Made by a program: the position numbers and the translations under genes
Notes under the pieces: model-generated
Databases searched by the model: none
Told to the model about the DNA's origin: nothing
The model's input: only the letters and a program-made list of their open reading frames with translations
Part shown: positions 1-55,272 of the stretch, piece after piece
How positions within the stretch are numbered: position 1 is the stretch's first letter
Layout of the letters: each line of letters starts with the position of its first letter
IMG/VR virus record: IMGVR_UViG_3300009068_000048
Location: 1 to 55,272 of that record
Length of the DNA stretch: 55,272 bases
Reading direction: 5' to 3' (one strand)
Source of the DNA: a virus
Lineage: Duplodnaviria; Caudoviricetes

Positions 1-264
1 GCCAAGCTAACATATGAAAGGCATATGTGGGCTGAATGCTACGGCGCTGCGCTATCTGCATTGGCCATAAAAGACCGTGAATTGGTCTATACGGTCGATC
101 CTGAGGTGTGGGGATCAAAGCCACATGACTATGCAAGCATTGCAGCTTGGAACCTTGGCATGAAAGAAGCAGCCATTGAACAATGCGAACTAGCCATCCA
201 GTTAGACCCAAATAATGAGCGGTTGCTTGAAAACCTAAAGCTTATGACCGAAAAAAATGATTGA
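1..264 (+). CDS. 5'-truncated protein, TPR-like C-terminus (possibly the tail of a phage glycosyltransferase/TPR protein)
   Basis: Frame is open from base 1 (AKLTYERHMWAE...). It ends in a TPR-like helix pair, AAWNLGMKEAAIEQCELAIQLDPNNERLLENL. The glycosyltransferase link is a recollection of similar phage proteins only. Confidence 0.5.
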   Translation, partial: AKLTYERHMWAECYGAALSALAIKDRELVYTVDPEVWGSKPHDYASIAAWNLGMKEAAIEQCELAIQLDPNNERLLENLKLMTEKND

Positions 265-334
265 TTATCTACACTAGAACATTGCATTGATATTTGGTAG
301 AACTCAACAATAACCCTTATTGTAGCAGGACGCC

Positions 335-1138
335 ATGTCAGCAACACCCAAGACAACGCCGCTCACTTACAATGGCTATGTAACCCAGATCGCCAACATG
401 GCCGTTGTGGGTTATCAAACTGTGACCAATAGCAGTAGCAACCAAATTGTTGTTGGCACAAACGCTGAATTTAATGTCATCATCCCGCAGATGCTAAACT
501 ACGCAGAGCTTCGCATTCAACGCGACTTGGACTTTCTGCCATCGCAAAGCCAGAACACAGTGTACAGCTTAACCACTGGTAACAACCAATTCAGCATTTC
601 TTCAAATGATTTTGTTACAGTGCAGACAATTTCCGTAACGTCTGGAACAGCAAAAATACCTTTGCTCCCAGCCGCAAAAGAATTTTTACAAAATGTTTAC
701 AACGACTCTAGCAGCACTGGAGTCCCAAAGTTTTTTGCCATGTATGGTGGAGATGCCGAAACCAGCGGAAACAACGCTAACAACATCATTGTTGGCCCAT
801 ACCCTAACTCAAATTACCCTTTGACAATTACAGGTACAGCTAGGCTCCAGACGCTTTATCCAACAATTGGTGGTGACGGTTATCCGACCATTGGTACGGG
901 AACATCTTTCATAAGCACAAATCTTCCCGATATGCTTATCATGGCCAGTATGATTTACATTAGTGCGTTCCAACGCAACTTTGGCCGTGAAAGCGATGAC
1001 CCTGCAATGGCTCAGTCGTATGAGGCTCAATATCAGGTCCTCAAACAAGGTGCTGTTCCTGAAGAGTACAGGAAGAAGTTTGAAGGATCTGCATGGTCTT
1101 CAGACTCAGTATCGCCCGCAGCAACGCCGACAAGGTAA
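335..1138 (+). CDS. putative head-tail adaptor / tail tubular protein A-like
   Basis: 267-aa ORF. AELRIQRDL...G.P..FA...IIVGPYP..Y...DML..ASM pattern typical of podoviral adaptor proteins; lies directly before the nozzle-like gene. Confidence 0.6.
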   Translation: MSATPKTTPLTYNGYVTQIANMAVVGYQTVTNSSSNQIVVGTNAEFNVIIPQMLNYAELRIQRDLDFLPSQSQNTVYSLTTGNNQFSISSNDFVTVQTISVTSGTAKIPLLPAAKEFLQNVYNDSSSTGVPKFFAMYGGDAETSGNNANNIIVGPYPNSNYPLTITGTARLQTLYPTIGGDGYPTIGTGTSFISTNLPDMLIMASMIYISAFQRNFGRESDDPAMAQSYEAQYQVLKQGAVPEEYRKKFEGSAWSSDSVSPAATPTR

Positions 1139-1144
1139 TCAACT

Positions 1145-3481
1145 ATGCCTCACGCATCAGTTAAATTAAAACCGGGCGTTGATGTTACCGAAACGCCAGC
1201 CCTGAATGAGGCAGGTATTTCGGAATCAAACCTGATCCGGTTTATTTCTGACCGCAATGGCCTTGGCTTAGTTCAAAAGATTGGCGGATGGGTTAGATAT
1301 TATCCAAGCCAAATGGTGGCAAAGGTGCGCTCACTTTTGGCTTGGGCGGACACCAATGCTATGGCACATCTTGCCGTTGGTACTGAGCGTGTTTCAGGTC
1401 AAACTTACTCAAACCTTTCCATCATTACAAATGGGACATTAGATCCAATTACCCCAACTAGTTCCACAGATAACATTGCTCCGGCAGTGCAGTCAGTGGC
1501 TGGATCAACCATATTTACCATAACTGATGCGACCACAACCGGCATTACGACTTACGATTCTGTTTATATTCAAACACAGATCAGTATTGGTGGCGTAATC
1601 TTGTTCGGCCTCTACCCGTGCATCACAGTCGATAACACGCGTTACGCAATTCAGGCTATAGATGTTTTGGGTAATCCTATTGCTGCCACAACTTCTTCAA
1701 CCTCACCAACAATACCAAGTTTTGCAACTACAAATGCCACAAATTTGGTTACAGTAACTTTAGCCAATCACGGGTATGTAGAAGGTAGCACCTTCCCAGT
1801 TCTTGTTGCCACAACTGTTGGCGGTATTGTTCTTTTTGGAAACTATATCGTCCTTGCTGATGGCCTAACTACCAATACCTTTAAATTCTTTGCCGGAAAC
1901 GAAGCCACGTCAACTAGTTCAGCGACATTTTCAACAGGGGCGATTGCGGCTGGAACAAGCATCTTAGTTGTTACAGGGGTAACTGGCAAAATTGAAGTTG
2001 GAATGACGCTTGGCACCATTACTGGCGGCACTTTTTCCTCATCAACAACGGTCAAAATTGTTAACCAAATATCTGGTACGACAGGCGGTGCTGGAAGTTA
2101 TACAATTAGCCAGACAAACACAGGTGGATCAAGCGCGTCTGTAACATCTGCATCTTTCTCATTAAATGGCGGCAATGCGCGCTATCTTTACAGCTATGGT
2201 ACCGGTGCTCCAATTACAAGCACTGGCTATGGCGTTGGTGGTTATGGCATTGGTGGTTATGGAACTGGCGTTCCCATTACGCCAACCAATGGGGCAGACA
2301 TAGGTTGCGATGATTGGACGTTAGACAACTGGGGAGAGCTTCTTGTTGCATGTCCTACAACTTTTTTCCCTCCTGAAAATCAGGCAATATTCCAACCTAT
2401 ATACATTTGGAGCCCCACGGCAGGGGAGCAGACGGCTGTTGTTATTCCTACTGCGCCTCCCGTTAATGACGGGATGTTCGTGGCCATGCCACAGCGACAG
2501 ATCATTGCTTGGGGGTCAACATTTACAGGTATTCAAGATCCGCTTTTAATTCGCTGGTGTGATGCAAATAATTATAACACTTGGGTTGCTCAGTACACAA
2601 ACCAAGCCGGGTCTTATCGCATTCCTCGCGGCTCAAAGATTGTTGGCTGTTTGCAGGGGCCTCAACAGGGCCTTGTCTGGACCGATCTTGGCCTTTGGAC
2701 TATGCAGTATATTGGCCAGCCATACGTTTATTCCTTTAATGAAATGGGCTTCGGCTGTGGCCTTGTTGGCCACAAAGCAGCCGCAATCATCAATGACGTT
2801 GTTTATTGGATGAGCGGATCTCAGTTTTTTACCCTTGCAAGTAATGGTGTAAAACCGGTCCCATGCCCTGTTTGGGATGTTATTTTCCAAGACCTTGATA
2901 CGACTCAAGTTGATAAAATTCGCGCTGCCGTCAATTCTCGTTTTAACGAAGTGACGTGGTATTATCCAACAAGAAGCAGTGGTGGAGAGGTGACAGCATA
3001 TGTCAAGCTCAACACCGCTCTTTTAGAGTGGGATTATGGCACATTGCCTCGTTCAGCTTGGATCGATCAATCCGTTGCCGGTAAGCCGATTGGAGCAGAT
3101 CCTACCAACCGCTATCTGTACCAACATGAAACATCTAACAACGCTGATGGTGCTGTTATCCCGTCCAGCTTTACAACTGGCTATTACGCCATGTCTGATG
3201 GTGACGTGAAAACATTTGTTGACCAAGTATGGCCAGATATGAAGTGGGGCGAATATGGCGGAGCGCAGTCCGCCACCGTCAACATTACATTTAACGTTAC
3301 TGATTATCCGGGGCAAACGCCAACCGCTTTTGGCCCTTATCCCGTGACCGTAAATACAACTTTTATCACTCCACGCTTTCGAGGTAGGTTGGTTTCAATC
3401 ACAATATCAAGTAATGACCTTGGCAGTTTTTGGCGTATTGGTAACATTCGTTACCGCTTTCAGCAGGATGGGAAGTTCTAA
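1145..3481 (+). CDS. putative tail nozzle / DNA-stabilization protein (tubular protein B / P22 gp10-like beta-propeller)
   Basis: 778 aa, beta-rich. W-containing propeller-like motifs (WTLDNWGELLVA, LLIRWCD, VWTDLGLWTMQY, EVTWYYP), C-terminal QDGKF, and position after the adaptor. Confidence 0.65.
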   Translation: MPHASVKLKPGVDVTETPALNEAGISESNLIRFISDRNGLGLVQKIGGWVRYYPSQMVAKVRSLLAWADTNAMAHLAVGTERVSGQTYSNLSIITNGTLDPITPTSSTDNIAPAVQSVAGSTIFTITDATTTGITTYDSVYIQTQISIGGVILFGLYPCITVDNTRYAIQAIDVLGNPIAATTSSTSPTIPSFATTNATNLVTVTLANHGYVEGSTFPVLVATTVGGIVLFGNYIVLADGLTTNTFKFFAGNEATSTSSATFSTGAIAAGTSILVVTGVTGKIEVGMTLGTITGGTFSSSTTVKIVNQISGTTGGAGSYTISQTNTGGSSASVTSASFSLNGGNARYLYSYGTGAPITSTGYGVGGYGIGGYGTGVPITPTNGADIGCDDWTLDNWGELLVACPTTFFPPENQAIFQPIYIWSPTAGEQTAVVIPTAPPVNDGMFVAMPQRQIIAWGSTFTGIQDPLLIRWCDANNYNTWVAQYTNQAGSYRIPRGSKIVGCLQGPQQGLVWTDLGLWTMQYIGQPYVYSFNEMGFGCGLVGHKAAAIINDVVYWMSGSQFFTLASNGVKPVPCPVWDVIFQDLDTTQVDKIRAAVNSRFNEVTWYYPTRSSGGEVTAYVKLNTALLEWDYGTLPRSAWIDQSVAGKPIGADPTNRYLYQHETSNNADGAVIPSSFTTGYYAMSDGDVKTFVDQVWPDMKWGEYGGAQSATVNITFNVTDYPGQTPTAFGPYPVTVNTTFITPRFRGRLVSITISSNDLGSFWRIGNIRYRFQQDGKF
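1919..2158 (+). repeat. ~240-bp module, copy 1 (copy 2 at 12340-12576)
   Basis: Shares long near-identical stretches with copy 2, e.g. acgacaggcggtgctggaag[t/c]tatacaattagccagacaaacac[a/t]ggtgg and ccattactggcggcacttt. Both encode GMTLGTITGGTF...SGTTGGAGSYTISQTNTGG. Confidence 0.9.
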
Positions 3482-3822
3482 TGCGTTCAGTTTCAGACGT
3501 TCTATCAGCAGCCCAAAATATTGCTACCGGTTTGAGCGCAATATCTCAGGCGATTTTAAACGTAACTGGTGTGCGAAATGTGGTAGACATATCAACCGCC
3601 ACGCTAGTTTTTCCCAACGCAGGACGTGTTTGCACGGTTATAGTTACAACTGCTGGATCTACTACTGGATCTATTTATGATTCTAACACAACAGCGGTCA
3701 CAACTGGAACCGTGTTTGTTATCCCTAACACTGTCGGCGTTACAGTATTAAACTTTCCTGTTGCGTTAGGCATACTTGTGGTTCCCGGCACAGGTCAAAT
3801 TCTTTCCGTTAGCTATTCGTGA
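3481..3822 (+). CDS. small virion structural protein
   Basis: 113-aa ORF coupled to the upstream stop; beta-rich, within the tail operon. Confidence 0.6.
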   Translation: MRSVSDVLSAAQNIATGLSAISQAILNVTGVRNVVDISTATLVFPNAGRVCTVIVTTAGSTTGSIYDSNTTAVTTGTVFVIPNTVGVTVLNFPVALGILVVPGTGQILSVSYS

Positions 3823-3829
3823 GGCCAGT

Positions 3830-4396
3830 ATGCCACTTTCAAAGGGTAAATCTCAAAAAGCCATCAGCGGGAACATCTCCGAAATGATCAATGCTGGCCA
3901 TCCCCGTGACCAAGCTATTGCAGCGGCGCTTTCAACTGCGCGCAAGGCTCGTGCGACAGGTGGAGAAGTAGTTCACACAGGACCGATCCACAGCGCCGTA
4001 GCGGGCCGCACAGACCATCTTCCCATGCATGTGCCGTCAGGTTCATATGTCATCCCCGCAGACATCGTCTCTGCGGCTGGTGAGGGCAATACAATGGCTG
4101 GCTTTAAGATCATGCGCCTGATGTTTTCTGGGAACCCTTATGAGCAGGGGTCACAGCCTTATGGGCAGTCTGACACGCCATACAATGAACCTCTGCCGGG
4201 TAAGGCTGAGGGTGGTGCCGCAACGGTTCCTATTGTTGCTGCTGGTGGTGAGCATGTTATCTCGCCTGAGGAAGTGTTAGGTATTGGGAGTGGTAACCTT
4301 GAGCTTGGCCACCGTGTCCTTGATGAATTTGTAAAACGTATGCGTAGAGAAACGGTGAAGACGCTTCAAAATCTTCCCGGACCTAAAAAGGATTAG
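3830..4396 (+). CDS. hypothetical virion-associated protein with RATGG motif and duplicated G-[S/E]-x-V-I module
   Basis: ATG at 3830 after GAGG. MPLSKGKSQKAISGNISEM...RATGG...GRTDHLPMHVPSGSYVIPADIVS...AAGGEHVISPEEV. Confidence 0.65.
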   Translation: MPLSKGKSQKAISGNISEMINAGHPRDQAIAAALSTARKARATGGEVVHTGPIHSAVAGRTDHLPMHVPSGSYVIPADIVSAAGEGNTMAGFKIMRLMFSGNPYEQGSQPYGQSDTPYNEPLPGKAEGGAATVPIVAAGGEHVISPEEVLGIGSGNLELGHRVLDEFVKRMRRETVKTLQNLPGPKKD

Positions 4397-4398
4397 TT

Positions 4399-4905
4399 AT
4401 GGTAGATAAGACAAACCCGGATGACCTTCATATTCGTATTGGGACACCTGAGGACATTGATGACATTATGGTTGTTGCCATGCAAGCAACTGAAGAGAAT
4501 GGTTTTCTTGACGCAAGTCCAACAAAACTGGTTCAAGAAATTTATCCAGCCCTATGCCAAGATCACGGTATTATTGGCTTGATTGGCCCTAAAGGTGGCC
4601 AAATTGAAGGTATTGTTGTTCTTCGCATTGGTGAGATGTGGTACTCAGACGTGCCTGTTGTTGAAGAAAGGGCTATTTTTATTCACCCCAAATTCCGCAG
4701 CGCAAAAGGCGGACGTGCAAGGCGTTTGTGTGCATTTAGTAAAAAAGTATCTGATACTCTTGGAATTCCTTTAATAATTGGTGTATTGTCCAACTTCAGG
4801 ACTGAAGCTAAGATAAGGATGTATGAAAGAGAGTTTGGGAAACCAAGCGGCGCTTTTTTTCTCTATGGCGCGACAACTGGCAGAAACTCCAGAATGGAAC
4901 ATTAA
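4399..4905 (+). CDS. GNAT-fold acetyltransferase-like protein
   Basis: IRIGTPEDIDDI...GQIEGIVVL...ERAIFIHPKFRS..GGRARRL...MYEREFG matches the GNAT motif A/B layout. Confidence 0.6.
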   Translation: MVDKTNPDDLHIRIGTPEDIDDIMVVAMQATEENGFLDASPTKLVQEIYPALCQDHGIIGLIGPKGGQIEGIVVLRIGEMWYSDVPVVEERAIFIHPKFRSAKGGRARRLCAFSKKVSDTLGIPLIIGVLSNFRTEAKIRMYEREFGKPSGAFFLYGATTGRNSRMEH

Positions 4906-7900
4906 ATGGGCAAGAGATCTAAAAGTACACAGACAATCAGCATCCCACCTGAGGTGCTTGCGCGGTATAATGCCATCAATGCCCGTGCTTCGGCTGCTGC
5001 TGCCAAGCCATTCCAAAGGTATGGCGGGGAGTTTGTTGCGCCACTGACCGAAACCCAGAGATCTGGGATGTCAAACATTAATGCTGCCGCCAATCAGGCG
5101 CAGCCATATTATGCTGATGCCGGTAATGCATACGGCGCTGGCCTTAATCAGGGGCAGGATTATCTTAATTCTGCCACCGGCTATGCGTATCAAGGCGGTC
5201 AGGATGTCAATGCAAGCGACATCAACGGCGAAGCCATTAACAAGTACATGTCGCCATATCTTCAAAACGTTTTGCAGGGCACTGCTGGTTTGCTTAATCA
5301 GCAGAACCAGAATGCCATGTCCGGCCAGACCGGTAATGCTATTCGCCAAGGCGCTTTTGGCGGTGATCGTGGCGGCATTGCCGCTGCAAACCTTCAGCAG
5401 CAACAGCGTCTCGCTGATGCATCGATCTTCAGCAACCTTTTAAATCAGGGTTATAACAATGCTCTGAACACGGCTGTCGGGCAACAGGGTGTTAACCTTG
5501 CCGCGCAACAGGCAAACCGCACGGCGCAGCAACAGACGGCTGACCGCATGGCGGCGCTTGGCCAGCAGGGCTTTAACCAATTCGCAACTACGGGGCAAAA
5601 TGTTGCTGCCCTTGGAACAACTGCCCAAAACTCTGCAATTGCAGGCGGTCAAGCTCAAATGAATGCCGGTCAGGTGGAGCAGGCAACTAATCAGGCTTTA
5701 GACACAGCAATACTTAACCAGTTTAAAGAAGAGCAATCCTATCCATTTCAGACCGCTAAGTTTGAGGCTGACATCGCAGGAAACCTTGGCGCTCTTTCCG
5801 GATCGACAACGACAACAACTAAGCCGGGTGGTTTTGCCTCCGATGCGCGCCTAAAGGAAAACATTCAGAAGGTTGGTAAGACCTATGATGGCCAGCACAT
5901 CTATCGCTATAACTACAAAGGCGACCCAACCACTCAGATTGGTCTAATCGCGCAGGAAGTCGAACACCATCATCCTAACGCTGTCGGTTCCAGCAATAAC
6001 TACCGCACGGTTGATTACGATAAGGCAACAGACAAAGCTGCTGATCGCGGCCATTTCTATGCTGGCGGTTTGGTAAACAGCATGGGTGGCAGCGTAAACC
6101 CCATGCAGGCCGGTCAAGGCTTTGCAGATGGCGGCTTGGCTGGCGTTGATCCTGCATACATGGCTGAGTTGTATAGGCAGCTTCATGCAATTGCCGCAGG
6201 ACGTGGCATTAATGGGATGCAGGGCATTCCTACACAGGATTCTCAAGCTCGTGAATTGATGATCGCGAGAAGCTTGCAAGAAGATCCCTCTAATGAAGCC
6301 GCTGATGCTGCCAATGCCATTGATTCATTTGCCAATCTTGGCAGAACCGTTGGCGTTTTGGATAAGCAAGAGAAAGCTTTCGGCGGCGAGATTGAGGACC
6401 TTGAAGCTAAAAAGCGGGAAGAAGAAACTGGTCTTGCAAGGGCTGCTTTGGAAGCAAGTAAGCCAGAACCTACAGGTCTCGCCGCTCAACCGAATGCTAA
6501 TAACGGCTCAATGGCACCGGTCAAAATCGACGCACCAAAAGCAGAAATGAAATTTGGAGAAAGAACGCCCGCGCAAAAGCTTGCTGTGGCTAGTGGTTCC
6601 GTTGAGCCAACCAACTCTGGTTCTGAATCATTAAAAGACCTTGGCCAAATTGTAAAAATTGCGTCTAGCATTGCGGGCATGATGAACCAAGGCGGTCGCA
6701 TTCACCGCGACATGGGCGGTTCGCTGCCTTATTCCAATGGCGACAGCATTGTTCCGGAATCAAATTCACAACCGCGCCAACTTATGACCGCCCAAGGTGA
6801 TGGCGGCGGTGGCGGTGGTGGAACTGGGAAGGCTATCGGCCAAGTGGCAGGATTGGCTTCCAGCCTTATTCCCGGTGGCGGAATTGTTAAGAAGGGCCTT
6901 GGCGCGATTGGCAAGATCTTCTCTGATGAGCGCATGAAGGAAAACATTCGCCCAATCGGTGAGCTTTTTGATGGCCAGAAGGTTCATAGCTTTAATTATA
7001 AGGGCGACCCGCGCACTCAGATTGGTCTGATCGCGCAAGAGGTCGAGCATCACAGGCCTCATGCTGTCGATCATGATCATGGCATGAAGACCGTTGATTA
7101 TCATGACGCAACGCAGCATGCTATGCGCCGTGGCCATTTTGCTGAAGGCGGAATGCCTGAAGAGGAAATTGTCAGCCCCGGCCTTGTTGCCATCCGCCGC
7201 AAACTTAATCCGCTTGCTGCAAAGATGGCTAATTTCCCAGATCGTCTTGATCAGGAACGCTATTTCAATCTGCATAATTTGCACGATGAAAATCAGGGCC
7301 TTGGTGCCGCTGATGCATCGCCTCCACCCGCTGAAAATATGCTTGAGCGCGGGCCTATGGCACCCAATGAAACCGCGCCTAAGAAAATTATGGCTAAGGC
7401 GCAAGCCACAAAACCGGGTACCCCAAAGATGCCTTCTAAGCTTGCTGAAGCTGGTCTTAATGCGCCTATGGAAGGCGCACCATTGCCAACAGGCATCACT
7501 CAAATTGCGCGCCTTATCCATGCTGGTGAGGGCACGGGCAAGAACCCTTCGTCTTCAGCAAAAGGTCCATATCAATTTATTGACAGCACATTTGTTGGAG
7601 AATTCCGCAAAAACTATCCTGACCGTGCAAAAGGTATGTCCGACCGTGAGATCGTTAACCTAAAGCACAGCCCAGAAGGAGCCTCAATTAGTTCGGAAAT
7701 GGGCCCAAGGTTTATTGCAAACAACGCCAAAATTATTGAGCGTGGTGGACACCGGGCGGATGCCGGTAACGTGTATCTTGCCCACTTCTTAGGCCCAGAT
7801 ACCGCTGTCAAAGTGCTTAACGCCGATCCAAGCGCGCCAATAAGCCGGTATGTTAGCCAAGAGGCAATTAATGCTAACCCACCACTGCGAAAGAACCCAA

Positions 7901-9849
7901 CTGTCGGTGGCGCTATTAATTGGGCGCATAATTACATGGGGCAGCAGGCAAAGCGCCTGAGCCGCCAAGAACGCGCATTAGGCGGTCTTGCTGGCCGTGA
8001 TGGCTATCAGGATGCGGGCGCTGTTACGCCAACCTATTCACAATCGCAGCAAGAGCAAATTGATTTTGAAGAAAACAAACGCAAAGAGGCGGAAAAAGCT
8101 GATCTCCAAAGGGCTATGCAAGGTATAGAATTTAAAGACATTATACCAGCACCCGGAATGGGTGGGCTTAAACCAGAAGCAATAAAGCCTATGCAAGCAG
8201 GTTTAGCCGCGCAAATACCCACGGCCACACCAGAGCAACTGGCACGGCTAACTGTTGATAAGCCAGACCCTGTTGCCTCTAAGCTTCTTGGAAAACCTAA
8301 CGTTGCTGGCGTGCCATCTATTGCGCCGGGTCTTGTTGGTGCAAACCCTAACTTGGTAGCAAATAAGGGTGCTATTGGTCCGGCTTCTAATGTTGCTGGT
8401 ACGCCACCTGTAGCAGGGTTAGCCCGTACCTCAGCGCCTGAAAAGAAGATCAAGCCAGCCTATGATCCCAGCACAAAGAAATTTTTTCCACGCCTCTTTC
8501 ATGGTGAAACTGACGCCGTGCTTGCTGCGTTGCAGGGCCTTGCTGCTTTTGGCACTGCGCCAACAGAAAACCTTGGCGTAGCATTGGCATCTGGCCTTGG
8601 CGCTGGGGCGCAGGCATTCCAAGGGCAGCGCGCATTTGAGCTTGAAGGCCGTAAGACGGCTGCTCAGGAAATGCAAGCCCGTGCGACAGAGCAGCAGGCC
8701 GCGAACGGCGCAATTGAGGCCAAGGCAGCTTGGCAAAATGCAATGACCCAAGGTGCGAATACGTTGAAGATCTGGGTTGAGTACGCCCGCAATGCAATTA
8801 ACGCATTAGATGCTTTGGGCAAAAAGGACCCAGATCTTAATCGCCTGTACGACCAAGCATTGGCAAAAATGAACCAGTTTAACCTTGCTGGAGAAGTGCC
8901 AAATACAGGCACTAATGCGTCAGGTGCATCACCGACTGCTCCGGCGACTGGCGCTGCCACGCCATCACCGGATGGTGCCCCTGCCACTGCTCCTTCGCCA
9001 ACTGAGCCCAAGGGGCCAGTTACTATGGGCGCAATTGATTATAATGCAGATGAGGCAACTTTGCGTAAACAGGCCAATGCCTTGATGCTGGCAGGAGAGA
9101 CTGAACTGGCTAATGCTGTGCTTTCATATACAGACAAGAAATTCCCACCTGAAGCGTTGGGTGCGGAAGCACTTGAGGCCGCAACGGTTGGCGCACAAGA
9201 ACTCACGCGACTTGGTGAGCAAGCGCAGAAGAACAACAATGCGCTAGTGACCTTGAAAGAATTTGAAAAAGCGGTTGACCAGCTTCCAGCCGGATTCCAA
9301 GGTCCTTTTGCAGACCAAATTGTTAAATACGGCGCTTCCCTCAATCAAATTTCAGCAGCTTTCGGGCTTCCGGCATTTTTTGATCCAAATAAAATTGCAA
9401 GTGCTGAAGATGCACAAAAGTCAGCTAACCGTCTTCGTGATGCCTTAACAGCCGGATTTATTGGCACTGCGGGCTACAAGGTTATGGAACAGTTTGTTGG
9501 TTCAAGCCCCAATCTGTTAAACACAGAACAGGGTGCAAGACGTCTGATCTCTGGTGTGCGGCAGGCAAATAAAGCCGCTGATGCAGAGTATCAATTTGGC
9601 ATTAACTATAAGGGCAATCCACGCCAACGTGGAGTTGCATTTAGGGAAACATACCCACCGCAGTACTGGGTAGACCGCAGCAAGGCCGACTTCTATTTCA
9701 GCAACAATAAAAAGCTTGCGGATCAAATTAGGGCCAACCCAAGCCTTAAATTTAACATTGGAAATCAAACCGCACGTCAATATTTTGATAAAAACTACAG
9801 GAGCATTGGCGGAGCCGCTGGTGTTCTCAACTTAGTTAACGGAATGTAA
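4906..9849 (+). CDS. large internal virion/ejection protein with two peptidase S74 (intramolecular chaperone) domains and a lytic transglycosylase-like domain
   Basis: 1647 aa. Q/A/G-rich N-terminus like DNA-pilot proteins. SDARLKENI...GLIAQEVE at ~5839 and SDERMKENI...GLIAQEVE at ~6922. HAGEG..KNPSSSAKGPYQFIDSTF...YLAHFLG lysozyme/SLT-like motifs at ~7500-7950. Confidence 0.8.
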   Translation: MGKRSKSTQTISIPPEVLARYNAINARASAAAAKPFQRYGGEFVAPLTETQRSGMSNINAAANQAQPYYADAGNAYGAGLNQGQDYLNSATGYAYQGGQDVNASDINGEAINKYMSPYLQNVLQGTAGLLNQQNQNAMSGQTGNAIRQGAFGGDRGGIAAANLQQQQRLADASIFSNLLNQGYNNALNTAVGQQGVNLAAQQANRTAQQQTADRMAALGQQGFNQFATTGQNVAALGTTAQNSAIAGGQAQMNAGQVEQATNQALDTAILNQFKEEQSYPFQTAKFEADIAGNLGALSGSTTTTTKPGGFASDARLKENIQKVGKTYDGQHIYRYNYKGDPTTQIGLIAQEVEHHHPNAVGSSNNYRTVDYDKATDKAADRGHFYAGGLVNSMGGSVNPMQAGQGFADGGLAGVDPAYMAELYRQLHAIAAGRGINGMQGIPTQDSQARELMIARSLQEDPSNEAADAANAIDSFANLGRTVGVLDKQEKAFGGEIEDLEAKKREEETGLARAALEASKPEPTGLAAQPNANNGSMAPVKIDAPKAEMKFGERTPAQKLAVASGSVEPTNSGSESLKDLGQIVKIASSIAGMMNQGGRIHRDMGGSLPYSNGDSIVPESNSQPRQLMTAQGDGGGGGGGTGKAIGQVAGLASSLIPGGGIVKKGLGAIGKIFSDERMKENIRPIGELFDGQKVHSFNYKGDPRTQIGLIAQEVEHHRPHAVDHDHGMKTVDYHDATQHAMRRGHFAEGGMPEEEIVSPGLVAIRRKLNPLAAKMANFPDRLDQERYFNLHNLHDENQGLGAADASPPPAENMLERGPMAPNETAPKKIMAKAQATKPGTPKMPSKLAEAGLNAPMEGAPLPTGITQIARLIHAGEGTGKNPSSSAKGPYQFIDSTFVGEFRKNYPDRAKGMSDREIVNLKHSPEGASISSEMGPRFIANNAKIIERGGHRADAGNVYLAHFLGPDTAVKVLNADPSAPISRYVSQEAINANPPLRKNPTVGGAINWAHNYMGQQAKRLSRQERALGGLAGRDGYQDAGAVTPTYSQSQQEQIDFEENKRKEAEKADLQRAMQGIEFKDIIPAPGMGGLKPEAIKPMQAGLAAQIPTATPEQLARLTVDKPDPVASKLLGKPNVAGVPSIAPGLVGANPNLVANKGAIGPASNVAGTPPVAGLARTSAPEKKIKPAYDPSTKKFFPRLFHGETDAVLAALQGLAAFGTAPTENLGVALASGLGAGAQAFQGQRAFELEGRKTAAQEMQARATEQQAANGAIEAKAAWQNAMTQGANTLKIWVEYARNAINALDALGKKDPDLNRLYDQALAKMNQFNLAGEVPNTGTNASGASPTAPATGAATPSPDGAPATAPSPTEPKGPVTMGAIDYNADEATLRKQANALMLAGETELANAVLSYTDKKFPPEALGAEALEAATVGAQELTRLGEQAQKNNNALVTLKEFEKAVDQLPAGFQGPFADQIVKYGASLNQISAAFGLPAFFDPNKIASAEDAQKSANRLRDALTAGFIGTAGYKVMEQFVGSSPNLLNTEQGARRLISGVRQANKAADAEYQFGINYKGNPRQRGVAFRETYPPQYWVDRSKADFYFSNNKKLADQIRANPSLKFNIGNQTARQYFDKNYRSIGGAAGVLNLVNGM

Positions 9850-9859
9850 GGAATTAAGC

Positions 9860-11809
9860 ATGGATGAGTATGCGTACAATCCAAACGGCCTCCCGCCCCC
9901 GCCCCTGCCTCCGAAGGGAGATGGGGTTGGAGGACCATCCGCTTTTGATCCAAGCATATCAACCCTTCCGCCTCCGGGGGATGGGTCAAGATTTAATGAG
10001 CCAGCGCCCCAGCAAACGGAGTTGGAAAAGTACAGGGCCGGGATAGACGCCCTACCTTTTGAAAAACGTGCTGCCCTGTTAAGGGAAACAAACCAGCGCG
10101 CAGCAAAAATAAAAGCAGAGCTTGAACAAGAGTATAATCCCAAGCTTGGAGCTTTTGGAACATTCATAAGTAATGCGGCTGACATGGCAACTTTGGGAAC
10201 ACAACCATATTTGGCTGCTTTGATGGCAAAGCCGTTTAGTGACAAATCATATGGCGACCTTGTTACTACCGCAAAGGGCGTACAAAGGCGCAGCAACGTA
10301 GAAAGTCCAACAGCATCTATGCTCGGTACTGGGGCAGGATTTCTTGCTTCATTACCGCGCTCTGTTATTGGCTCATTACCGGGCGCTGCCTCTAGCGCGT
10401 CCAAAATCGGTCAGGGCATCCTCTCTTCTATGGGGCAGGGGGCGGCGTTCGGCCTGACACAAGGCGGAACAGGTCTTGAGGACTTTCTATCGGGAAAAAG
10501 TTACGGCTTGCCCGCACTCCAACAAGCGGGCTTGGGTGCCCTCGTAGGGGGAGCCGCGCATAAGGTCGGTGACGCCATCAGCCCTGCCGCTGTTAAGGAC
10601 GCCGCAAAATATGCGTACAACCTTGGTGTAAAGCTTCCCGCCGGAATCATGAAAGCTGGCCAAGAGGGTTACGAATATTTAGGTGATGCGGCAGCTAAAA
10701 CCGCACTTGGGGTTCGTCAGAGGTTTGACGATCTTGCTGGTGATTTAAATCCAGCATCTACAGCTAAAAATGCAATCGATGACTTTGTGGCATACACAAA
10801 TTATGTGCCTCCCCAATTGTCCGACACCATGAAATTTTTCTCTAAAACGCTTTCAGAGGCTCCAGAAACGGCTATGGATGCCGTCCTTAATGCTGGACCT
10901 AAGGCTCTGCGCGTTATGAAATCCACCCTTAAAGCTAATGGCGCTGACCAAACTTGGGAAAGCCTTCAAAACGGCTTTATGCAGCATCTTGCGGGACCAA
11001 AGGGGCAATTTGGTTTTGGTGATTTTTCAAAACGCTTAGGGGCTATTCCAACAGAAAGCCGTAAAATCCTTATGGATGGCTGGGATCAGGGCCAAAAAAT
11101 GCTTGGCAATGTTAGTGATCTTGCGGAAAGCACCATGCATCGCAGCGGGATAAATCTAATTGACGCCGCGACACAGGGCATTAAAATTGGAGAAAAGAAG
11201 GCTAGTAAAATAGGAAAGCGGATCGGGGACTTGGTAGCGGGATCGGGTATTGGCACTGCGGCTACCTATGCATTATTAAATGATGGCCTAAGCGCCGCAG
11301 CCCTTGCCAAGCTTGGCCTTTTAGCCCCTGTAGTAGCCGGTGGCTATGGAACCAAAAAGGCCGTAGATGCCACAGGCAGGGCCCTCAGTAAGCGCAATGT
11401 CGCCACAAGCCCCACAGTATCCAAGGTGGTTGATAACGCCACCAAGGCTGCAACGCGCTACGTTACATCGCAAGCCGGAAATGCAATCAATGACCTTAAT
11501 GAAACCATTACAAGCTACACGCAGCCCGCAATAAAAAGCGCCTTAAAAACCTTTGGTGATGAAAAGGGTGAAACCGCAAAGTGGTGGTCCAAGAACATGC
11601 CAGCCATACTTGGTGGCAAGGCTAAAGGCGGTCGGATCGCGTACAAAAAGGGTGGCGCGGTTCACTCCAGCGTCGAGCCCTTGGTCCAAGGACTGATGAG
11701 CCGCTACAAGGCCGTCAAGCGGTCGCAGGATAGCGGTACAAAGACATTGCTGCAACAACCTGACCAAGCTATTGTAAGGGCGTTAGATGTGGCTCAGAAG
11801 GCAATTTAA
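9860..11809 (+). CDS. putative internal virion/ejection protein
   Basis: 649 aa, Ala/Gly-rich with hydrophobic segments; follows the large ejection protein; C-terminal KAKGGRIAYKKGG. Confidence 0.6.
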   Translation: MDEYAYNPNGLPPPPLPPKGDGVGGPSAFDPSISTLPPPGDGSRFNEPAPQQTELEKYRAGIDALPFEKRAALLRETNQRAAKIKAELEQEYNPKLGAFGTFISNAADMATLGTQPYLAALMAKPFSDKSYGDLVTTAKGVQRRSNVESPTASMLGTGAGFLASLPRSVIGSLPGAASSASKIGQGILSSMGQGAAFGLTQGGTGLEDFLSGKSYGLPALQQAGLGALVGGAAHKVGDAISPAAVKDAAKYAYNLGVKLPAGIMKAGQEGYEYLGDAAAKTALGVRQRFDDLAGDLNPASTAKNAIDDFVAYTNYVPPQLSDTMKFFSKTLSEAPETAMDAVLNAGPKALRVMKSTLKANGADQTWESLQNGFMQHLAGPKGQFGFGDFSKRLGAIPTESRKILMDGWDQGQKMLGNVSDLAESTMHRSGINLIDAATQGIKIGEKKASKIGKRIGDLVAGSGIGTAATYALLNDGLSAAALAKLGLLAPVVAGGYGTKKAVDATGRALSKRNVATSPTVSKVVDNATKAATRYVTSQAGNAINDLNETITSYTQPAIKSALKTFGDEKGETAKWWSKNMPAILGGKAKGGRIAYKKGGAVHSSVEPLVQGLMSRYKAVKRSQDSGTKTLLQQPDQAIVRALDVAQKAI

Positions 11810-11820
11810 GGAATTTTAAA

Positions 11821-13032
11821 ATGGTGGCAACAGCAAACAAAGACCTCGCCCTTCCGGCATATAACTCTACAAGCCCCACTTGGGATGTTCCGCTCAATGC
11901 CAACTTTAATGACATTGACGCTGCCTTTGGTGGCAAGACCATTAAGAACCCCCAATCGCAATCCGGAACTATCGTTCTAACAGCCGATGAATATACACCA
12001 CCGATCCTGATTATCGGGACAAGTTTAACGGGAACTGCAACCCTGACAAACAGCGTAACGTATCAAATTCCGTCTGCTGTTGGCGGTTTCTGGTTTGTTT
12101 ATAACAACGTTGTTAATACTGGTACAAACACTTTCACCATTTCCATATCTTCAGGTGGCGGCGGAACCAGCCTCGTCCTTCCGCAAGGTAAGAGAACGGC
12201 AATCATCTCTGACGGCACCAATATTAGCCTTGCAGATACAAATGCATCCTCCGTTGCCGCCGCCGGAAGCAACACACAGGTTCAGTTTAACAATTCTGGT
12301 CTTTTGGGCGCATCTGCAAACTTTACTTTTGCTACTTATTCAGCGACATTTACAGGGACAATCGCAGCCTCAGCAAGCACCCTTATCACTACAGGGGTAA
12401 CTGGCACAATCCGGCTTGGGATGACACTTGGAACCATTACTGGCGGCACTTTCACTGATCGGACAACGGTCACAGTTGTTGCCCAAGTATCTGGCACGAC
12501 AGGCGGTGCTGGAAGCTATACAATTAGCCAGACAAACACTGGTGGTGCTGGCGCAACTACGACATCTGCATCTTTCGTGGCCCTTGCAGCACCAAATTTT
12601 ATCGGAGGATTTTCTGGTAACGCCGCAACCGCCACAACCGCCACAACCGCCACAACCGCTACGACAGCTACCTATGCAAGCACTGTAACAGGGACCGCAC
12701 TGGCAATTGGCTATCTTCAGCTTCCCCAGAATTTGCAAACCACAGCGTACCCAGCAGTGGTTGGGGATGTTGGTAAGCATATCTACACCACAAGCAATGT
12801 CACGCTTAACCCTAGCATATTCTCTGCCGGTGATGCCTTTGTCATCGTCAACAGCAACACGGCCACAACCTCAATTACCATTATTGCGGGAACAGGTGTT
12901 GTTCTTCGGATTGCTGGGACCACAACCACCGGCACTCCGCGCACCCTTGCACCAAATGGCATGGTATCTGTTCTATGTGTGGTCGGTGGCGCTACACCCA
13001 CATTCTTGATCTCTGGTGCAGGAATTACCTAA
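11821..13032 (+). CDS. tail fibre-like virion protein
   Basis: 403 aa, Thr/Gly/Ser-rich. TWDVPLNANFNDIDAA N-terminus, GSNTQVQFNNSG module, ATT repeats, GYLQLPQN C-terminal module. Confidence 0.65.
   Translation: MVATANKDLALPAYNSTSPTWDVPLNANFNDIDAAFGGKTIKNPQSQSGTIVLTADEYTPPILIIGTSLTGTATLTNSVTYQIPSAVGGFWFVYNNVVNTGTNTFTISISSGGGGTSLVLPQGKRTAIISDGTNISLADTNASSVAAAGSNTQVQFNNSGLLGASANFTFATYSATFTGTIAASASTLITTGVTGTIRLGMTLGTITGGTFTDRTTVTVVAQVSGTTGGAGSYTISQTNTGGAGATTTSASFVALAAPNFIGGFSGNAATATTATTATTATTATYASTVTGTALAIGYLQLPQNLQTTAYPAVVGDVGKHIYTTSNVTLNPSIFSAGDAFVIVNSNTATTSITIIAGTGVVLRIAGTTTTGTPRTLAPNGMVSVLCVVGGATPTFLISGAGIT
12340..12576 (+). repeat. ~240-bp module, copy 2 (copy 1 at 1919-2158)
   Basis: Nucleotide and protein similarity to 1919-2158, read directly from the sequence. 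Confidence 0.9.
12622..12672 (+). repeat. 9-bp tandem repeat (gccacaacc) encoding (ATT)n
   Basis: gccgcaacc gccacaacc gccacaacc gccacaacc gctacgaca gctacc. Confidence 0.85.
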
Positions 13033-13472
13033 TGACCGGCATGATGTGTGCAGTGATGGGTGGGGCTGTAGACGGCTCATATATTGTCAATGTCGGCAAA
13101 AGTGAGATTAACAGTATAGTTTTTATAAACGATTATGGGTTTCTGACGAGCAGTATTCAAGGCACTCCCGGCTCCATAACCCCAATAGGAGCGACTTTTA
13201 AAGGTGTGACAATCGTAGCCGTGTACTCAAGGGGTACAAGTATCGGCAACGCAAGTACTTATACTGTTTCTTTTCAAGGTGACAGAAGAGCACCTGCCGG
13301 GTTCTTTAATACACTAAAAGTGGACGGCACGACCGTTGTTGGCAACTTACAATCCCCAGTTTACAATAGTGGTAGTAACCAGACGAGCTTTACAATAAAC
13401 CTGACAACATCCCCTGTAGCTACACTATTCGGGACAGTAGTCGATGCCACAAAACCAATTGTAATGACTTAA
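13032..13472 (+). CDS. small tail-associated protein (possible fibre tip/adhesin)
   Basis: ATG overlaps the upstream TAA; MTGMMCAVMGG start; beta-rich; follows the fibre gene. Confidence 0.55.
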   Translation: MTGMMCAVMGGAVDGSYIVNVGKSEINSIVFINDYGFLTSSIQGTPGSITPIGATFKGVTIVAVYSRGTSIGNASTYTVSFQGDRRAPAGFFNTLKVDGTTVVGNLQSPVYNSGSNQTSFTINLTTSPVATLFGTVVDATKPIVMT

Positions 13473-13482
13473 AGGAAGACAG

Positions 13483-13647
13483 ATGATTGATGATGAGATA
13501 AATTTGCGCTTGACCACGCACGAAGCCGTCTGCGCTGAACGCTGGCGCGAAACCATACTGCGTATCAAGCGCCTTGAAGCCGTCATGATCGGTAGTGCGG
13601 GCTTCACAATCGCATTGCTTTCAGCAATTGCATTTAGGATGAATTAA
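13483..13647 (+). CDS. 54-aa membrane protein (HEAVCAER type, holin/XhlA-like)
   Basis: Not in the ORF track. AAGGA RBS, then MIDDEINLRLTTHEAVCAERWRETILRIKRLEAVMIGSAGFTIALLSAIAFRMN: coiled coil plus one C-terminal TM, at the start of the lysis cassette. Confidence 0.7.
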   Translation: MIDDEINLRLTTHEAVCAERWRETILRIKRLEAVMIGSAGFTIALLSAIAFRMN

Positions 13648-13648
13648 C

Positions 13649-14116
13649 ATGAGCTTCTGGGATGGATTTTCTGCCAACCGCCCTGCGCCTTTGGATACAG
13701 TTGAATGGATTTTGCGCGTTACGGTATTGACGCTGGCTATGCTTATGGTGGCTGTTGTCGGTGCGCTAATGTTTGGCCTGTTTAATGATAGTGTCGATAA
13801 CGACAAAATCTTTGAGTTGGTTGGCCCTGCGTTCAATACCATTGTCGGTGCTTTTGTTGGCCTGCTGGGCGGTCTAAGTCTTAATAACGTAGGTATCAAA
13901 CCTAAAACCCCATTGGAACCCGAAGAGCCAGCACCGGAACCAGAAGCACCCAAGGCCTACGATGACCCAAATGGTACAGTCTTTATTGAAACTCCTGAAG
14001 AGGACGATGATATGGAGCCGTGGGAGAAGTACCGCAACGACCTGCGCTATGATGTAAACGACGATGGTGTGGTTGATGCAGATGACTTCCCTGACTGGCG
14101 GAGTGCCGGACAATGA
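13649..14116 (+). CDS. putative holin-like two-TM protein with acidic EF-hand-like tail
   Basis: Two hydrophobic helices; overlaps the endolysin start (ATGA); C-terminal DVNDDGVVDADD. Confidence 0.55.
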   Translation: MSFWDGFSANRPAPLDTVEWILRVTVLTLAMLMVAVVGALMFGLFNDSVDNDKIFELVGPAFNTIVGAFVGLLGGLSLNNVGIKPKTPLEPEEPAPEPEAPKAYDDPNGTVFIETPEEDDDMEPWEKYRNDLRYDVNDDGVVDADDFPDWRSAGQ

Positions 14117-14724
14117 GCCTTATAAACCTTCAACAGAAAATAGGAGTAACGGCAGATGGTGCATTCGGTCCGGGAACATATAAGAAAGCTGCGGCTTTTT
14201 ATAAATTATCGCCTAATCGTGCAGCGCATTTCTTTGCTCAAACAGCGCATGAATCTGGCGGATTCAAAGCCTTTAGCGAAAACCTTAACTACGGGGCCAA
14301 AGGGCTTCGCGGCATCTTTGGTAAGTATTTCCCAACTGAAGCAATGGCTAGAGCGTATGAACGTCAACCGCAAAAAATAGCTAATCGTGTCTATGCCAAC
14401 CGCATGGGCAACGGCCCTGAAGGAAGCGGAGATGGATGGGAATATCGTGGCCGTGGCGCGCTTCAGCTTACGGGCAAGGACAATTACCAAGCCTTTGCCA
14501 ACTACATTAGTCGGCCAGATGTCATGACTAATCCGGATCTGGTTGCTGGTGAACTCTGCTTTGAAAGCGCCCTTTGGTTCTTTGACCGCAACAAGCTATG
14601 GTCGATCTGCGATCAAGGCACGGGTGAAGACGCTATCCTCGCGCTCACAAAACGTATCAACGGGGGCACACACGGCCTCGATGACCGCAGGCTCAAGACG
14701 AAGAAGTATGCAGAATGGCTTTAA
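14113..14724 (+). CDS. endolysin, glycoside hydrolase family 19, with short peptidoglycan-binding N-terminus
   Basis: LQQKIGVTADGAFGPGT; AHFFAQTAHESGGF..FSENLNY; GDGWEYRGRGALQLTGKDNY; TKRINGGTHGLDDR. Confidence 0.92.
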   Translation: MSLINLQQKIGVTADGAFGPGTYKKAAAFYKLSPNRAAHFFAQTAHESGGFKAFSENLNYGAKGLRGIFGKYFPTEAMARAYERQPQKIANRVYANRMGNGPEGSGDGWEYRGRGALQLTGKDNYQAFANYISRPDVMTNPDLVAGELCFESALWFFDRNKLWSICDQGTGEDAILALTKRINGGTHGLDDRRLKTKKYAEWL

Positions 14725-15119
14725 TCAACCCAGTAATGATATATGGATTGGCAGGCGCTTTGGTCATTGGTGTAGCCTCTGGCTACAAGGTCCGCGATTG
14801 GCAGTGCGATGCGGCATATGCAAAGGCTCTAGAAAAAGCTGAAAAGCTGCGGGTCAAAAAACAGGAGATAGTCGATGATATTTCGCAAACCTACGAAACC
14901 CAACGAGATCAAGCCAATGGGGTGGCAGCAGAGCGCACCTATACCATACGCGAAATATACAAAACAACTCCTGCTGTTTCTCCTGATTGCACTGCTCCTG
15001 ACGCTGTGCGCCGGTTGCTCGAAAGCAGTATCCGTGACGCCAATGCCGCTTCCTCCGGCAAACCTAGCGTCGAATTGCCCGACTCTCCAAGATCCTCCAT
15101 TGGCGCTAATCGACCCTGA
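14715..15119 (+). CDS. Rz-like inner-membrane spanin
   Basis: N-terminal TM followed by a coiled coil; immediately after the endolysin. Confidence 0.7.
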   Translation: MALINPVMIYGLAGALVIGVASGYKVRDWQCDAAYAKALEKAEKLRVKKQEIVDDISQTYETQRDQANGVAAERTYTIREIYKTTPAVSPDCTAPDAVRRLLESSIRDANAASSGKPSVELPDSPRSSIGANRP

Positions 15120-15222
15120 GCGTGCGCTTTGGGAGACTGACATAATTACGAAATATGCGGATTGTAGTACAAAGCACCGATTAGCTATTGAAGCGTGGGA
15201 AAAATCAGCCCGTTTGAAATAA
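14917..15222 (+). CDS. Rz1-like outer-membrane lipoprotein spanin (overlaps Rz in another frame; start uncertain)
   Basis: Hydrophobic signal with lipobox LCAG-C, then Pro-rich MPLPPANLASNCP; overlapping arrangement with Rz. Confidence 0.7.
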   Translation: MGWQQSAPIPYAKYTKQLLLFLLIALLLTLCAGCSKAVSVTPMPLPPANLASNCPTLQDPPLALIDPERALWETDIITKYADCSTKHRLAIEAWEKSARLK

Positions 15223-15239
15223 TTTCAAAGGAAATTTTA

Positions 15240-16214
15240 ATGGCAGCGCCTATTTTCACGGACGATGAGTTTATTCGCGCATGGGCCTCTGCTGGCGGAA
15301 GCCCCAAAAATGTAGCCCTAATGCTTCAATGCCGTGAGCGATTGGTTTATCAAAAGCGCAAAGACCTCGCTGATCGCGGAATAATATTAAAAAGCGTTCC
15401 AACCGTAGGCCCACCAAAATGGAATGCAGATGACGTAGGTCGTGCATACAAGCGTCAAATAGATCTTGAAATTGACACTGGATGCGCGATTGCCTTTTCG
15501 GACGCGCATTGGTGGCCAAATCAGGAGCGCACAGTTGCCAACGAGGCACTGCTCATTTTAACCAAAGCACTGAAACCTCGCGTCATGTTTGCCAATGGTG
15601 ATCTATTTGATGGCGCTGGGGTTAGCCGCCATGCGCCTTTAGGCTGGGCAGAACTGCCAACCGTCAAGGAGGAACTTGAGGCCTGTCAGGACCGCCTAAG
15701 CGAGATTGAAGAAGTGCTGCCAAAGGGTTGCGCCAAGATCTGGAACGTAGGCAACCATGACGCCCGTTTTGATAAATCCCTTTGCGCTAACGCAAGGGAA
15801 TTTGAAGGCGTTGTGAGCCGCCTAGATGATAAGTTTGACCGCTGGGACTTTACATGGTCCACAATGATTAATGAAAATGTGATGGTCAAGCATCGCTACC
15901 ACAACGGCATTCACGCAACGTACAACAACACGTTAAAGTCTGGGCGCTCTATTGTCACTGGACATCTCCACCGCCTCGCTGTGACGCCTTGGTCGGATTA
16001 TAATGGCCGTAGATATGGTGTTGACACCGGAACACTAGCAAACCCGCACGGGCCGCAATTTGATTACGCAGAAAACAACTCATCACCGCATACCTCAGGG
16101 TTTGCGGTTTTGTCGTTTAAAGACGGCGTATTTTTGCCGCCGGAACTGGTTGAGGTTATTAACGAAAAAGCATATTTTCGTGGCGAGTGCGTGTATGACG
16201 GATCTAAAGATTAA
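15240..16214 (+). CDS. calcineurin-like metallophosphoesterase
   Basis: FSDAH, NGDLFD, GNHD, KH, TGHLH motifs; AAGGA RBS before ATG 15240. Confidence 0.85.
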   Translation: MAAPIFTDDEFIRAWASAGGSPKNVALMLQCRERLVYQKRKDLADRGIILKSVPTVGPPKWNADDVGRAYKRQIDLEIDTGCAIAFSDAHWWPNQERTVANEALLILTKALKPRVMFANGDLFDGAGVSRHAPLGWAELPTVKEELEACQDRLSEIEEVLPKGCAKIWNVGNHDARFDKSLCANAREFEGVVSRLDDKFDRWDFTWSTMINENVMVKHRYHNGIHATYNNTLKSGRSIVTGHLHRLAVTPWSDYNGRRYGVDTGTLANPHGPQFDYAENNSSPHTSGFAVLSFKDGVFLPPELVEVINEKAYFRGECVYDGSKD

Positions 16215-16548
16215 TAGCCCTATTTAAATACCAGATTGCCTTTTTTAGGCTTTCTTTCTGGCCCTTGTGGCGCTCACGCCAAATGTATTTTAAGGCATTG
16301 CCCTTACAATATCCGTGAAACTCTTCAGGCGCTAGAGCGGCCTGAATGCCATCAATTGTCTCAATGCTACCCTGCGTATAATGGTCAGGGTGGTTAACCA
16401 TATCCCGCTCTTCCTCGTTCATCTTTGTGACCATCTCTTTTACGCTCATGCCCTTATATTCAGGGTTTGGGAAAAAGACGTGTTCATCAATACAAAACGG
16501 GCATGGCTCATATGATGGGAAATTATGATTGCAGGGCTTTTTATTCAT
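16204..16548 (-). CDS. DUF3310 / T7 gp1.7-like (nucleotide kinase-like) protein
   Basis: VNHPDHYTQGSIETID...GYCKGNALKYIWRERHKG...LKKAIWYL signature. Confidence 0.8.
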   Translation of the reverse strand: MNKKPCNHNFPSYEPCPFCIDEHVFFPNPEYKGMSVKEMVTKMNEEERDMVNHPDHYTQGSIETIDGIQAALAPEEFHGYCKGNALKYIWRERHKGQKESLKKAIWYLNRAINL

Positions 16549-16796
16549 GGCGTAAAAACCTTAACCTTACCAATATGCATACAGTTTAGGCTAACCTCAC
16601 CCTTTTGAAAGTAATCAGGGTTCGCTACCTTTGTCCTGTTGCCATCATCTTTGTAAATTTCGCTGATGATAATGAAGTCTGAATTACCGATTTCTTCGAC
16701 CAATTCTTCCAAAGATCTTGCTGGGTGGTCACCGATAATTTGATGAATAGGGTGCCCCCCAAAGCTTGGCATGTGCATCGTAAAAAGAAACCGCAT
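16545..16796 (-). CDS. hypothetical protein
   Basis: 83-aa ORF with GGAG RBS, coupled to the downstream gene. Confidence 0.65.
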   Translation of the reverse strand: MRFLFTMHMPSFGGHPIHQIIGDHPARSLEELVEEIGNSDFIIISEIYKDDGNRTKVANPDYFQKGEVSLNCMHIGKVKVFTP

Positions 16797-16807
16797 AATA
16801 AATCTCC

Positions 16808-16836
16808 AAAAAGAAGCGGGGCCTCAGCCCCGCCTC
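16808..16836 (-). terminator. intrinsic terminator
   Basis: Minus strand GAGGCGGGGCTGAGGCCCCGCTTCTTTTT: GC stem plus U-rich tail, just after the 16848 stop. Confidence 0.7.
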
Positions 16837-16847
16837 CCCTTGGTCAC

Positions 16848-17510
16848 TTAGCCAAAATCATCGTCCTCGTCAAAGCCGGGAACGTAATCATCTGAAGGTG
16901 CGCTCACTTTTGTGCCACCAGTGGATGGCGGATAGCCAGCAGACGATGCTGCGGCGTTACGCGACTTGGGGATGTATACAAGGTCAGCAGGACGATCCAC
17001 CCAAGATACAATCTTGAAATTTGGCGAATAGTTGGTGGACTTGCGCGCACCTTCGCCAGTTGAAATCCCAATTGCTTTTCCTGCTTCCACAACAGGAAGC
17101 TTGCCCTTGTTCGCTACCACACCGGAAATGTAATCATCGTGCAAAGCGTTTAAGCCGCGCAAGAAAGACTTAGCATTTGAAGCCAATTCGCGAATGTCAC
17201 CGCCATTTTCTTTTGACAGCTTTATAAGGATACGGGCTCCCGGTTTATGATCCGGTGTAGGAGGCGGTGGGATTTGTTCCCCAATGCGGACAACCGCAAA
17301 GTCAGGCGCGCTGCCAGTGTTAAAGTTGATGGTCCCTGTTTCGATATTCTCAAAATCAAAGATTGCCTTAAACGTATTTGTAATATCGGTTTCATCATTT
17401 ATGCCGTCAACACGATCACGGCGCGATATGCGCCCAGACCTTGCATCATACTTAATGATTGGAATAATTTCGCCGTTATCGGCGCTTGCGAAGTTAAAAC
17501 CTAGTGCCAT
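16848..17510 (-). CDS. putative ssDNA-binding / annealing protein
   Basis: Start MALGFNF at 17510; YSPNFKIVSWVDRP motif; acidic aromatic tail FDEDDDFG; adjacent to an exonuclease. Confidence 0.55.
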   Translation of the reverse strand: MALGFNFASADNGEIIPIIKYDARSGRISRRDRVDGINDETDITNTFKAIFDFENIETGTINFNTGSAPDFAVVRIGEQIPPPPTPDHKPGARILIKLSKENGGDIRELASNAKSFLRGLNALHDDYISGVVANKGKLPVVEAGKAIGISTGEGARKSTNYSPNFKIVSWVDRPADLVYIPKSRNAAASSAGYPPSTGGTKVSAPSDDYVPGFDEDDDFG

Positions 17511-17581
17511 TTTCATTTTACCTTTTACCATTTTGCAGCCATTTGGCCGACTGCATGCCTTACCGCTTATGCGGAAACTTG

Positions 17582-18334
17582 TTACAGACCCCACGTCTCA
17601 AACACGGCTTGGCGTGTCAAGGGGTCATTGAAATAGAAGCTGTCCACGTCAGGGACCACAAAAGAGCAAAGCTCCAAAGGATCGTCGCTGAGGGACAGGA
17701 AGCGTTGGATTGTCAAAGCCACAGTCTCAAGAGCCTTGAGGTGTTCGCGATAATTCTCAAGTTCATATGTCGCCGTCTTCTTTGGCGTCACATAGCTTAT
17801 GCGCGCAGACAAGTTGTCGCCACGCGCAGCCTTGTACAGGGAAACCTGCCGTGCGTGTGGCTGCTTGATCTTGCTTGGAAGCTGGTGCGATGTCTTTAAG
17901 TCGATCAGGATGCCCTTATGCTCCCACTCAAAGTCATAATAGCCAATCAGCGGTACGCTGAGGCCTTCTACCTCAACTGAAATGTGACCCTGAGTGGACG
18001 ATGGGATGCCATATGGCCGCAACTCTGCAAGGCCCATACGCACAAAGTCGCCAATCGAATTGCGCTCTTTATCGACGCTGCCGTCAAAGATCAGGGCTGT
18101 CAGTGCGTTGTACTCATCCTTAGCAACGGCAATGCATTCATCGACGCTTGCATCAGGGTTAATAAGGCCAAACACCACACCAGATTCGGCAGACGTTCCA
18201 CGGTGCGCCGCAGGCCCTACAGGGGAATTTTTCTTCATGCACTTTTGCAAAATGAAAGCCGCTGGAGCAGCCGTGAAGGTATTACACGACGATGGCGACA
18301 GGTGCGCGATGTCGTACTTTTCAAAGGGGGTCAT
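17582..18334 (-). CDS. PD-(D/E)XK exonuclease (RecB/Cas4-like family)
   Basis: HLSPSS, AHRGT, LIGYYDF, LIDLKTS, RQVSLY motifs. Confidence 0.85.
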   Translation of the reverse strand: MTPFEKYDIAHLSPSSCNTFTAAPAAFILQKCMKKNSPVGPAAHRGTSAESGVVFGLINPDASVDECIAVAKDEYNALTALIFDGSVDKERNSIGDFVRMGLAELRPYGIPSSTQGHISVEVEGLSVPLIGYYDFEWEHKGILIDLKTSHQLPSKIKQPHARQVSLYKAARGDNLSARISYVTPKKTATYELENYREHLKALETVALTIQRFLSLSDDPLELCSFVVPDVDSFYFNDPLTRQAVFETWGL

Positions 18335-18497
18335 AAAGTTCCTGACGTTTCGTATGGGCTATATACTCTATCAACAGGAAACCTTTGTCAAGCACAATGA
18401 GGGTAAAAAAGTTGTTGCTATTTTAAAATTGTTATGAGATTTAATAAGTGCGCCAAACGGTGCTTACGATAATATATTAATTTAAGGTATTTTATTT

Positions 18498-18758
18498 ATG
18501 TTCGACATTATAAAAAATGCAGAGCTTCCAAAGTCAAAGTTGCGCTTTGTTTATCCAGTAGATCTTTTGAGTGTGGGTGACGGTTTTGATGCTGTAGATA
18601 ATTTGGGTAAAAGCCCAAAAGGTCATTCTCGCCGCAAAACGGGCATCAAAAACAGCGTTGCAAAGTTTCGCAAAAATGTTGATCCAAGTGCAAAGTTTGT
18701 GGTGGGGCCAAGTCCTGTCGCCCCTGCTGATACTCTGCGTTGCGTCCGCACACGTTAA
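18498..18758 (+). CDS. small basic hypothetical protein (YP-x-x-x-L-x-x-G family)
   Basis: 86 aa; YPVDLLSVGDGF...LRCVRTR; similar layout to 21850-22110. Confidence 0.6.
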   Translation: MFDIIKNAELPKSKLRFVYPVDLLSVGDGFDAVDNLGKSPKGHSRRKTGIKNSVAKFRKNVDPSAKFVVGPSPVAPADTLRCVRTR

Positions 18759-18779
18759 TTATAGCCTTGGGAGGACAAT

Positions 18780-18977
18780 ATGGCCAAAAGCGCGATTACG
18801 CCCGTTGAGCGGGAGTGGCTCAAAATTAACACAAAGGTCCTGAAAAAGGAAAATGAACTTTCCAGCTTGAAAAACGAGTTGCGTTCTATCAAGCCGGACG
18901 TTCTTAAAGCCTTAGGGTATTATTGCGGTGTTCGTGATGAAACAGTCACGGGCCGCATTCACGCCAAAACTATGTAA
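18780..18977 (+). CDS. hypothetical protein
   Basis: GGAGG RBS; 65 aa. Confidence 0.6.
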   Translation: MAKSAITPVEREWLKINTKVLKKENELSSLKNELRSIKPDVLKALGYYCGVRDETVTGRIHAKTM

Positions 18978-18990
18978 TGATGGAGATGTT

Positions 18991-19167
18991 ATGGAAGACG
19001 AAGTTAAAGAGGCAGTTGATGCCTTTGACATGGAATTACGGGACTATTTTGCAGCAAAGGTTCTGGCTGAAGCCTGTAAAAAAACCACCAACACATGGGC
19101 AGCGGCCTGTATGTCTTATGAATATGCTGACGCAATGATTGAAGTGCGGAAAGAAAAATTTAAGTGA
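18991..19167 (+). CDS. conserved small phage protein (LRDYFAAK...Y.YADAM type)
   Basis: GGAG RBS, ATG 18991; MELRDYFAAKVL...SYEYADAMIEVR. Confidence 0.7.
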   Translation: MEDEVKEAVDAFDMELRDYFAAKVLAEACKKTTNTWAAACMSYEYADAMIEVRKEKFK

Positions 19168-19631
19168 TTATACTTGGTATTGATCCGGGACTTAGCGGCG
19201 CAATTGCGTTCTATGACACAAAGACGGGTGACGTGACGGTTGTCGATATGCCGACTGTCGAGGTGACGCGCAGTGGCAAAAAGAAGAATGAAGTGAGCCC
19301 TCAACTTCTTTCGGATGAGATCGCGAAGGGCTTTGCCGATAAAGCCTTTGTCGAGCGAGTCGGAGCAATGCCGGGACAGGGCGTCACAAGCGTGTTCTCG
19401 TTTGGACGCTCAGTGGGGATTGTTGAGGGTATCCTAGCCGCTCTCAACATCCCCACGACCATTGTGCCACCTCAGACGTGGCAGAAGGGCGTGAACCTGC
19501 GTGGAGGCAAGGATGGATCGCGAGAGCGCGCCATGCAGCTATTTCCACGTCAGGCATCGCTTTACGGACGCAAGAAAGATGATGGTCGCTCTGATGCTTC
19601 CTTAATCGCGCATTACGGCGCTAACCAATAA
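19164..19631 (+). CDS. RuvC-like Holliday junction resolvase
   Basis: ILGIDPGLSGAIA, FVERVG, FSFGRSVG, PQTWQK, DGRSDASLIA. Confidence 0.88.
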   Translation: MIILGIDPGLSGAIAFYDTKTGDVTVVDMPTVEVTRSGKKKNEVSPQLLSDEIAKGFADKAFVERVGAMPGQGVTSVFSFGRSVGIVEGILAALNIPTTIVPPQTWQKGVNLRGGKDGSRERAMQLFPRQASLYGRKKDDGRSDASLIAHYGANQ

Positions 19632-19751
19632 CCAAAAAGGGCTGGTAGTGGTTTAGACTACCAACCCTTCTAGTGCAGCCTTGGGAACAGCACGTCACAT
19701 GGACGTGACGCTTGTAGACCAATTCTGCTCTAAAAAGCAAGAGAGCAAAAT

Positions 19752-21872
19752 ATGGCCCAGATATCATTTGATGAAGATTTCGCGGGACCATCTGATTATG
19801 CCGCGCTGTATCGACAGCTTCGCCTTCAGGTTGTCCCATCATTACCGCCATCCAACACAGGATCGTGGAAGCGCCCTGCCATCAAGTGGCGGGAGCATGA
19901 AGACGATCTGACAACGCAGGACGTGTTTGACCAATGGTATGGCCATCAGGGCGAGTACCGTACACGTCAGAACATGGGCCTGATCACAGGCAAGGCATCC
20001 GGCAACGTCTGGGTGCTTGATCTCGACACGCACAAAAACCCACAGGCGAATGAATGGCTCAAGGGCTTGCTCGACCTTTGGAACAATGGTGCGCCTCTTA
20101 TCTCACCGACACAGCGCACAGGCGGTGGCGGCATACAAATCCTTTTCCGTTCGCCTGAGGGCTGGACGCCGCCGACGATTAAGACATCGATTGGCGTGGA
20201 CATTCGTGGTCAGGGTGGCTTTGCTGTCCTGCCGCCAAGCATGCACGAAAGCGGCGTCAATTATGCTTGGATCAAAGGCTATGAGCCTTGGCTGGTCGAT
20301 ATTCGTACAGCGCCGTCATGGCTGACTGAGGCTATCGACGATCTTGCAAGCCATTTCACGTCTGTCGGGCCAAGTGAGCGAACAGGTTCGCCTGACACTG
20401 CGATAAACCCATTTGGGCAGATCGTGGATGGTCGCGAAGATTACATGCGGAACCTGATCTGGGCGAAGGTTGTCGATCATCGCCGCGAGATACATGACGC
20501 ACCGTTCTTTAGCGAAGCTGAGGCACAGCAATGGATGGAAGATGCGTTTGCCCAGTATGAGCAGACGGTTAAGTCGCGCCTTGTCGAGGCTGGTACAAGC
20601 AATGCTGAATTGCTTGAACGCGAAGGCAGGGGCAAATCCGAATTCACGAAGAAATGGCTGATAGCCATGTCCAAATGGCACACGGACGTTAAGATTGCGG
20701 CTGACGTGCCAAAAAAAGCGCGTGGGGTCGTTAAAGAGCCTGAGTTTCCCATGAAGATGGTGCAGGGCGATGACGGTGTTTGGCGTCCCCAGTTTGAGGC
20801 TTTTCCGCTTTTGAGCGTGAAGATGATCCGCAGCTTGCCTGATCCAAAGTACCTTATTGAGGGCTTGATAATCGAAAACGGGCTGGGCTTTTTCTATGGA
20901 CCTCCGGGATGTGGCAAGTCCTTTATCACTATCGGCATGGCCCTTTCCATTGCCGCTGGTCTTGAAGAATGGTGGGGATACAAGATCAATAAAAGCGGAC
21001 CCATGATTTACATTTCGTCTGAAGGCGTGAGCGACCTCAAATTTCGTATCGCTGCATGGGAACAGGCGACAGGCATCAGTGCAGCGGATATTCCGTTCTA
21101 CCTGATCCACGTCCCCATCAACTTTATGGATGACGGGGAAATTGAGCGCCTGATCCTGACCATTCAGTATTCTGATATGCTGATGGGCGAGGTCCCTGTG
21201 GGCATCGTGGTCGATACGGTAAGTCGCTCACTTCCCGGAGCAGATGAGAATTTGCAGAAGGATATGACGCTGTTTATCAAGGCCTGTGACAAGATCAGGC
21301 TTGCATTTGATTGCACCGTCATGGGTGTCCATCACACAAGCCGTGCGGGTAATTTGCGTGGATCGACTGTGTTTGATGGCGCTGCCGATTTCCTCTTCCG
21401 GATCAGCCGCGAGGAAGGCGTCATGATAGGTGAGTTTAACGCAAAGAAGATCAAGTCTGCGACTGATGGCTGGACGAAGTCCTTCAAGCTTCGCGAGGTC
21501 CTGTGCGGCGATATTGCGGGCAACTCAAGCCTGTATGCAGAGCCAGCACTGCCTGAAGAAATAGTGGTAGAAGATGAGTGGCCAAGTAAGCCTGTATGCC
21601 AAGATATTCTTAATGCCATGTCGAAGGCATGGGATGCAGGCAAGCCTTGGTCCACGCAACCCAATACGCGCCGCGATGGACGTTATGCGCCCATGCTGAT
21701 GACGCGATATGAGGTCGAGGAAAAGATGGCTGCAAAGATGATTGATGCATGGCTGCGTAATGGCGTCATTGAGATCGACCTTTGCGATGCGCGCACCAAG
21801 ACCAAGGGCATCAAAGTCCTGAGCCATCTTCAGGACGCGCCGTCACGTTATGGATCATATTATGCTGTTTAA
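19752..21872 (+). CDS. bifunctional primase-polymerase (Prim-Pol) fused to RecA-like AAA helicase
   Basis: NMGLITG, VLDLD, TGGGG, VDIRGQGGFAVLPPS (Prim-Pol); Walker A GPPGCGKS, YISSEG, Walker B IVVDT, VHH...LRGST (RepA/AAA_25-type). Confidence 0.9.
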   Translation: MAQISFDEDFAGPSDYAALYRQLRLQVVPSLPPSNTGSWKRPAIKWREHEDDLTTQDVFDQWYGHQGEYRTRQNMGLITGKASGNVWVLDLDTHKNPQANEWLKGLLDLWNNGAPLISPTQRTGGGGIQILFRSPEGWTPPTIKTSIGVDIRGQGGFAVLPPSMHESGVNYAWIKGYEPWLVDIRTAPSWLTEAIDDLASHFTSVGPSERTGSPDTAINPFGQIVDGREDYMRNLIWAKVVDHRREIHDAPFFSEAEAQQWMEDAFAQYEQTVKSRLVEAGTSNAELLEREGRGKSEFTKKWLIAMSKWHTDVKIAADVPKKARGVVKEPEFPMKMVQGDDGVWRPQFEAFPLLSVKMIRSLPDPKYLIEGLIIENGLGFFYGPPGCGKSFITIGMALSIAAGLEEWWGYKINKSGPMIYISSEGVSDLKFRIAAWEQATGISAADIPFYLIHVPINFMDDGEIERLILTIQYSDMLMGEVPVGIVVDTVSRSLPGADENLQKDMTLFIKACDKIRLAFDCTVMGVHHTSRAGNLRGSTVFDGAADFLFRISREEGVMIGEFNAKKIKSATDGWTKSFKLREVLCGDIAGNSSLYAEPALPEEIVVEDEWPSKPVCQDILNAMSKAWDAGKPWSTQPNTRRDGRYAPMLMTRYEVEEKMAAKMIDAWLRNGVIEIDLCDARTKTKGIKVLSHLQDAPSRYGSYYAV

Positions 21873-22110
21873 ACCAAGAGGATTGAAGGCCATGATGCCG
21901 AAAATAATAAAGCTAAAGAAACGTCCCTTTGGGACGGGTAAGTATCCCATCACCAAGTTGGCTGCTGGCGAGTCGGTCACCATACCGATTGAGTCGCCTG
22001 AGCATGAAGGCTTGATCCGCAAAAGCGCGGAAAACTGGAATGCGCGTAACAAGGGTTTCATCTCTGGGCGCAAAAAGGGTTCAGAAATTACATTTACACG
22101 CATACGATAA
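21850..22110 (+). CDS. small basic hypothetical protein (start uncertain)
   Basis: KYPITKLAAGESV...ITFTRIR; paralog-like to 18498-18758. Confidence 0.6.
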   Translation: MDHIMLFKPRGLKAMMPKIIKLKKRPFGTGKYPITKLAAGESVTIPIESPEHEGLIRKSAENWNARNKGFISGRKKGSEITFTRIR

Positions 22111-22121
22111 GGAGAAATAAA

Positions 22122-22289
22122 ATGATAGCTGAACGTATTGCTGCGCTGCGTAAGCGCGAAGCCGTCTGCTGGGAAATGTCTGAGGTGTTCTTGCATGCCA
22201 AAGACGCACATGGGCTACATGACATGGGTGTAGAGATACAAGGCATCCATTGGGCAATAAGAGAACTGGAGCATCTGCTCCGCAGGTAA
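22122..22289 (+). CDS. hypothetical protein (55 aa)
   Basis: Not in the ORF track. AAGGAG RBS, MIAERIAALRKREAVCWEMSEVFLHAKDAHGLHDMGVEIQGIHWAIRELEHLLRR. Confidence 0.7.
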   Translation: MIAERIAALRKREAVCWEMSEVFLHAKDAHGLHDMGVEIQGIHWAIRELEHLLRR

Positions 22290-22302
22290 AAGGAAATATG
22301 TT

Positions 22303-22791
22303 ATGTCTTATCAACAATTTCATTATGAATATAACAAGATCATTGCCAAGCGCATGAAGCTTGAAGTTAAAAATGCAAAGAAAAGCATCAGGTTGGCAAT
22401 TAAAGAGGCAACTGATGAAATACTTAGGGAGTTTGAAGGTATCAATGACGCTTCTTATTCTGATGATTGGTATAATGATGGAGCGTCAAGCCTTCACAAG
22501 CTTTGGTTTCAAGACTTTATAAAAGAGCAGACACAATATAGTCACCCCATCAGAGTCCACGTTGACGAAGGTGTGCTTGTTAGCAGAATAGATTATTCTG
22601 ATGCAGACTTAGAAGATGGTTATGATTTTCCAAAAGTAAGTTTTGCTCAAATTCTTGTCGAAGCGGTGCTTAGGCACGGTGAAGAGGAAGAAAGTGGCAG
22701 GATAGAACTTCTTGAGGCTATTTATGCGCTGCCTGATCAGGTTGATGCTTTATTGGATAAGGAGAGACCAAATGACACTAATAGAACTTAG
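22303..22791 (+). CDS. hypothetical protein
   Basis: 162-aa ORF with AAGGA RBS; visibly AT-richer than its neighbours. Confidence 0.6.
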   Translation: MSYQQFHYEYNKIIAKRMKLEVKNAKKSIRLAIKEATDEILREFEGINDASYSDDWYNDGASSLHKLWFQDFIKEQTQYSHPIRVHVDEGVLVSRIDYSDADLEDGYDFPKVSFAQILVEAVLRHGEEEESGRIELLEAIYALPDQVDALLDKERPNDTNRT

Positions 22792-22960
22792 AAACGTGGT
22801 CGCGGATCATGTTCAAATGATGCACGGCAACCCAGAGTTTATCCGCCAGATCAGGAATGGTCAGCAGGATGATGGCCCATTCATTACAGGCGCTCTGGCA
22901 GTCTGGGCAAAATTCATGGAAGGCTTACAACCAGCACCGGAGGTATTAGCAGATGACTGA
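22772..22960 (+). CDS. hypothetical protein
   Basis: AAGGAG RBS before ATG 22772 (MTLIELRNVV). Confidence 0.6.
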   Translation: MTLIELRNVVADHVQMMHGNPEFIRQIRNGQQDDGPFITGALAVWAKFMEGLQPAPEVLADD

Positions 22961-23228
22961 CGAACAAATTACCAAAGCTGCACGCGCTATATGCGTTGAG
23001 CAATCTAGCAAGCAGGACAATGGCGACTGGCAGATTTATGCTTCAGGCGGCTGGGATCATACAATCTGGATGCGCCTTGTCGAAGCCGGTATCCGCAAAG
23101 GCATGGAGACGTGTCACTCTTCTGAAGAGGCGCGTGAGGACGAATGCAACAAGATTGCGGATTGGTTTCTAAAGCACAACCTTCGCCAATTGGCGGACGA
23201 GATCAGGACAAAGGAATATTACAAGTGA
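22953..23228 (+). CDS. hypothetical protein
   Basis: GGAGG RBS; overlaps the upstream gene. Confidence 0.6.
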   Translation: MTDEQITKAARAICVEQSSKQDNGDWQIYASGGWDHTIWMRLVEAGIRKGMETCHSSEEAREDECNKIADWFLKHNLRQLADEIRTKEYYK

Positions 23229-23422
23229 GCGCAAAAATCCTACAGGACCTCGACAAGGTGGATGATGCATTAGCCAAGGTTGCTGCAATGCGTATCAGGG
23301 TTCTGGAAAAGGGCATTAGAGACGCATTAAGGCTTCTTGCCACCCTGAGTGACGAAGAAGCCGTCGAGGCGCTCACAGGAGCCCTGAGGAGCGGATATGG
23401 CATGGGCAGCGAAAATGAATGA
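23225..23422 (+). CDS. hypothetical protein
   Basis: GTGA overlap with the upstream stop; AAGGA RBS. Confidence 0.5.
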   Translation: MSAKILQDLDKVDDALAKVAAMRIRVLEKGIRDALRLLATLSDEEAVEALTGALRSGYGMGSENE

Positions 23423-23552
23423 GCAGGAGCGCCTGTCGGCGTTAGAAGCTGCGCTTAGAGAAATTGCCAACATCGTGAATGTTGACAATGACCCAACCTT
23501 GGATGGGGCAATCAAAATAGCGACCAAGGCAATAGAAAGGATATGCACATGA
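23415..23552 (+). CDS. hypothetical protein (45 aa)
   Basis: MNEQERLSALEAALREIANIV...; fills the gap in a tightly packed operon with overlaps at both ends. Confidence 0.5.
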   Translation: MNEQERLSALEAALREIANIVNVDNDPTLDGAIKIATKAIERICT

Positions 23553-23902
23553 ACTGGAGAGACATATTGTTCCCTTGGGCTTCACTGAGGGAGGCTGATA
23601 AAGATATTGATAGCCTATTTGAATTGCGCGTTAAGCAGTCAAAAAAGATTGAAAATTTGGAACAGGACCTGCGCGTACAGAAGGAACGCATCAGGCTTTT
23701 GAAAAAAGAAAATGATGATTTGGATTTTGAGTTAAGGTCAGTGCGCCTTGGCAATGTCATCTTGAAGGATGATCTGAAGAAGCTGACTGCTATCATAGAT
23801 GACCTTCCAAAGCGCAATGACAAGGGCCGGTTTACGTCCAAAAAGGATGCGGAAGCTCTGCGGAAGCCCAAACAAAGCCTTCCGCAAAAAGAAGCTAAGT
23901 GA
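23549..23902 (+). CDS. coiled-coil hypothetical protein
   Basis: ATGA coupling; heptad-rich; PKRNDKGRF motif; 3' end runs into the iteron array. Confidence 0.6.
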   Translation: MNWRDILFPWASLREADKDIDSLFELRVKQSKKIENLEQDLRVQKERIRLLKKENDDLDFELRSVRLGNVILKDDLKKLTAIIDDLPKRNDKGRFTSKKDAEALRKPKQSLPQKEAK

Positions 23903-24104
23903 TTGAAAATGCTTGCGGAGGCTCATATGCGGAAGTCTTGCGGAAGCTGCGGAAGCGACTTCCGTACATATTGAAAACAAAGGATAAATTTGCGGAAGCG
24001 TAATTTGCGGAAGTCCCCCATATTACGTTAGTAATAATGGAAGTTTGCGCTTCCGCAAAACTTCTGTTTTTATGCTTGTGCATTTTGGCGCACCCATGCG
24101 GAAA
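23848..24104. repeat. TGCGGAAG iteron-like array (putative replication origin)
   Basis: Exact direct copies at 23848, 23859, 23928, 23939, 23948, 23991, 24006; exact inverted copies (CTTCCGCA) at 23879 and 24050; near matches at 23914, 23959, 24097; AT-rich spacers. Confidence 0.8.
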
Positions 24105-24242
24105 GCCTTCGCATTCGCTCCGGCAGTCCGCAGGTGCAAGGGGTTATGCTGGTATGCTTTTGATGCTGATTTGCCCGTGTGCCGATTGGATGGCCGGATG
24201 GGTGCGTGGTGCGCGGGTTGGCCGATTAGATATGGGGTAGTT

Positions 24243-24659
24243 ATGGCGAGGCGCAAAGCGAGGGAAGGTGAGGTTGGTGTCCAGTATGGAGGGCGTAAGT
24301 ACCTTCGCACTGATGGCCAAGCTTTGGTGGCGCAGAAAGATGTCTGGCATCTGGTTGTTGTGCCAAGCTGGTGCAAGGATGGATGGTTAAGCTTTAAGCT
24401 TTATCTTGATCAGAAGGCGACCAAGAACCTGTTTCAGGTTGGGGTGTCTGTCGATGGCCCTGCAAGAAACAAAAGCACAGCCATCCTCAAAAAAGATCAT
24501 CCAGATGTTCTGGATTGGGTTGTGCATCAGGCAGACCTTTACAGGCGCGGAATGCTGTCTCACCTTCCGGAAGCCGGACAGGTAATCATTTATAAAAAAG
24601 GACGTTGGACGTATGGCATACAAACCAAAAGCAAAGGGCAGGGCAAAGCCAAAGTTTGA
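24243..24659 (+). CDS. hypothetical protein
   Basis: Likely start MARRKARE at 24243, downstream of the iterons. Confidence 0.55.
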   Translation: MARRKAREGEVGVQYGGRKYLRTDGQALVAQKDVWHLVVVPSWCKDGWLSFKLYLDQKATKNLFQVGVSVDGPARNKSTAILKKDHPDVLDWVVHQADLYRRGMLSHLPEAGQVIIYKKGRWTYGIQTKSKGQGKAKV

Positions 24660-25266
24660 TAAGAAGGGTTGGCCACCTTCAGCAATAGGTTCTGCGCCTT
24701 GGCAAACATCTTACGGCCTTGCACTTTCAGGCATGGAACTGATCGACGAAATGAAGATGGTTGCCAATGACGTTGAAGAGCGTTGGGGCGTTGGAAGGTT
24801 GCGGATGCTTGTGCCTGTCCCTTTGCGTGAGAAATTTGATCGGCAAAGGTATCTGGTCAATCAGGCTATTTGGCATGGTGATCTGGAACAGGTCAGGGAG
24901 CATACAGGCAAGATGATCTTGGCTTATAGGAAGCTGAATGAGGTCGCTATTGCCTCAGGAGCCTCTAGGAAGCCTGTAGAGCAATGGGAATGCGTTTTGG
25001 GTAGTGGGATGGTGCTTGTGCTTGTGAAGGACGCACAGGACGCTCAGAACGTCCAGAAGGATGGTCGAAAGGTCGTTGTCTGGACGATGGAAGAGATTGC
25101 CATGATCGTCGAGGAGCATACGGCCATTTTGCATGCCAAGCAGCTTTTTGAAGGTGCTGAGGTCCTGAAGGTCGAAAAGTCAATAAAAGACCCGCTAGAT
25201 GCCTTTGCGACAAGTCTAGCGGGTCTGGATGATCGTATCGCTGATATTCCCATGCTTATGGGATAG
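24613..25266 (+). CDS. conserved phage hypothetical protein
   Basis: 217 aa; ERWGVGRLRMLVP...REKFDRQ motif; last gene of the rightward operon. Confidence 0.65.
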   Translation: MAYKPKAKGRAKPKFDKKGWPPSAIGSAPWQTSYGLALSGMELIDEMKMVANDVEERWGVGRLRMLVPVPLREKFDRQRYLVNQAIWHGDLEQVREHTGKMILAYRKLNEVAIASGASRKPVEQWECVLGSGMVLVLVKDAQDAQNVQKDGRKVVVWTMEEIAMIVEEHTAILHAKQLFEGAEVLKVEKSIKDPLDAFATSLAGLDDRIADIPMLMG

Positions 25267-25465
25267 GCTTGGATATCTTTCCCCTGAACCAAGTCAGGGG
25301 GATGAGGCCATCGTCATATGCTTGGAGCAGGAGGGATGCTGCCGGAGGCACTCCCTTTTCTGCCCAATATCGACCCTGACGCTGGCTCTGGTTGCAAAGC
25401 CATGATGCATCGACCTGACGCAGATCATGCTTTGCCAGAAATTCCCTATATTCTTTAGAGGTCAT
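25256..25465 (-). CDS. small HTH (XRE/Cro-like) DNA-binding protein
   Basis: MTSKEYREFLAKHDLRQVDASWLCNQSQRQGRYWAEKGVP matches an HTH layout (LRQ..AS.L...S.RQ...W). Confidence 0.55.
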   Translation of the reverse strand: MTSKEYREFLAKHDLRQVDASWLCNQSQRQGRYWAEKGVPPAASLLLQAYDDGLIPLTWFRGKISKPIP

Positions 25466-25749
25466 CAGTGAATGGTCCCGTCGAATTGATATGGCGTACC
25501 ATCAGAAGCGATGTTTGCTGCCTCCAATATTTCCATTAGTTTTGAGATGACAAGCTGGCTTCCGCACACAACGGATGCAACACGCACTTCAAGGCAGGAT
25601 GCAACGCTTTCAATGTCGATGAAGACGCCGGACACGGCTGACAAGGTTGCCATCGTTAGTTTAACAACCTCTTGAGCATTGGCGTCAGAAAATCCCTGAG
25701 CAATGTGTGCGCGATAGATTGTCGCTTTGAGGGGATCGTCATAGGTCAA
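25465..25749 (-). CDS. hypothetical protein (TTG start)
   Basis: 94-aa ORF; TTGA overlap with the upstream stop. Confidence 0.5.
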   Translation of the reverse strand: MTYDDPLKATIYRAHIAQGFSDANAQEVVKLTMATLSAVSGVFIDIESVASCLEVRVASVVCGSQLVISKLMEILEAANIASDGTPYQFDGTIH

Positions 25750-25916
25750 ACGATTATTCCCTCTTCAAAGAGATGCTTTGCTTGCCGACCAAACCAACCT
25801 TGCAAGCTGTATGCAAGGCCAGTGTCATGCAGATGCTGCCAAGCTTCGATGAACTGCTCTTTGCTATCCGGTTCGATGAAGCCTTCTGCGATACCTACTG
25901 CGTCAAAATCTGACAT
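25746..25916 (-). CDS. small conserved phage early protein
   Basis: GGGAG RBS; MSDFDAVGIAEG...AWQHLHDTGLAYSLQGWFGRQAKHLFEEG. Confidence 0.7.
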   Translation of the reverse strand: MSDFDAVGIAEGFIEPDSKEQFIEAWQHLHDTGLAYSLQGWFGRQAKHLFEEGIIV

Positions 25917-25929
25917 ATTTATTCTCCCG

Positions 25930-25956
25930 AAAAAAGGGGGTGCGCGATGCACCCCC
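25930..25956 (-). terminator. intrinsic terminator
   Basis: Minus strand GGGGGTGC-ATCGC-GCACCCCC-TTTTTT. Confidence 0.75.
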
Positions 25957-25962
25957 GAATGA

Positions 25963-26268
25963 TTAAGCTTCAAAATGACCTTCGTGAACGATGATGACCT
26001 CAGGTTTCTCAGGTGTACGCTCATCGACGATGATAGCTTTGACAACCTCAAGGCTGGCAATCGATGCAGTTTGTTCCTGATAAAATTGCTGAACACGATC
26101 TTCACGATCTGGGGCGTTGTAATCCCGTGAAACAGGCGTGGCTGATGACACGCTGTCGATGAAGCGCGCAGCCAGATCGATAGTGTCGAAGGCATAACGC
26201 TGATACGCGACCTGAACGATGAAAACGGTCTTAGGGAAAACGGGTTTACCTGAAAGTGCTTTTGTCAT
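25963..26268 (-). CDS. hypothetical early protein
   Basis: GGAG RBS, CACATG start context; 101 aa. Confidence 0.65.
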   Translation of the reverse strand: MTKALSGKPVFPKTVFIVQVAYQRYAFDTIDLAARFIDSVSSATPVSRDYNAPDREDRVQQFYQEQTASIASLEVVKAIIVDERTPEKPEVIIVHEGHFEA

Positions 26269-26289
26269 GTGACATCTCCAAAAATAATT

Positions 26290-26314
26290 AAAAGGGGTGG
26301 GGGACTGAGCCCCC
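26290..26314 (-). terminator. possible terminator hairpin
   Basis: Minus strand GGGGG-CTCAGT-CCCCC-ACCCCTTTT after the 26320 stop; short stem. Confidence 0.4.
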
Positions 26315-26319
26315 GTTAC

Positions 26320-26634
26320 TTACTTAGATGTTTTGCGCGCATTGACACGCACGGTAACGTAGCCGGATGTCCGCTTTTGGTTCTTGGCGAACCAGCGACC
26401 ATCGACACCAAGTTCGCGAAGCTTGGCTTCTGCTGCCTTAGCGTCAAGGCTGAAGCGTTCGTCGATCTGGATGACAGATGCAGCGAACCACTCGCCCTGA
26501 TGGCTTCCAACGCCCTGCTCTTTGATGGCTTCGACAAGCTGCTTTTCGATGGCTTGTAAGTCAGCAATCTGGGCTTTGATTTCGCCAAGACGGTCAACGT
26601 TGGAAACATTGGTATTTGCAAATATTGTAGTCAT
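26320..26634 (-). CDS. hypothetical early protein
   Basis: GGGAGG RBS, ATG 26634; VDRLGEIKAQIADLQAIEKQL coiled coil. Confidence 0.7.
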   Translation of the reverse strand: MTTIFANTNVSNVDRLGEIKAQIADLQAIEKQLVEAIKEQGVGSHQGEWFAASVIQIDERFSLDAKAAEAKLRELGVDGRWFAKNQKRTSGYVTVRVNARKTSK

Positions 26635-26686
26635 GTGGACCTCCCAAGGTCTTGATCGAAGCAGCACCATGCTGCCTCTGGATGTG

Positions 26687-26715
26687 CTTGTAGGCGATGT
26701 TCGCCTGTATGTCAA
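26687..26715 (-). promoter_or_regulatory. sigma70-like promoter with GGCG-N5-CGCC operator in the spacer
   Basis: Minus strand TTGACA-TACAGGCGAACATCGCC(17 bp)-TACAAG. Confidence 0.75.
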
Positions 26716-26749
26716 CAGTCTTAATCAAACTGCCGTCAGGGGTGGATAT

Positions 26750-27022
26750 TCAATACATCTCTATCTCAAGGGTGAAAGCCGGATTGGCGTCACCTAAGCA
26801 GACGAAGGTGAAACCGTCTTTCTGGGTGTTGTCCCAGATGTCTGCCCACTCGCCCAAAAGGTTAAGCTTTCTGGCAAGAGCCAAAGCTGCAAGGCGGTGA
26901 TTTTCCTTGCCTGAGAGGGCATAGTCATAGGACAGCCTGACGCCTTCCCTGCCAAGCGTTGCTCTGATGCCAGCGCCCTTATGGTCGGTTGCACTGATGT
27001 GCCTTGTTCTGATGATGCTCAT
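26750..27022 (-). CDS. hypothetical early protein
   Basis: GGAG RBS; IRTRHISATDHKGAGIRA...SYDYALS..ENHRLAA. Confidence 0.65.
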   Translation of the reverse strand: MSIIRTRHISATDHKGAGIRATLGREGVRLSYDYALSGKENHRLAALALARKLNLLGEWADIWDNTQKDGFTFVCLGDANPAFTLEIEMY

Positions 27023-27033
27023 AATCAAATCTC

Positions 27034-27372
27034 CTATTCAGCGTAAAAACAAAGGTCGAAATTATAATATGGTTCAGCCAAGATGCCGACTTGGCACAGG
27101 GCTTCGCTTGCAACGATTGCCCAGCTATATGGACCGCTCTCCCAAGAGACGCGCCAGCCTCCACGATCAGGGCGCAGGAACGTCTCAATGTCGGGCTTCT
27201 GACCCTCACGGGCAGAGTAGAGCCGGATGATGTCGTAAACAGCCTCAGCGCGCTTCTTTGGACGCTTATAGCGGGCTGCTGCTCTTGCCACAGCCTCAGC
27301 GAGGTCCGCTGTGCCGTCACCGTAATAAAAGCCCTCGTTCTTGCGGGCATATTCAACGTTGATCTGTGTCAT
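27034..27372 (-). CDS. hypothetical early protein
   Basis: GGAGG RBS, ATG 27372; WRVSWESGPYSWA...AEPYYNFDLCFY. Confidence 0.7.
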   Translation of the reverse strand: MTQINVEYARKNEGFYYGDGTADLAEAVARAAARYKRPKKRAEAVYDIIRLYSAREGQKPDIETFLRPDRGGWRVSWESGPYSWAIVASEALCQVGILAEPYYNFDLCFYAE

Positions 27373-27442
27373 ATTATTTTTCCTCCAAAATATGATTAGT
27401 TTTAGCCGATCATTGGCTGTCAATTTGAACGGCTCTGGTCGA

Positions 27443-27691
27443 TCATTCGATCCAATCCACTTCCGGCGCACCGTTGATCAAATCAATAACCTCATCAAGA
27501 GCCTTGCACTTGATGCCGTTTGCCAAGCACACGTCGATTAGTTCGAGCAGCGAGGGTTCAAGTTCATCAAGAGCCTTGAGGCTTTCGACGCTGTCACCAT
27601 ATAACTCGCCACCATCGTTGACGGCATCGCCGGACAGGACGTTGGAGCGGCTATCGATCAGGTCACGAACTACTTTAAAAATATCAGTCAT
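27443..27691 (-). CDS. hypothetical early protein
   Basis: AAGGA RBS, ATG 27691 (MTDIFKVV). Confidence 0.55.
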   Translation of the reverse strand: MTDIFKVVRDLIDSRSNVLSGDAVNDGGELYGDSVESLKALDELEPSLLELIDVCLANGIKCKALDEVIDLINGAPEVDWIE

Positions 27692-27704
27692 TATCCAATT
27701 CCTT

Positions 27705-27956
27705 TTACCAAGTGTCCCCGCCGTTTTCGGCGTAGTTGTTGATGTCACCAAGCCAATCCAGATAGCCTTGCTGCAAGTCAGGATCGACAAGCTTGTAGCT
27801 GATGCTGTTGTGGTACTTGTAACGGTTATGATACTCGCGAAAGAACAGAGCGAACAGGCTGCTGTTGTCCTCAGCTTCGATGGTTTCGTACTGGTCAGGC
27901 AGGGGACGAAAGTAGAACGGTTCGTAGCTGCTCTTGATGATGGTTGCTTGTGCCAT
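27705..27956 (-). CDS. hypothetical early protein
   Basis: GAGGAG RBS, ATG 27956 (MAQATII). Confidence 0.65.
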   Translation of the reverse strand: MAQATIIKSSYEPFYFRPLPDQYETIEAEDNSSLFALFFREYHNRYKYHNSISYKLVDPDLQQGYLDWLGDINNYAENGGDTW

Positions 27957-27967
27957 GCTGGTTCTCC

Positions 27968-28690
27968 TCAAGCTTGAATGATGGTTGGACGGCTGATCAA
28001 GGTCTGGGCGACCTCATCACGAAGATCATGCGCCTTGATGGTCGCCTTGACGCGAAGCTGTGTTTCACGCTCAAATGGCTTGCTACCCTTGTACACGATG
28101 ACGTTCTGGTCAGCGTCACGGCAGATGTTGATATATGTCGTGCCAAACTGGCCATTGAAAGAGAATGTACGCTCGACGGTCAGGTCGAACTCACGGCGTT
28201 CACCGACAGTGCCAACATGCTGCGACGAAGCACGGTCTGCCGTCAGGCGGCGCTCACGCTCTTCGCTGTTCTTGACGATGAAGCCTTCAGCACGGGCGAG
28301 GCTATCACGAACGGCCTGTGTCTGCTTTTCAGAGAGACTGCCCCACTCGCAAAGCTGGTCACGCAGCTTGATCAAGAATGGGGTATTGCTGAACTTGGCG
28401 AGAGGGTTGGCAACCCACTTGCAGTCGCAAGAATTCCAACCAGCAGCGTTTTCATTGTGTTCGACATATGAAACCTCATCGTTCTGGTCGAGACGCTCAA
28501 TGCAGCGCGGGTCGCGCTCAGTGTGGCCAGCGAACTCGCCAGTAACGTTCAACCAATGCTGAATACGATGCGCGTCAGCATGCTGGGCATACCAACGCTT
28601 TATTGCGCCCTTACGGGCGTTTGCCTTGATCCGGCGCGCAATAGCGGCTTCGTAAGCTTGTTCGTTTTCGATGTGTGCGTAATGTGCCAT
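27968..28690 (-). CDS. early protein with C-terminal OB-fold-like domain
   Basis: ATG 28690 downstream of a promoter; SLSEKQ..AV and HVGTVGER...F..GQFG...D...NVIVYKGS...VKATIKAH...QTLISRP. Confidence 0.65.
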   Translation of the reverse strand: MAHYAHIENEQAYEAAIARRIKANARKGAIKRWYAQHADAHRIQHWLNVTGEFAGHTERDPRCIERLDQNDEVSYVEHNENAAGWNSCDCKWVANPLAKFSNTPFLIKLRDQLCEWGSLSEKQTQAVRDSLARAEGFIVKNSEERERRLTADRASSQHVGTVGERREFDLTVERTFSFNGQFGTTYINICRDADQNVIVYKGSKPFERETQLRVKATIKAHDLRDEVAQTLISRPTIIQA

Positions 28691-28740
28691 GTGCGTAAAT
28701 CCCAAGATGCAGAGGGCGGACCATCCCGCCCCCTGCACTG

Positions 28741-28769
28741 TCAGTAGGCGATTTCCGCCCATAAGTAAA
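28741..28769 (-). promoter_or_regulatory. sigma70-like promoter with GGCG-N5-CGCC operator
   Basis: Minus strand TTTACT-TATGGGCGGAAATCGCC(17 bp)-TACTGA. Confidence 0.65.
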
Positions 28770-28791
28770 GCAAATAATGAGGGTACGATGG

Positions 28792-29220
28792 TTAAAAGTT
28801 GAAGTCGTGGAACTTGCGCCGTCCGGCGTAAACATTGCCGCCAGCTTCGAAGGTCCGGTTGTTCGCCTTCTTCCACTTGCGGCGCTCGTTGCCATCTTCG
28901 TCGGTCCAGCGGCGCAGCGTGATCTTGACCTCGAAGCCCTCTGGGTCTGGCTCATAGGTGTAACGCTGATCATGCTGGTTTTCGCAGTGTGCAGCAAAGC
29001 CACCTGTGTGGAAGACAAGTTCCTCGCGGTTGATCAGCACTGCGTTGTCAGAGCGCAGCCAGATCGTTTTGGGCGTCTTTTTGATGATGGTGTAAGCCTC
29101 AACGTCAGTCCAGACTGAGACGCTCACGCCATCGCCCACGTTAAGTGCGCTGATGACGTCTGCGTCTGCGTTGATCTCAGCGGTGCGTTCTGCAACCCAA
29201 GGACGTGTGGTGGTGGTCAT
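28792..29220 (-). CDS. hypothetical early protein
   Basis: 142 aa; VGDGVS...W.D..AYTI...GRRKFHDFNF; GGAG RBS. Confidence 0.7.
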   Translation of the reverse strand: MTTTTRPWVAERTAEINADADVISALNVGDGVSVSVWTDVEAYTIIKKTPKTIWLRSDNAVLINREELVFHTGGFAAHCENQHDQRYTYEPDPEGFEVKITLRRWTDEDGNERRKWKKANNRTFEAGGNVYAGRRKFHDFNF

Positions 29221-29648
29221 ATTGCTGCTCCCTTTGCTTTTTTGATTGCTGCCCGTGCTTCGAACACGCTGCCGGATACTGTGCTGTCGCTCAAGCCAGC
29301 GACTAAGGCGTCATCAAGTAGGTTCTGAAGCGCGACCAGAAGGTCAGGCGCTGCTTCACGCACCCTGCGGTCATTAAGGCGCTTGGCGTCACGCTCTGCG
29401 CGCTCTGCCGCCTTACGCTGCTCCTCCTGCTCTTCGAAGCCAATGCCATGCTTGGCAAGGTGATGCTCATAACGCTTGACGTATCGCGCAGCCTGAAGGT
29501 GCGCTGCGCGCTTCTCTTCATAGAACTTGGTGCTGTACGCAACCTTGCCAGTATCGATGCGAACGATCTCGCCGACAAAGCAGTCGAAGCGCGTCAGGTT
29601 GAGGCTGTAAGCCACAGCGTCACGGACGTTAACTTTATAATTGCTCAT
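29217..29648 (-). CDS. hypothetical early protein
   Basis: 143 aa; C-terminal EAAPDLLVALQNLL...ARAAIKKAKG, a common phage early-protein tail. Confidence 0.7.
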   Translation of the reverse strand: MSNYKVNVRDAVAYSLNLTRFDCFVGEIVRIDTGKVAYSTKFYEEKRAAHLQAARYVKRYEHHLAKHGIGFEEQEEQRKAAERAERDAKRLNDRRVREAAPDLLVALQNLLDDALVAGLSDSTVSGSVFEARAAIKKAKGAAI

Positions 29649-29851
29649 GCTACAAACTCCCCATTGTCATAAAGTGTGACTTCATCGCCTTCATCAGGCC
29701 AGCGTTGATCGACAACGCGATACCTGCCTTCGTCAAGCTTGCTCAGAAGCTTGGCGCAAGCCTCTGCGTCATGGAAGTAACGAAAGTTCGAGACCACGTC
29801 CCACTGCTGCGTGGCAGTGCATTTGCGCTCCAAAGCTATCTTGAAATTCAT
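29645..29851 (-). CDS. hypothetical early protein
   Basis: 68 aa; ATGA coupling at both ends. Confidence 0.65.
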   Translation of the reverse strand: MNFKIALERKCTATQQWDVVSNFRYFHDAEACAKLLSKLDEGRYRVVDQRWPDEGDEVTLYDNGEFVA

Positions 29852-30057
29852 GCTACCTCTCCCAATGCATTGGCTGCAAGCAAAGCCTCAAGAGCGTCCT
29901 CGACCCAACTGACACGCGCATCGTTCGCACGGATTTCGACCTCGTCGAGGATGTTGTAAATGACCCAAAGATACTTGTCTGTCTGCGCTGCGTACTCGCG
30001 GGCATTGCCGATAGTGATGAAAGGCGTAACTGCTTCGATGAATGCTGCGTATGTCAT
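29848..30057 (-). CDS. hypothetical early protein (first gene of the leftward cluster)
   Basis: GGGAG RBS, CACATG start; 69 aa. Confidence 0.65.
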   Translation of the reverse strand: MTYAAFIEAVTPFITIGNAREYAAQTDKYLWVIYNILDEVEIRANDARVSWVEDALEALLAANALGEVA

Positions 30058-30104
30058 GTGATATCTCCCAAGATAACGAGGGCGGTTTCTGCCCCCTGCA
30101 ACAG

Positions 30105-30133
30105 TCTATAGGCGAAGTCCGCCTGTAATGCAA
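30105..30133 (-). promoter_or_regulatory. sigma70-like promoter with GGCG-N5-CGCC operator
   Basis: Minus strand TTGCAT-TACAGGCGGACTTCGCC(17 bp)-TATAGA. Confidence 0.75.
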
Positions 30134-30458
30134 ACGAAATCGCACATGGGGCTGAAATTAGATCGTCGCTCAGGTGTCGGCGTTTTGGTCCGCACCTCAA
30201 GCACACTTGTCAAGTTGCTCGACTGCTGCTGGGAGAGGGTAGGAATGCCCTGAGAGCGGCTCTGCGCCTTGGCCTTAGTCAGGTAGCCTGATTGGCGAGA
30301 TGCGCCTGTGAGTGGCTCTGTGTGGCTGTGTGCTGTCAAGCGTTAATGCTCTCAATGCGGTGGCGACTGCCGCGCCTGAGCTACCTCAGGCTGACAGCGG
30401 TCGGCATCGCGCCGATCAGCCGCAGGCTGTCGGTCGGTCTGCCGTCCGCTGTCGGGCT

Positions 30459-30494
30459 GGCGCTGATCGGAGACAGGGCGCTGATCGGAGACAG
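30459..30494 (+). repeat. perfect 18-bp tandem duplication
   Basis: ggcgctgatcggagacag x2, in a GC-rich non-coding stretch. Confidence 0.9.
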
Positions 30495-30697
30495 GCCCAG
30501 CCGACAGGCGGTCGGCGCTGCGCGCCGTGCGCTGTGGGCTGGCGCGCCGTGCGCGCTGTGCCCTCATTAGGTCCGAGTCGGTACTAATAAAATAATGCTT
30601 GACACACTTTTCGCTTGACACTGTTTTGCGCTGCGCGTCCGGCGGAGAGCAGGGCGCTGCTTTGCCCTTTTCCGCCATTTTGGTGTTTTTTTCTAAA

Positions 30698-30724
30698 AAA
30701 AAGAGGGGGTATACCCCCCTTTTT
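30698..30724. other. near-perfect palindrome upstream of terS
   Basis: AAAAAGAGGGGGTATACCCCCCTTTTT, centred on GGGGGTATACCCCC. Confidence 0.7.
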
Positions 30725-30941
30725 CACTTGACAAGGAGGCACGACCGGAGGGAGTGTCTTACAAATCGACATACGCCAAATTTCTTCAAAAAGTACATTC
30801 CGTGCCTAAAACAGGGGGTACGCCTTTCTCCTCACAAAGGGGGGTGGGGTATTTCCAAAAAAGGGGGGTGGGGGTATAGTCTTCCCAAGATAATAAAATT
30901 GCATTACATAATGGCCATAATGTTATTTATGTGGATCTTAT

Positions 30942-31511
30942 ATGCCCCAAGGTAAGCACGGTAGTCCTCCCAAGTCCCCAGTGAAGGCAATGCGCCCAGA
31001 CGGGGGCTTGACCAGAGTCGGGAACGTCCATGAGGTTGACCCGGTACGGGCTGCAATGATTGAGCGGTGCCGCGCTGTTGGCCTGAGCATGGCGCAGACT
31101 GCCAGCATTATGCGCCTTAGTAATAACACGATTAAGAAATACTATAATGAAGATTGGCATGTGGGCACGTCCAACTTGGTTGCCAACATCGCGCAGAACA
31201 TGGCCGTTATTGCGACTGACCCTAATCACAAACAAGCTGTGGCTGCTGGTAAGTTTATGCTGGCAACGCTTGCGCCTGATGTCTTTTCCCAGCGCCGCCA
31301 AATCCAGATGCTTGGCGCAGACGGTCAGCCTGTTGACCCAATTAAGAAAACGCTTGATCCGTATCTGATGACGGATGAGCAGCGCGAGTTGTTAAAGGAT
31401 ACGTTGGCTGATGTGCTGAAGGATGCGGTTGACGAGGCGCAGCAGTACAAAGATGATCAGGTTCCGGAGGCTGAGTTTGTGGCCATTGAAGACCATAGTG
31501 GAGATGAGTGA
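30942..31511 (+). CDS. terS: terminase small subunit
   Basis: HTH-like N-terminal half (GLSMAQTASIMRLSNNTIKKYY), AAGKFML, IQMLGADGQPV tail; directly before terL. Confidence 0.75.
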   Translation: MPQGKHGSPPKSPVKAMRPDGGLTRVGNVHEVDPVRAAMIERCRAVGLSMAQTASIMRLSNNTIKKYYNEDWHVGTSNLVANIAQNMAVIATDPNHKQAVAAGKFMLATLAPDVFSQRRQIQMLGADGQPVDPIKKTLDPYLMTDEQRELLKDTLADVLKDAVDEAQQYKDDQVPEAEFVAIEDHSGDE

Positions 31512-33145
31512 TGTCGCGCCTGATTGATATTGGCGGCGGGGTCATGATCGACCCTGTCCAGCAAATGAAGCTGATTGAGCAGTTTGAATATGAGAATAAT
31601 CTATACCATTTTCTAACAGGCGCGTGGAAGCATATCGACCCTTCGCCTTGGAAAGATGGTTGGCCCATTGAGGCTGTGGCTGAACATTTGCAGGCTGTAG
31701 TTGATGGAGAGATCAAGCGGCTACTGATTAACATTCCCCCGCGCATGGGCAAGAGTTCGATCACGTCTGTTGCCTTTCCTGCTTGGACATGGGCGCAGCG
31801 GGATCACTCGCCAACGTCTGGTCCCGGTGTGCAGTTCTTGTGTGCGTCATATGGTTCGTCTCTGGCTATGCGTGATAGCGTCAAGTGTCGGCGTTTGATT
31901 GAATCGCCTTGGTATCAGGAGATCTGGGGCGACAGGTTTGATCTCACGTCCGACCAGAACACCAAGGGGCGCTTCTTGAATGACAAGCGCGGTGAGCGCC
32001 TAATCACGTCCGTTGACGCAAAGGTTACGGGCGAAGGTGGATCGATCATTATCGTCGATGACCCTAACGCTGCGAACGAGGCTTTCTCTGAGGCAAACAT
32101 TACCGCGACCAAAGATTGGTGGGACGGCACAATGTCCACCCGCTTGAATGACCAGAAGACGGGCGCAATGATTGTGATCCAGCAGAGGCTGGCGGAAGAT
32201 GACCTCACCGGCCACATATTGGAGAATGATACAGAGAGCGAGTGGACGCACCTGTGCTTGCCCATGCGCTTTGAGAAGGAGCGGTCCTTTGTCACATCTA
32301 TTGGCTGGGAAGATCCGCGCACTAAGGAGGGAGAACTTCTTTGGCCTGACCGTTTTGGCGATAAGGAAGTTGACCGCCTTGAGCGCGCCCTTGGGCCATT
32401 TGGTGCGGCTGGGCAGTTACAGCAGCGCCCTGAGCCTGCTGGTGGTGGTGTCATCAAGTCTGATTGGTGGCTGAAGTGGGAGGGCCGCGCTTATCCGCCA
32501 ATGGATTATATCATTGCGTCCTTGGATACAGCGTACACGCTGAACACCAACAACGACTATTCAGCCATGACCATCTGGGGCGTGTTTACAGAGGATATGA
32601 ATGCAACCGCGCTCAAGACCTTTGGCAAAGAAGGGCGCGCCAACGAGGTGAAGCGCCATTACACAGAAGGCGCGCCAAAGCTGATGCTGATGCATGCATG
32701 GCAGGAAAGGCTTGAGCTTCACCAGTTGATGGAGAAGGTTGCCGACACCTGCAAGCGTCTGAAGGTTGATAAGCTGATAATTGAGAACAAGGCCGCTGGT
32801 ATCTCTGTCGCGCAGGAATTGCGGCGTGTGTATTCGTCTGCTGGCTTTGCCGTGCAGCTTTCAGATCCGAAGAGTCAGGATAAGCTTTCGCGGCTCTATT
32901 CGGTTCAGCATTTGTTTGCAGATGGTATTATTTTTGCGCCTGACCTTGAGTGGGCGCAGACAGTAATCACGCAAGTGGGGCAATTCCCTAAGGGAAAGCA
33001 CGATGACTTGGTTGACACCGTGTCTATGGCTATTCGTCACTTGCGCGACCTTGGCTTGCTTACGCGCTCTGCGGAACGCCGTAGTGAGCTTGATAGCCTT
33101 GTAACCTATCCGGGGAAGCAGAATGCTCCCCTTTATACATGTTAA
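31511..33145 (+). CDS. terL: terminase large subunit
   Basis: LLINIPPRMGKS (Walker A), IIVDDP (Walker B), QQRLAEDD, SLDTAY, IENKAAG, FPKGKHDDLVD nuclease motifs. Confidence 0.95.
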   Translation: MSRLIDIGGGVMIDPVQQMKLIEQFEYENNLYHFLTGAWKHIDPSPWKDGWPIEAVAEHLQAVVDGEIKRLLINIPPRMGKSSITSVAFPAWTWAQRDHSPTSGPGVQFLCASYGSSLAMRDSVKCRRLIESPWYQEIWGDRFDLTSDQNTKGRFLNDKRGERLITSVDAKVTGEGGSIIIVDDPNAANEAFSEANITATKDWWDGTMSTRLNDQKTGAMIVIQQRLAEDDLTGHILENDTESEWTHLCLPMRFEKERSFVTSIGWEDPRTKEGELLWPDRFGDKEVDRLERALGPFGAAGQLQQRPEPAGGGVIKSDWWLKWEGRAYPPMDYIIASLDTAYTLNTNNDYSAMTIWGVFTEDMNATALKTFGKEGRANEVKRHYTEGAPKLMLMHAWQERLELHQLMEKVADTCKRLKVDKLIIENKAAGISVAQELRRVYSSAGFAVQLSDPKSQDKLSRLYSVQHLFADGIIFAPDLEWAQTVITQVGQFPKGKHDDLVDTVSMAIRHLRDLGLLTRSAERRSELDSLVTYPGKQNAPLYTC

Positions 33146-33154
33146 GGAGATATT

Positions 33155-33346
33155 ATGTCTGTTTTTGGCCAACACTGGGTTCCTATTGATGATACTGGTT
33201 TATCAATTGAGCTTGACACGCACATTGATCACTTTTCCGGAAAAGATCCTGTTCTTTTTCACAATCGTGAGGCAGAAGCTGAGTTCAATGAGAATGTTTT
33301 TCTTCTTTTGACAAAGCTGAAGCAGCTTTATTTTGGGAAAGTGTGA
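33155..33346 (+). CDS. hypothetical protein
   Basis: AAGGAG RBS; 63 aa. Confidence 0.6.
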   Translation: MSVFGQHWVPIDDTGLSIELDTHIDHFSGKDPVLFHNREAEAEFNENVFLLLTKLKQLYFGKV

Positions 33347-33347
33347 C

Positions 33348-33554
33348 ATGGAAGATAAGATTTTAGCAAGCTGCACGGTTGATGAGCTTGGTAGTATGCA
33401 GTATGAGGTTAACGTTTGGGGTGAGAAGCCCTTTGACCACAAGCGTATGTATACTATAAAGGCAAAAGATGATAATTCTGCCGCGCAGGAGTGTTTGCGT
33501 CTTTTTGTTGAAGAGATGGAATGCCTTCGTGACGCCGTAACAGAGGAAAACTAA
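33348..33554 (+). CDS. hypothetical protein
   Basis: ATG 33348; coupled to the portal start (TAATG). Confidence 0.6.
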   Translation: MEDKILASCTVDELGSMQYEVNVWGEKPFDHKRMYTIKAKDDNSAAQECLRLFVEEMECLRDAVTEEN

Positions 33555-35872
33555 TGGCTACTCGTCCCGGCCTTGCCCCAATGAACCTTCGTCAAGGTAT
33601 GCCTATGGGCGACCCTACAGATGATCAAGACATTGTCATTGAAGATGCTGCGCCTGAGCCGGACAAGCATGATGAAGATGAAAAGGGCAACATTGTTTCA
33701 ATTGAACATGACGATGGTTCGATCACCATTTCAATGAATGGCGACTCATTGGTGGACAATGAGGATGAAGACGATGACTCCGGCTGGTTTGAGAACCTTG
33801 TCGATAAGATTGATGCAATGGAATTGCAGCAGATCTCTGGAGATTTGTTGCGCGGGATTGATGAAGACCTTGAAAGCCGTAAGGATTGGGTAAAAGACCG
33901 CGCAGATGGCATTAAGCTCCTTGGCTTAAAGGTTGAATTGCCCGGTCTGGCTGGCGCTGGCGATGGCGCGCCCGTTGAAGGCATGTCGCGTGTGCGTCAC
34001 CCGCTGCTTTTGGAGGCTGTTTTGCGTTTTCAGGCCAATGCGCGCTCTGAAATGCTGCCAACAGACGGTCCAGTTAAGATCCGAAGCGACAATAATTATG
34101 CCACGCTTGAGGATGATCAGTCCGCAAACGCCCTTGAGCGCGATTTTAACCATTATTTGACCGTAACGGCGACAGAATACTACCCAGATACGGACCGTAT
34201 GCTTCTGATGCTTGGTTTTGGTGGTACATCCTTTAAAAAGATCTATTATTGCCCGCTTCGCAACCGCCCAGTGTCCGAAACCGTTGATGCTGATGACCTT
34301 ATCGTCAATAGCGCGGCCACAGATTTGGCAAATGCGCGCCGTATTACGCATCGCGTCATGCTTCGCCCGTCAGTTGTGCGCCGTTTGCAGATTTTGGGCG
34401 TTTATCGCGACATTGATCTTGGCACAGCCTCGCCGCAGAAGCTTGACACGTTCCAAAGGCAGGAAAAAGACCAACAGGGCGTCTCTGACACAATCTCAGC
34501 ACCTGATGACCGTGATCGCGAGATTTATGAGTGCTATTGTGAGCTTAATATCAAAGGATATGAGCATAAGCATAAGGGTAAGCCATCAGGCCTTGAGGTC
34601 CCCTACCGTGTAACCATCGACGTTTCGTCACGCGAAATCCTTTCCATTGTCCGTAACTACGACGATTCTAAAGAAACAGGTTTGCCTGAAGCTAGACAAG
34701 TGTTTGTTAAATATACATTTGTTCCGGGTCTTGGTTTTTACGACATTGGTCTTCTAAACATCCTTGGAAACACGACAAACGCAATTACCGCTGCGTGGCG
34801 CGAGTTGCTCGACGCCGGGATGTATTCCAACTTCCCCGGCTTCTTGATGGCTGACACTGGTGCCCGCCAAAACACCAATATCTTTCGCGTTCCACCGGGC
34901 GGTGGCGCTTTGGTAAAGACGGGTGGCTTGCCTATTCGTGACGCCATCATGCCTTTGCCGTACCAGCCGCCAAACCAAGCCCTTATGGCTCTTGTTGGCG
35001 ACATGGCCCAGACCGGTATGCGTATTGGTGGAACATCTGAGCAACAAGTTGGCGAAGGCAATTCTGAAGCGCCTGTAGGCACCACGCTTGCGATGATCGA
35101 ACAAGCCACAAAGGTTATGAACGCCGTCCACAAGCGTATGCATGCATCGCAAGCGCAAGAATTCCAGTTGCTGAAGGAATGCTTCCGCGACAACCCAGAA
35201 AGCTTCTGGCAGCGCAACAATTCAAAGAGCCTGCCTTGGGACGAAAAGACTTTCTTGGAAGCTCTCAATAACTGCAACTTGATTCCGCAAGCTGACCCCA
35301 ACACAGCATCGCACGGTCAGCGCGTCATGAAGATTATGGCCCTGAAGCAACTTCAAGCCGCCAACCCGTCGATGTATGACCCAATCGCCATCGACACTGC
35401 CGCATTACAGGCCATTGGCTGGAACAATCCATCCCAGTTCCTTGTTCCGCAGCAGGCGCAGCAATCGCCTCCGCCAGAACTTATTCAGGCTCAGGCTCAA
35501 ATGGCAAATCAAGCCAAGGACTCTGAAGCACGCATGATGGTAGCGCAAGCCAAGGTTGCTGAGACGCAAGCCAAGATCCAGCAAGGCGCATTTGCACCTA
35601 AGGCAAGCGCATCTGATCCCAATGGTGGTCAGCCAACTGCGCTGGATATTGAGAACCTCAAGATCAAGATGCTTGATGCACAGACACGGGCAAAGGCTGT
35701 TGAGATGAAGGGTGCCTCTGCAGCTACTGAAGACCAGAACCGCGACCTTGACCGCCAGAGCCGTGAGCGTGTCCAGCTTATGGAACTTGCGCGTGACATC
35801 CTGACGCATCCTGAGTCCGTGGAAGCGGCTGAGGCTGCATTTGGTGACATCAGGAAGGAAATTGAGGAATGA
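33554..35872 (+). CDS. portal protein
   Basis: 772 aa after terL; HPLLLEAVLRFQA, FGGTSFKKIYY, FVPGLGFYDIGL, LLDAG, APVGTTLAMIEQ; Q-rich coiled-coil C-terminus of podoviral portals. Confidence 0.9.
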   Translation: MATRPGLAPMNLRQGMPMGDPTDDQDIVIEDAAPEPDKHDEDEKGNIVSIEHDDGSITISMNGDSLVDNEDEDDDSGWFENLVDKIDAMELQQISGDLLRGIDEDLESRKDWVKDRADGIKLLGLKVELPGLAGAGDGAPVEGMSRVRHPLLLEAVLRFQANARSEMLPTDGPVKIRSDNNYATLEDDQSANALERDFNHYLTVTATEYYPDTDRMLLMLGFGGTSFKKIYYCPLRNRPVSETVDADDLIVNSAATDLANARRITHRVMLRPSVVRRLQILGVYRDIDLGTASPQKLDTFQRQEKDQQGVSDTISAPDDRDREIYECYCELNIKGYEHKHKGKPSGLEVPYRVTIDVSSREILSIVRNYDDSKETGLPEARQVFVKYTFVPGLGFYDIGLLNILGNTTNAITAAWRELLDAGMYSNFPGFLMADTGARQNTNIFRVPPGGGALVKTGGLPIRDAIMPLPYQPPNQALMALVGDMAQTGMRIGGTSEQQVGEGNSEAPVGTTLAMIEQATKVMNAVHKRMHASQAQEFQLLKECFRDNPESFWQRNNSKSLPWDEKTFLEALNNCNLIPQADPNTASHGQRVMKIMALKQLQAANPSMYDPIAIDTAALQAIGWNNPSQFLVPQQAQQSPPPELIQAQAQMANQAKDSEARMMVAQAKVAETQAKIQQGAFAPKASASDPNGGQPTALDIENLKIKMLDAQTRAKAVEMKGASAATEDQNRDLDRQSRERVQLMELARDILTHPESVEAAEAAFGDIRKEIEE

Positions 35873-38800
35873 AATTCAGTCCAGATTCCATAACACGGGC
35901 AATCCGTATTGCTCAGGCTATTGGATCAAAGATTGATCCCGCATTTGGGACCATTCCTATGTTCAAAGAAGGCGAAGGTGCGCCTCTTGAACGCGATACC
36001 AGCAGGCAGACACAAGATGTGCGTATGCCTATGAATTACCCGCAAAAGTTTTCTGTGGGCGGACGTCCGACAAATAAGGTGCCCGACATAATTGATTACG
36101 ATGATCCATTTCGGTTTTTTCGTTTGCAAGACCCTTTTACTTTTGATGTACCTAAACACACATACGCTTCTGGCGGCGAGGTCGATGATCACGTTGTCAA
36201 TAATCCAATGTCTGTCTTCCCCAAGCCCCAGCGTATGTGGGATGAAGACAAACCGGGTGGTGCGTATCTTTCCATGCCGGATAAGGAAGATGTCACCGGC
36301 CACAAAGCCGCGCAAGCTTCCATTGGGATTGGTGAAGGCGGCAAGCCTTATTTCCACGCCTCACGCGACAAAGTCGATGAGACGGGTACACCCGGTAAGG
36401 GCAGTGCGCTGGTCAAGACCAACCTGTTCAAGCAGAAGGCTGGCTGGAAGTGGAAAGATGCGCCTGAAGGCCATGAGGACACCAACACAATTGTTTCTGT
36501 CGAGCATCGTGGCAACCACCATTATGTGCTTGGCGCACATTTCCCCAATGGCGTAGATCTCGCCCGCTACCCTGACGCCTCTTCTGAGCCCCGCCTGCGC
36601 CCCACTACCCGTGGTAACGTCGAACTGGGGCCACAGGTAGGGTCGATCCTTGTCCGTGGCCGTGAGCACCCCGTACACAGCCACGCCATCGTGCGCGAGT
36701 ATGGTGGGCGTGTGGACTACGCAGATGGCGGTGCGCCTGATGATCGTCAAAGTAATTTGGATGCCTTTTTAGAAGGCAACCACCCGCTTGTTCCGAATGT
36801 TGTGTATCACGGCACAGACAGGGACATATCCGAATTTGATACTGAGAAGCCTCGCCGGGTCGATGCGGGTATGGATGCGGGCTACACTGACACAGGCTGG
36901 TATGGGAAAGGCCATTATTTTACACCCCATAAAGAGGGGGCAAGCCATTTTGCGTCTGATTATCGCATGGAGGGTGAGCACGGTCCTAATGTAATGCCCG
37001 TGCATTTGTCTTTAAAAAACCCATTTATTGTAAAAGTTCCTTATTCCTCCAGCGGCGCGACAGACATGGACCGCGCCATGAATGAGGCGGGGTTTGCACA
37101 AAGTTCAAACCAAAGGCTGAATAGCAAGGGGCACGGCGAAAGGCTTCCGTCAGAGCAGACAAAGATGCTTATGGACGCAGGGCATGACGGTGTCATTGTC
37201 ATGCATCAATACGGCATCAAAGATCCTGAAGAAGAACAGGTTGCAAATAATCGTAAAAGCGAAGCCCACAAAAGGCATAACGCTGCTAAAGATGCATATT
37301 ACGAAGCATTTAGCAATCGCGGTAATGAATCTGCGTTTGATGCTGTAAAAGACGAATATATTAAAAGTCGGCATGAACTTCATGACGCAACGGAAGCCTC
37401 ATACGGCGATTACCACCCGCATGAATTTGTTGCTTTTAAACCCCATCAAATAAAATCCGCCATTGGCAATAGCGGTCGGTATGATCTAAGCGAGCCTCAT
37501 ATTGGCAGAGCCGCTGGCGGCGCGCTTGATGATGACGGTCGTGAGCTTAACGACTTTGGCCTTTACAGCCATGCAGCGGAGCAAGCTGGCGGTCTTCAAA
37601 AAACCGATAGCCCTAAGAATTACAAAGATATGCTGATGAAGCTAGGCGTCAAGCCTGCTGAAATAGAACATTCCGGTTACGATCAAGCATTTGCCGACCA
37701 GCCTCAGATCACCCGTGAGCAGGTTGCAGAGCATTTCCAAAACAATATGCCGCAGATGTTTGAAGTGCAGTATGGCGACGATGATTTCCCTACAAACCGC
37801 CATAAAATGTTGGACCGGCATGCCCAAGAATATAGCGATTATGCCATCCAGCAAAGGCAAAATGGCAATTACAATTACTTTGAAGAACCTGAATACGAAG
37901 AAATGATAAACCGGCATCGCGCCGAAAAAGCGGAAGTAGTTTCTAACCCATATGAAGGTGACCCTTTTCATCGTGGTTGGACCATACCCGGTGGCAAGAA
38001 TTACCGCGAAATCCTTCTTAAACATGATAGCGACTATTATGACTTTGGTGGTGTTGGTAACCATTTTGGCGGTTCTCCCAACATTGCTGCCAGCTTGCGG
38101 TTAAAGGACCGTGAGGATGCTGACGGTAACAAAATTTTGCACCTTGAAGAGTTGCAAAGCGATTGGGGCCAAGCGGCCCGCAAACATGGTTTCTACGATG
38201 CTGACCATATTTCTGAGACCCTATCAAGATTTAGGGATGCCAGAGATGAAGTAAACCGTGCCGCAGAAAGCGAAGACCACGACAGGATTGTTGCCGCTTT
38301 AAAGGCTCAAAAAGAAGCTAAAGACGCATACCAAAGCGCCCGCAGCGGCGTTCAGCGCGCCCCATATATTGATAAAACAGACAACTGGGTTGATCTTGGT
38401 CTGAAGCGGGCACTTCTTGAAGCAGCGCAGGGAGGCCATGATAAGCTGTCTTGGACACCCGGCGATGTACAAGCTGATCGCTACAGTTTGAGCAAGCACA
38501 TCAAAGAAATCCATCACCAATTAAATGATGACGGAACATACAACATCATTGCTACAGGCCGGAATAATTCAACCGTACATGACGAGTCAAGCATCCCGGA
38601 AAATAAACTGGCTGGGCTTCTTGGTAAAGAAATGGCTGAAAAAATAATTTCGCGCCAAGGTGATGACAGTGATCTTGATAAAAGGAATTCTAGTAACGAT
38701 TGGCGCAAGCTAAGTGGCCTCAGCCTTGATGTTGGCGGCGAAGGCATGAAGACGTTTTACGATCAAATGCTTCCAAAGCGTTTGTTGAAGCTTGCCCGTA

Positions 38801-41694
38801 TGCACGACCCTGACGCAGAATTTTCCAAGACTGTAATCAGCCACCCAAGAACTTCTGACTATATGTCAAAAGTCTCAGAGCTACCTTCTTTAAACATAAC
38901 GCAAAAGATGCGCGATAGCATCCTGAAGAACGGTTTTGCGGCTCATGCTGATGGCGGCGCAGTGGAAGGATACGATAATGGCGGCGGCGTTGATGATCAC
39001 CCGCTGACTAATCCTGTCTATCACGGCACCACAAGCGACTCAATATCGTCACCGCTGCCAAGCGGTCTTGGCATGGAGATGTTTGAAGCAAACCACCCTT
39101 CGCTTAATTACAATGCGCCAAATGTAACTGCCTTGGCTCTTGGGCCCCATGTTGCGCGTGATCCAAATATCTCTGGTGACATACGTTTTACAACAGGTGA
39201 GCAAGAAGTTAACGGGAAAAGGGTTGGATTTAAGCCAAAAGGCCATGTAGCATTGCTTAACACTTTTCCTGATGAAAAATTCTTTCCCGTAGAACAATCA
39301 TTTGACGATTTTGGCAACCATCAAGGTTCAGCAAGCAGTGATGATCAGGCGGTCCACAATACCGTTTATGCTGATGTTTTTCAAAACAATCCTAAGCTGA
39401 CGCGCAAAGTTTTGAGGGTAATGGGTAAAAGCCCTGAGCATATAGAAAGCTATGTCAGGGGTTTTCAATCCGGAGAGCCGTTTGAAGACCCACTTGGTTC
39501 TAATGGGTTCAAATGGCCAGACGTTAAAACTTTTGTCAATTCCTCCACCATCCCAACAAGCAAAAATCTTATGGGTGAAGTGGTTAAGGACTTCCGTAAA
39601 CGTATGCGGGACAAAGGTTATGTCGGCCTCAGCTACATAAACACCGATCTTGAAGAGACAAAAAACGCAAAAGACAAAAAGTGCTACATTGTTTTTCCGC
39701 AACGCGACAAGGAGACCGGATGGTATCCAATGCGTTTTAGGCAAGGTGCAGCCTATAATCCAGCCGACAAAGGCAAGCCCGGTCTGCACTTGGCAACTGG
39801 CGGCGAAGCTGATGGCATGGAGGGTGAAGAACCTCAGGCTGCTGAAAACCCCAATGGCGGTCTTATGTTCTCGCCTGAAGCTAACGCTGCGCGCCTCCAA
39901 GCAAAGACAAAGCGCGATGCACTGGTCGCTTCTGGTGCCCGCCCTGACACTGGATTGCCAAAGAACCCGCGCACAGTAATCAAAGCCCCTGAAGGCTCAG
40001 ATCTTCCTGACTTTGCAACAGGAAACATCAATTTTGACGATTGGCGCAAGCGTCACGAACAGATCTTGAATGATGACGAAATCCACCATTCATCGCAATG
40101 GTACAAGAATATTTACGGTAATTTTCAGAAATATTACCCTGAGGAAGCTGACGCCAAAAAGATGATGCGCGCTTGGCTTGTGGCCCAGCAAAACGTGTCG
40201 CCTGCCGGTGCCATGAACAATGTTCTCATGCAGCAAGAGCAGATGGATCGCGGTGATCCTGTGGAGCTTTGGCGCGCTGGTGGTATGCCAAACCCGACTG
40301 CCGCTGCGCGCTCAGTTCTTGCCAAAAAAGAAATCAAAGGCGGCGTTGGCCAGAAAATCTCCGATTTTGTCGATTCGGCTGAAGGCAAAAGCACACGTTC
40401 TTGGATGGGTGACCATCCTGATGGTGGCTCACCTTTTGTCGTGGACGTTCATACAGCCCGTGACACAGGTGTTGTTGACCAAGAGTTAATCAACCACCTG
40501 ACGCGCCTTGGCTATGATCCTGAAGCCCTTTCCAAGCTCAAGATCGACATGACCACATCTCCATCTGAGCCAATGTACGAAAACCGCGCTCAGTTTGGTC
40601 GTGACCTTACAGACCATCTCAATCAGATGGGATGGAAGGGGCGCAAAGATTGGACGCCTGATGAAATCCAAGCCATTGGCTGGATGGGAATGACAAAGCT
40701 CACCCGTAACGCTGAGGAGGATTCCGAATCCGGCCTTGGTCGTAACTTGCGCCGTATTTCCTATGAGCTTTCACCGGGTGAAGGATCTCCTTGGGAAGCA
40801 AAATATGGTAAGGGCTTTGAGTCCCTGCCCGACGAAGACCGTTACGACATTACCAAGAAAATGGCTGACAGTGCGATGGAACACGCACAAAAGCTTTCTG
40901 GTATTAATGTTCAAAACCTTGTGCATGGCACCGGGGCTTGGGAAAACTATCAAAACCCAGCCGCTGTCACGCAGTCACTTGCAACGCAGCGCGGTGCCGA
41001 CATTGCCGCCGCTGCCCTTGGCCACATGCTTCAGCAAACTGAGGTCTGGCACAATCGCGTGAAGCCAATGAGCAATGCCCCCAAGGGCTTCGCGCTCGAC
41101 TTTATCGAAAAGGGCTCCAACAACCTTGCTGAACCCGGCGCTTTGCGTGATTTCTGGGGCAAGGTCATGGAAGCAGATCCTCACGGCATCGTTAAGGGCT
41201 ACCAGCCAATAACGCTTCCAACAGGTGAAACAGGTTTACGGGCGCTTTTTGACAAGGGTGGAAAAAAGACCCAAGAACAGATTACCAACCTCTTAGCTGA
41301 CCACGAAAAAGACGAAGATGGAAATGTGGTGCGTAGCAACCCGTTTCGTGCTATGCTTGAATCTCAGCCATTTGATATGGATGTTATGGGCCATGAGGCC
41401 GAAATTACGAAACATAGGAATGATTGGAAGGCGCAGAAAAATGGGGAAGGTTACATTTCACGGTTGGTCGGGCTCCTCGGATACGATCCATCAGCCAAGC
41501 TCAATATTGCTGGGCAGCAACTTGAAAAAGAATTTGGGCAACACCTCGACGAGGCGCACAAAAGGCAAGGCACTTCTTGGCGTGAAGCGCCCGAAAGGTC
41601 TTTAAACCTGCCAAAAGCCAATGGCGGAGCCATTAATAAAGCTATTTTAATTGCAATGCGCGCAAAGAAGCGTTCTCCAGTTGCAATTAAGTAA
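35869..41694 (+). CDS. large polyvalent protein (two ART-like domains, a polyvalent-protein-type domain and an HhH-glycosylase-like domain)
   Basis: 1941 aa. VVYHGT...YFT...VHLSLKNP...GHDGVIV...FKPHQIKS (ART-PolyVal-like); PGGKNYREILL...LEELQSDW; second PVYHGT...GYVGLSY.N; WY...GQKISDF...VVDVH...WTPDEIQAIGW. Confidence 0.75.
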   Translation: MKFSPDSITRAIRIAQAIGSKIDPAFGTIPMFKEGEGAPLERDTSRQTQDVRMPMNYPQKFSVGGRPTNKVPDIIDYDDPFRFFRLQDPFTFDVPKHTYASGGEVDDHVVNNPMSVFPKPQRMWDEDKPGGAYLSMPDKEDVTGHKAAQASIGIGEGGKPYFHASRDKVDETGTPGKGSALVKTNLFKQKAGWKWKDAPEGHEDTNTIVSVEHRGNHHYVLGAHFPNGVDLARYPDASSEPRLRPTTRGNVELGPQVGSILVRGREHPVHSHAIVREYGGRVDYADGGAPDDRQSNLDAFLEGNHPLVPNVVYHGTDRDISEFDTEKPRRVDAGMDAGYTDTGWYGKGHYFTPHKEGASHFASDYRMEGEHGPNVMPVHLSLKNPFIVKVPYSSSGATDMDRAMNEAGFAQSSNQRLNSKGHGERLPSEQTKMLMDAGHDGVIVMHQYGIKDPEEEQVANNRKSEAHKRHNAAKDAYYEAFSNRGNESAFDAVKDEYIKSRHELHDATEASYGDYHPHEFVAFKPHQIKSAIGNSGRYDLSEPHIGRAAGGALDDDGRELNDFGLYSHAAEQAGGLQKTDSPKNYKDMLMKLGVKPAEIEHSGYDQAFADQPQITREQVAEHFQNNMPQMFEVQYGDDDFPTNRHKMLDRHAQEYSDYAIQQRQNGNYNYFEEPEYEEMINRHRAEKAEVVSNPYEGDPFHRGWTIPGGKNYREILLKHDSDYYDFGGVGNHFGGSPNIAASLRLKDREDADGNKILHLEELQSDWGQAARKHGFYDADHISETLSRFRDARDEVNRAAESEDHDRIVAALKAQKEAKDAYQSARSGVQRAPYIDKTDNWVDLGLKRALLEAAQGGHDKLSWTPGDVQADRYSLSKHIKEIHHQLNDDGTYNIIATGRNNSTVHDESSIPENKLAGLLGKEMAEKIISRQGDDSDLDKRNSSNDWRKLSGLSLDVGGEGMKTFYDQMLPKRLLKLARMHDPDAEFSKTVISHPRTSDYMSKVSELPSLNITQKMRDSILKNGFAAHADGGAVEGYDNGGGVDDHPLTNPVYHGTTSDSISSPLPSGLGMEMFEANHPSLNYNAPNVTALALGPHVARDPNISGDIRFTTGEQEVNGKRVGFKPKGHVALLNTFPDEKFFPVEQSFDDFGNHQGSASSDDQAVHNTVYADVFQNNPKLTRKVLRVMGKSPEHIESYVRGFQSGEPFEDPLGSNGFKWPDVKTFVNSSTIPTSKNLMGEVVKDFRKRMRDKGYVGLSYINTDLEETKNAKDKKCYIVFPQRDKETGWYPMRFRQGAAYNPADKGKPGLHLATGGEADGMEGEEPQAAENPNGGLMFSPEANAARLQAKTKRDALVASGARPDTGLPKNPRTVIKAPEGSDLPDFATGNINFDDWRKRHEQILNDDEIHHSSQWYKNIYGNFQKYYPEEADAKKMMRAWLVAQQNVSPAGAMNNVLMQQEQMDRGDPVELWRAGGMPNPTAAARSVLAKKEIKGGVGQKISDFVDSAEGKSTRSWMGDHPDGGSPFVVDVHTARDTGVVDQELINHLTRLGYDPEALSKLKIDMTTSPSEPMYENRAQFGRDLTDHLNQMGWKGRKDWTPDEIQAIGWMGMTKLTRNAEEDSESGLGRNLRRISYELSPGEGSPWEAKYGKGFESLPDEDRYDITKKMADSAMEHAQKLSGINVQNLVHGTGAWENYQNPAAVTQSLATQRGADIAAAALGHMLQQTEVWHNRVKPMSNAPKGFALDFIEKGSNNLAEPGALRDFWGKVMEADPHGIVKGYQPITLPTGETGLRALFDKGGKKTQEQITNLLADHEKDEDGNVVRSNPFRAMLESQPFDMDVMGHEAEITKHRNDWKAQKNGEGYISRLVGLLGYDPSAKLNIAGQQLEKEFGQHLDEAHKRQGTSWREAPERSLNLPKANGGAINKAILIAMRAKKRSPVAIK

Positions 41695-41776
41695 AAAGTT
41701 TGGCATTTTGCAATTTGTCGCCGCACGACAATTGCGGTAACACCCTGACGAGGGTTTTACTCCAATGGAGAATGCA

Positions 41777-43936
41777 ATGTCTGAAGATGGAATGCCCGCA
41801 CTGGCTAAAACTGCCCGCAAAATGATGCGCGATAAATTAAGCCGGATGCTCAAAGACAATAATGGTCCTGTAGATGCATCTGGTTATGTTGTTCCCGATC
41901 CTATGGATGCTGACGTTAAAACAGGTGCGCGTCCAATTTCGCGCCGCCAATTTAAGCGTGGTGGCAAGGTTGTTAACAACGCTGAAGGTAAGGAAACGCG
42001 CAAGCATGCAGGCCGCAAGCCACGCAAGTCGGGTGGAAGCGCCAACGCCACGCCTGATAGCTTAATCAACCGCAATGTCCGCGAAGCAAATGAGTCGCGT
42101 GAAGGCAAAAAGCACACAGGCGCTTTTGCATCTGGCGGCAAAGCAACTGCCGAAAAAGAAATGGGCGGTGGCCTTGCTTATTCCCCGAATGACACCCGTA
42201 TGGCCCGCGCTACTGGCCTCAAGAAAGGTGGAAGCCCTAAAGCCAAGGGTGGATCAACCTATGGCGACTCCACACCACTTCGCCTTGTTAAAACGCTTAC
42301 AGGACCAAAGGGTCACACTGCAAAGGTGTACAAAGATCAGGATTGGGGCGAGTATCGCATCAAGCATTATGATCCAGATGGCAAATATATGCCTAAAGCT
42401 GATTATCACACGGATGATCGCGAAGAAGCCACTGATCATGCACAAAATGTAGTAGACAAAGGCTTTAATGCTGGTGGTCGTGCCAAGAAGACAAATGGCG
42501 GATCAATGGATGATGGCATCTCCACGCGCCCAACCGACAGATACGGTAACCGCGCTACAGACAGAGATCTTGGCATGGTGCGGACTTCTGGCGGCATGCC
42601 AGATAGGGATATTTCTTCGCGCCCAACAGATAGTTCCGGTCGCCGCATAACCAATGAAGAACTTGGCATGGGTTACCCAGCAGAAGCGCGTCCAATGAAG
42701 CGCATGCCTCCCAAAGAGGCAGCTAAAGATGTTATGCGCGGCAAGCCAATGTCTGTGTCGCAAGTTCTTGCCGGTACACGCAATGGTCGCCAAGATGGAG
42801 GCGCTAACCGTGCTGCTAACCGTGCAATGCAGGATGCTAACCGTGCTATGAAAAATATGGAACGACAGCAAGAGTTGCCGAAAAATTATGGTGGCCAACA
42901 AGCAATGCAGCAACAGCCTATGCAACAACCAATGGATCAGCGTTATCAACACAATCAGCAGCAGGGTCAGATGCCTCGCAAGTCTGGCGGTAAAGCTTTT
43001 GAAGGCTCTGCCAAGGACGAATCGCAAGACAAGAAGCTTGCTAAAAAGTATGGCATGTCGATGTCTGCTTGGGAAAAGTCCAAGATGGACAAGAAGCATG
43101 ACACCCAGCAGTCCATGAAGGGCTTGAAGAAGGGCGGTCGCGCTCATCGCGAAACGGGTGGTTTAAACATCCCAACGCAGTCCTCAGCACCTCGTTCACT
43201 TGCGGTTGCTGGTGATCTTCCTGCAAGCACATCCGGAATGGCAAAGATGGGTCAGATTGCTGACACAGCAAGCAAAGCAATTTCTGCTGGTAAAGAGATT
43301 GCAGGTCTGTTTGGCAAAAAGAAAGCAGCGGGCCAAGCAAAGGGCGGTCGCATTGCTCGTAAGGATGGCGGCGGTCTTTATGCCAACATCCACGCCAAGC
43401 AAGAGCGTATCGCGCATGGCTCAAAGGAGCGTATGCGTAAGGTTGGCAGCGAAGGCGCTCCAACAGCGGAAGCATTTAAGCAATCTGCGCGCACAGCCAA
43501 GGCTTATGGTGGCTCATCCCTTGATGGTGAGATCCAAGGCACACGTCCAACAGGCGGTCGTTTAGCCCGCAAGTCCGGTGGTCGCAACAAGGGCAAGACG
43601 AATATCAACATCGTCATCCAAACAGGTAAGGGCGCGCAGGATAACATGGGACCTCCCGGCATGCCGCCTAAGCCTGCTGGCCTTCCTATCCCAATGCCAC
43701 CTATGGGTGATGGTGGTCCTCCACCAATGGGTGGTGCTCCAATGCCAATACCAATGCCACCACCACAGATGCCTATGGTTGGTCCGGGTGCTGGTGGTCC
43801 TCCGCCAATGGGTGGAGCGCCATTGCCTCGCAAGAGTGGTGGTCGCACTTACCGCTCTTACAAGGATATGGATGCAGGCGCTGGGTCAGGCGATGGTCGC
43901 TTGGAGAAAACGGAAATCCAACGTCATAAAAAGTAA
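41777..43936 (+). CDS. basic, low-complexity protein with ~20 xxxGG motifs
   Basis: GGAG RBS before ATG 41777 (ORF track starts at 41765); K/R/G/M-rich; Pro-rich C-terminus. Confidence 0.8.
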
Positions 43937-43943
43937 CAGGAGT

Positions 43944-43978
43944 GGGGTGGTCCTAATCGGGCCACCCCTTATTATTTT
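43944..43978 (+). terminator. probable intrinsic terminator
   Basis: GGGGTGGTCC-TAATC-GGGCCACCCC followed by TTATTATTTT. Confidence 0.65.
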
Positions 43979-44176
43979 ATGAATTACAATACGCTATTTG
44001 AAAAAGAGTTGCGGCAGCTTATCTCAGAAGAGATAGGAAGGGTGACCGACAACATGGCCAATGGCCTTTCTATTAATGATATTGGGCAGTATAAGCACGA
44101 AGTGGGGCGCATACTGGCCCTGCGCTCTGCGCTCAATTTATGTGACGAAGTAAACGATATTTTATCTAAACGTTAG
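43979..44176 (+). CDS. small conserved head-region protein
   Basis: 65 aa; Y...VG.I..L motif; precedes the GroES-like gene. Confidence 0.65.
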   Translation: MNYNTLFEKELRQLISEEIGRVTDNMANGLSINDIGQYKHEVGRILALRSALNLCDEVNDILSKR

Positions 44177-44187
44177 GAGCTTTAGTA

Positions 44188-44580
44188 ATGCCGCAGATGG
44201 AAATGGATCATTCCACCGACCCAAAAGCCGATCTCATTGAACGCCTTGGGGACCTTAGCCAAGTAGACCTGTTCCATAATCAGGTCCTTCTCGCAATTTA
44301 TATTCGCCCAGAAAAGACCAAATCGGGCATCATTTTGACCGACAAATACCGCGACGAAGACAAGTATCAGTCAAAAGTCGGTATGGTGGTTAAAATGGGA
44401 GATCTTGCCTTTGATGACCCAACAGATGCTTGGTTTAAGGGCGTCAATGTCAGCATGAATGATTGGGTTGTTTACCGTCCATCTGATGGCTGGAGCATCA
44501 ACATTAATGGTGTTGATTGCCGTGTTCTTGACGATGTGAATGCGCGTATGCGTATCCCGACACCCGATATGGTTTGGTAA
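44188..44580 (+). CDS. GroES-like co-chaperonin
   Basis: NQVLL...EKTKSGIIL mobile loop, VGMVVKMGDLAF, DWVVY, RVLDD. Confidence 0.8.
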   Translation: MPQMEMDHSTDPKADLIERLGDLSQVDLFHNQVLLAIYIRPEKTKSGIILTDKYRDEDKYQSKVGMVVKMGDLAFDDPTDAWFKGVNVSMNDWVVYRPSDGWSININGVDCRVLDDVNARMRIPTPDMVW

Positions 44581-44589
44581 GGAGGTTTT

Positions 44590-45459
44590 ATGAACATTGA
44601 AGATATGAACGATCCAATTGAGATCGATCTGGAAGAAATCCAGAAAACTGAGCCTGAAGATGAAACAATTATCATTGAAGATGAGCCGGTAGAGAAGACT
44701 GAGCGGCGCATTGTAGAGCCTGACGAGGGTCTTGATGCCCTAAAAGAGAAGCTTGAGCAGGAGCGTCAGGCTCGTATGGATGCCGAAAGGCGCGCTCAGG
44801 AAGCCACCACAAGCGCATATTATGCCAATAATGAGGTGCAGGATAGTAACCTTCACCTTGTAAATAATGCTATCGACACCATTCAAAACCAAAATCAAAT
44901 CCTTAAATCTAACTTTAAGGCTGCGATGGAAAATGGCGATTATGATTCGGTTGTTGAGATCCAATCAGCCATGTCCGACAACGCCGCCAAGCTTATGCAG
45001 CTTGAGCAGGGCAAGCAGGCTCTAGAGACAACGCCACGGGCACCAGCGCCTGTCTTTGTACCTTCAGACCCCGTAGAGGCCTTGGCATCAGTATTAACGC
45101 CTCGTTCTGCTGATTGGGTGCGTTCGCATCCTGAATATGCAACAGATCAGCGTTTAAACAAGAAAATGCTTTTAGCGCATGAATGGGCTGTGGCTGATGG
45201 CATCTCGCCAGACACCGATGAATATTTTGCTTCTGTCGAAAATAGATTGGGGATTGATGGAGGCCGTCAAACCCCTAAGCGTCAATCTGCTCCGCCCGCA
45301 GCGCCTGTAAGCCGTAGCGGATCAGGCACAGGTTCGTCCAATCCAAACCACGTTACATTGAGTGGCGCGGAACGCGAAATGGCTGAAATGATGGGCATGA
45401 CGGCCAAGGAATACGCACAAAATAAGTTGGCGCTAAAGCGCGCCGGTAGGTTGAATTAA
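44590..45459 (+). CDS. putative capsid scaffolding protein
   Basis: Acidic N-terminus, long coiled coil, C-terminal VTLSGAEREMAEMMGMTAKEYAQNK; upstream of the capsid genes. Confidence 0.7.
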   Translation: MNIEDMNDPIEIDLEEIQKTEPEDETIIIEDEPVEKTERRIVEPDEGLDALKEKLEQERQARMDAERRAQEATTSAYYANNEVQDSNLHLVNNAIDTIQNQNQILKSNFKAAMENGDYDSVVEIQSAMSDNAAKLMQLEQGKQALETTPRAPAPVFVPSDPVEALASVLTPRSADWVRSHPEYATDQRLNKKMLLAHEWAVADGISPDTDEYFASVENRLGIDGGRQTPKRQSAPPAAPVSRSGSGTGSSNPNHVTLSGAEREMAEMMGMTAKEYAQNKLALKRAGRLN

Positions 45460-45467
45460 GGAGAATT

Positions 45468-46091
45468 ATGATGGCACGTCCCCGTAAACTAGCAATCCCA
45501 ACAGAAGCTGCTGTTGTTGAAGATGTCCAAATTATTGAAGCAGTCGTAGAAGAAGTCGCTGCTGTAGAAGAGCCTGAGCCAGAAATCCTTATACGCCGGG
45601 AGCTTCGGCCTGAGGTTCGCGAAGAAGATCCACGCACTCGCGCTGCGCGCCGTGCAGCCGAAATTCGCAACCACGGCAATGTGGATGATGATGGTATTGA
45701 TGAATTTTTTGTTGATCCAGCCGTCATCCCACCGGGCTGGTCCTATGAATGGAAGCGCCGCACAGTCATGAATGAAGAAAATGCGGCATATCAAGTCCAG
45801 CTTCAGCTAAAAGGTTGGGAGCCAGTTCCGTCTTCACGCCATCCAGAATATATGCCCAGCAATGGTCGCTTTGCCCATATTGAGCGCAAAGGCATGGTTC
45901 TTATGGAGCGTCCGCTTGAAATTACAGAAGCTGCACGTCAGGCTGAAAATCGTAAAGCTCGTATTCAAGTACGTTCAAAGGAGGAGCAGCTTAATGCGGC
46001 TCCGGGCGGTACTTTTGAGCGAAATAACCAAGATTCCGGAATGGCCAAAATCAACAAATCTTACGAACCAATTCCAATCCCACAAGATTAA
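45468..46091 (+). CDS. conserved head-region hypothetical protein
   Basis: IPPGWSYEWKR...GWEPVP...GMVLMERP; AAGGAG RBS. Confidence 0.7.
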   Translation: MMARPRKLAIPTEAAVVEDVQIIEAVVEEVAAVEEPEPEILIRRELRPEVREEDPRTRAARRAAEIRNHGNVDDDGIDEFFVDPAVIPPGWSYEWKRRTVMNEENAAYQVQLQLKGWEPVPSSRHPEYMPSNGRFAHIERKGMVLMERPLEITEAARQAENRKARIQVRSKEEQLNAAPGGTFERNNQDSGMAKINKSYEPIPIPQD

Positions 46092-46111
46092 TTCACCTAA
46101 AGATAAAGAAG

Positions 46112-46143
46112 AAAGCCCAGCTATTTTTGGCTGGGTTTTTTTT
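46112..46143 (+). terminator. intrinsic terminator
   Basis: AAAGCCCAGCTA-TTTT-TGGCTGGG-TTTTTTTT. Confidence 0.8.
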
Positions 46144-46185
46144 GCCTGTTGACATCAAACATAATTAAGTATTAAAAAGCGTTTC

Positions 46186-46271
46186 GGCTCCCCCCGGTGC
46201 GGGAGTTTCGTTTTATTTGGTCCTAAATCGCCCCAGTGCGCGATAACGGGCTTTCCCTTAGGAGACTCCGT
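46186..46271 (+). promoter_or_regulatory. structured 5' leader: twin hairpins with loop CCC(G/A)GTGC plus an RBS-sequestering stem
   Basis: CTCCC-CCCGGTGC-GGGAG (46188-46205); ATCGC-CCCAGTGC-GCGAT (46227-46244); ACGGGCTTTCC-CTTA-GGAGACTCCGT (46246-46271); TTGACA at 46149. Confidence 0.6.
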
Positions 46272-46272
46272 C

Positions 46273-46866
46273 ATGGCGAATACTTTCGCGCCTTTCGGCT
46301 TCCGTCAGTCTAGTGGCGTTGGTTCGGCCCCTACCTATGAACAGGTAGCGTCTTTCTGCGCTTACAACACTGGCGCGATGTATTTTGGTGATCCCATCTA
46401 TCAGAACGGTACAACGGGCGGCGTTTCTCCCGAAACTCCCGGTACTGGTATTCTTGCTGGCGTTTTTGCTGGCTGCAAATATCTTTCGGTTTCGCAGAAG
46501 CGCACCGTTTGGTCGAACTACTGGGGCGCTGCTGACGTTGCCTCAACTGAAAACGTTGAAGTGTATGTGATCAATGATCCAAATGCGCGCTTCCTTGTTC
46601 AAGTAGGTGGTTCGACCTCAACTGGTCTTGTTGCTGCTGATATTGGTAGCAACATTCAGTTTGCTTATGGTACGCCAAGCACGGCTACCGGCATATCTGG
46701 TGCTTACATCAACCAAACCACGCTTGCCACGACAAACACCTTGCCATTTAAGGTTGTAAGTCTTGTCACTAACCCTCCCGGTTCAAATGGTACTGAAGCT
46801 GGTGCTTACAATTACGCAATTGTAGCCATCAACAACGTATCTACCAAGACCCTGACCGGCGTTTAA
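46273..46866 (+). CDS. putative capsid decoration/cement protein
   Basis: MANTFAPFGFR...GVFAGCKY...YVINDP; beta-rich 197 aa immediately before the major capsid gene. Confidence 0.65.
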   Translation: MANTFAPFGFRQSSGVGSAPTYEQVASFCAYNTGAMYFGDPIYQNGTTGGVSPETPGTGILAGVFAGCKYLSVSQKRTVWSNYWGAADVASTENVEVYVINDPNARFLVQVGGSTSTGLVAADIGSNIQFAYGTPSTATGISGAYINQTTLATTNTLPFKVVSLVTNPPGSNGTEAGAYNYAIVAINNVSTKTLTGV

Positions 46867-46877
46867 GGAGAAGGTAA

Positions 46878-47792
46878 ATGGCTGTTAATTTATCAGCAAT
46901 TAAGGACCTTCTGCTCCCCGGTCTGCGTGGGGTAGAGGGCAAGTACGAACAGATTCCGTCACAGTACGACAAGCTGTTCACAAAGCATGACTCGAAGATG
47001 GCTCTCGAACGTACCGCAGAAATGCGCTACCTCGGTCTGGCTGCTCTGAAGACGGAAGGCGCTCAAACGTCATTCGACAACGGCGCAGGCGAACGCTACA
47101 TCTACAATCAGGAACACAATGAAATTGCGCTTGGCTATGCCATTACCCGCAAGGCAATTGATGACAACCTGTACAAGACGCAGTTCCATCCGTCGAACCT
47201 TGGTCTGGTTGAATCCTTCCAGCAAACCAAGGAAATCTATGGCGCAAACATCTTTAACACCGCGACAACCTACAATGGTGCTATCGGTGGTGACGGTGTA
47301 GCTCTTTGTTCAACTGCTCACCCTATTGATGGTGGTACAGTTGCCAACAAGCCAGCGATTGATGTCGATCTGAACGAAGCTACGTTGCTTAATGCGATGA
47401 TTGCAATCCGTACAAACTTCCGTGATCAGGCAGGTCTAAAGACCTTCTCCCGTGGCCGTAAGTTGGTCATTCCTCCACAGCTTGAGCCTGTTGCAATCCG
47501 TCTCACAAAGACAGAATTGCGTCCGGGTACAAGCGACAATGATGTGAACGCCATCATGGCAACCGCAGGTGGTATTCCTGAAGGTTACATGGTGAACGAC
47601 TTCTTCACCTCAGCGTATGCTTGGTTCATGCTGACCAACATCGATGGATTGTCGTACATGGAGCGCGTCAAGTTCGAGACAGATATGCAAGTTGACTTTG
47701 TAACCGATAACCTTCTGGTTAAGGGTTACGAACGTTATAGCTTTGGCTATTACAACTGGCGTTCGATCTTCGGTTCGTTCCCGACTTCGTAA
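46878..47792 (+). CDS. major capsid protein (HK97 fold, Mu gpT-like family)
   Basis: 304 aa; LLLPGL, KTEG, ALGYAIT..AIDDNLY, GDGVALCSTAHP, KLVIPPQLE, KGYERYSFG..NWRSIFGS. Confidence 0.9.
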   Translation: MAVNLSAIKDLLLPGLRGVEGKYEQIPSQYDKLFTKHDSKMALERTAEMRYLGLAALKTEGAQTSFDNGAGERYIYNQEHNEIALGYAITRKAIDDNLYKTQFHPSNLGLVESFQQTKEIYGANIFNTATTYNGAIGGDGVALCSTAHPIDGGTVANKPAIDVDLNEATLLNAMIAIRTNFRDQAGLKTFSRGRKLVIPPQLEPVAIRLTKTELRPGTSDNDVNAIMATAGGIPEGYMVNDFFTSAYAWFMLTNIDGLSYMERVKFETDMQVDFVTDNLLVKGYERYSFGYYNWRSIFGSFPTS

Positions 47793-47817
47793 TTTAGGAA
47801 TAGAAAGGAGATAACTC

Positions 47818-49059
47818 ATGTCTATTTCTGCTTTTACTGGTCCTCTGGTAAGCTTTGGTCAGTCTCCATATGAGTCGGCTGATAACAACCCAGAAATCGG
47901 TCCGTCTTTGTTTTTTGGTGGCGCGGGGATCTTAGATCCTCGCATCCCATTTTCATACACGCCCGGTCAAGACTTCGGTTCTACTACTGCTGGTTTTCTT
48001 GGCATACAGGACGTGGTGGGTTTAAACATCCTGCCCTATACAAAGGCTGTTGCGGCTATTGCCGCTGCTGCCAACACAACTGCCAGCACAGCAATGACCT
48101 TGGTATCTGCTTCTTCGGCCACAACCGGAATTGCAGTTGCCCAGAGCATTGTCCAATCTAACACTGGTGCCACCGTAACCGGCCTCCTTGGAATTGATTC
48201 CTTCACTCAGGTGACAGGCTACATTTCAAACGGCACAAGCGGCACTGCTGGCAACATCCTGATCGTCTCTGCTGCTTCGGCTGGTCAGTTGACAGTTGGT
48301 ATGGTTATTAGTGGTACAGGCATCGCTGCTAACACAAAGATTATCGGTTACGGCCCAACTGTAAACGCCACAGATGGCGGTTCTGGTGACGGCAATACCG
48401 GTTCATATACTGTTAGCGGTTCTCCTGTTGCTGCTGGTACAAGTAGTTCGCAGCTTACAATCTCCGCCTCTTTGGGCAACTCCACACTGAACGCTATCGC
48501 TGCTGAACGTACTCCGTTTGGCTCCGCTGGCACCATTCAGCTTTGGAACCCAATGGCTTTGACCGCCCGTGCTGTGTCTATCACTACCAGTGTTGCCACT
48601 GTCGGCACCGCCAACGTCTTTACGGTGGTTGGTTACGACATATATGGCTACCCAATGTCTGAGGCGATTACCGTCCCAGCCACTTCGGTTTCCGGCACCA
48701 CTGTCAACGGCAAGAAGGCGTTTAAGTTCATTACCTCTGTAACTCCGTCCGTAACTGATGCGACCACATCGTATTCGGTTGGAACGACTGATATTTTCGG
48801 TCTTCCGCTACGTTCTGATTATTTTGGCAATGCTACGTTTATATATCCCGGAACTGGAGCCACAAACTTGGTGACTTCGGTAACTGGCTATACGGCTGCT
48901 GTAACTACACTGGCTACAACCACAACGGGTGACGTTCGCGGCACCTATGCACTACAGACGGCTGCTTCAACCGGAACCAACCGTTTAATCGTTCGTCAAT
49001 CACCTGCGCTTTACAATATCAGTTCCGTAACGGGACTGTTTGGCGTCACACAGGCATAA
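47818..49059 (+). CDS. virion structural protein (Thr/Ser/Ala-rich)
   Basis: 413 aa after the MCP; GYDIYGYPMSE...GKKAFKFI; carries a divergent copy of the VGMxISG module. Confidence 0.65.
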   Translation: MSISAFTGPLVSFGQSPYESADNNPEIGPSLFFGGAGILDPRIPFSYTPGQDFGSTTAGFLGIQDVVGLNILPYTKAVAAIAAAANTTASTAMTLVSASSATTGIAVAQSIVQSNTGATVTGLLGIDSFTQVTGYISNGTSGTAGNILIVSAASAGQLTVGMVISGTGIAANTKIIGYGPTVNATDGGSGDGNTGSYTVSGSPVAAGTSSSQLTISASLGNSTLNAIAAERTPFGSAGTIQLWNPMALTARAVSITTSVATVGTANVFTVVGYDIYGYPMSEAITVPATSVSGTTVNGKKAFKFITSVTPSVTDATTSYSVGTTDIFGLPLRSDYFGNATFIYPGTGATNLVTSVTGYTAAVTTLATTTTGDVRGTYALQTAASTGTNRLIVRQSPALYNISSVTGLFGVTQA

Positions 49060-49069
49060 GGAGGCCAAT

Positions 49070-49363
49070 ATGAAAGGTCGTAAATACCGCGCCGATGGTG
49101 GCGTAAATTCAGCAGCTAAGGATCTGAGCGATAAGCCAGATCGTCGCAACAATGCAGACCGCATCTTTAATGCGGCTGAAGAGCGCAAAAACGGCGGTCG
49201 CACCAAGCGTAACTATGGTGGGATGGCTGAAGGCGGAGATGCTAAGATGCATGCTGGTCGTAAGGCCCGCAAGTCTGGTGGTTCGTGTGAATCAAGTCCG
49301 TTTTCGTCTGCCCGTGCCGGTACGCCTGCCAAGGGCCGCAAAGCTGACGGAAACATGGAATAG
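49070..49363 (+). CDS. small basic protein with five xxxGG motifs
   Basis: AAGGAGG RBS, ATG 49070; RADGG, RKNGG, RNYGG, MAEGG, RKSGG. Confidence 0.75.
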   Translation: MKGRKYRADGGVNSAAKDLSDKPDRRNNADRIFNAAEERKNGGRTKRNYGGMAEGGDAKMHAGRKARKSGGSCESSPFSSARAGTPAKGRKADGNME

Positions 49364-49387
49364 TCTTTGGGCTGTTTTTGAAAAAAT

Positions 49388-49417
49388 GGGCGGGGGCTTA
49401 ACGGCCCCCGTTTGTTT
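49388..49417 (+). terminator. intrinsic terminator
   Basis: GGGCGGGGGC-TTAACG-GCCCCCGTTT-GTTT. Confidence 0.65.
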
Positions 49418-49429
49418 ATGGAGGACTGA

Positions 49430-49699
49430 ATGTCAGACACTTGGCAACGTAAAGAAGGTCAATCTCCTTCTGGTGGATTAAATGAAAAAGGGCGGGCATC
49501 TCTCCGTGCAGAAGGACGCGATATTAAGCGTCCTGTAACGGCTGAGGAAGCAGATCGCAGCCCTGCGGCAGCAGATAGGCGCGATAACTTTCGCTCACGC
49601 ATGTGCGGGATGAAGGAAAAGCTTACCTCTGCCAAGACAGCGCACGATCCAAACAGCCGGATCAATTTGGCGCTTAAAAGATGGGACGTGAAGTGCTAG
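49430..49699 (+). CDS. small conserved basic phage protein (WQRKEG..P.GGLN.KGR family)
   Basis: WQRKEGQSPSGGLNEKGR...RRDNFRSRMCGM...DPNSRINLALKRW; GGAGG RBS. Confidence 0.75.
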   Translation: MSDTWQRKEGQSPSGGLNEKGRASLRAEGRDIKRPVTAEEADRSPAAADRRDNFRSRMCGMKEKLTSAKTAHDPNSRINLALKRWDVKC

Positions 49700-49755
49700 T
49701 CTTCTGTCTTGAGAAATGTTATTTGACACTATAGAATTTTAAAAAGGACCTTGGA

Positions 49756-50559
49756 ATGACTACCTTCAACACTACTGGTGTAGTTAACCAATCTATCACC
49801 CGCATAGGCCGCAACGAGCCTTTTGAGCTTCAGGTCTCCCGTGGCCAGATTACCGGACACGCGAATGAACTTATTTCTGGGATCAGCGGTGGCGTTGGAA
49901 CGTCTTACACAACTGTTTGGAACCAAAACACGGTTTACGCCTATCTCTCCACAGCTTCGGTTATGAAGATTTCAAGCAGCAGCGCAAATGATGCCGCTGC
50001 TGGCACTGGAGCCCGCACCATTTTAATTGATGGCTTGGATGCCGATTATAACCAGATTAGCGAGACAGTGACACTCAATGGCCAGACAGCCGTTAATACC
50101 GTTAACAGCTACCTTCGCGTTTTTCACATTGCTGTATTAACGGCAGGAACTGGGGAAGCCGCTGCCGGTTCAATATATGCTGGAACAGGAACGGTAACCT
50201 CTGGTGTTCCAGCCGTAATCTACAGCGTTTATTCTACTTCCAATGGCGCAACCGCAGCTATTTGGACTGTCCCTGCCGGATATACAGCATATCTGACAGG
50301 GTACGCATCAGGCTATTCAAATGCTTCTGCAACCGCAAATGGAACTGTCTCTCTTTGCGTAAGGCCGTTTGGATCTGTTTTTGACACTATTTCGCAGCTT
50401 CGCGTTTCCAACGGTGTTCAGGGATGGATCGCGTTTCAGTACCCCATCGCTGTCGCTGAAAAGTCTGATATTGAAATTCGGGCTATTTCTTCAGCGGCAA
50501 GTTCTGGTGTGACCGCTGAATTCCAACTTGTCTACATCAAGAACGAAGGCGCTCTTTAA
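49756..50559 (+). CDS. virion structural protein
   Basis: 267 aa, beta-rich; FELQVSRGQI, SSSSANDAAAGTGARTI, WTVPAGYTAY, EKSDIEIRA. Confidence 0.65.
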   Translation: MTTFNTTGVVNQSITRIGRNEPFELQVSRGQITGHANELISGISGGVGTSYTTVWNQNTVYAYLSTASVMKISSSSANDAAAGTGARTILIDGLDADYNQISETVTLNGQTAVNTVNSYLRVFHIAVLTAGTGEAAAGSIYAGTGTVTSGVPAVIYSVYSTSNGATAAIWTVPAGYTAYLTGYASGYSNASATANGTVSLCVRPFGSVFDTISQLRVSNGVQGWIAFQYPIAVAEKSDIEIRAISSAASSGVTAEFQLVYIKNEGAL

Positions 50560-50562
50560 AGT

Positions 50563-51441
50563 ATGTCAAACCCAACAAATGTAAGCGGAACGTATACTTT
50601 CGACCCATCTCTGGGCGAGATGACGCTCTATGCTTACAATTTGATTGGCGTCCGCAACACAGCAATTCTCCAAGAGCATATGGAGTCGGCCCGCATGGCT
50701 GCAAATATGCTCTTGGGTCGCTGGAGTAGTCAGGGCGTAAACCTTTGGAAAGTCACGCGCCAGAGTATACCTCTGGTCGCCGGTCAGCCCACATACAATG
50801 TTCCGACCAACAACATCACCATGCTCGATACATATATCGTGACAGGCGGCGTAACGTTAACGGGTTCGATCAGTGGCGTAACGCTCACCGTTACAAGCGG
50901 ATCTCCGTCAGTCGGCATGATGATCTCAGGCAATGCCATAATTCAAGGGACGCAGATCTTATCCGGATCAGGCTCGACATGGACCGTAAGCACCTCTCAG
51001 ACAGTGGCTGTCGGGGCAATTATTGGTGAAACACAACAGTCCATAAACCGTTTAATTCTTCCTATAAGCCGCACAGAATATGCTTCTTACGCAAATAAAG
51101 AACAGCAGGGCTTTCCGACCACATACTGGCAAGACCGCTTACTTAGTGGCAATGTTACGCTTTGGCCTGTACCTGATGGCACTCAGACGGCACTGAGCTA
51201 TTATCAGGTTGGTCAGATCGATGACGCAGGCTTTACAAATGGTATGCAGGTCAGCTTGCCTGTTTATTTCTATGAAGCTTTTGCTTACGCCCTCGCGCAG
51301 CGTTTGGCCATGATCTGGGCACCTGAGAAGGTGCAGCTTATTAAGCCACTTGCTGATGAGTCATATTTAATTGCTGTTGAACAGAACATTGAAAACGCGC
51401 CAACGTACATCACACCCATGATTTCTGGCTATTATAGGTAA
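50563..51441 (+). CDS. putative head-tail connector protein
   Basis: SARMAANMLLGRWSSQGVNLW, ISRTEYASYANK..QG.PT.YW.DR, LWPVPD, P..FYEA motifs. Confidence 0.65.
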   Translation: MSNPTNVSGTYTFDPSLGEMTLYAYNLIGVRNTAILQEHMESARMAANMLLGRWSSQGVNLWKVTRQSIPLVAGQPTYNVPTNNITMLDTYIVTGGVTLTGSISGVTLTVTSGSPSVGMMISGNAIIQGTQILSGSGSTWTVSTSQTVAVGAIIGETQQSINRLILPISRTEYASYANKEQQGFPTTYWQDRLLSGNVTLWPVPDGTQTALSYYQVGQIDDAGFTNGMQVSLPVYFYEAFAYALAQRLAMIWAPEKVQLIKPLADESYLIAVEQNIENAPTYITPMISGYYR

Positions 51442-51447
51442 TCTGAT

Positions 51448-52251
51448 ATGGCATATGCCTCACAGTCAGGTCGGGCCAAAACAAGTTCATCAGGCCCTCA
51501 AGCGCATGCAATTTGTGACCGCTGCGGGTTTCGTTACAACCATGTCAATCTTCAATGGCAGTTTGATTGGCGTGGCCCAACCATGCAGAATGTTCGCATT
51601 CTTGTGTGCAATAATTGCTTAGACGATCCTCAAGAGCAGCAAAGGGCTATTGTTCTTCCTGCTGACCCTGATCCAATCATGAATGCCCGTGTGCAGGACT
51701 TCCAGACGGCTGAAACCGATTATCAGACAGTTACAGCGCCGTCCATTATTGATCCGACCACAGGCATACCGATACCTGTTAACGTAACTCTTACAACTGA
51801 GGATGGGGTAAATTTACTGACGCAGCAGGTCGGCCCCCCGCTTGGCTCGACCCAAGGTTCCGTCATGCCTCTCATTGATAATGAACAATTTTCTGTAAAG
51901 CTTAATCCATTGTCGATTAACGCTGCTGGCACAGATGTAATCACAGTCACATTCGCAGCCCCTCATGGCCTTTCAACCAATGATCAGATTTCTGTTGATG
52001 GTCTTTTCACCCCTAAAGCAGGCGGGTTTTACAGCATCACAGTTACGACAGCTACAGCATTTACCTATCAAACAAATACAGCTATACCTCCCCAATCTTT
52101 GCTCACCTCTACGACAAATATGGTGACGGCTCTGGTTGGTATCCCATACGGCTTCACCCAGATACCGCAGACAGGGATTAGCAATGTCGGTATTTTTGGT
52201 CCCTATGGGATTTGGGACGAGTCCTTCTGGAATCAGGCTAATTGGAGTTAG
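51448..52251 (+). CDS. CxxC zinc-ribbon protein with C-terminal beta domain
   Basis: AICDRCGF...LVCNNCLD; ITVTFAAPHGLSTNDQISV module. Confidence 0.65.
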   Translation: MAYASQSGRAKTSSSGPQAHAICDRCGFRYNHVNLQWQFDWRGPTMQNVRILVCNNCLDDPQEQQRAIVLPADPDPIMNARVQDFQTAETDYQTVTAPSIIDPTTGIPIPVNVTLTTEDGVNLLTQQVGPPLGSTQGSVMPLIDNEQFSVKLNPLSINAAGTDVITVTFAAPHGLSTNDQISVDGLFTPKAGGFYSITVTTATAFTYQTNTAIPPQSLLTSTTNMVTALVGIPYGFTQIPQTGISNVGIFGPYGIWDESFWNQANWS

Positions 52252-52450
52252 AAGATGGCAGTACCATATACCTTCACTTCTGGAACGCTTATAAGCGCAT
52301 CGCAGGTTAACGCTAATTTCGCTGCGGTCGTTGAATACAATCCGCCATTTATTGATGCATTAACTAGCGGGTACACGGTAGAAGATAAGCTATCTCAAAC
52401 TGTCTCTGTTAAGGACTTTGGCGCTGTTGGGGATGGAATTGCTAACGACT
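52242..52450 (+). repeat. duplicated RBS plus tailspike N-terminus, copy 1
   Basis: ttggagttaga[a/c]gatggcagtaccatata[c/t]cttcacttctggaacgct... shared with 54516-54722. Confidence 0.9.
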
Positions 52451-54498
52451 GGGTTGCGATTGAAAAAGCATTAAACGCTTCAAACAGCGTTTATTTTCCA
52501 GCAGGAACATATAGCATAGAAGGTATAAGAACTTATAACCTGCCAAACAATAAGTTTTTGTATGGTGATGGTAACGCTACTTTGTATTTTGCCACTAGTA
52601 ATGACAAATTTACTATTCAAAATGAAGTAAAAGCAACAACTTTTCTTACGGCTAATCTTGCTATTGGTCAAAGCTACATGGATGTAGTAAGTGCTGTGGG
52701 TGTAGCTGAAGGCGATTTAATTCACATTGATACACTAACTGCAGTTACTTCTATTTTTTCAGCTTATGATAAGCAGTGCGTTCGCAGAGTCGTATCCATT
52801 GTTGGAAACACAATTTATTTTGACCAGCCGTTGGACTTCTTCTTCAACGTAGAAGAACTACCACCAGCACCAGCCCCACTCTATAGAACAAGAATTGATT
52901 TTGCAAATCCCTTTGGCGTTCAAGCCAGTGGCGTAAATATCCTATGTGGAAACACGGGAGGGAATGCGGGCGGAAACTTTTTTCGTTTAATAAGAACTTC
53001 AAATAGTGCTTGGCAAAACGCCAGCCTCTCTGGTTCTGTTCGTGGGTGGATAACTGGCTGGTCTGACGTTTTTTATACTGTAAGCTGTGACAGAACATTG
53101 TTTAATAATGTTCAATTTATAAAATCAAGGTATTCACCACAAATAACTCAAGGATCACGTTACACGACAGTTAGTAACTTTACGGCTTTTCAAGTTAGGC
53201 ATTTAGACGCCAACACTTGGGCGCAAGATACATTGTATATTAATGGTGTTTGTTCTGACACGGACGGAGTAATTCAAAGTCACCCATCTATACGGAACAC
53301 ATTTAAAAATGTTCACGATTCTGTAACTCGTGATGGTCTTTTTGGCTTAGACCTTCGTAGTGTTGGGGACATTGTTGAGGATTGTTCTGCTAGTCGTCCT
53401 GATGGAGTTATAGGGTCTAACACTAACGGTATTGAACCATTGCCCGATTATGTCGATTGGGCGCTAGGATATAAAAAAAGAATCACTCGATTTAATTCAA
53501 CAACAGCCATTATTCAAAATAGAGAGACAATCGGAGATATTGAAATAAATGACTGCGATGTTCCTGACATTGCACTTTTTGATGGTTCAACTGGTATTGG
53601 CTCAATAAGAATTGGAAACGGGAATAATCTTTCTTCGCCGGGTTACAGATTATCAAGAGAACAGAGCACGCGCTCATTTGCAAATAACGGACTTATACCT
53701 GTATATTGGGAGCCGGGATTTGGTTATAATGGAACGCCCACTGCTGTAACGGGAATAACAAATGCAAATCCGGGTGTAGTAACATCTACTGCTCATGGAT
53801 TGAGCAATGGAGACCTTGTTCGTTTAACCGCTGTATTAGGAATGACTGAGGTTAATTACGTTGTGTTTACTGCTCGAAATGTAACCGCAAATACCTTTGA
53901 ACTTTACACAACGGCCACTGTTCCAACGCCTGTAAATACAAGCGCCTATACACCTTACAGTTCTAGTGGTCCTAGTGGGTATGCTGGGAAGCAAAAGAAC
54001 ACACGATCTTTCCAACCCATTTGGACAAAAAATGTTGGTCGCTGGCCTCAAAGAAGATATTATCTTCCAAATCTATGGAGGGAAACGGTTGCTACGGGTT
54101 CTTTAACTCGAACATTTACACTGCAACTTTATACAGAAACAGGTAACAGTCCTGCACAGACACAGTTTTGGACAAGATTAACTTTTATTGCAAAAGGAAA
54201 TACCGGTTTAAGCCAAACTGTTTATGATGTTGCGGCTAATAGATACCCAACAAACCAAATATACTTCCAAAAAACAACTGCTTTAACCACAGACATTAAT
54301 GGATGGAGCGTTACTCTTGCCAATCCAATTTATCATTTTAAAGATAAACAAGATGAAGAAGGCACAAGCGGGTTGGTTGGAAGTGATTATTATTGGACTG
54401 TTGATGTAACTGTAAACCTTTTATCAAACATTAGCATTTTATACGAACTTGATTGCGAAGTGCGCGAATTAAATCGTGGGGTAGATAATCCGGCATGA
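52255..54498 (+). CDS. tailspike 1 (pectate-lyase-like beta-helix)
   Basis: SVKDFGAVGDGIAND..AIEKALN...VYFPAGTY; late ITNANPGVVTSTAHGLSNGDLV..V.GMTEVN (FCCH-like) module. Confidence 0.8.
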   Translation: MAVPYTFTSGTLISASQVNANFAAVVEYNPPFIDALTSGYTVEDKLSQTVSVKDFGAVGDGIANDWVAIEKALNASNSVYFPAGTYSIEGIRTYNLPNNKFLYGDGNATLYFATSNDKFTIQNEVKATTFLTANLAIGQSYMDVVSAVGVAEGDLIHIDTLTAVTSIFSAYDKQCVRRVVSIVGNTIYFDQPLDFFFNVEELPPAPAPLYRTRIDFANPFGVQASGVNILCGNTGGNAGGNFFRLIRTSNSAWQNASLSGSVRGWITGWSDVFYTVSCDRTLFNNVQFIKSRYSPQITQGSRYTTVSNFTAFQVRHLDANTWAQDTLYINGVCSDTDGVIQSHPSIRNTFKNVHDSVTRDGLFGLDLRSVGDIVEDCSASRPDGVIGSNTNGIEPLPDYVDWALGYKKRITRFNSTTAIIQNRETIGDIEINDCDVPDIALFDGSTGIGSIRIGNGNNLSSPGYRLSREQSTRSFANNGLIPVYWEPGFGYNGTPTAVTGITNANPGVVTSTAHGLSNGDLVRLTAVLGMTEVNYVVFTARNVTANTFELYTTATVPTPVNTSAYTPYSSSGPSGYAGKQKNTRSFQPIWTKNVGRWPQRRYYLPNLWRETVATGSLTRTFTLQLYTETGNSPAQTQFWTRLTFIAKGNTGLSQTVYDVAANRYPTNQIYFQKTTALTTDINGWSVTLANPIYHFKDKQDEEGTSGLVGSDYYWTVDVTVNLLSNISILYELDCEVRELNRGVDNPA

Positions 54499-54515
54499 GT
54501 ACTATTGTTTCCGCT

Positions 54516-54722
54516 TGGAGTTAGACGATGGCAGTACCATATATCTTCACTTCTGGAACGCTCATCAGCGCATCGCAGGTCAACGCTAATTTTTCTGCGG
54601 CCATTGAATACGATCCGCCATTTACTGGTGCAGTAACCAGCGGGTACATGGTAGCCGATAGGTTGTCTCAGACCGTTTCCGTTAAGGACTTCGGCGCTGT
54701 TGGCAATGGCGTGGCTGACGAT
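54516..54722 (+). repeat. duplicated RBS plus tailspike N-terminus, copy 2
   Basis: Matches 52242-52450 by direct reading. Confidence 0.9.
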
Positions 54723-55272
54723 ACAGCAGCAATTCAGGCAGCAATTTCTTATGCCGCTTCTGCCGCACAATCTATCCAATACACGTCGATTTCGGCGCAA
54801 TCATCAATAACTGTATGTTTTCCTGCCGGTCTATATTTAGTTACATCAACCATTACGGTCCCTAACGCAGAAGTTAATTTTCTTCTTTCAGGGATGGGTG
54901 GGCGCGCAACTTTTGTCGGTGCAAATCCTGCTACCATTAAGTGCTTTATCATTGAGCAAGCACGCAACACAATTTTTAGTAACTTAAATTGGATTGGTTT
55001 TACCACTGCAACTGAGTGGGACACAAACAACATAGACACCAATCTTATTAGATATATTGATTGCGATTTTATTAACTGTGGGATCGGCGTTGACACTGTA
55101 TCATACGCTACAAGTCGATCTACGGTTCTGGTTTTTGATAGATGTCGCGCAGGCGGAACCAGCCTATTTGTTAAGTCATTTTGTGATATGACTATAATCA
55201 ACAATAGTCATTTTAGAAACGCTGACGCAAACGGCGCGTTTATTTTTGCTGATAGCCAGTTAATTATAAACA
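54528..55272 (+). CDS. tailspike 2 (3'-truncated)
   Basis: Not in the ORF track because it has no stop. MAVPYIFTSGTLISASQVNANFSAAIEYDPPF...SVKDFGAVGNGVADDTAAIQAAI...FPAGLY; open to the window end. Confidence 0.85.
   Translation, partial: MAVPYIFTSGTLISASQVNANFSAAIEYDPPFTGAVTSGYMVADRLSQTVSVKDFGAVGNGVADDTAAIQAAISYAASAAQSIQYTSISAQSSITVCFPAGLYLVTSTITVPNAEVNFLLSGMGGRATFVGANPATIKCFIIEQARNTIFSNLNWIGFTTATEWDTNNIDTNLIRYIDCDFINCGIGVDTVSYATSRSTVLVFDRCRAGGTSLFVKSFCDMTIINNSHFRNADANGAFIFADSQLIIN

Follow-up and report, generated by a model that had tools for sequence, protein, structure and literature searches.

A short di-glycine (GG) motif that recurs in six proteins encoded in the analysed viral DNA (the window, 55,272 nucleotides in total) is real, strongly non-random and under selection at the protein level, and its conservation extends over a large clade. 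The motif really does mark the joints of modular proteins, which we infer from family names and gene position to be present in the virion and carried inside the head.

Motif counts and sequence statistics

The motif was counted in a rigid tandem form, GG-R-x-x-[RKY]-x-x-GG, and in a loose form, [FYRKLMH]xxGG, and both were compared with 300 shuffles inside each protein, keeping its composition. Eight tandem sites were present in the six target proteins (shuffle mean 0.01, eight reached in 0/300), and none in the 27 other ORFs of the window (8601 aa). The loose form was observed 53 times in the targets against 18.8 ± 4.3 expected (0/300 shuffles equal that), an excess that is inflated because the target group was picked after the motif had been seen; the tandem excess is too large for this post-hoc choice to matter. 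In the 27 other ORFs the loose form occurred 11 times against 15.1 expected, and GG pairs in the six targets numbered 90 against 64 ± 7 expected.

All eight tandem sites listed by the first-pass annotation exist in the proteins to which they were assigned, and its restriction of this form to the target proteins holds within the window. The enrichment over a composition-matched background on which its case depended was obtained for both forms. Its loose motif likewise recurs in all six proteins, with regex and hand counts, respectively, of 2/1 (protein starting at 3830), 9/7 (4906), 3/2 (9860), 13/9 (35869), 21/20 (41777) and 5/5 (49070). The description of the six proteins as unrelated was not quite right, as they have modules in common besides the motif.

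As DNA, the tandem sites are eight 30-nt stretches with a mean identity of 60% and varied Gly and Arg codons. Since the peptide is kept while the codons drift, selection on the protein is indicated and not DNA homology. Two flavours of the motif were distinguished. Flavour A, roughly [Y/F/H/R/K]-A-x-G-G-(E/x)-V-(D), is found where folded modules of cargo and ejection proteins end. The basic flavour B, roughly h-K-K-G-G-R-[A/T]-x-[K/R]-x-x-G-G, occurs as 1 to 7 repeats in the basic protein and as a single copy in p97 and some cargo proteins. Residues ahead of GG are conserved, and the local net charge around tandem sites ranged from −2 (GGRVDYADGG) to +7.

Table 1. Motif-bearing proteins of the window with their tandem sites, modules and terminal tags.
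Feature	Position	Strand	Residues	Remarks
188-aa protein	3830..4396	+		phrog_2423 module (residues 1-43) ending ..ARKARATGG, then C-terminal domain
Ejection-type protein, 1647 aa	4906..9849	+		Two Peptidase_S74 modules, each then RGHF[YA][AE]GG; one tandem motif
Tandem motif GGRIHRDMGG	6691..6720	+	596-605	Between the two S74 modules; GGRIYRDLGG in L087
Internal or ejection protein, 649 aa	9860..11809	+		Net charge +16; tandem motif near C-terminus; C-terminal helix tag
Tandem motif GGRIAYKKGG	11627..11656	+	590-599	GGRIAYKSGG in L087
C-terminal helix tag AIVRALDVAQKAI	11768..11806	+		PSSM score 11.8; 0.17 expected per shuffled proteome
Polyvalent cargo protein, 1941 aa	35869..41694	+		Start codon overlaps portal stop codon; 13 loose motifs, one tandem motif
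N-terminal amphipathic helix tag	35881..35925	+	5-19	AF2 helix; conserved M..DPKAIxxAxMxAK
First GG, KFSVGG	36058..36063	+	64-65	Ends conserved N-terminal leader
Domain X	36181..36702	+	about 105-278	Conserved, beta-rich; TYASGG before, tandem motif at end
Tandem motif GGRVDYADGG	36703..36732	+	279-288	Between domain X and ART domain
C-terminal tag, PKANGG then helix AINKAILIAMRAKKR	41623..41691	+		PSSM score 14.0; 0.05 expected per shuffled proteome
Putative conserved basic internal protein, 719 aa	41777..43936	+		pI 10.2; net charge +56; 4 tandem, 21 loose motifs
Tandem motif	42473..42502	+	233-242	Immediately behind folded beta/alpha module 165-230
Tandem motif	43133..43162	+	453-462	Immediately behind helical module 412-445
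Tandem motif	43343..43372	+	523-532	Immediately ahead of LYANIHAK module
LYANIHAK module, phrog_16028	43373..43501	+	533-575	Then AKAYGG
Tandem motif	43553..43582	+	593-602	Within family-wide block beginning GTRPxGGRxARKx
p97, small basic protein	49070..49363	+		Net charge +11; five GG motifs incl. N-terminal MKGRKYRADGG
p97 tandem motif GGRTKRNYGG	49193..49222	+	from 42	Regex

Position of the motif at module joints

Ends of Pfam and PHROG domain hits lay within 15 aa of a GG in 9/11 cases versus 30% for random placement. GG occurs where relatives show a gene boundary or an inserted module, and in both the 1941-aa and the 719-aa protein AF2 confidence stops exactly at the tandem motif.

The match of residues 309-537 to ART-PolyVal (PF18760; E 4e-17, 63.7 bits vs cut-off 31.2) identifies the 35869..41694 product as a polyvalent protein; as in polyvalent proteins, several effector domains are found in one polypeptide within the head module. 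Its N-terminal AF2 helix (residues 5-19) is followed by 100 residues with pLDDT <50, and G64 of the leader-closing GG is invariant among 26 aligned cargo N-termini. Domain X matched 343 proteins at E≤1e-5, with a GG at most 6 aa downstream in 116/116 proteins and at most 30 aa upstream in 101/116; its AF2 strands stop at residue 275, and pLDDT is <50 from residue 279. Across the 343 proteins domain X is partnered by at least nine other Pfam families, and homologues combine PF18760, PF02195, PF17338, PF23802, PF18823, PF13508 and others. In relatives, a stop and a start codon are found at the domain X/ART joint, the ART module being a separate ORF in L031, L046 and L067, and the polyvalent region between portal and basic gene ranges from 0 to about 7 kb.

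In the 1647-aa protein, PF13884 scored 71.7 bits (cut-off 22) in 2 stretches, the best at residues 312-360, and PHROG stretches place a second S74 copy at about 662-737; the other PHROG matches were 'DNA ejection protein' and 'virion structural protein'. The S74 sequences ASDARLKEN and FSDERMKEN are present, and the modules presumably cut at their own N-terminal Ser within these, not at GG and not in trans. With two S74 copies, at least this protein is probably processed, and the two clear copies liken it to endosialidases and tail fibres, in which S74 is an intramolecular chaperone that cleaves itself.

Proteins of the 3830 type showed three different fillings at one GG joint. The LYANIHAK module is inserted exactly at the GG in L087, between KASGG and ARATGG, and domain X at the same joint in the proteins of P0061, P0065 and P0038.

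The basic protein

The AF2 model of the basic 719-aa protein (mean pLDDT 53.8) has a beads-on-a-string layout, with small folded modules (confident at 165-230 and 412-445) strung on disordered linkers rich in Gly and Lys/Arg. Each of the four tandem sites falls in a stretch with pLDDT <50. Its LYANIHAK module is a stand-alone small protein in many marine podophages; the homologue in Roseobacter phage CRP-5, gp30, begins immediately behind the position of the tandem motif and has no GG at its end. HTVC027P has about eleven separate small basic proteins at the equivalent place. The basic protein also has GG motifs within its conserved N-terminal block. The gene is retained in L070 and L075, where no cargo gene separates it from the portal gene, so that its motifs have a role of their own. 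Net charges of the basic protein (+56) and p97 (+11) are complementary to those of portal (−38) and scaffold (−21), and DUF6321 has a net charge of +7.

Conservation in relatives

Within 80 related loci, 81 tandem hits were distributed across 35/38 homologues of the basic protein, and the tandem motif was present in 11/93 cargo ORFs and in 5/8 distinct p97 homologues. None was found in about 191,000 residues of portal, Cpn10-like, scaffold, p207, p197, MCP and other ORFs of these loci. The motif is restricted to proteins whose position and family suggest packaging or ejection. The basic-protein family comprised 1939 cluster representatives at E≤1e-3. Among the best 150 of these, non-redundant and <50% identical to each other, 147/150 had the tandem motif, with 414 sites against 0.72 expected, and a CxCxxC knuckle-like motif stood directly before a GG in 31/150. 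Positional conservation in the nearest homologue, to which the first-pass annotation had also tied its reading, was only modestly better for motif GGs (32/48) than for other GGs (22/37).

Terminal helices and tags

A feature beyond the first-pass annotation is that separately encoded cargo proteins have predicted amphipathic helices in common at their N- and C-termini, joined through GG. By regexes and a PSSM that were defined after the data had been seen, the PSSM test set overlapping its training clade, the N-terminal helix was found on 28/72 cargo N-termini vs 0/421 controls, GG plus helix on 29/55 distinct cargo C-termini vs 1/437 controls, and the tag on 67/99 distinct C-termini of database homologues vs 0.012 expected per 35 internal positions. 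A GG in the last 50 aa occurred in 48/55 distinct cargo C-termini vs 73/437 controls. Two proteins of the window, of 1941 and 649 aa, end in the helix tag by PSSM, and several cargo C-termini in relatives end in RGRP.

As separately encoded cargo keeps GG and the C-terminal helix, tagging or anchoring explains the arrangement, and pure cleavage does not. The helices adjoining the motif are better anchor candidates than the motif itself. The earlier interpretation is thus supported in part: the motif is real, conserved and located at joints, and anchoring through the motif itself is a candidate role.

A double-glycine leader with a C39 exporter was considered and rejected; such leaders have 15-30 aa, and the leader here has about 65 aa with the helix 40 residues from GG. 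No C39 peptidase or ABC transporter was matched in the scanned ORFs.

Search for a protease

Apart from the two self-cleaving Peptidase_S74 modules, no protease family was matched in 40 ORFs (Pfam) or 30 ORFs (PHROGs), in agreement with the earlier statement that no prohead protease is recognised in the window. The same sets gave no family match to an adenain/Ulp1-like cysteine protease, in a sequence search that may miss remote or novel proteases. HExxH is absent from the 1941-aa and 1647-aa proteins, and the former had no peptidase Pfam match. The conserved head genes (portal, Cpn10-like, scaffold-like, p207, p197, MCP) revealed no conserved catalytic-looking residue set in alignments judged by eye, and the head gene set looks scaffold-based. 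For domain X, which is present in only 3/42 complete loci, a fold search with a weak model gave no significant match and no protease fold; the weak rows were mostly OB or HIN nucleic-acid binders, none of them significant. The term GG-punctuated polyproteins, used by the first-pass annotation, is fair for punctuation at module boundaries; the cleavage at GG that it implied is not supported by the protease matches.

Discussion

We read the motif, with a probability of roughly 35%, as the connector or tether of a cargo-loading system that also has a basic multivalent form, and not primarily as a cutting site. The GG motif would then be a protein-level short linear motif marking the joints of virion-internal, packaged and probably ejected modular proteins, carried by uncultured podophage-like viruses that form a large clade. 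As a connector that is flexible and yet recognised, it would tie interchangeable effector modules to conserved packaging elements, namely the amphipathic helices at the N- and C-termini, with the pattern a-I-x-(+)-A-L-x-h-A-(+), as well as domain X in some proteins. The basic tandem form would act as a multivalent sticker holding the internal proteins to an acidic partner in the head, which may be scaffold or portal surfaces, or DNA. Packaging, docking by the helices, the docking target and the uncut state of the joints are elements that we infer. The connector is preferred because the motif, in excess far above chance, is confined to one protein set, selected at the protein level and positioned at joints; because every cargo protein encoded on its own has a tag to itself; and because charges are complementary, the basic protein is present even where no cargo gene separates its gene from the portal gene, and no protease was recognised. 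Several points count against it. Docking would need no more than one tag on each polypeptide and by itself leaves the recurrence of the motif at nearly every joint unexplained, and the local charges (−2 to +7) make a purely electrostatic sticker unfit for cargo-type sites such as GGRVDYADGG. A sequence-specific motif at nearly every joint between unrelated modules is, moreover, the classic signature of polyprotein cleavage sites, and the invariant GG closing the conserved N-terminal leader also looks like the end of a removable targeting peptide.

These last points lead to a live, if less probable, alternative, in which a host protease or an unrecognised one of the phage cuts the GG joints after assembly, freeing small basic proteins and separate effectors and removing the terminal helices after targeting. 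The motif stands at almost every joint of unrelated modules, invariantly behind domain X (116/116) and at the leader end, and residues ahead of GG show the conservation expected of P-side residues. In relatives, such joints correspond to a free protein end (CRP-5 gp30) or to a stop and a start codon (L031, L046 and L067), the separate small basic proteins of HTVC027P fit the proposed products, and one motif-bearing protein already has two self-cleaving S74 modules. Precedents exist in the T4 CTS with gp21 (PMC7697877) and in AVP, which acts on basic precursors bound to DNA (PMC4246237). However, S74 was the only protease family matched in the 40 (Pfam) and 30 (PHROGs) ORFs, the polyvalent protein has no HExxH, the conserved head genes display no catalytic-looking set by eye, and domain X, the sole candidate flanked by its own sites, is present in only 3/42 complete loci and yielded no protease fold from its weak model. 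The rigid 6-residue tandem spacing and the GG inside the conserved N-terminal block would be unusual for cleavage sites, and GG plus helix persists on separately encoded cargo proteins. An extended form of cleavage, which we consider unlikely, is a head-internal joint code: interchangeable cassettes would all be linked through one and the same di-glycine site, the precursors would be loaded by means of their terminal helices, and a protease would then cut the joints, freeing small basic DNA-bound proteins and effectors. The reader would be a host enzyme or a phage protein of no known family, acting in a capsid whose gene set looks protease-free. If true, bacterial viruses would have a counterpart to the core maturation of adenovirus.

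An improbable explanation for the basic tandem motif is a DNA or RNA hook of the AT-hook or RGG-box kind, which would compact the packaged genome or neutralise its charge and keep escort enzymes on the DNA so that they enter with it. The distribution is AT-hook-like, in that a small, disordered, basic protein has many Gly/Arg-rich copies and large enzymes have one each; the carriers are basic (the basic protein, p97 and DUF6321), CxCxxC directly precedes GG in 31/150 representatives, RGRP, the AT-hook core, stands at several cargo C-termini of relatives, and the non-significant weak fold rows of domain X are mostly OB/HIN. Yet the GG motifs of the window itself lack the GRP core, the cargo-type tandem sites are neutral or acidic (−2 in GGRVDYADGG) and not basic, and DNA binding gives no reason for the exact position at joints. 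More improbable still is a structurally convenient hinge (strand, tight turn, strand) inherited with shuffled cassettes, offering short homology for swapping and having no dedicated reader. Glycine-rich motifs of T-even adhesins serve module swapping, and shuffling is extensive here, as seen in the partners of domain X, the three fillings of the 3830-type joint and the variable length of the polyvalent region. Against a hinge stands the conservation of the peptide while codons drift, indicating selection on the protein; a passive hinge would accept Ser, Asn or Pro for Gly and would keep neither the flanks nor the 6-residue spacing.

The connector reading can be set beside several known systems. 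The proteins resemble T4 internal proteins (PMC7697877), unrelated and basic proteins that go in with the DNA and have a conserved leader/cargo site and a common short terminal peptide, which here too would send them into the prohead; a short terminal peptide common to otherwise unrelated internal proteins was found here as well, for motifs defined post hoc. The T4 CTS, a 10-aa N-terminal peptide, is removed by the head maturation protease (PMC7697877), unlike the roughly 15-aa amphipathic helix predicted here at either end, with its GG joint and with no prohead protease recognised. AVP cleaves DNA-bound precursors, and a fluorogenic AVP substrate contains Met-Arg-Gly-Gly (PMC4246237). The present proteins share with AVP and ASFV pS273R substrates a GG in a short consensus, with several sites per basic, probably DNA-associated internal precursor; a recurrent Gly-Gly consensus at joints was found, the modules being putative mature products. 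In ASFV, pS273R carries out di-glycine polyprotein processing, and AVP prefers an aliphatic P4. Here, an aromatic or basic residue plus Ala precedes GG, the searches detected no cysteine protease, clan CE-like or otherwise, and the fixed-spacing tandem form has no counterpart in AVP/ASFV processing.

Polyvalent proteins have been predicted to be processed into domains by embedded zincin-like metallopeptidases (Iyer, Burroughs, Anand, de Souza, Aravind 2017; PMC5512222). The 1941-aa protein agrees with that class in having ART-PolyVal, in adjoining the portal gene and in the many effector domains that are combined among its relatives, but it departs from the prediction in having no embedded zincin-like metallopeptidase (no HExxH). 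In the main text of PMC5512222 the words 'glycine', 'GG motif' and 'linker' are absent, and neither a joint motif nor terminal helices are described; no description of the GG motif was found in the searchable literature.

Short-motif cargo loading is known from microcompartment encapsulation peptides and encapsulin cargo-loading peptides, and CsoS2 is a disordered multivalent scaffold. Terminal amphipathic helices with a flexible linker on unrelated cargo (AF2 helix 5-19; C-terminal helices after GG) and a disordered, basic, repetitive motif protein were likewise found here. The connector would resemble these systems, and the T4 CTS, in function; the compartment here is a DNA-filled phage head, and there is no sequence relationship to the microcompartment and encapsulin systems.

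How injected proteins are chosen and loaded is understood for very few tailed phages; among these proteins are DNA-binding proteins and enzymes that act against host defences or degrade the wall. The GG joint, the terminal helices and the basic multivalent protein together form a signature that can be read from sequence, common to a family of at least 1939 sequence clusters in public metagenomes and to hundreds of polyvalent proteins. If the joints are cut, there would be an undiscovered protease to find. Should the tags direct packaging, one could predict from sequence which proteins uncultured phages inject, and foreign proteins might be loaded into capsids.

The tandem GG motif

A protein-level motif under selection, GG-R-x-x-[RKY]-x-x-GG, marks the joints of an interchangeable set of modules in proteins that resemble head-internal cargo. 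The first-pass annotation had drawn attention to a GG motif in six target proteins (ORFs starting at 3830, 4906, 9860, 35869, 41777 and 49070), with the tandem form in five of them, and every one of the eight tandem sites was found at the position named there. With 300 composition-preserving shuffles within each protein as background, 0.01 tandem sites were expected in the six targets, and the motif was confined to them in the window, none occurring in the 27 other ORFs. The looser form [FYRKLMH]xxGG was found 53 times in the targets (18.8 expected) and 11 times in the other ORFs (15.1 expected), an excess that is inflated because the target group was picked after the motif had been seen. The positions themselves, which should recur in homologues, did so in part: in the nearest homologues 32 of the 48 motif GGs were kept versus 22 of the 37 other GGs, and site-by-site conservation is therefore only modestly above background. 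A DNA repeat was ruled out as the origin of the motif, with a mean pairwise nucleotide identity of 0.60 among the eight sites and varying Gly and Arg codons.

The portal has a separate conserved GG-x6-GG (..PPGGGALVKTGGMP..), kept in 63 of 70 portal homologues, which has neither the Arg nor the basic pattern, and bears no relation to the tandem motif.

Gene content and distribution of the motif in relatives

The IMG/VR record of 55,272 bp is the whole virus record, with a completeness estimate of 94%, and from its gene content it is a podophage-like virus. Further genes code for SU10-adaptor-like proteins, tail spikes and a glycoside hydrolase 19-type lysin. The portal is only 27–35% identical to those of the nearest cultured phages (Pelagibacter HTVC027P and HTVC023P, Caulobacter RW, Roseobacter CRP-901/902, and Planktothrix phages) and 62% identical to that of the uncultured record MW202675.1; at least 598 related stretches were found in IMG/VR.

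Features of the virus record and their positions
Feature	Position	Assignment
Structural protein, Thr/Gly/Ser-rich repeat domain	1145-3481	
3830 protein, 188 aa	3830-4396	
S74-containing protein	4906-9849	PHROG 'DNA ejection protein', 'virion structural protein'
649-aa protein	9860-11809	
Structural protein, Thr/Gly/Ser-rich repeat domain	11821-13032	
Large terminase	31508-33145	
Portal	33554-35872	
Polyvalent protein, 1941 aa	35869-41694	ART-PolyVal
Domain X module	36181-36702	
Basic protein, 719 aa	41777-43936	
Cpn10-like protein	44188-44580	
Acidic scaffold-like protein	44590-45459	
p207	45468-46091	
Major capsid protein, 304 aa	46878-47792	phrog_371
Structural protein, Thr/Gly/Ser-rich repeat domain	47818-49059	
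p97	49070-49363	
DUF6321 protein	49430-49699	PF19846
Tail spike	52255-54498	
Tail spike, running off the record end	54528-55271	

The Cpn10/GroES-like gene occupied a fixed slot between the basic and scaffold-like genes in every related locus reaching that far, as also in HTVC027P and Caulobacter phage RW. The first two of the three structural proteins with the common Thr/Gly/Ser-rich repeat domain were 44% identical across 204 aa (BLAST, E 1.7e-32), and the adjacent tail spikes had their first ~134 residues in common (47% identity, E 1.5e-32); low-stringency all-against-all BLAST among the window proteins was too noisy for use. The 413-aa protein after the major capsid protein (MCP) had almost no relatives among cultured phages.

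In 80 related loci, sampled as portal ± 10 kb with ORFs of each category counted as distinct ORFs, 111 strict tandem sites were identified, all in coding-strand ORFs and none in opposite-strand ORFs. Of the 38 basic-protein homologues, 35 had the motif (81 sites), as did 11 of 93 cargo ORFs, i.e. the variable genes between the portal and basic genes, and five of eight p97 homologues; the remaining ORFs of these loci (portal, Cpn10-like, scaffold-like, p207, p197, MCP, DUF6321 and others; ~191,000 residues together) had no tandem site. A basic-protein profile retrieved 1939 cluster representatives at E≤1e-3 among 1.84 billion proteins, and 147 of the best 150 of these, mutually <50% identical, held the strict motif (414 sites, 0.72 expected). 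The spacing between consecutive GGs peaked sharply at six residues, and the family consensus was G-G-[R/L/M]-K-[K/T/S]-G-G-R-[A/T]-x-[K/R]-x-x-G-G. Among cultured phages, tblastn with the conserved C-terminal motif block gave a single weak match. A knuckle-like H..CxCxxC motif directly preceded the tandem GG in 31 of the 150 representatives, examples being found in loci L006 (12862-14319), L068 (6364-7689) and L074 (7283-9196).

GG at the joints of modules

The proposal of the first-pass annotation that GG punctuates modules was borne out, as nine of 11 Pfam/PHROG domain ends were within 15 residues of a GG (30% on random placement), with the ends of the self-cleaving Peptidase_S74 (S74) modules set by eye at 380 and 741; using the Pfam end of 360, the first GG distance is 27. 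The LYANIHAK module of the basic protein starts straight after a tandem site and closes in AKAYGG, and the free LYANIHAK-type protein of phage CRP-5 has a C-terminal end without GG. In the 3830-protein homologue of locus L087 this module sits exactly between ..KASGG and ..ARATGG, and domain X fills that joint in three database proteins. In several relatives the ART module is separated from domain X-type ORFs by a stop and a start codon, which take the place of the tandem motif. The polyvalent region of MW202675.1 consists of three ORFs, the first of which finishes in ..YHARGGVAK, and HTVC027P has ~11 separate small basic ORFs from the portal to the Cpn10-like gene, with a tandem-like site in only one. 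Queries of nine motif or tag pieces against Pfam at E≤10 returned chance rows alone.

Domain X, a beta-rich module at residues ~105–278 of the polyvalent protein, closed by the tandem site GGRVDYADGG, is 63–93% identical across 343 polyvalent-type proteins of 371–2000 aa, in which it is combined with many other Pfam domains. A GG followed within six residues downstream in 116/116 and preceded within 30 residues upstream in 101/116 proteins, these being the ones with both sequence anchors among 120 listed of the 343. In the AF2 model the strands stop at residue 275, and confidence falls where the tandem site begins (its first G is residue 279). Invariant positions include Ser, Lys, His and Glu, and the peptide S-x-FPKPQRM, in a low-confidence modelled stretch, is invariant too. 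No Pfam family matched domain X, and the weak model of residues 1–310 (mean pLDDT 52.8) gave a best row of E 0.27 in Foldseek against PDB and a best Z of 2.4 (rmsd 3.0, 63 residues aligned) in a wide VIA-align search; neither counts as a match, and neither bears on which fold domain X has. Domain X was rejected as a universal processing enzyme or general anchor because only three of 42 loci with portal and basic genes have it, and because the basic protein still holds tandem motifs in two loci without any cargo gene.

Shared terminal helices

GG connects the cargo with a conserved amphipathic helix found at either terminus. These ends, common to the variable ORFs between the portal and basic genes, are an additional shared element that was absent from the original finding. 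The N-terminal pattern is M..DPKAI(R/K)KA(I/L)M(T/V)AK.., followed by a Pro-rich stretch and an invariant GG, and the C-terminal pattern is ..xGG-x-V-(V)-(D/N/H)-(R/H/K)-A-L-x-(L/I/V)-(T/A).., often with a basic tail after it, sometimes ..RGRP. Among distinct termini, and with the helix patterns written after the data had been seen, the N-terminal helix was found in 28/72 cargo ORFs versus 0/421 controls and the C-terminal GG plus helix in 29/55 versus 1/437; a GG within the last 50 residues was present in 48/55 versus 73/437.

A PSSM of the C-terminal tag, built from 38 cargo C-termini, scored 14.0 at the C-terminus of the polyvalent protein and 11.8 at that of the 649-aa protein (0.05 and 0.17 expected per shuffled proteome, respectively), its top match in the window being a false positive in a tail spike. 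Scores of at least 8 were obtained for 67 of 99 distinct C-termini of database proteins chosen by domain X alone, which partly overlap the training clade (0.012 expected per 35 internal positions). Where the polyvalent region is split, every gene retains one or more of these GG-linked helices.

Past the helix, many cargo C-termini in the related loci and in the domain X proteins P0034–P0056 continue with ..RPM(V/F)ALADLFQRQLRGRP.. and finish in RGRP, an AT-hook-like core. The conserved p207, between the scaffold-like gene and the head-module gene p197, is unassigned to a family and has an acidic N-terminal part, a stretch (..EDPR..AA.RAAE..) like the helix tag, and a conserved block GW.YEWKR...GWE.VP..RHP.

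Carrier proteins and search for a protease

The basic protein has a pI of 10.2 and a net charge of +56, with +16 for the 649-aa protein and +11 for p97; almost every other structural protein is acidic, as are the portal (−38) and the scaffold-like protein (−21). For the basic protein, AF2 modelling from a 32-sequence alignment (mean pLDDT 53.8) gave a few small confident modules, at residues 165–230 (pLDDT ~95), 412–445 and the terminal helices, set in long linkers of low confidence. Such low-confidence stretches contain all four tandem sites, two of which (233 and 453) come directly after a folded module. Homologues of two modules occur as free-standing proteins in other phages (phrog_7884 and phrog_16028). 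PDB sequence searches gave no matches at E≤10 for the basic protein and p97, and KdpC chance rows alone, with E above 1, for the 188-aa protein. ESM Atlas searches returned viral clusters without families; rows for a crAss cargo domain (3830-protein C-domain, 0.85) and for phage cement proteins (p197, 0.81–0.83) are leads only.

The ATG of the polyvalent protein overlaps the portal stop codon. The two S74 modules of the 4906-9849 protein stand in tandem (residues 312–380 and 673–741), internally and not at a fibre C-terminus, and each is followed by RGHF[YA][AE]GG; beyond them is a lytic-transglycosylase-like stretch, ..GPYQFIDSTF.., judged by eye. The DUF6321 protein is basic and stands alone, the domain being C-terminal in the far longer profiles of several PHROG families; a homologue was recognised by eye among the small basic ORFs of HTVC027P, and no mention of DUF6321 was found in full-text literature.

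In agreement with the first reading of the window, no prohead protease was recognised: Pfam (40 ORFs) and PHROGs (30 ORFs) gave no protease except S74, and the conserved head-gene alignments, judged by eye, had no obvious catalytic set. HExxH is absent from the polyvalent protein, which matters because zincin-like peptidases have been predicted to process polyvalent proteins (Iyer et al. 2017, PMC5512222); the text of that paper on polyvalent proteins is without mention of glycine, a GG motif or linkers. When the portal was co-folded, without controls, with the first 70 aa of the polyvalent protein (its N-terminal leader), ipSAE was 0.00 and 0.01 (mark 0.32), a result that counts neither way.

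Interpretation

We tentatively rank first the reading in which GG is an uncut connector with a docking role, at a probability of roughly 0.35, because no protease is in evidence, separate cargos keep GG and helix, and the motif of the basic protein is independent of cargo. Cutting at GG is a less probable, still serious reading, consistent with the recurrence of a sequence-specific motif at almost all joints, as in cleavage sites, with the invariant GG that ends the conserved leader, and with the gene boundaries of relatives, which fall at these same positions. Precedents are described for T4 (PMC7697877) and adenovirus (PMC4246237), but in the scanned ORFs S74 is the only protease in sight.

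It is doubtful that the motif is a nucleic-acid hook, which would suit its basic copies, the CxCxxC knuckles of the 31/150 relatives and the RGRP tails but fits poorly with the acidic cargo-type copies. Least probable of the four is a passive hinge passed on along with shuffled cassettes: module shuffling would be accounted for, but not conservation at the peptide level. Two further, purely speculative readings are mimicry of the GroES mobile loop by GG and the hydrophobic residues after it, and 2A-like ribosome skipping at a ..NP.. downstream of GG. The four ranked readings are not mutually exclusive; a tag that loads cargo and is then removed at GG would combine the docking connector and cleavage.

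No description of the motif was found in full-text literature on phage Gly-Gly processing, DUF6321 or capsid-targeting sequences. Systems in which phage internal proteins are targeted and possibly processed are already a known kind; what is new is the GG/helix signature and its breadth.
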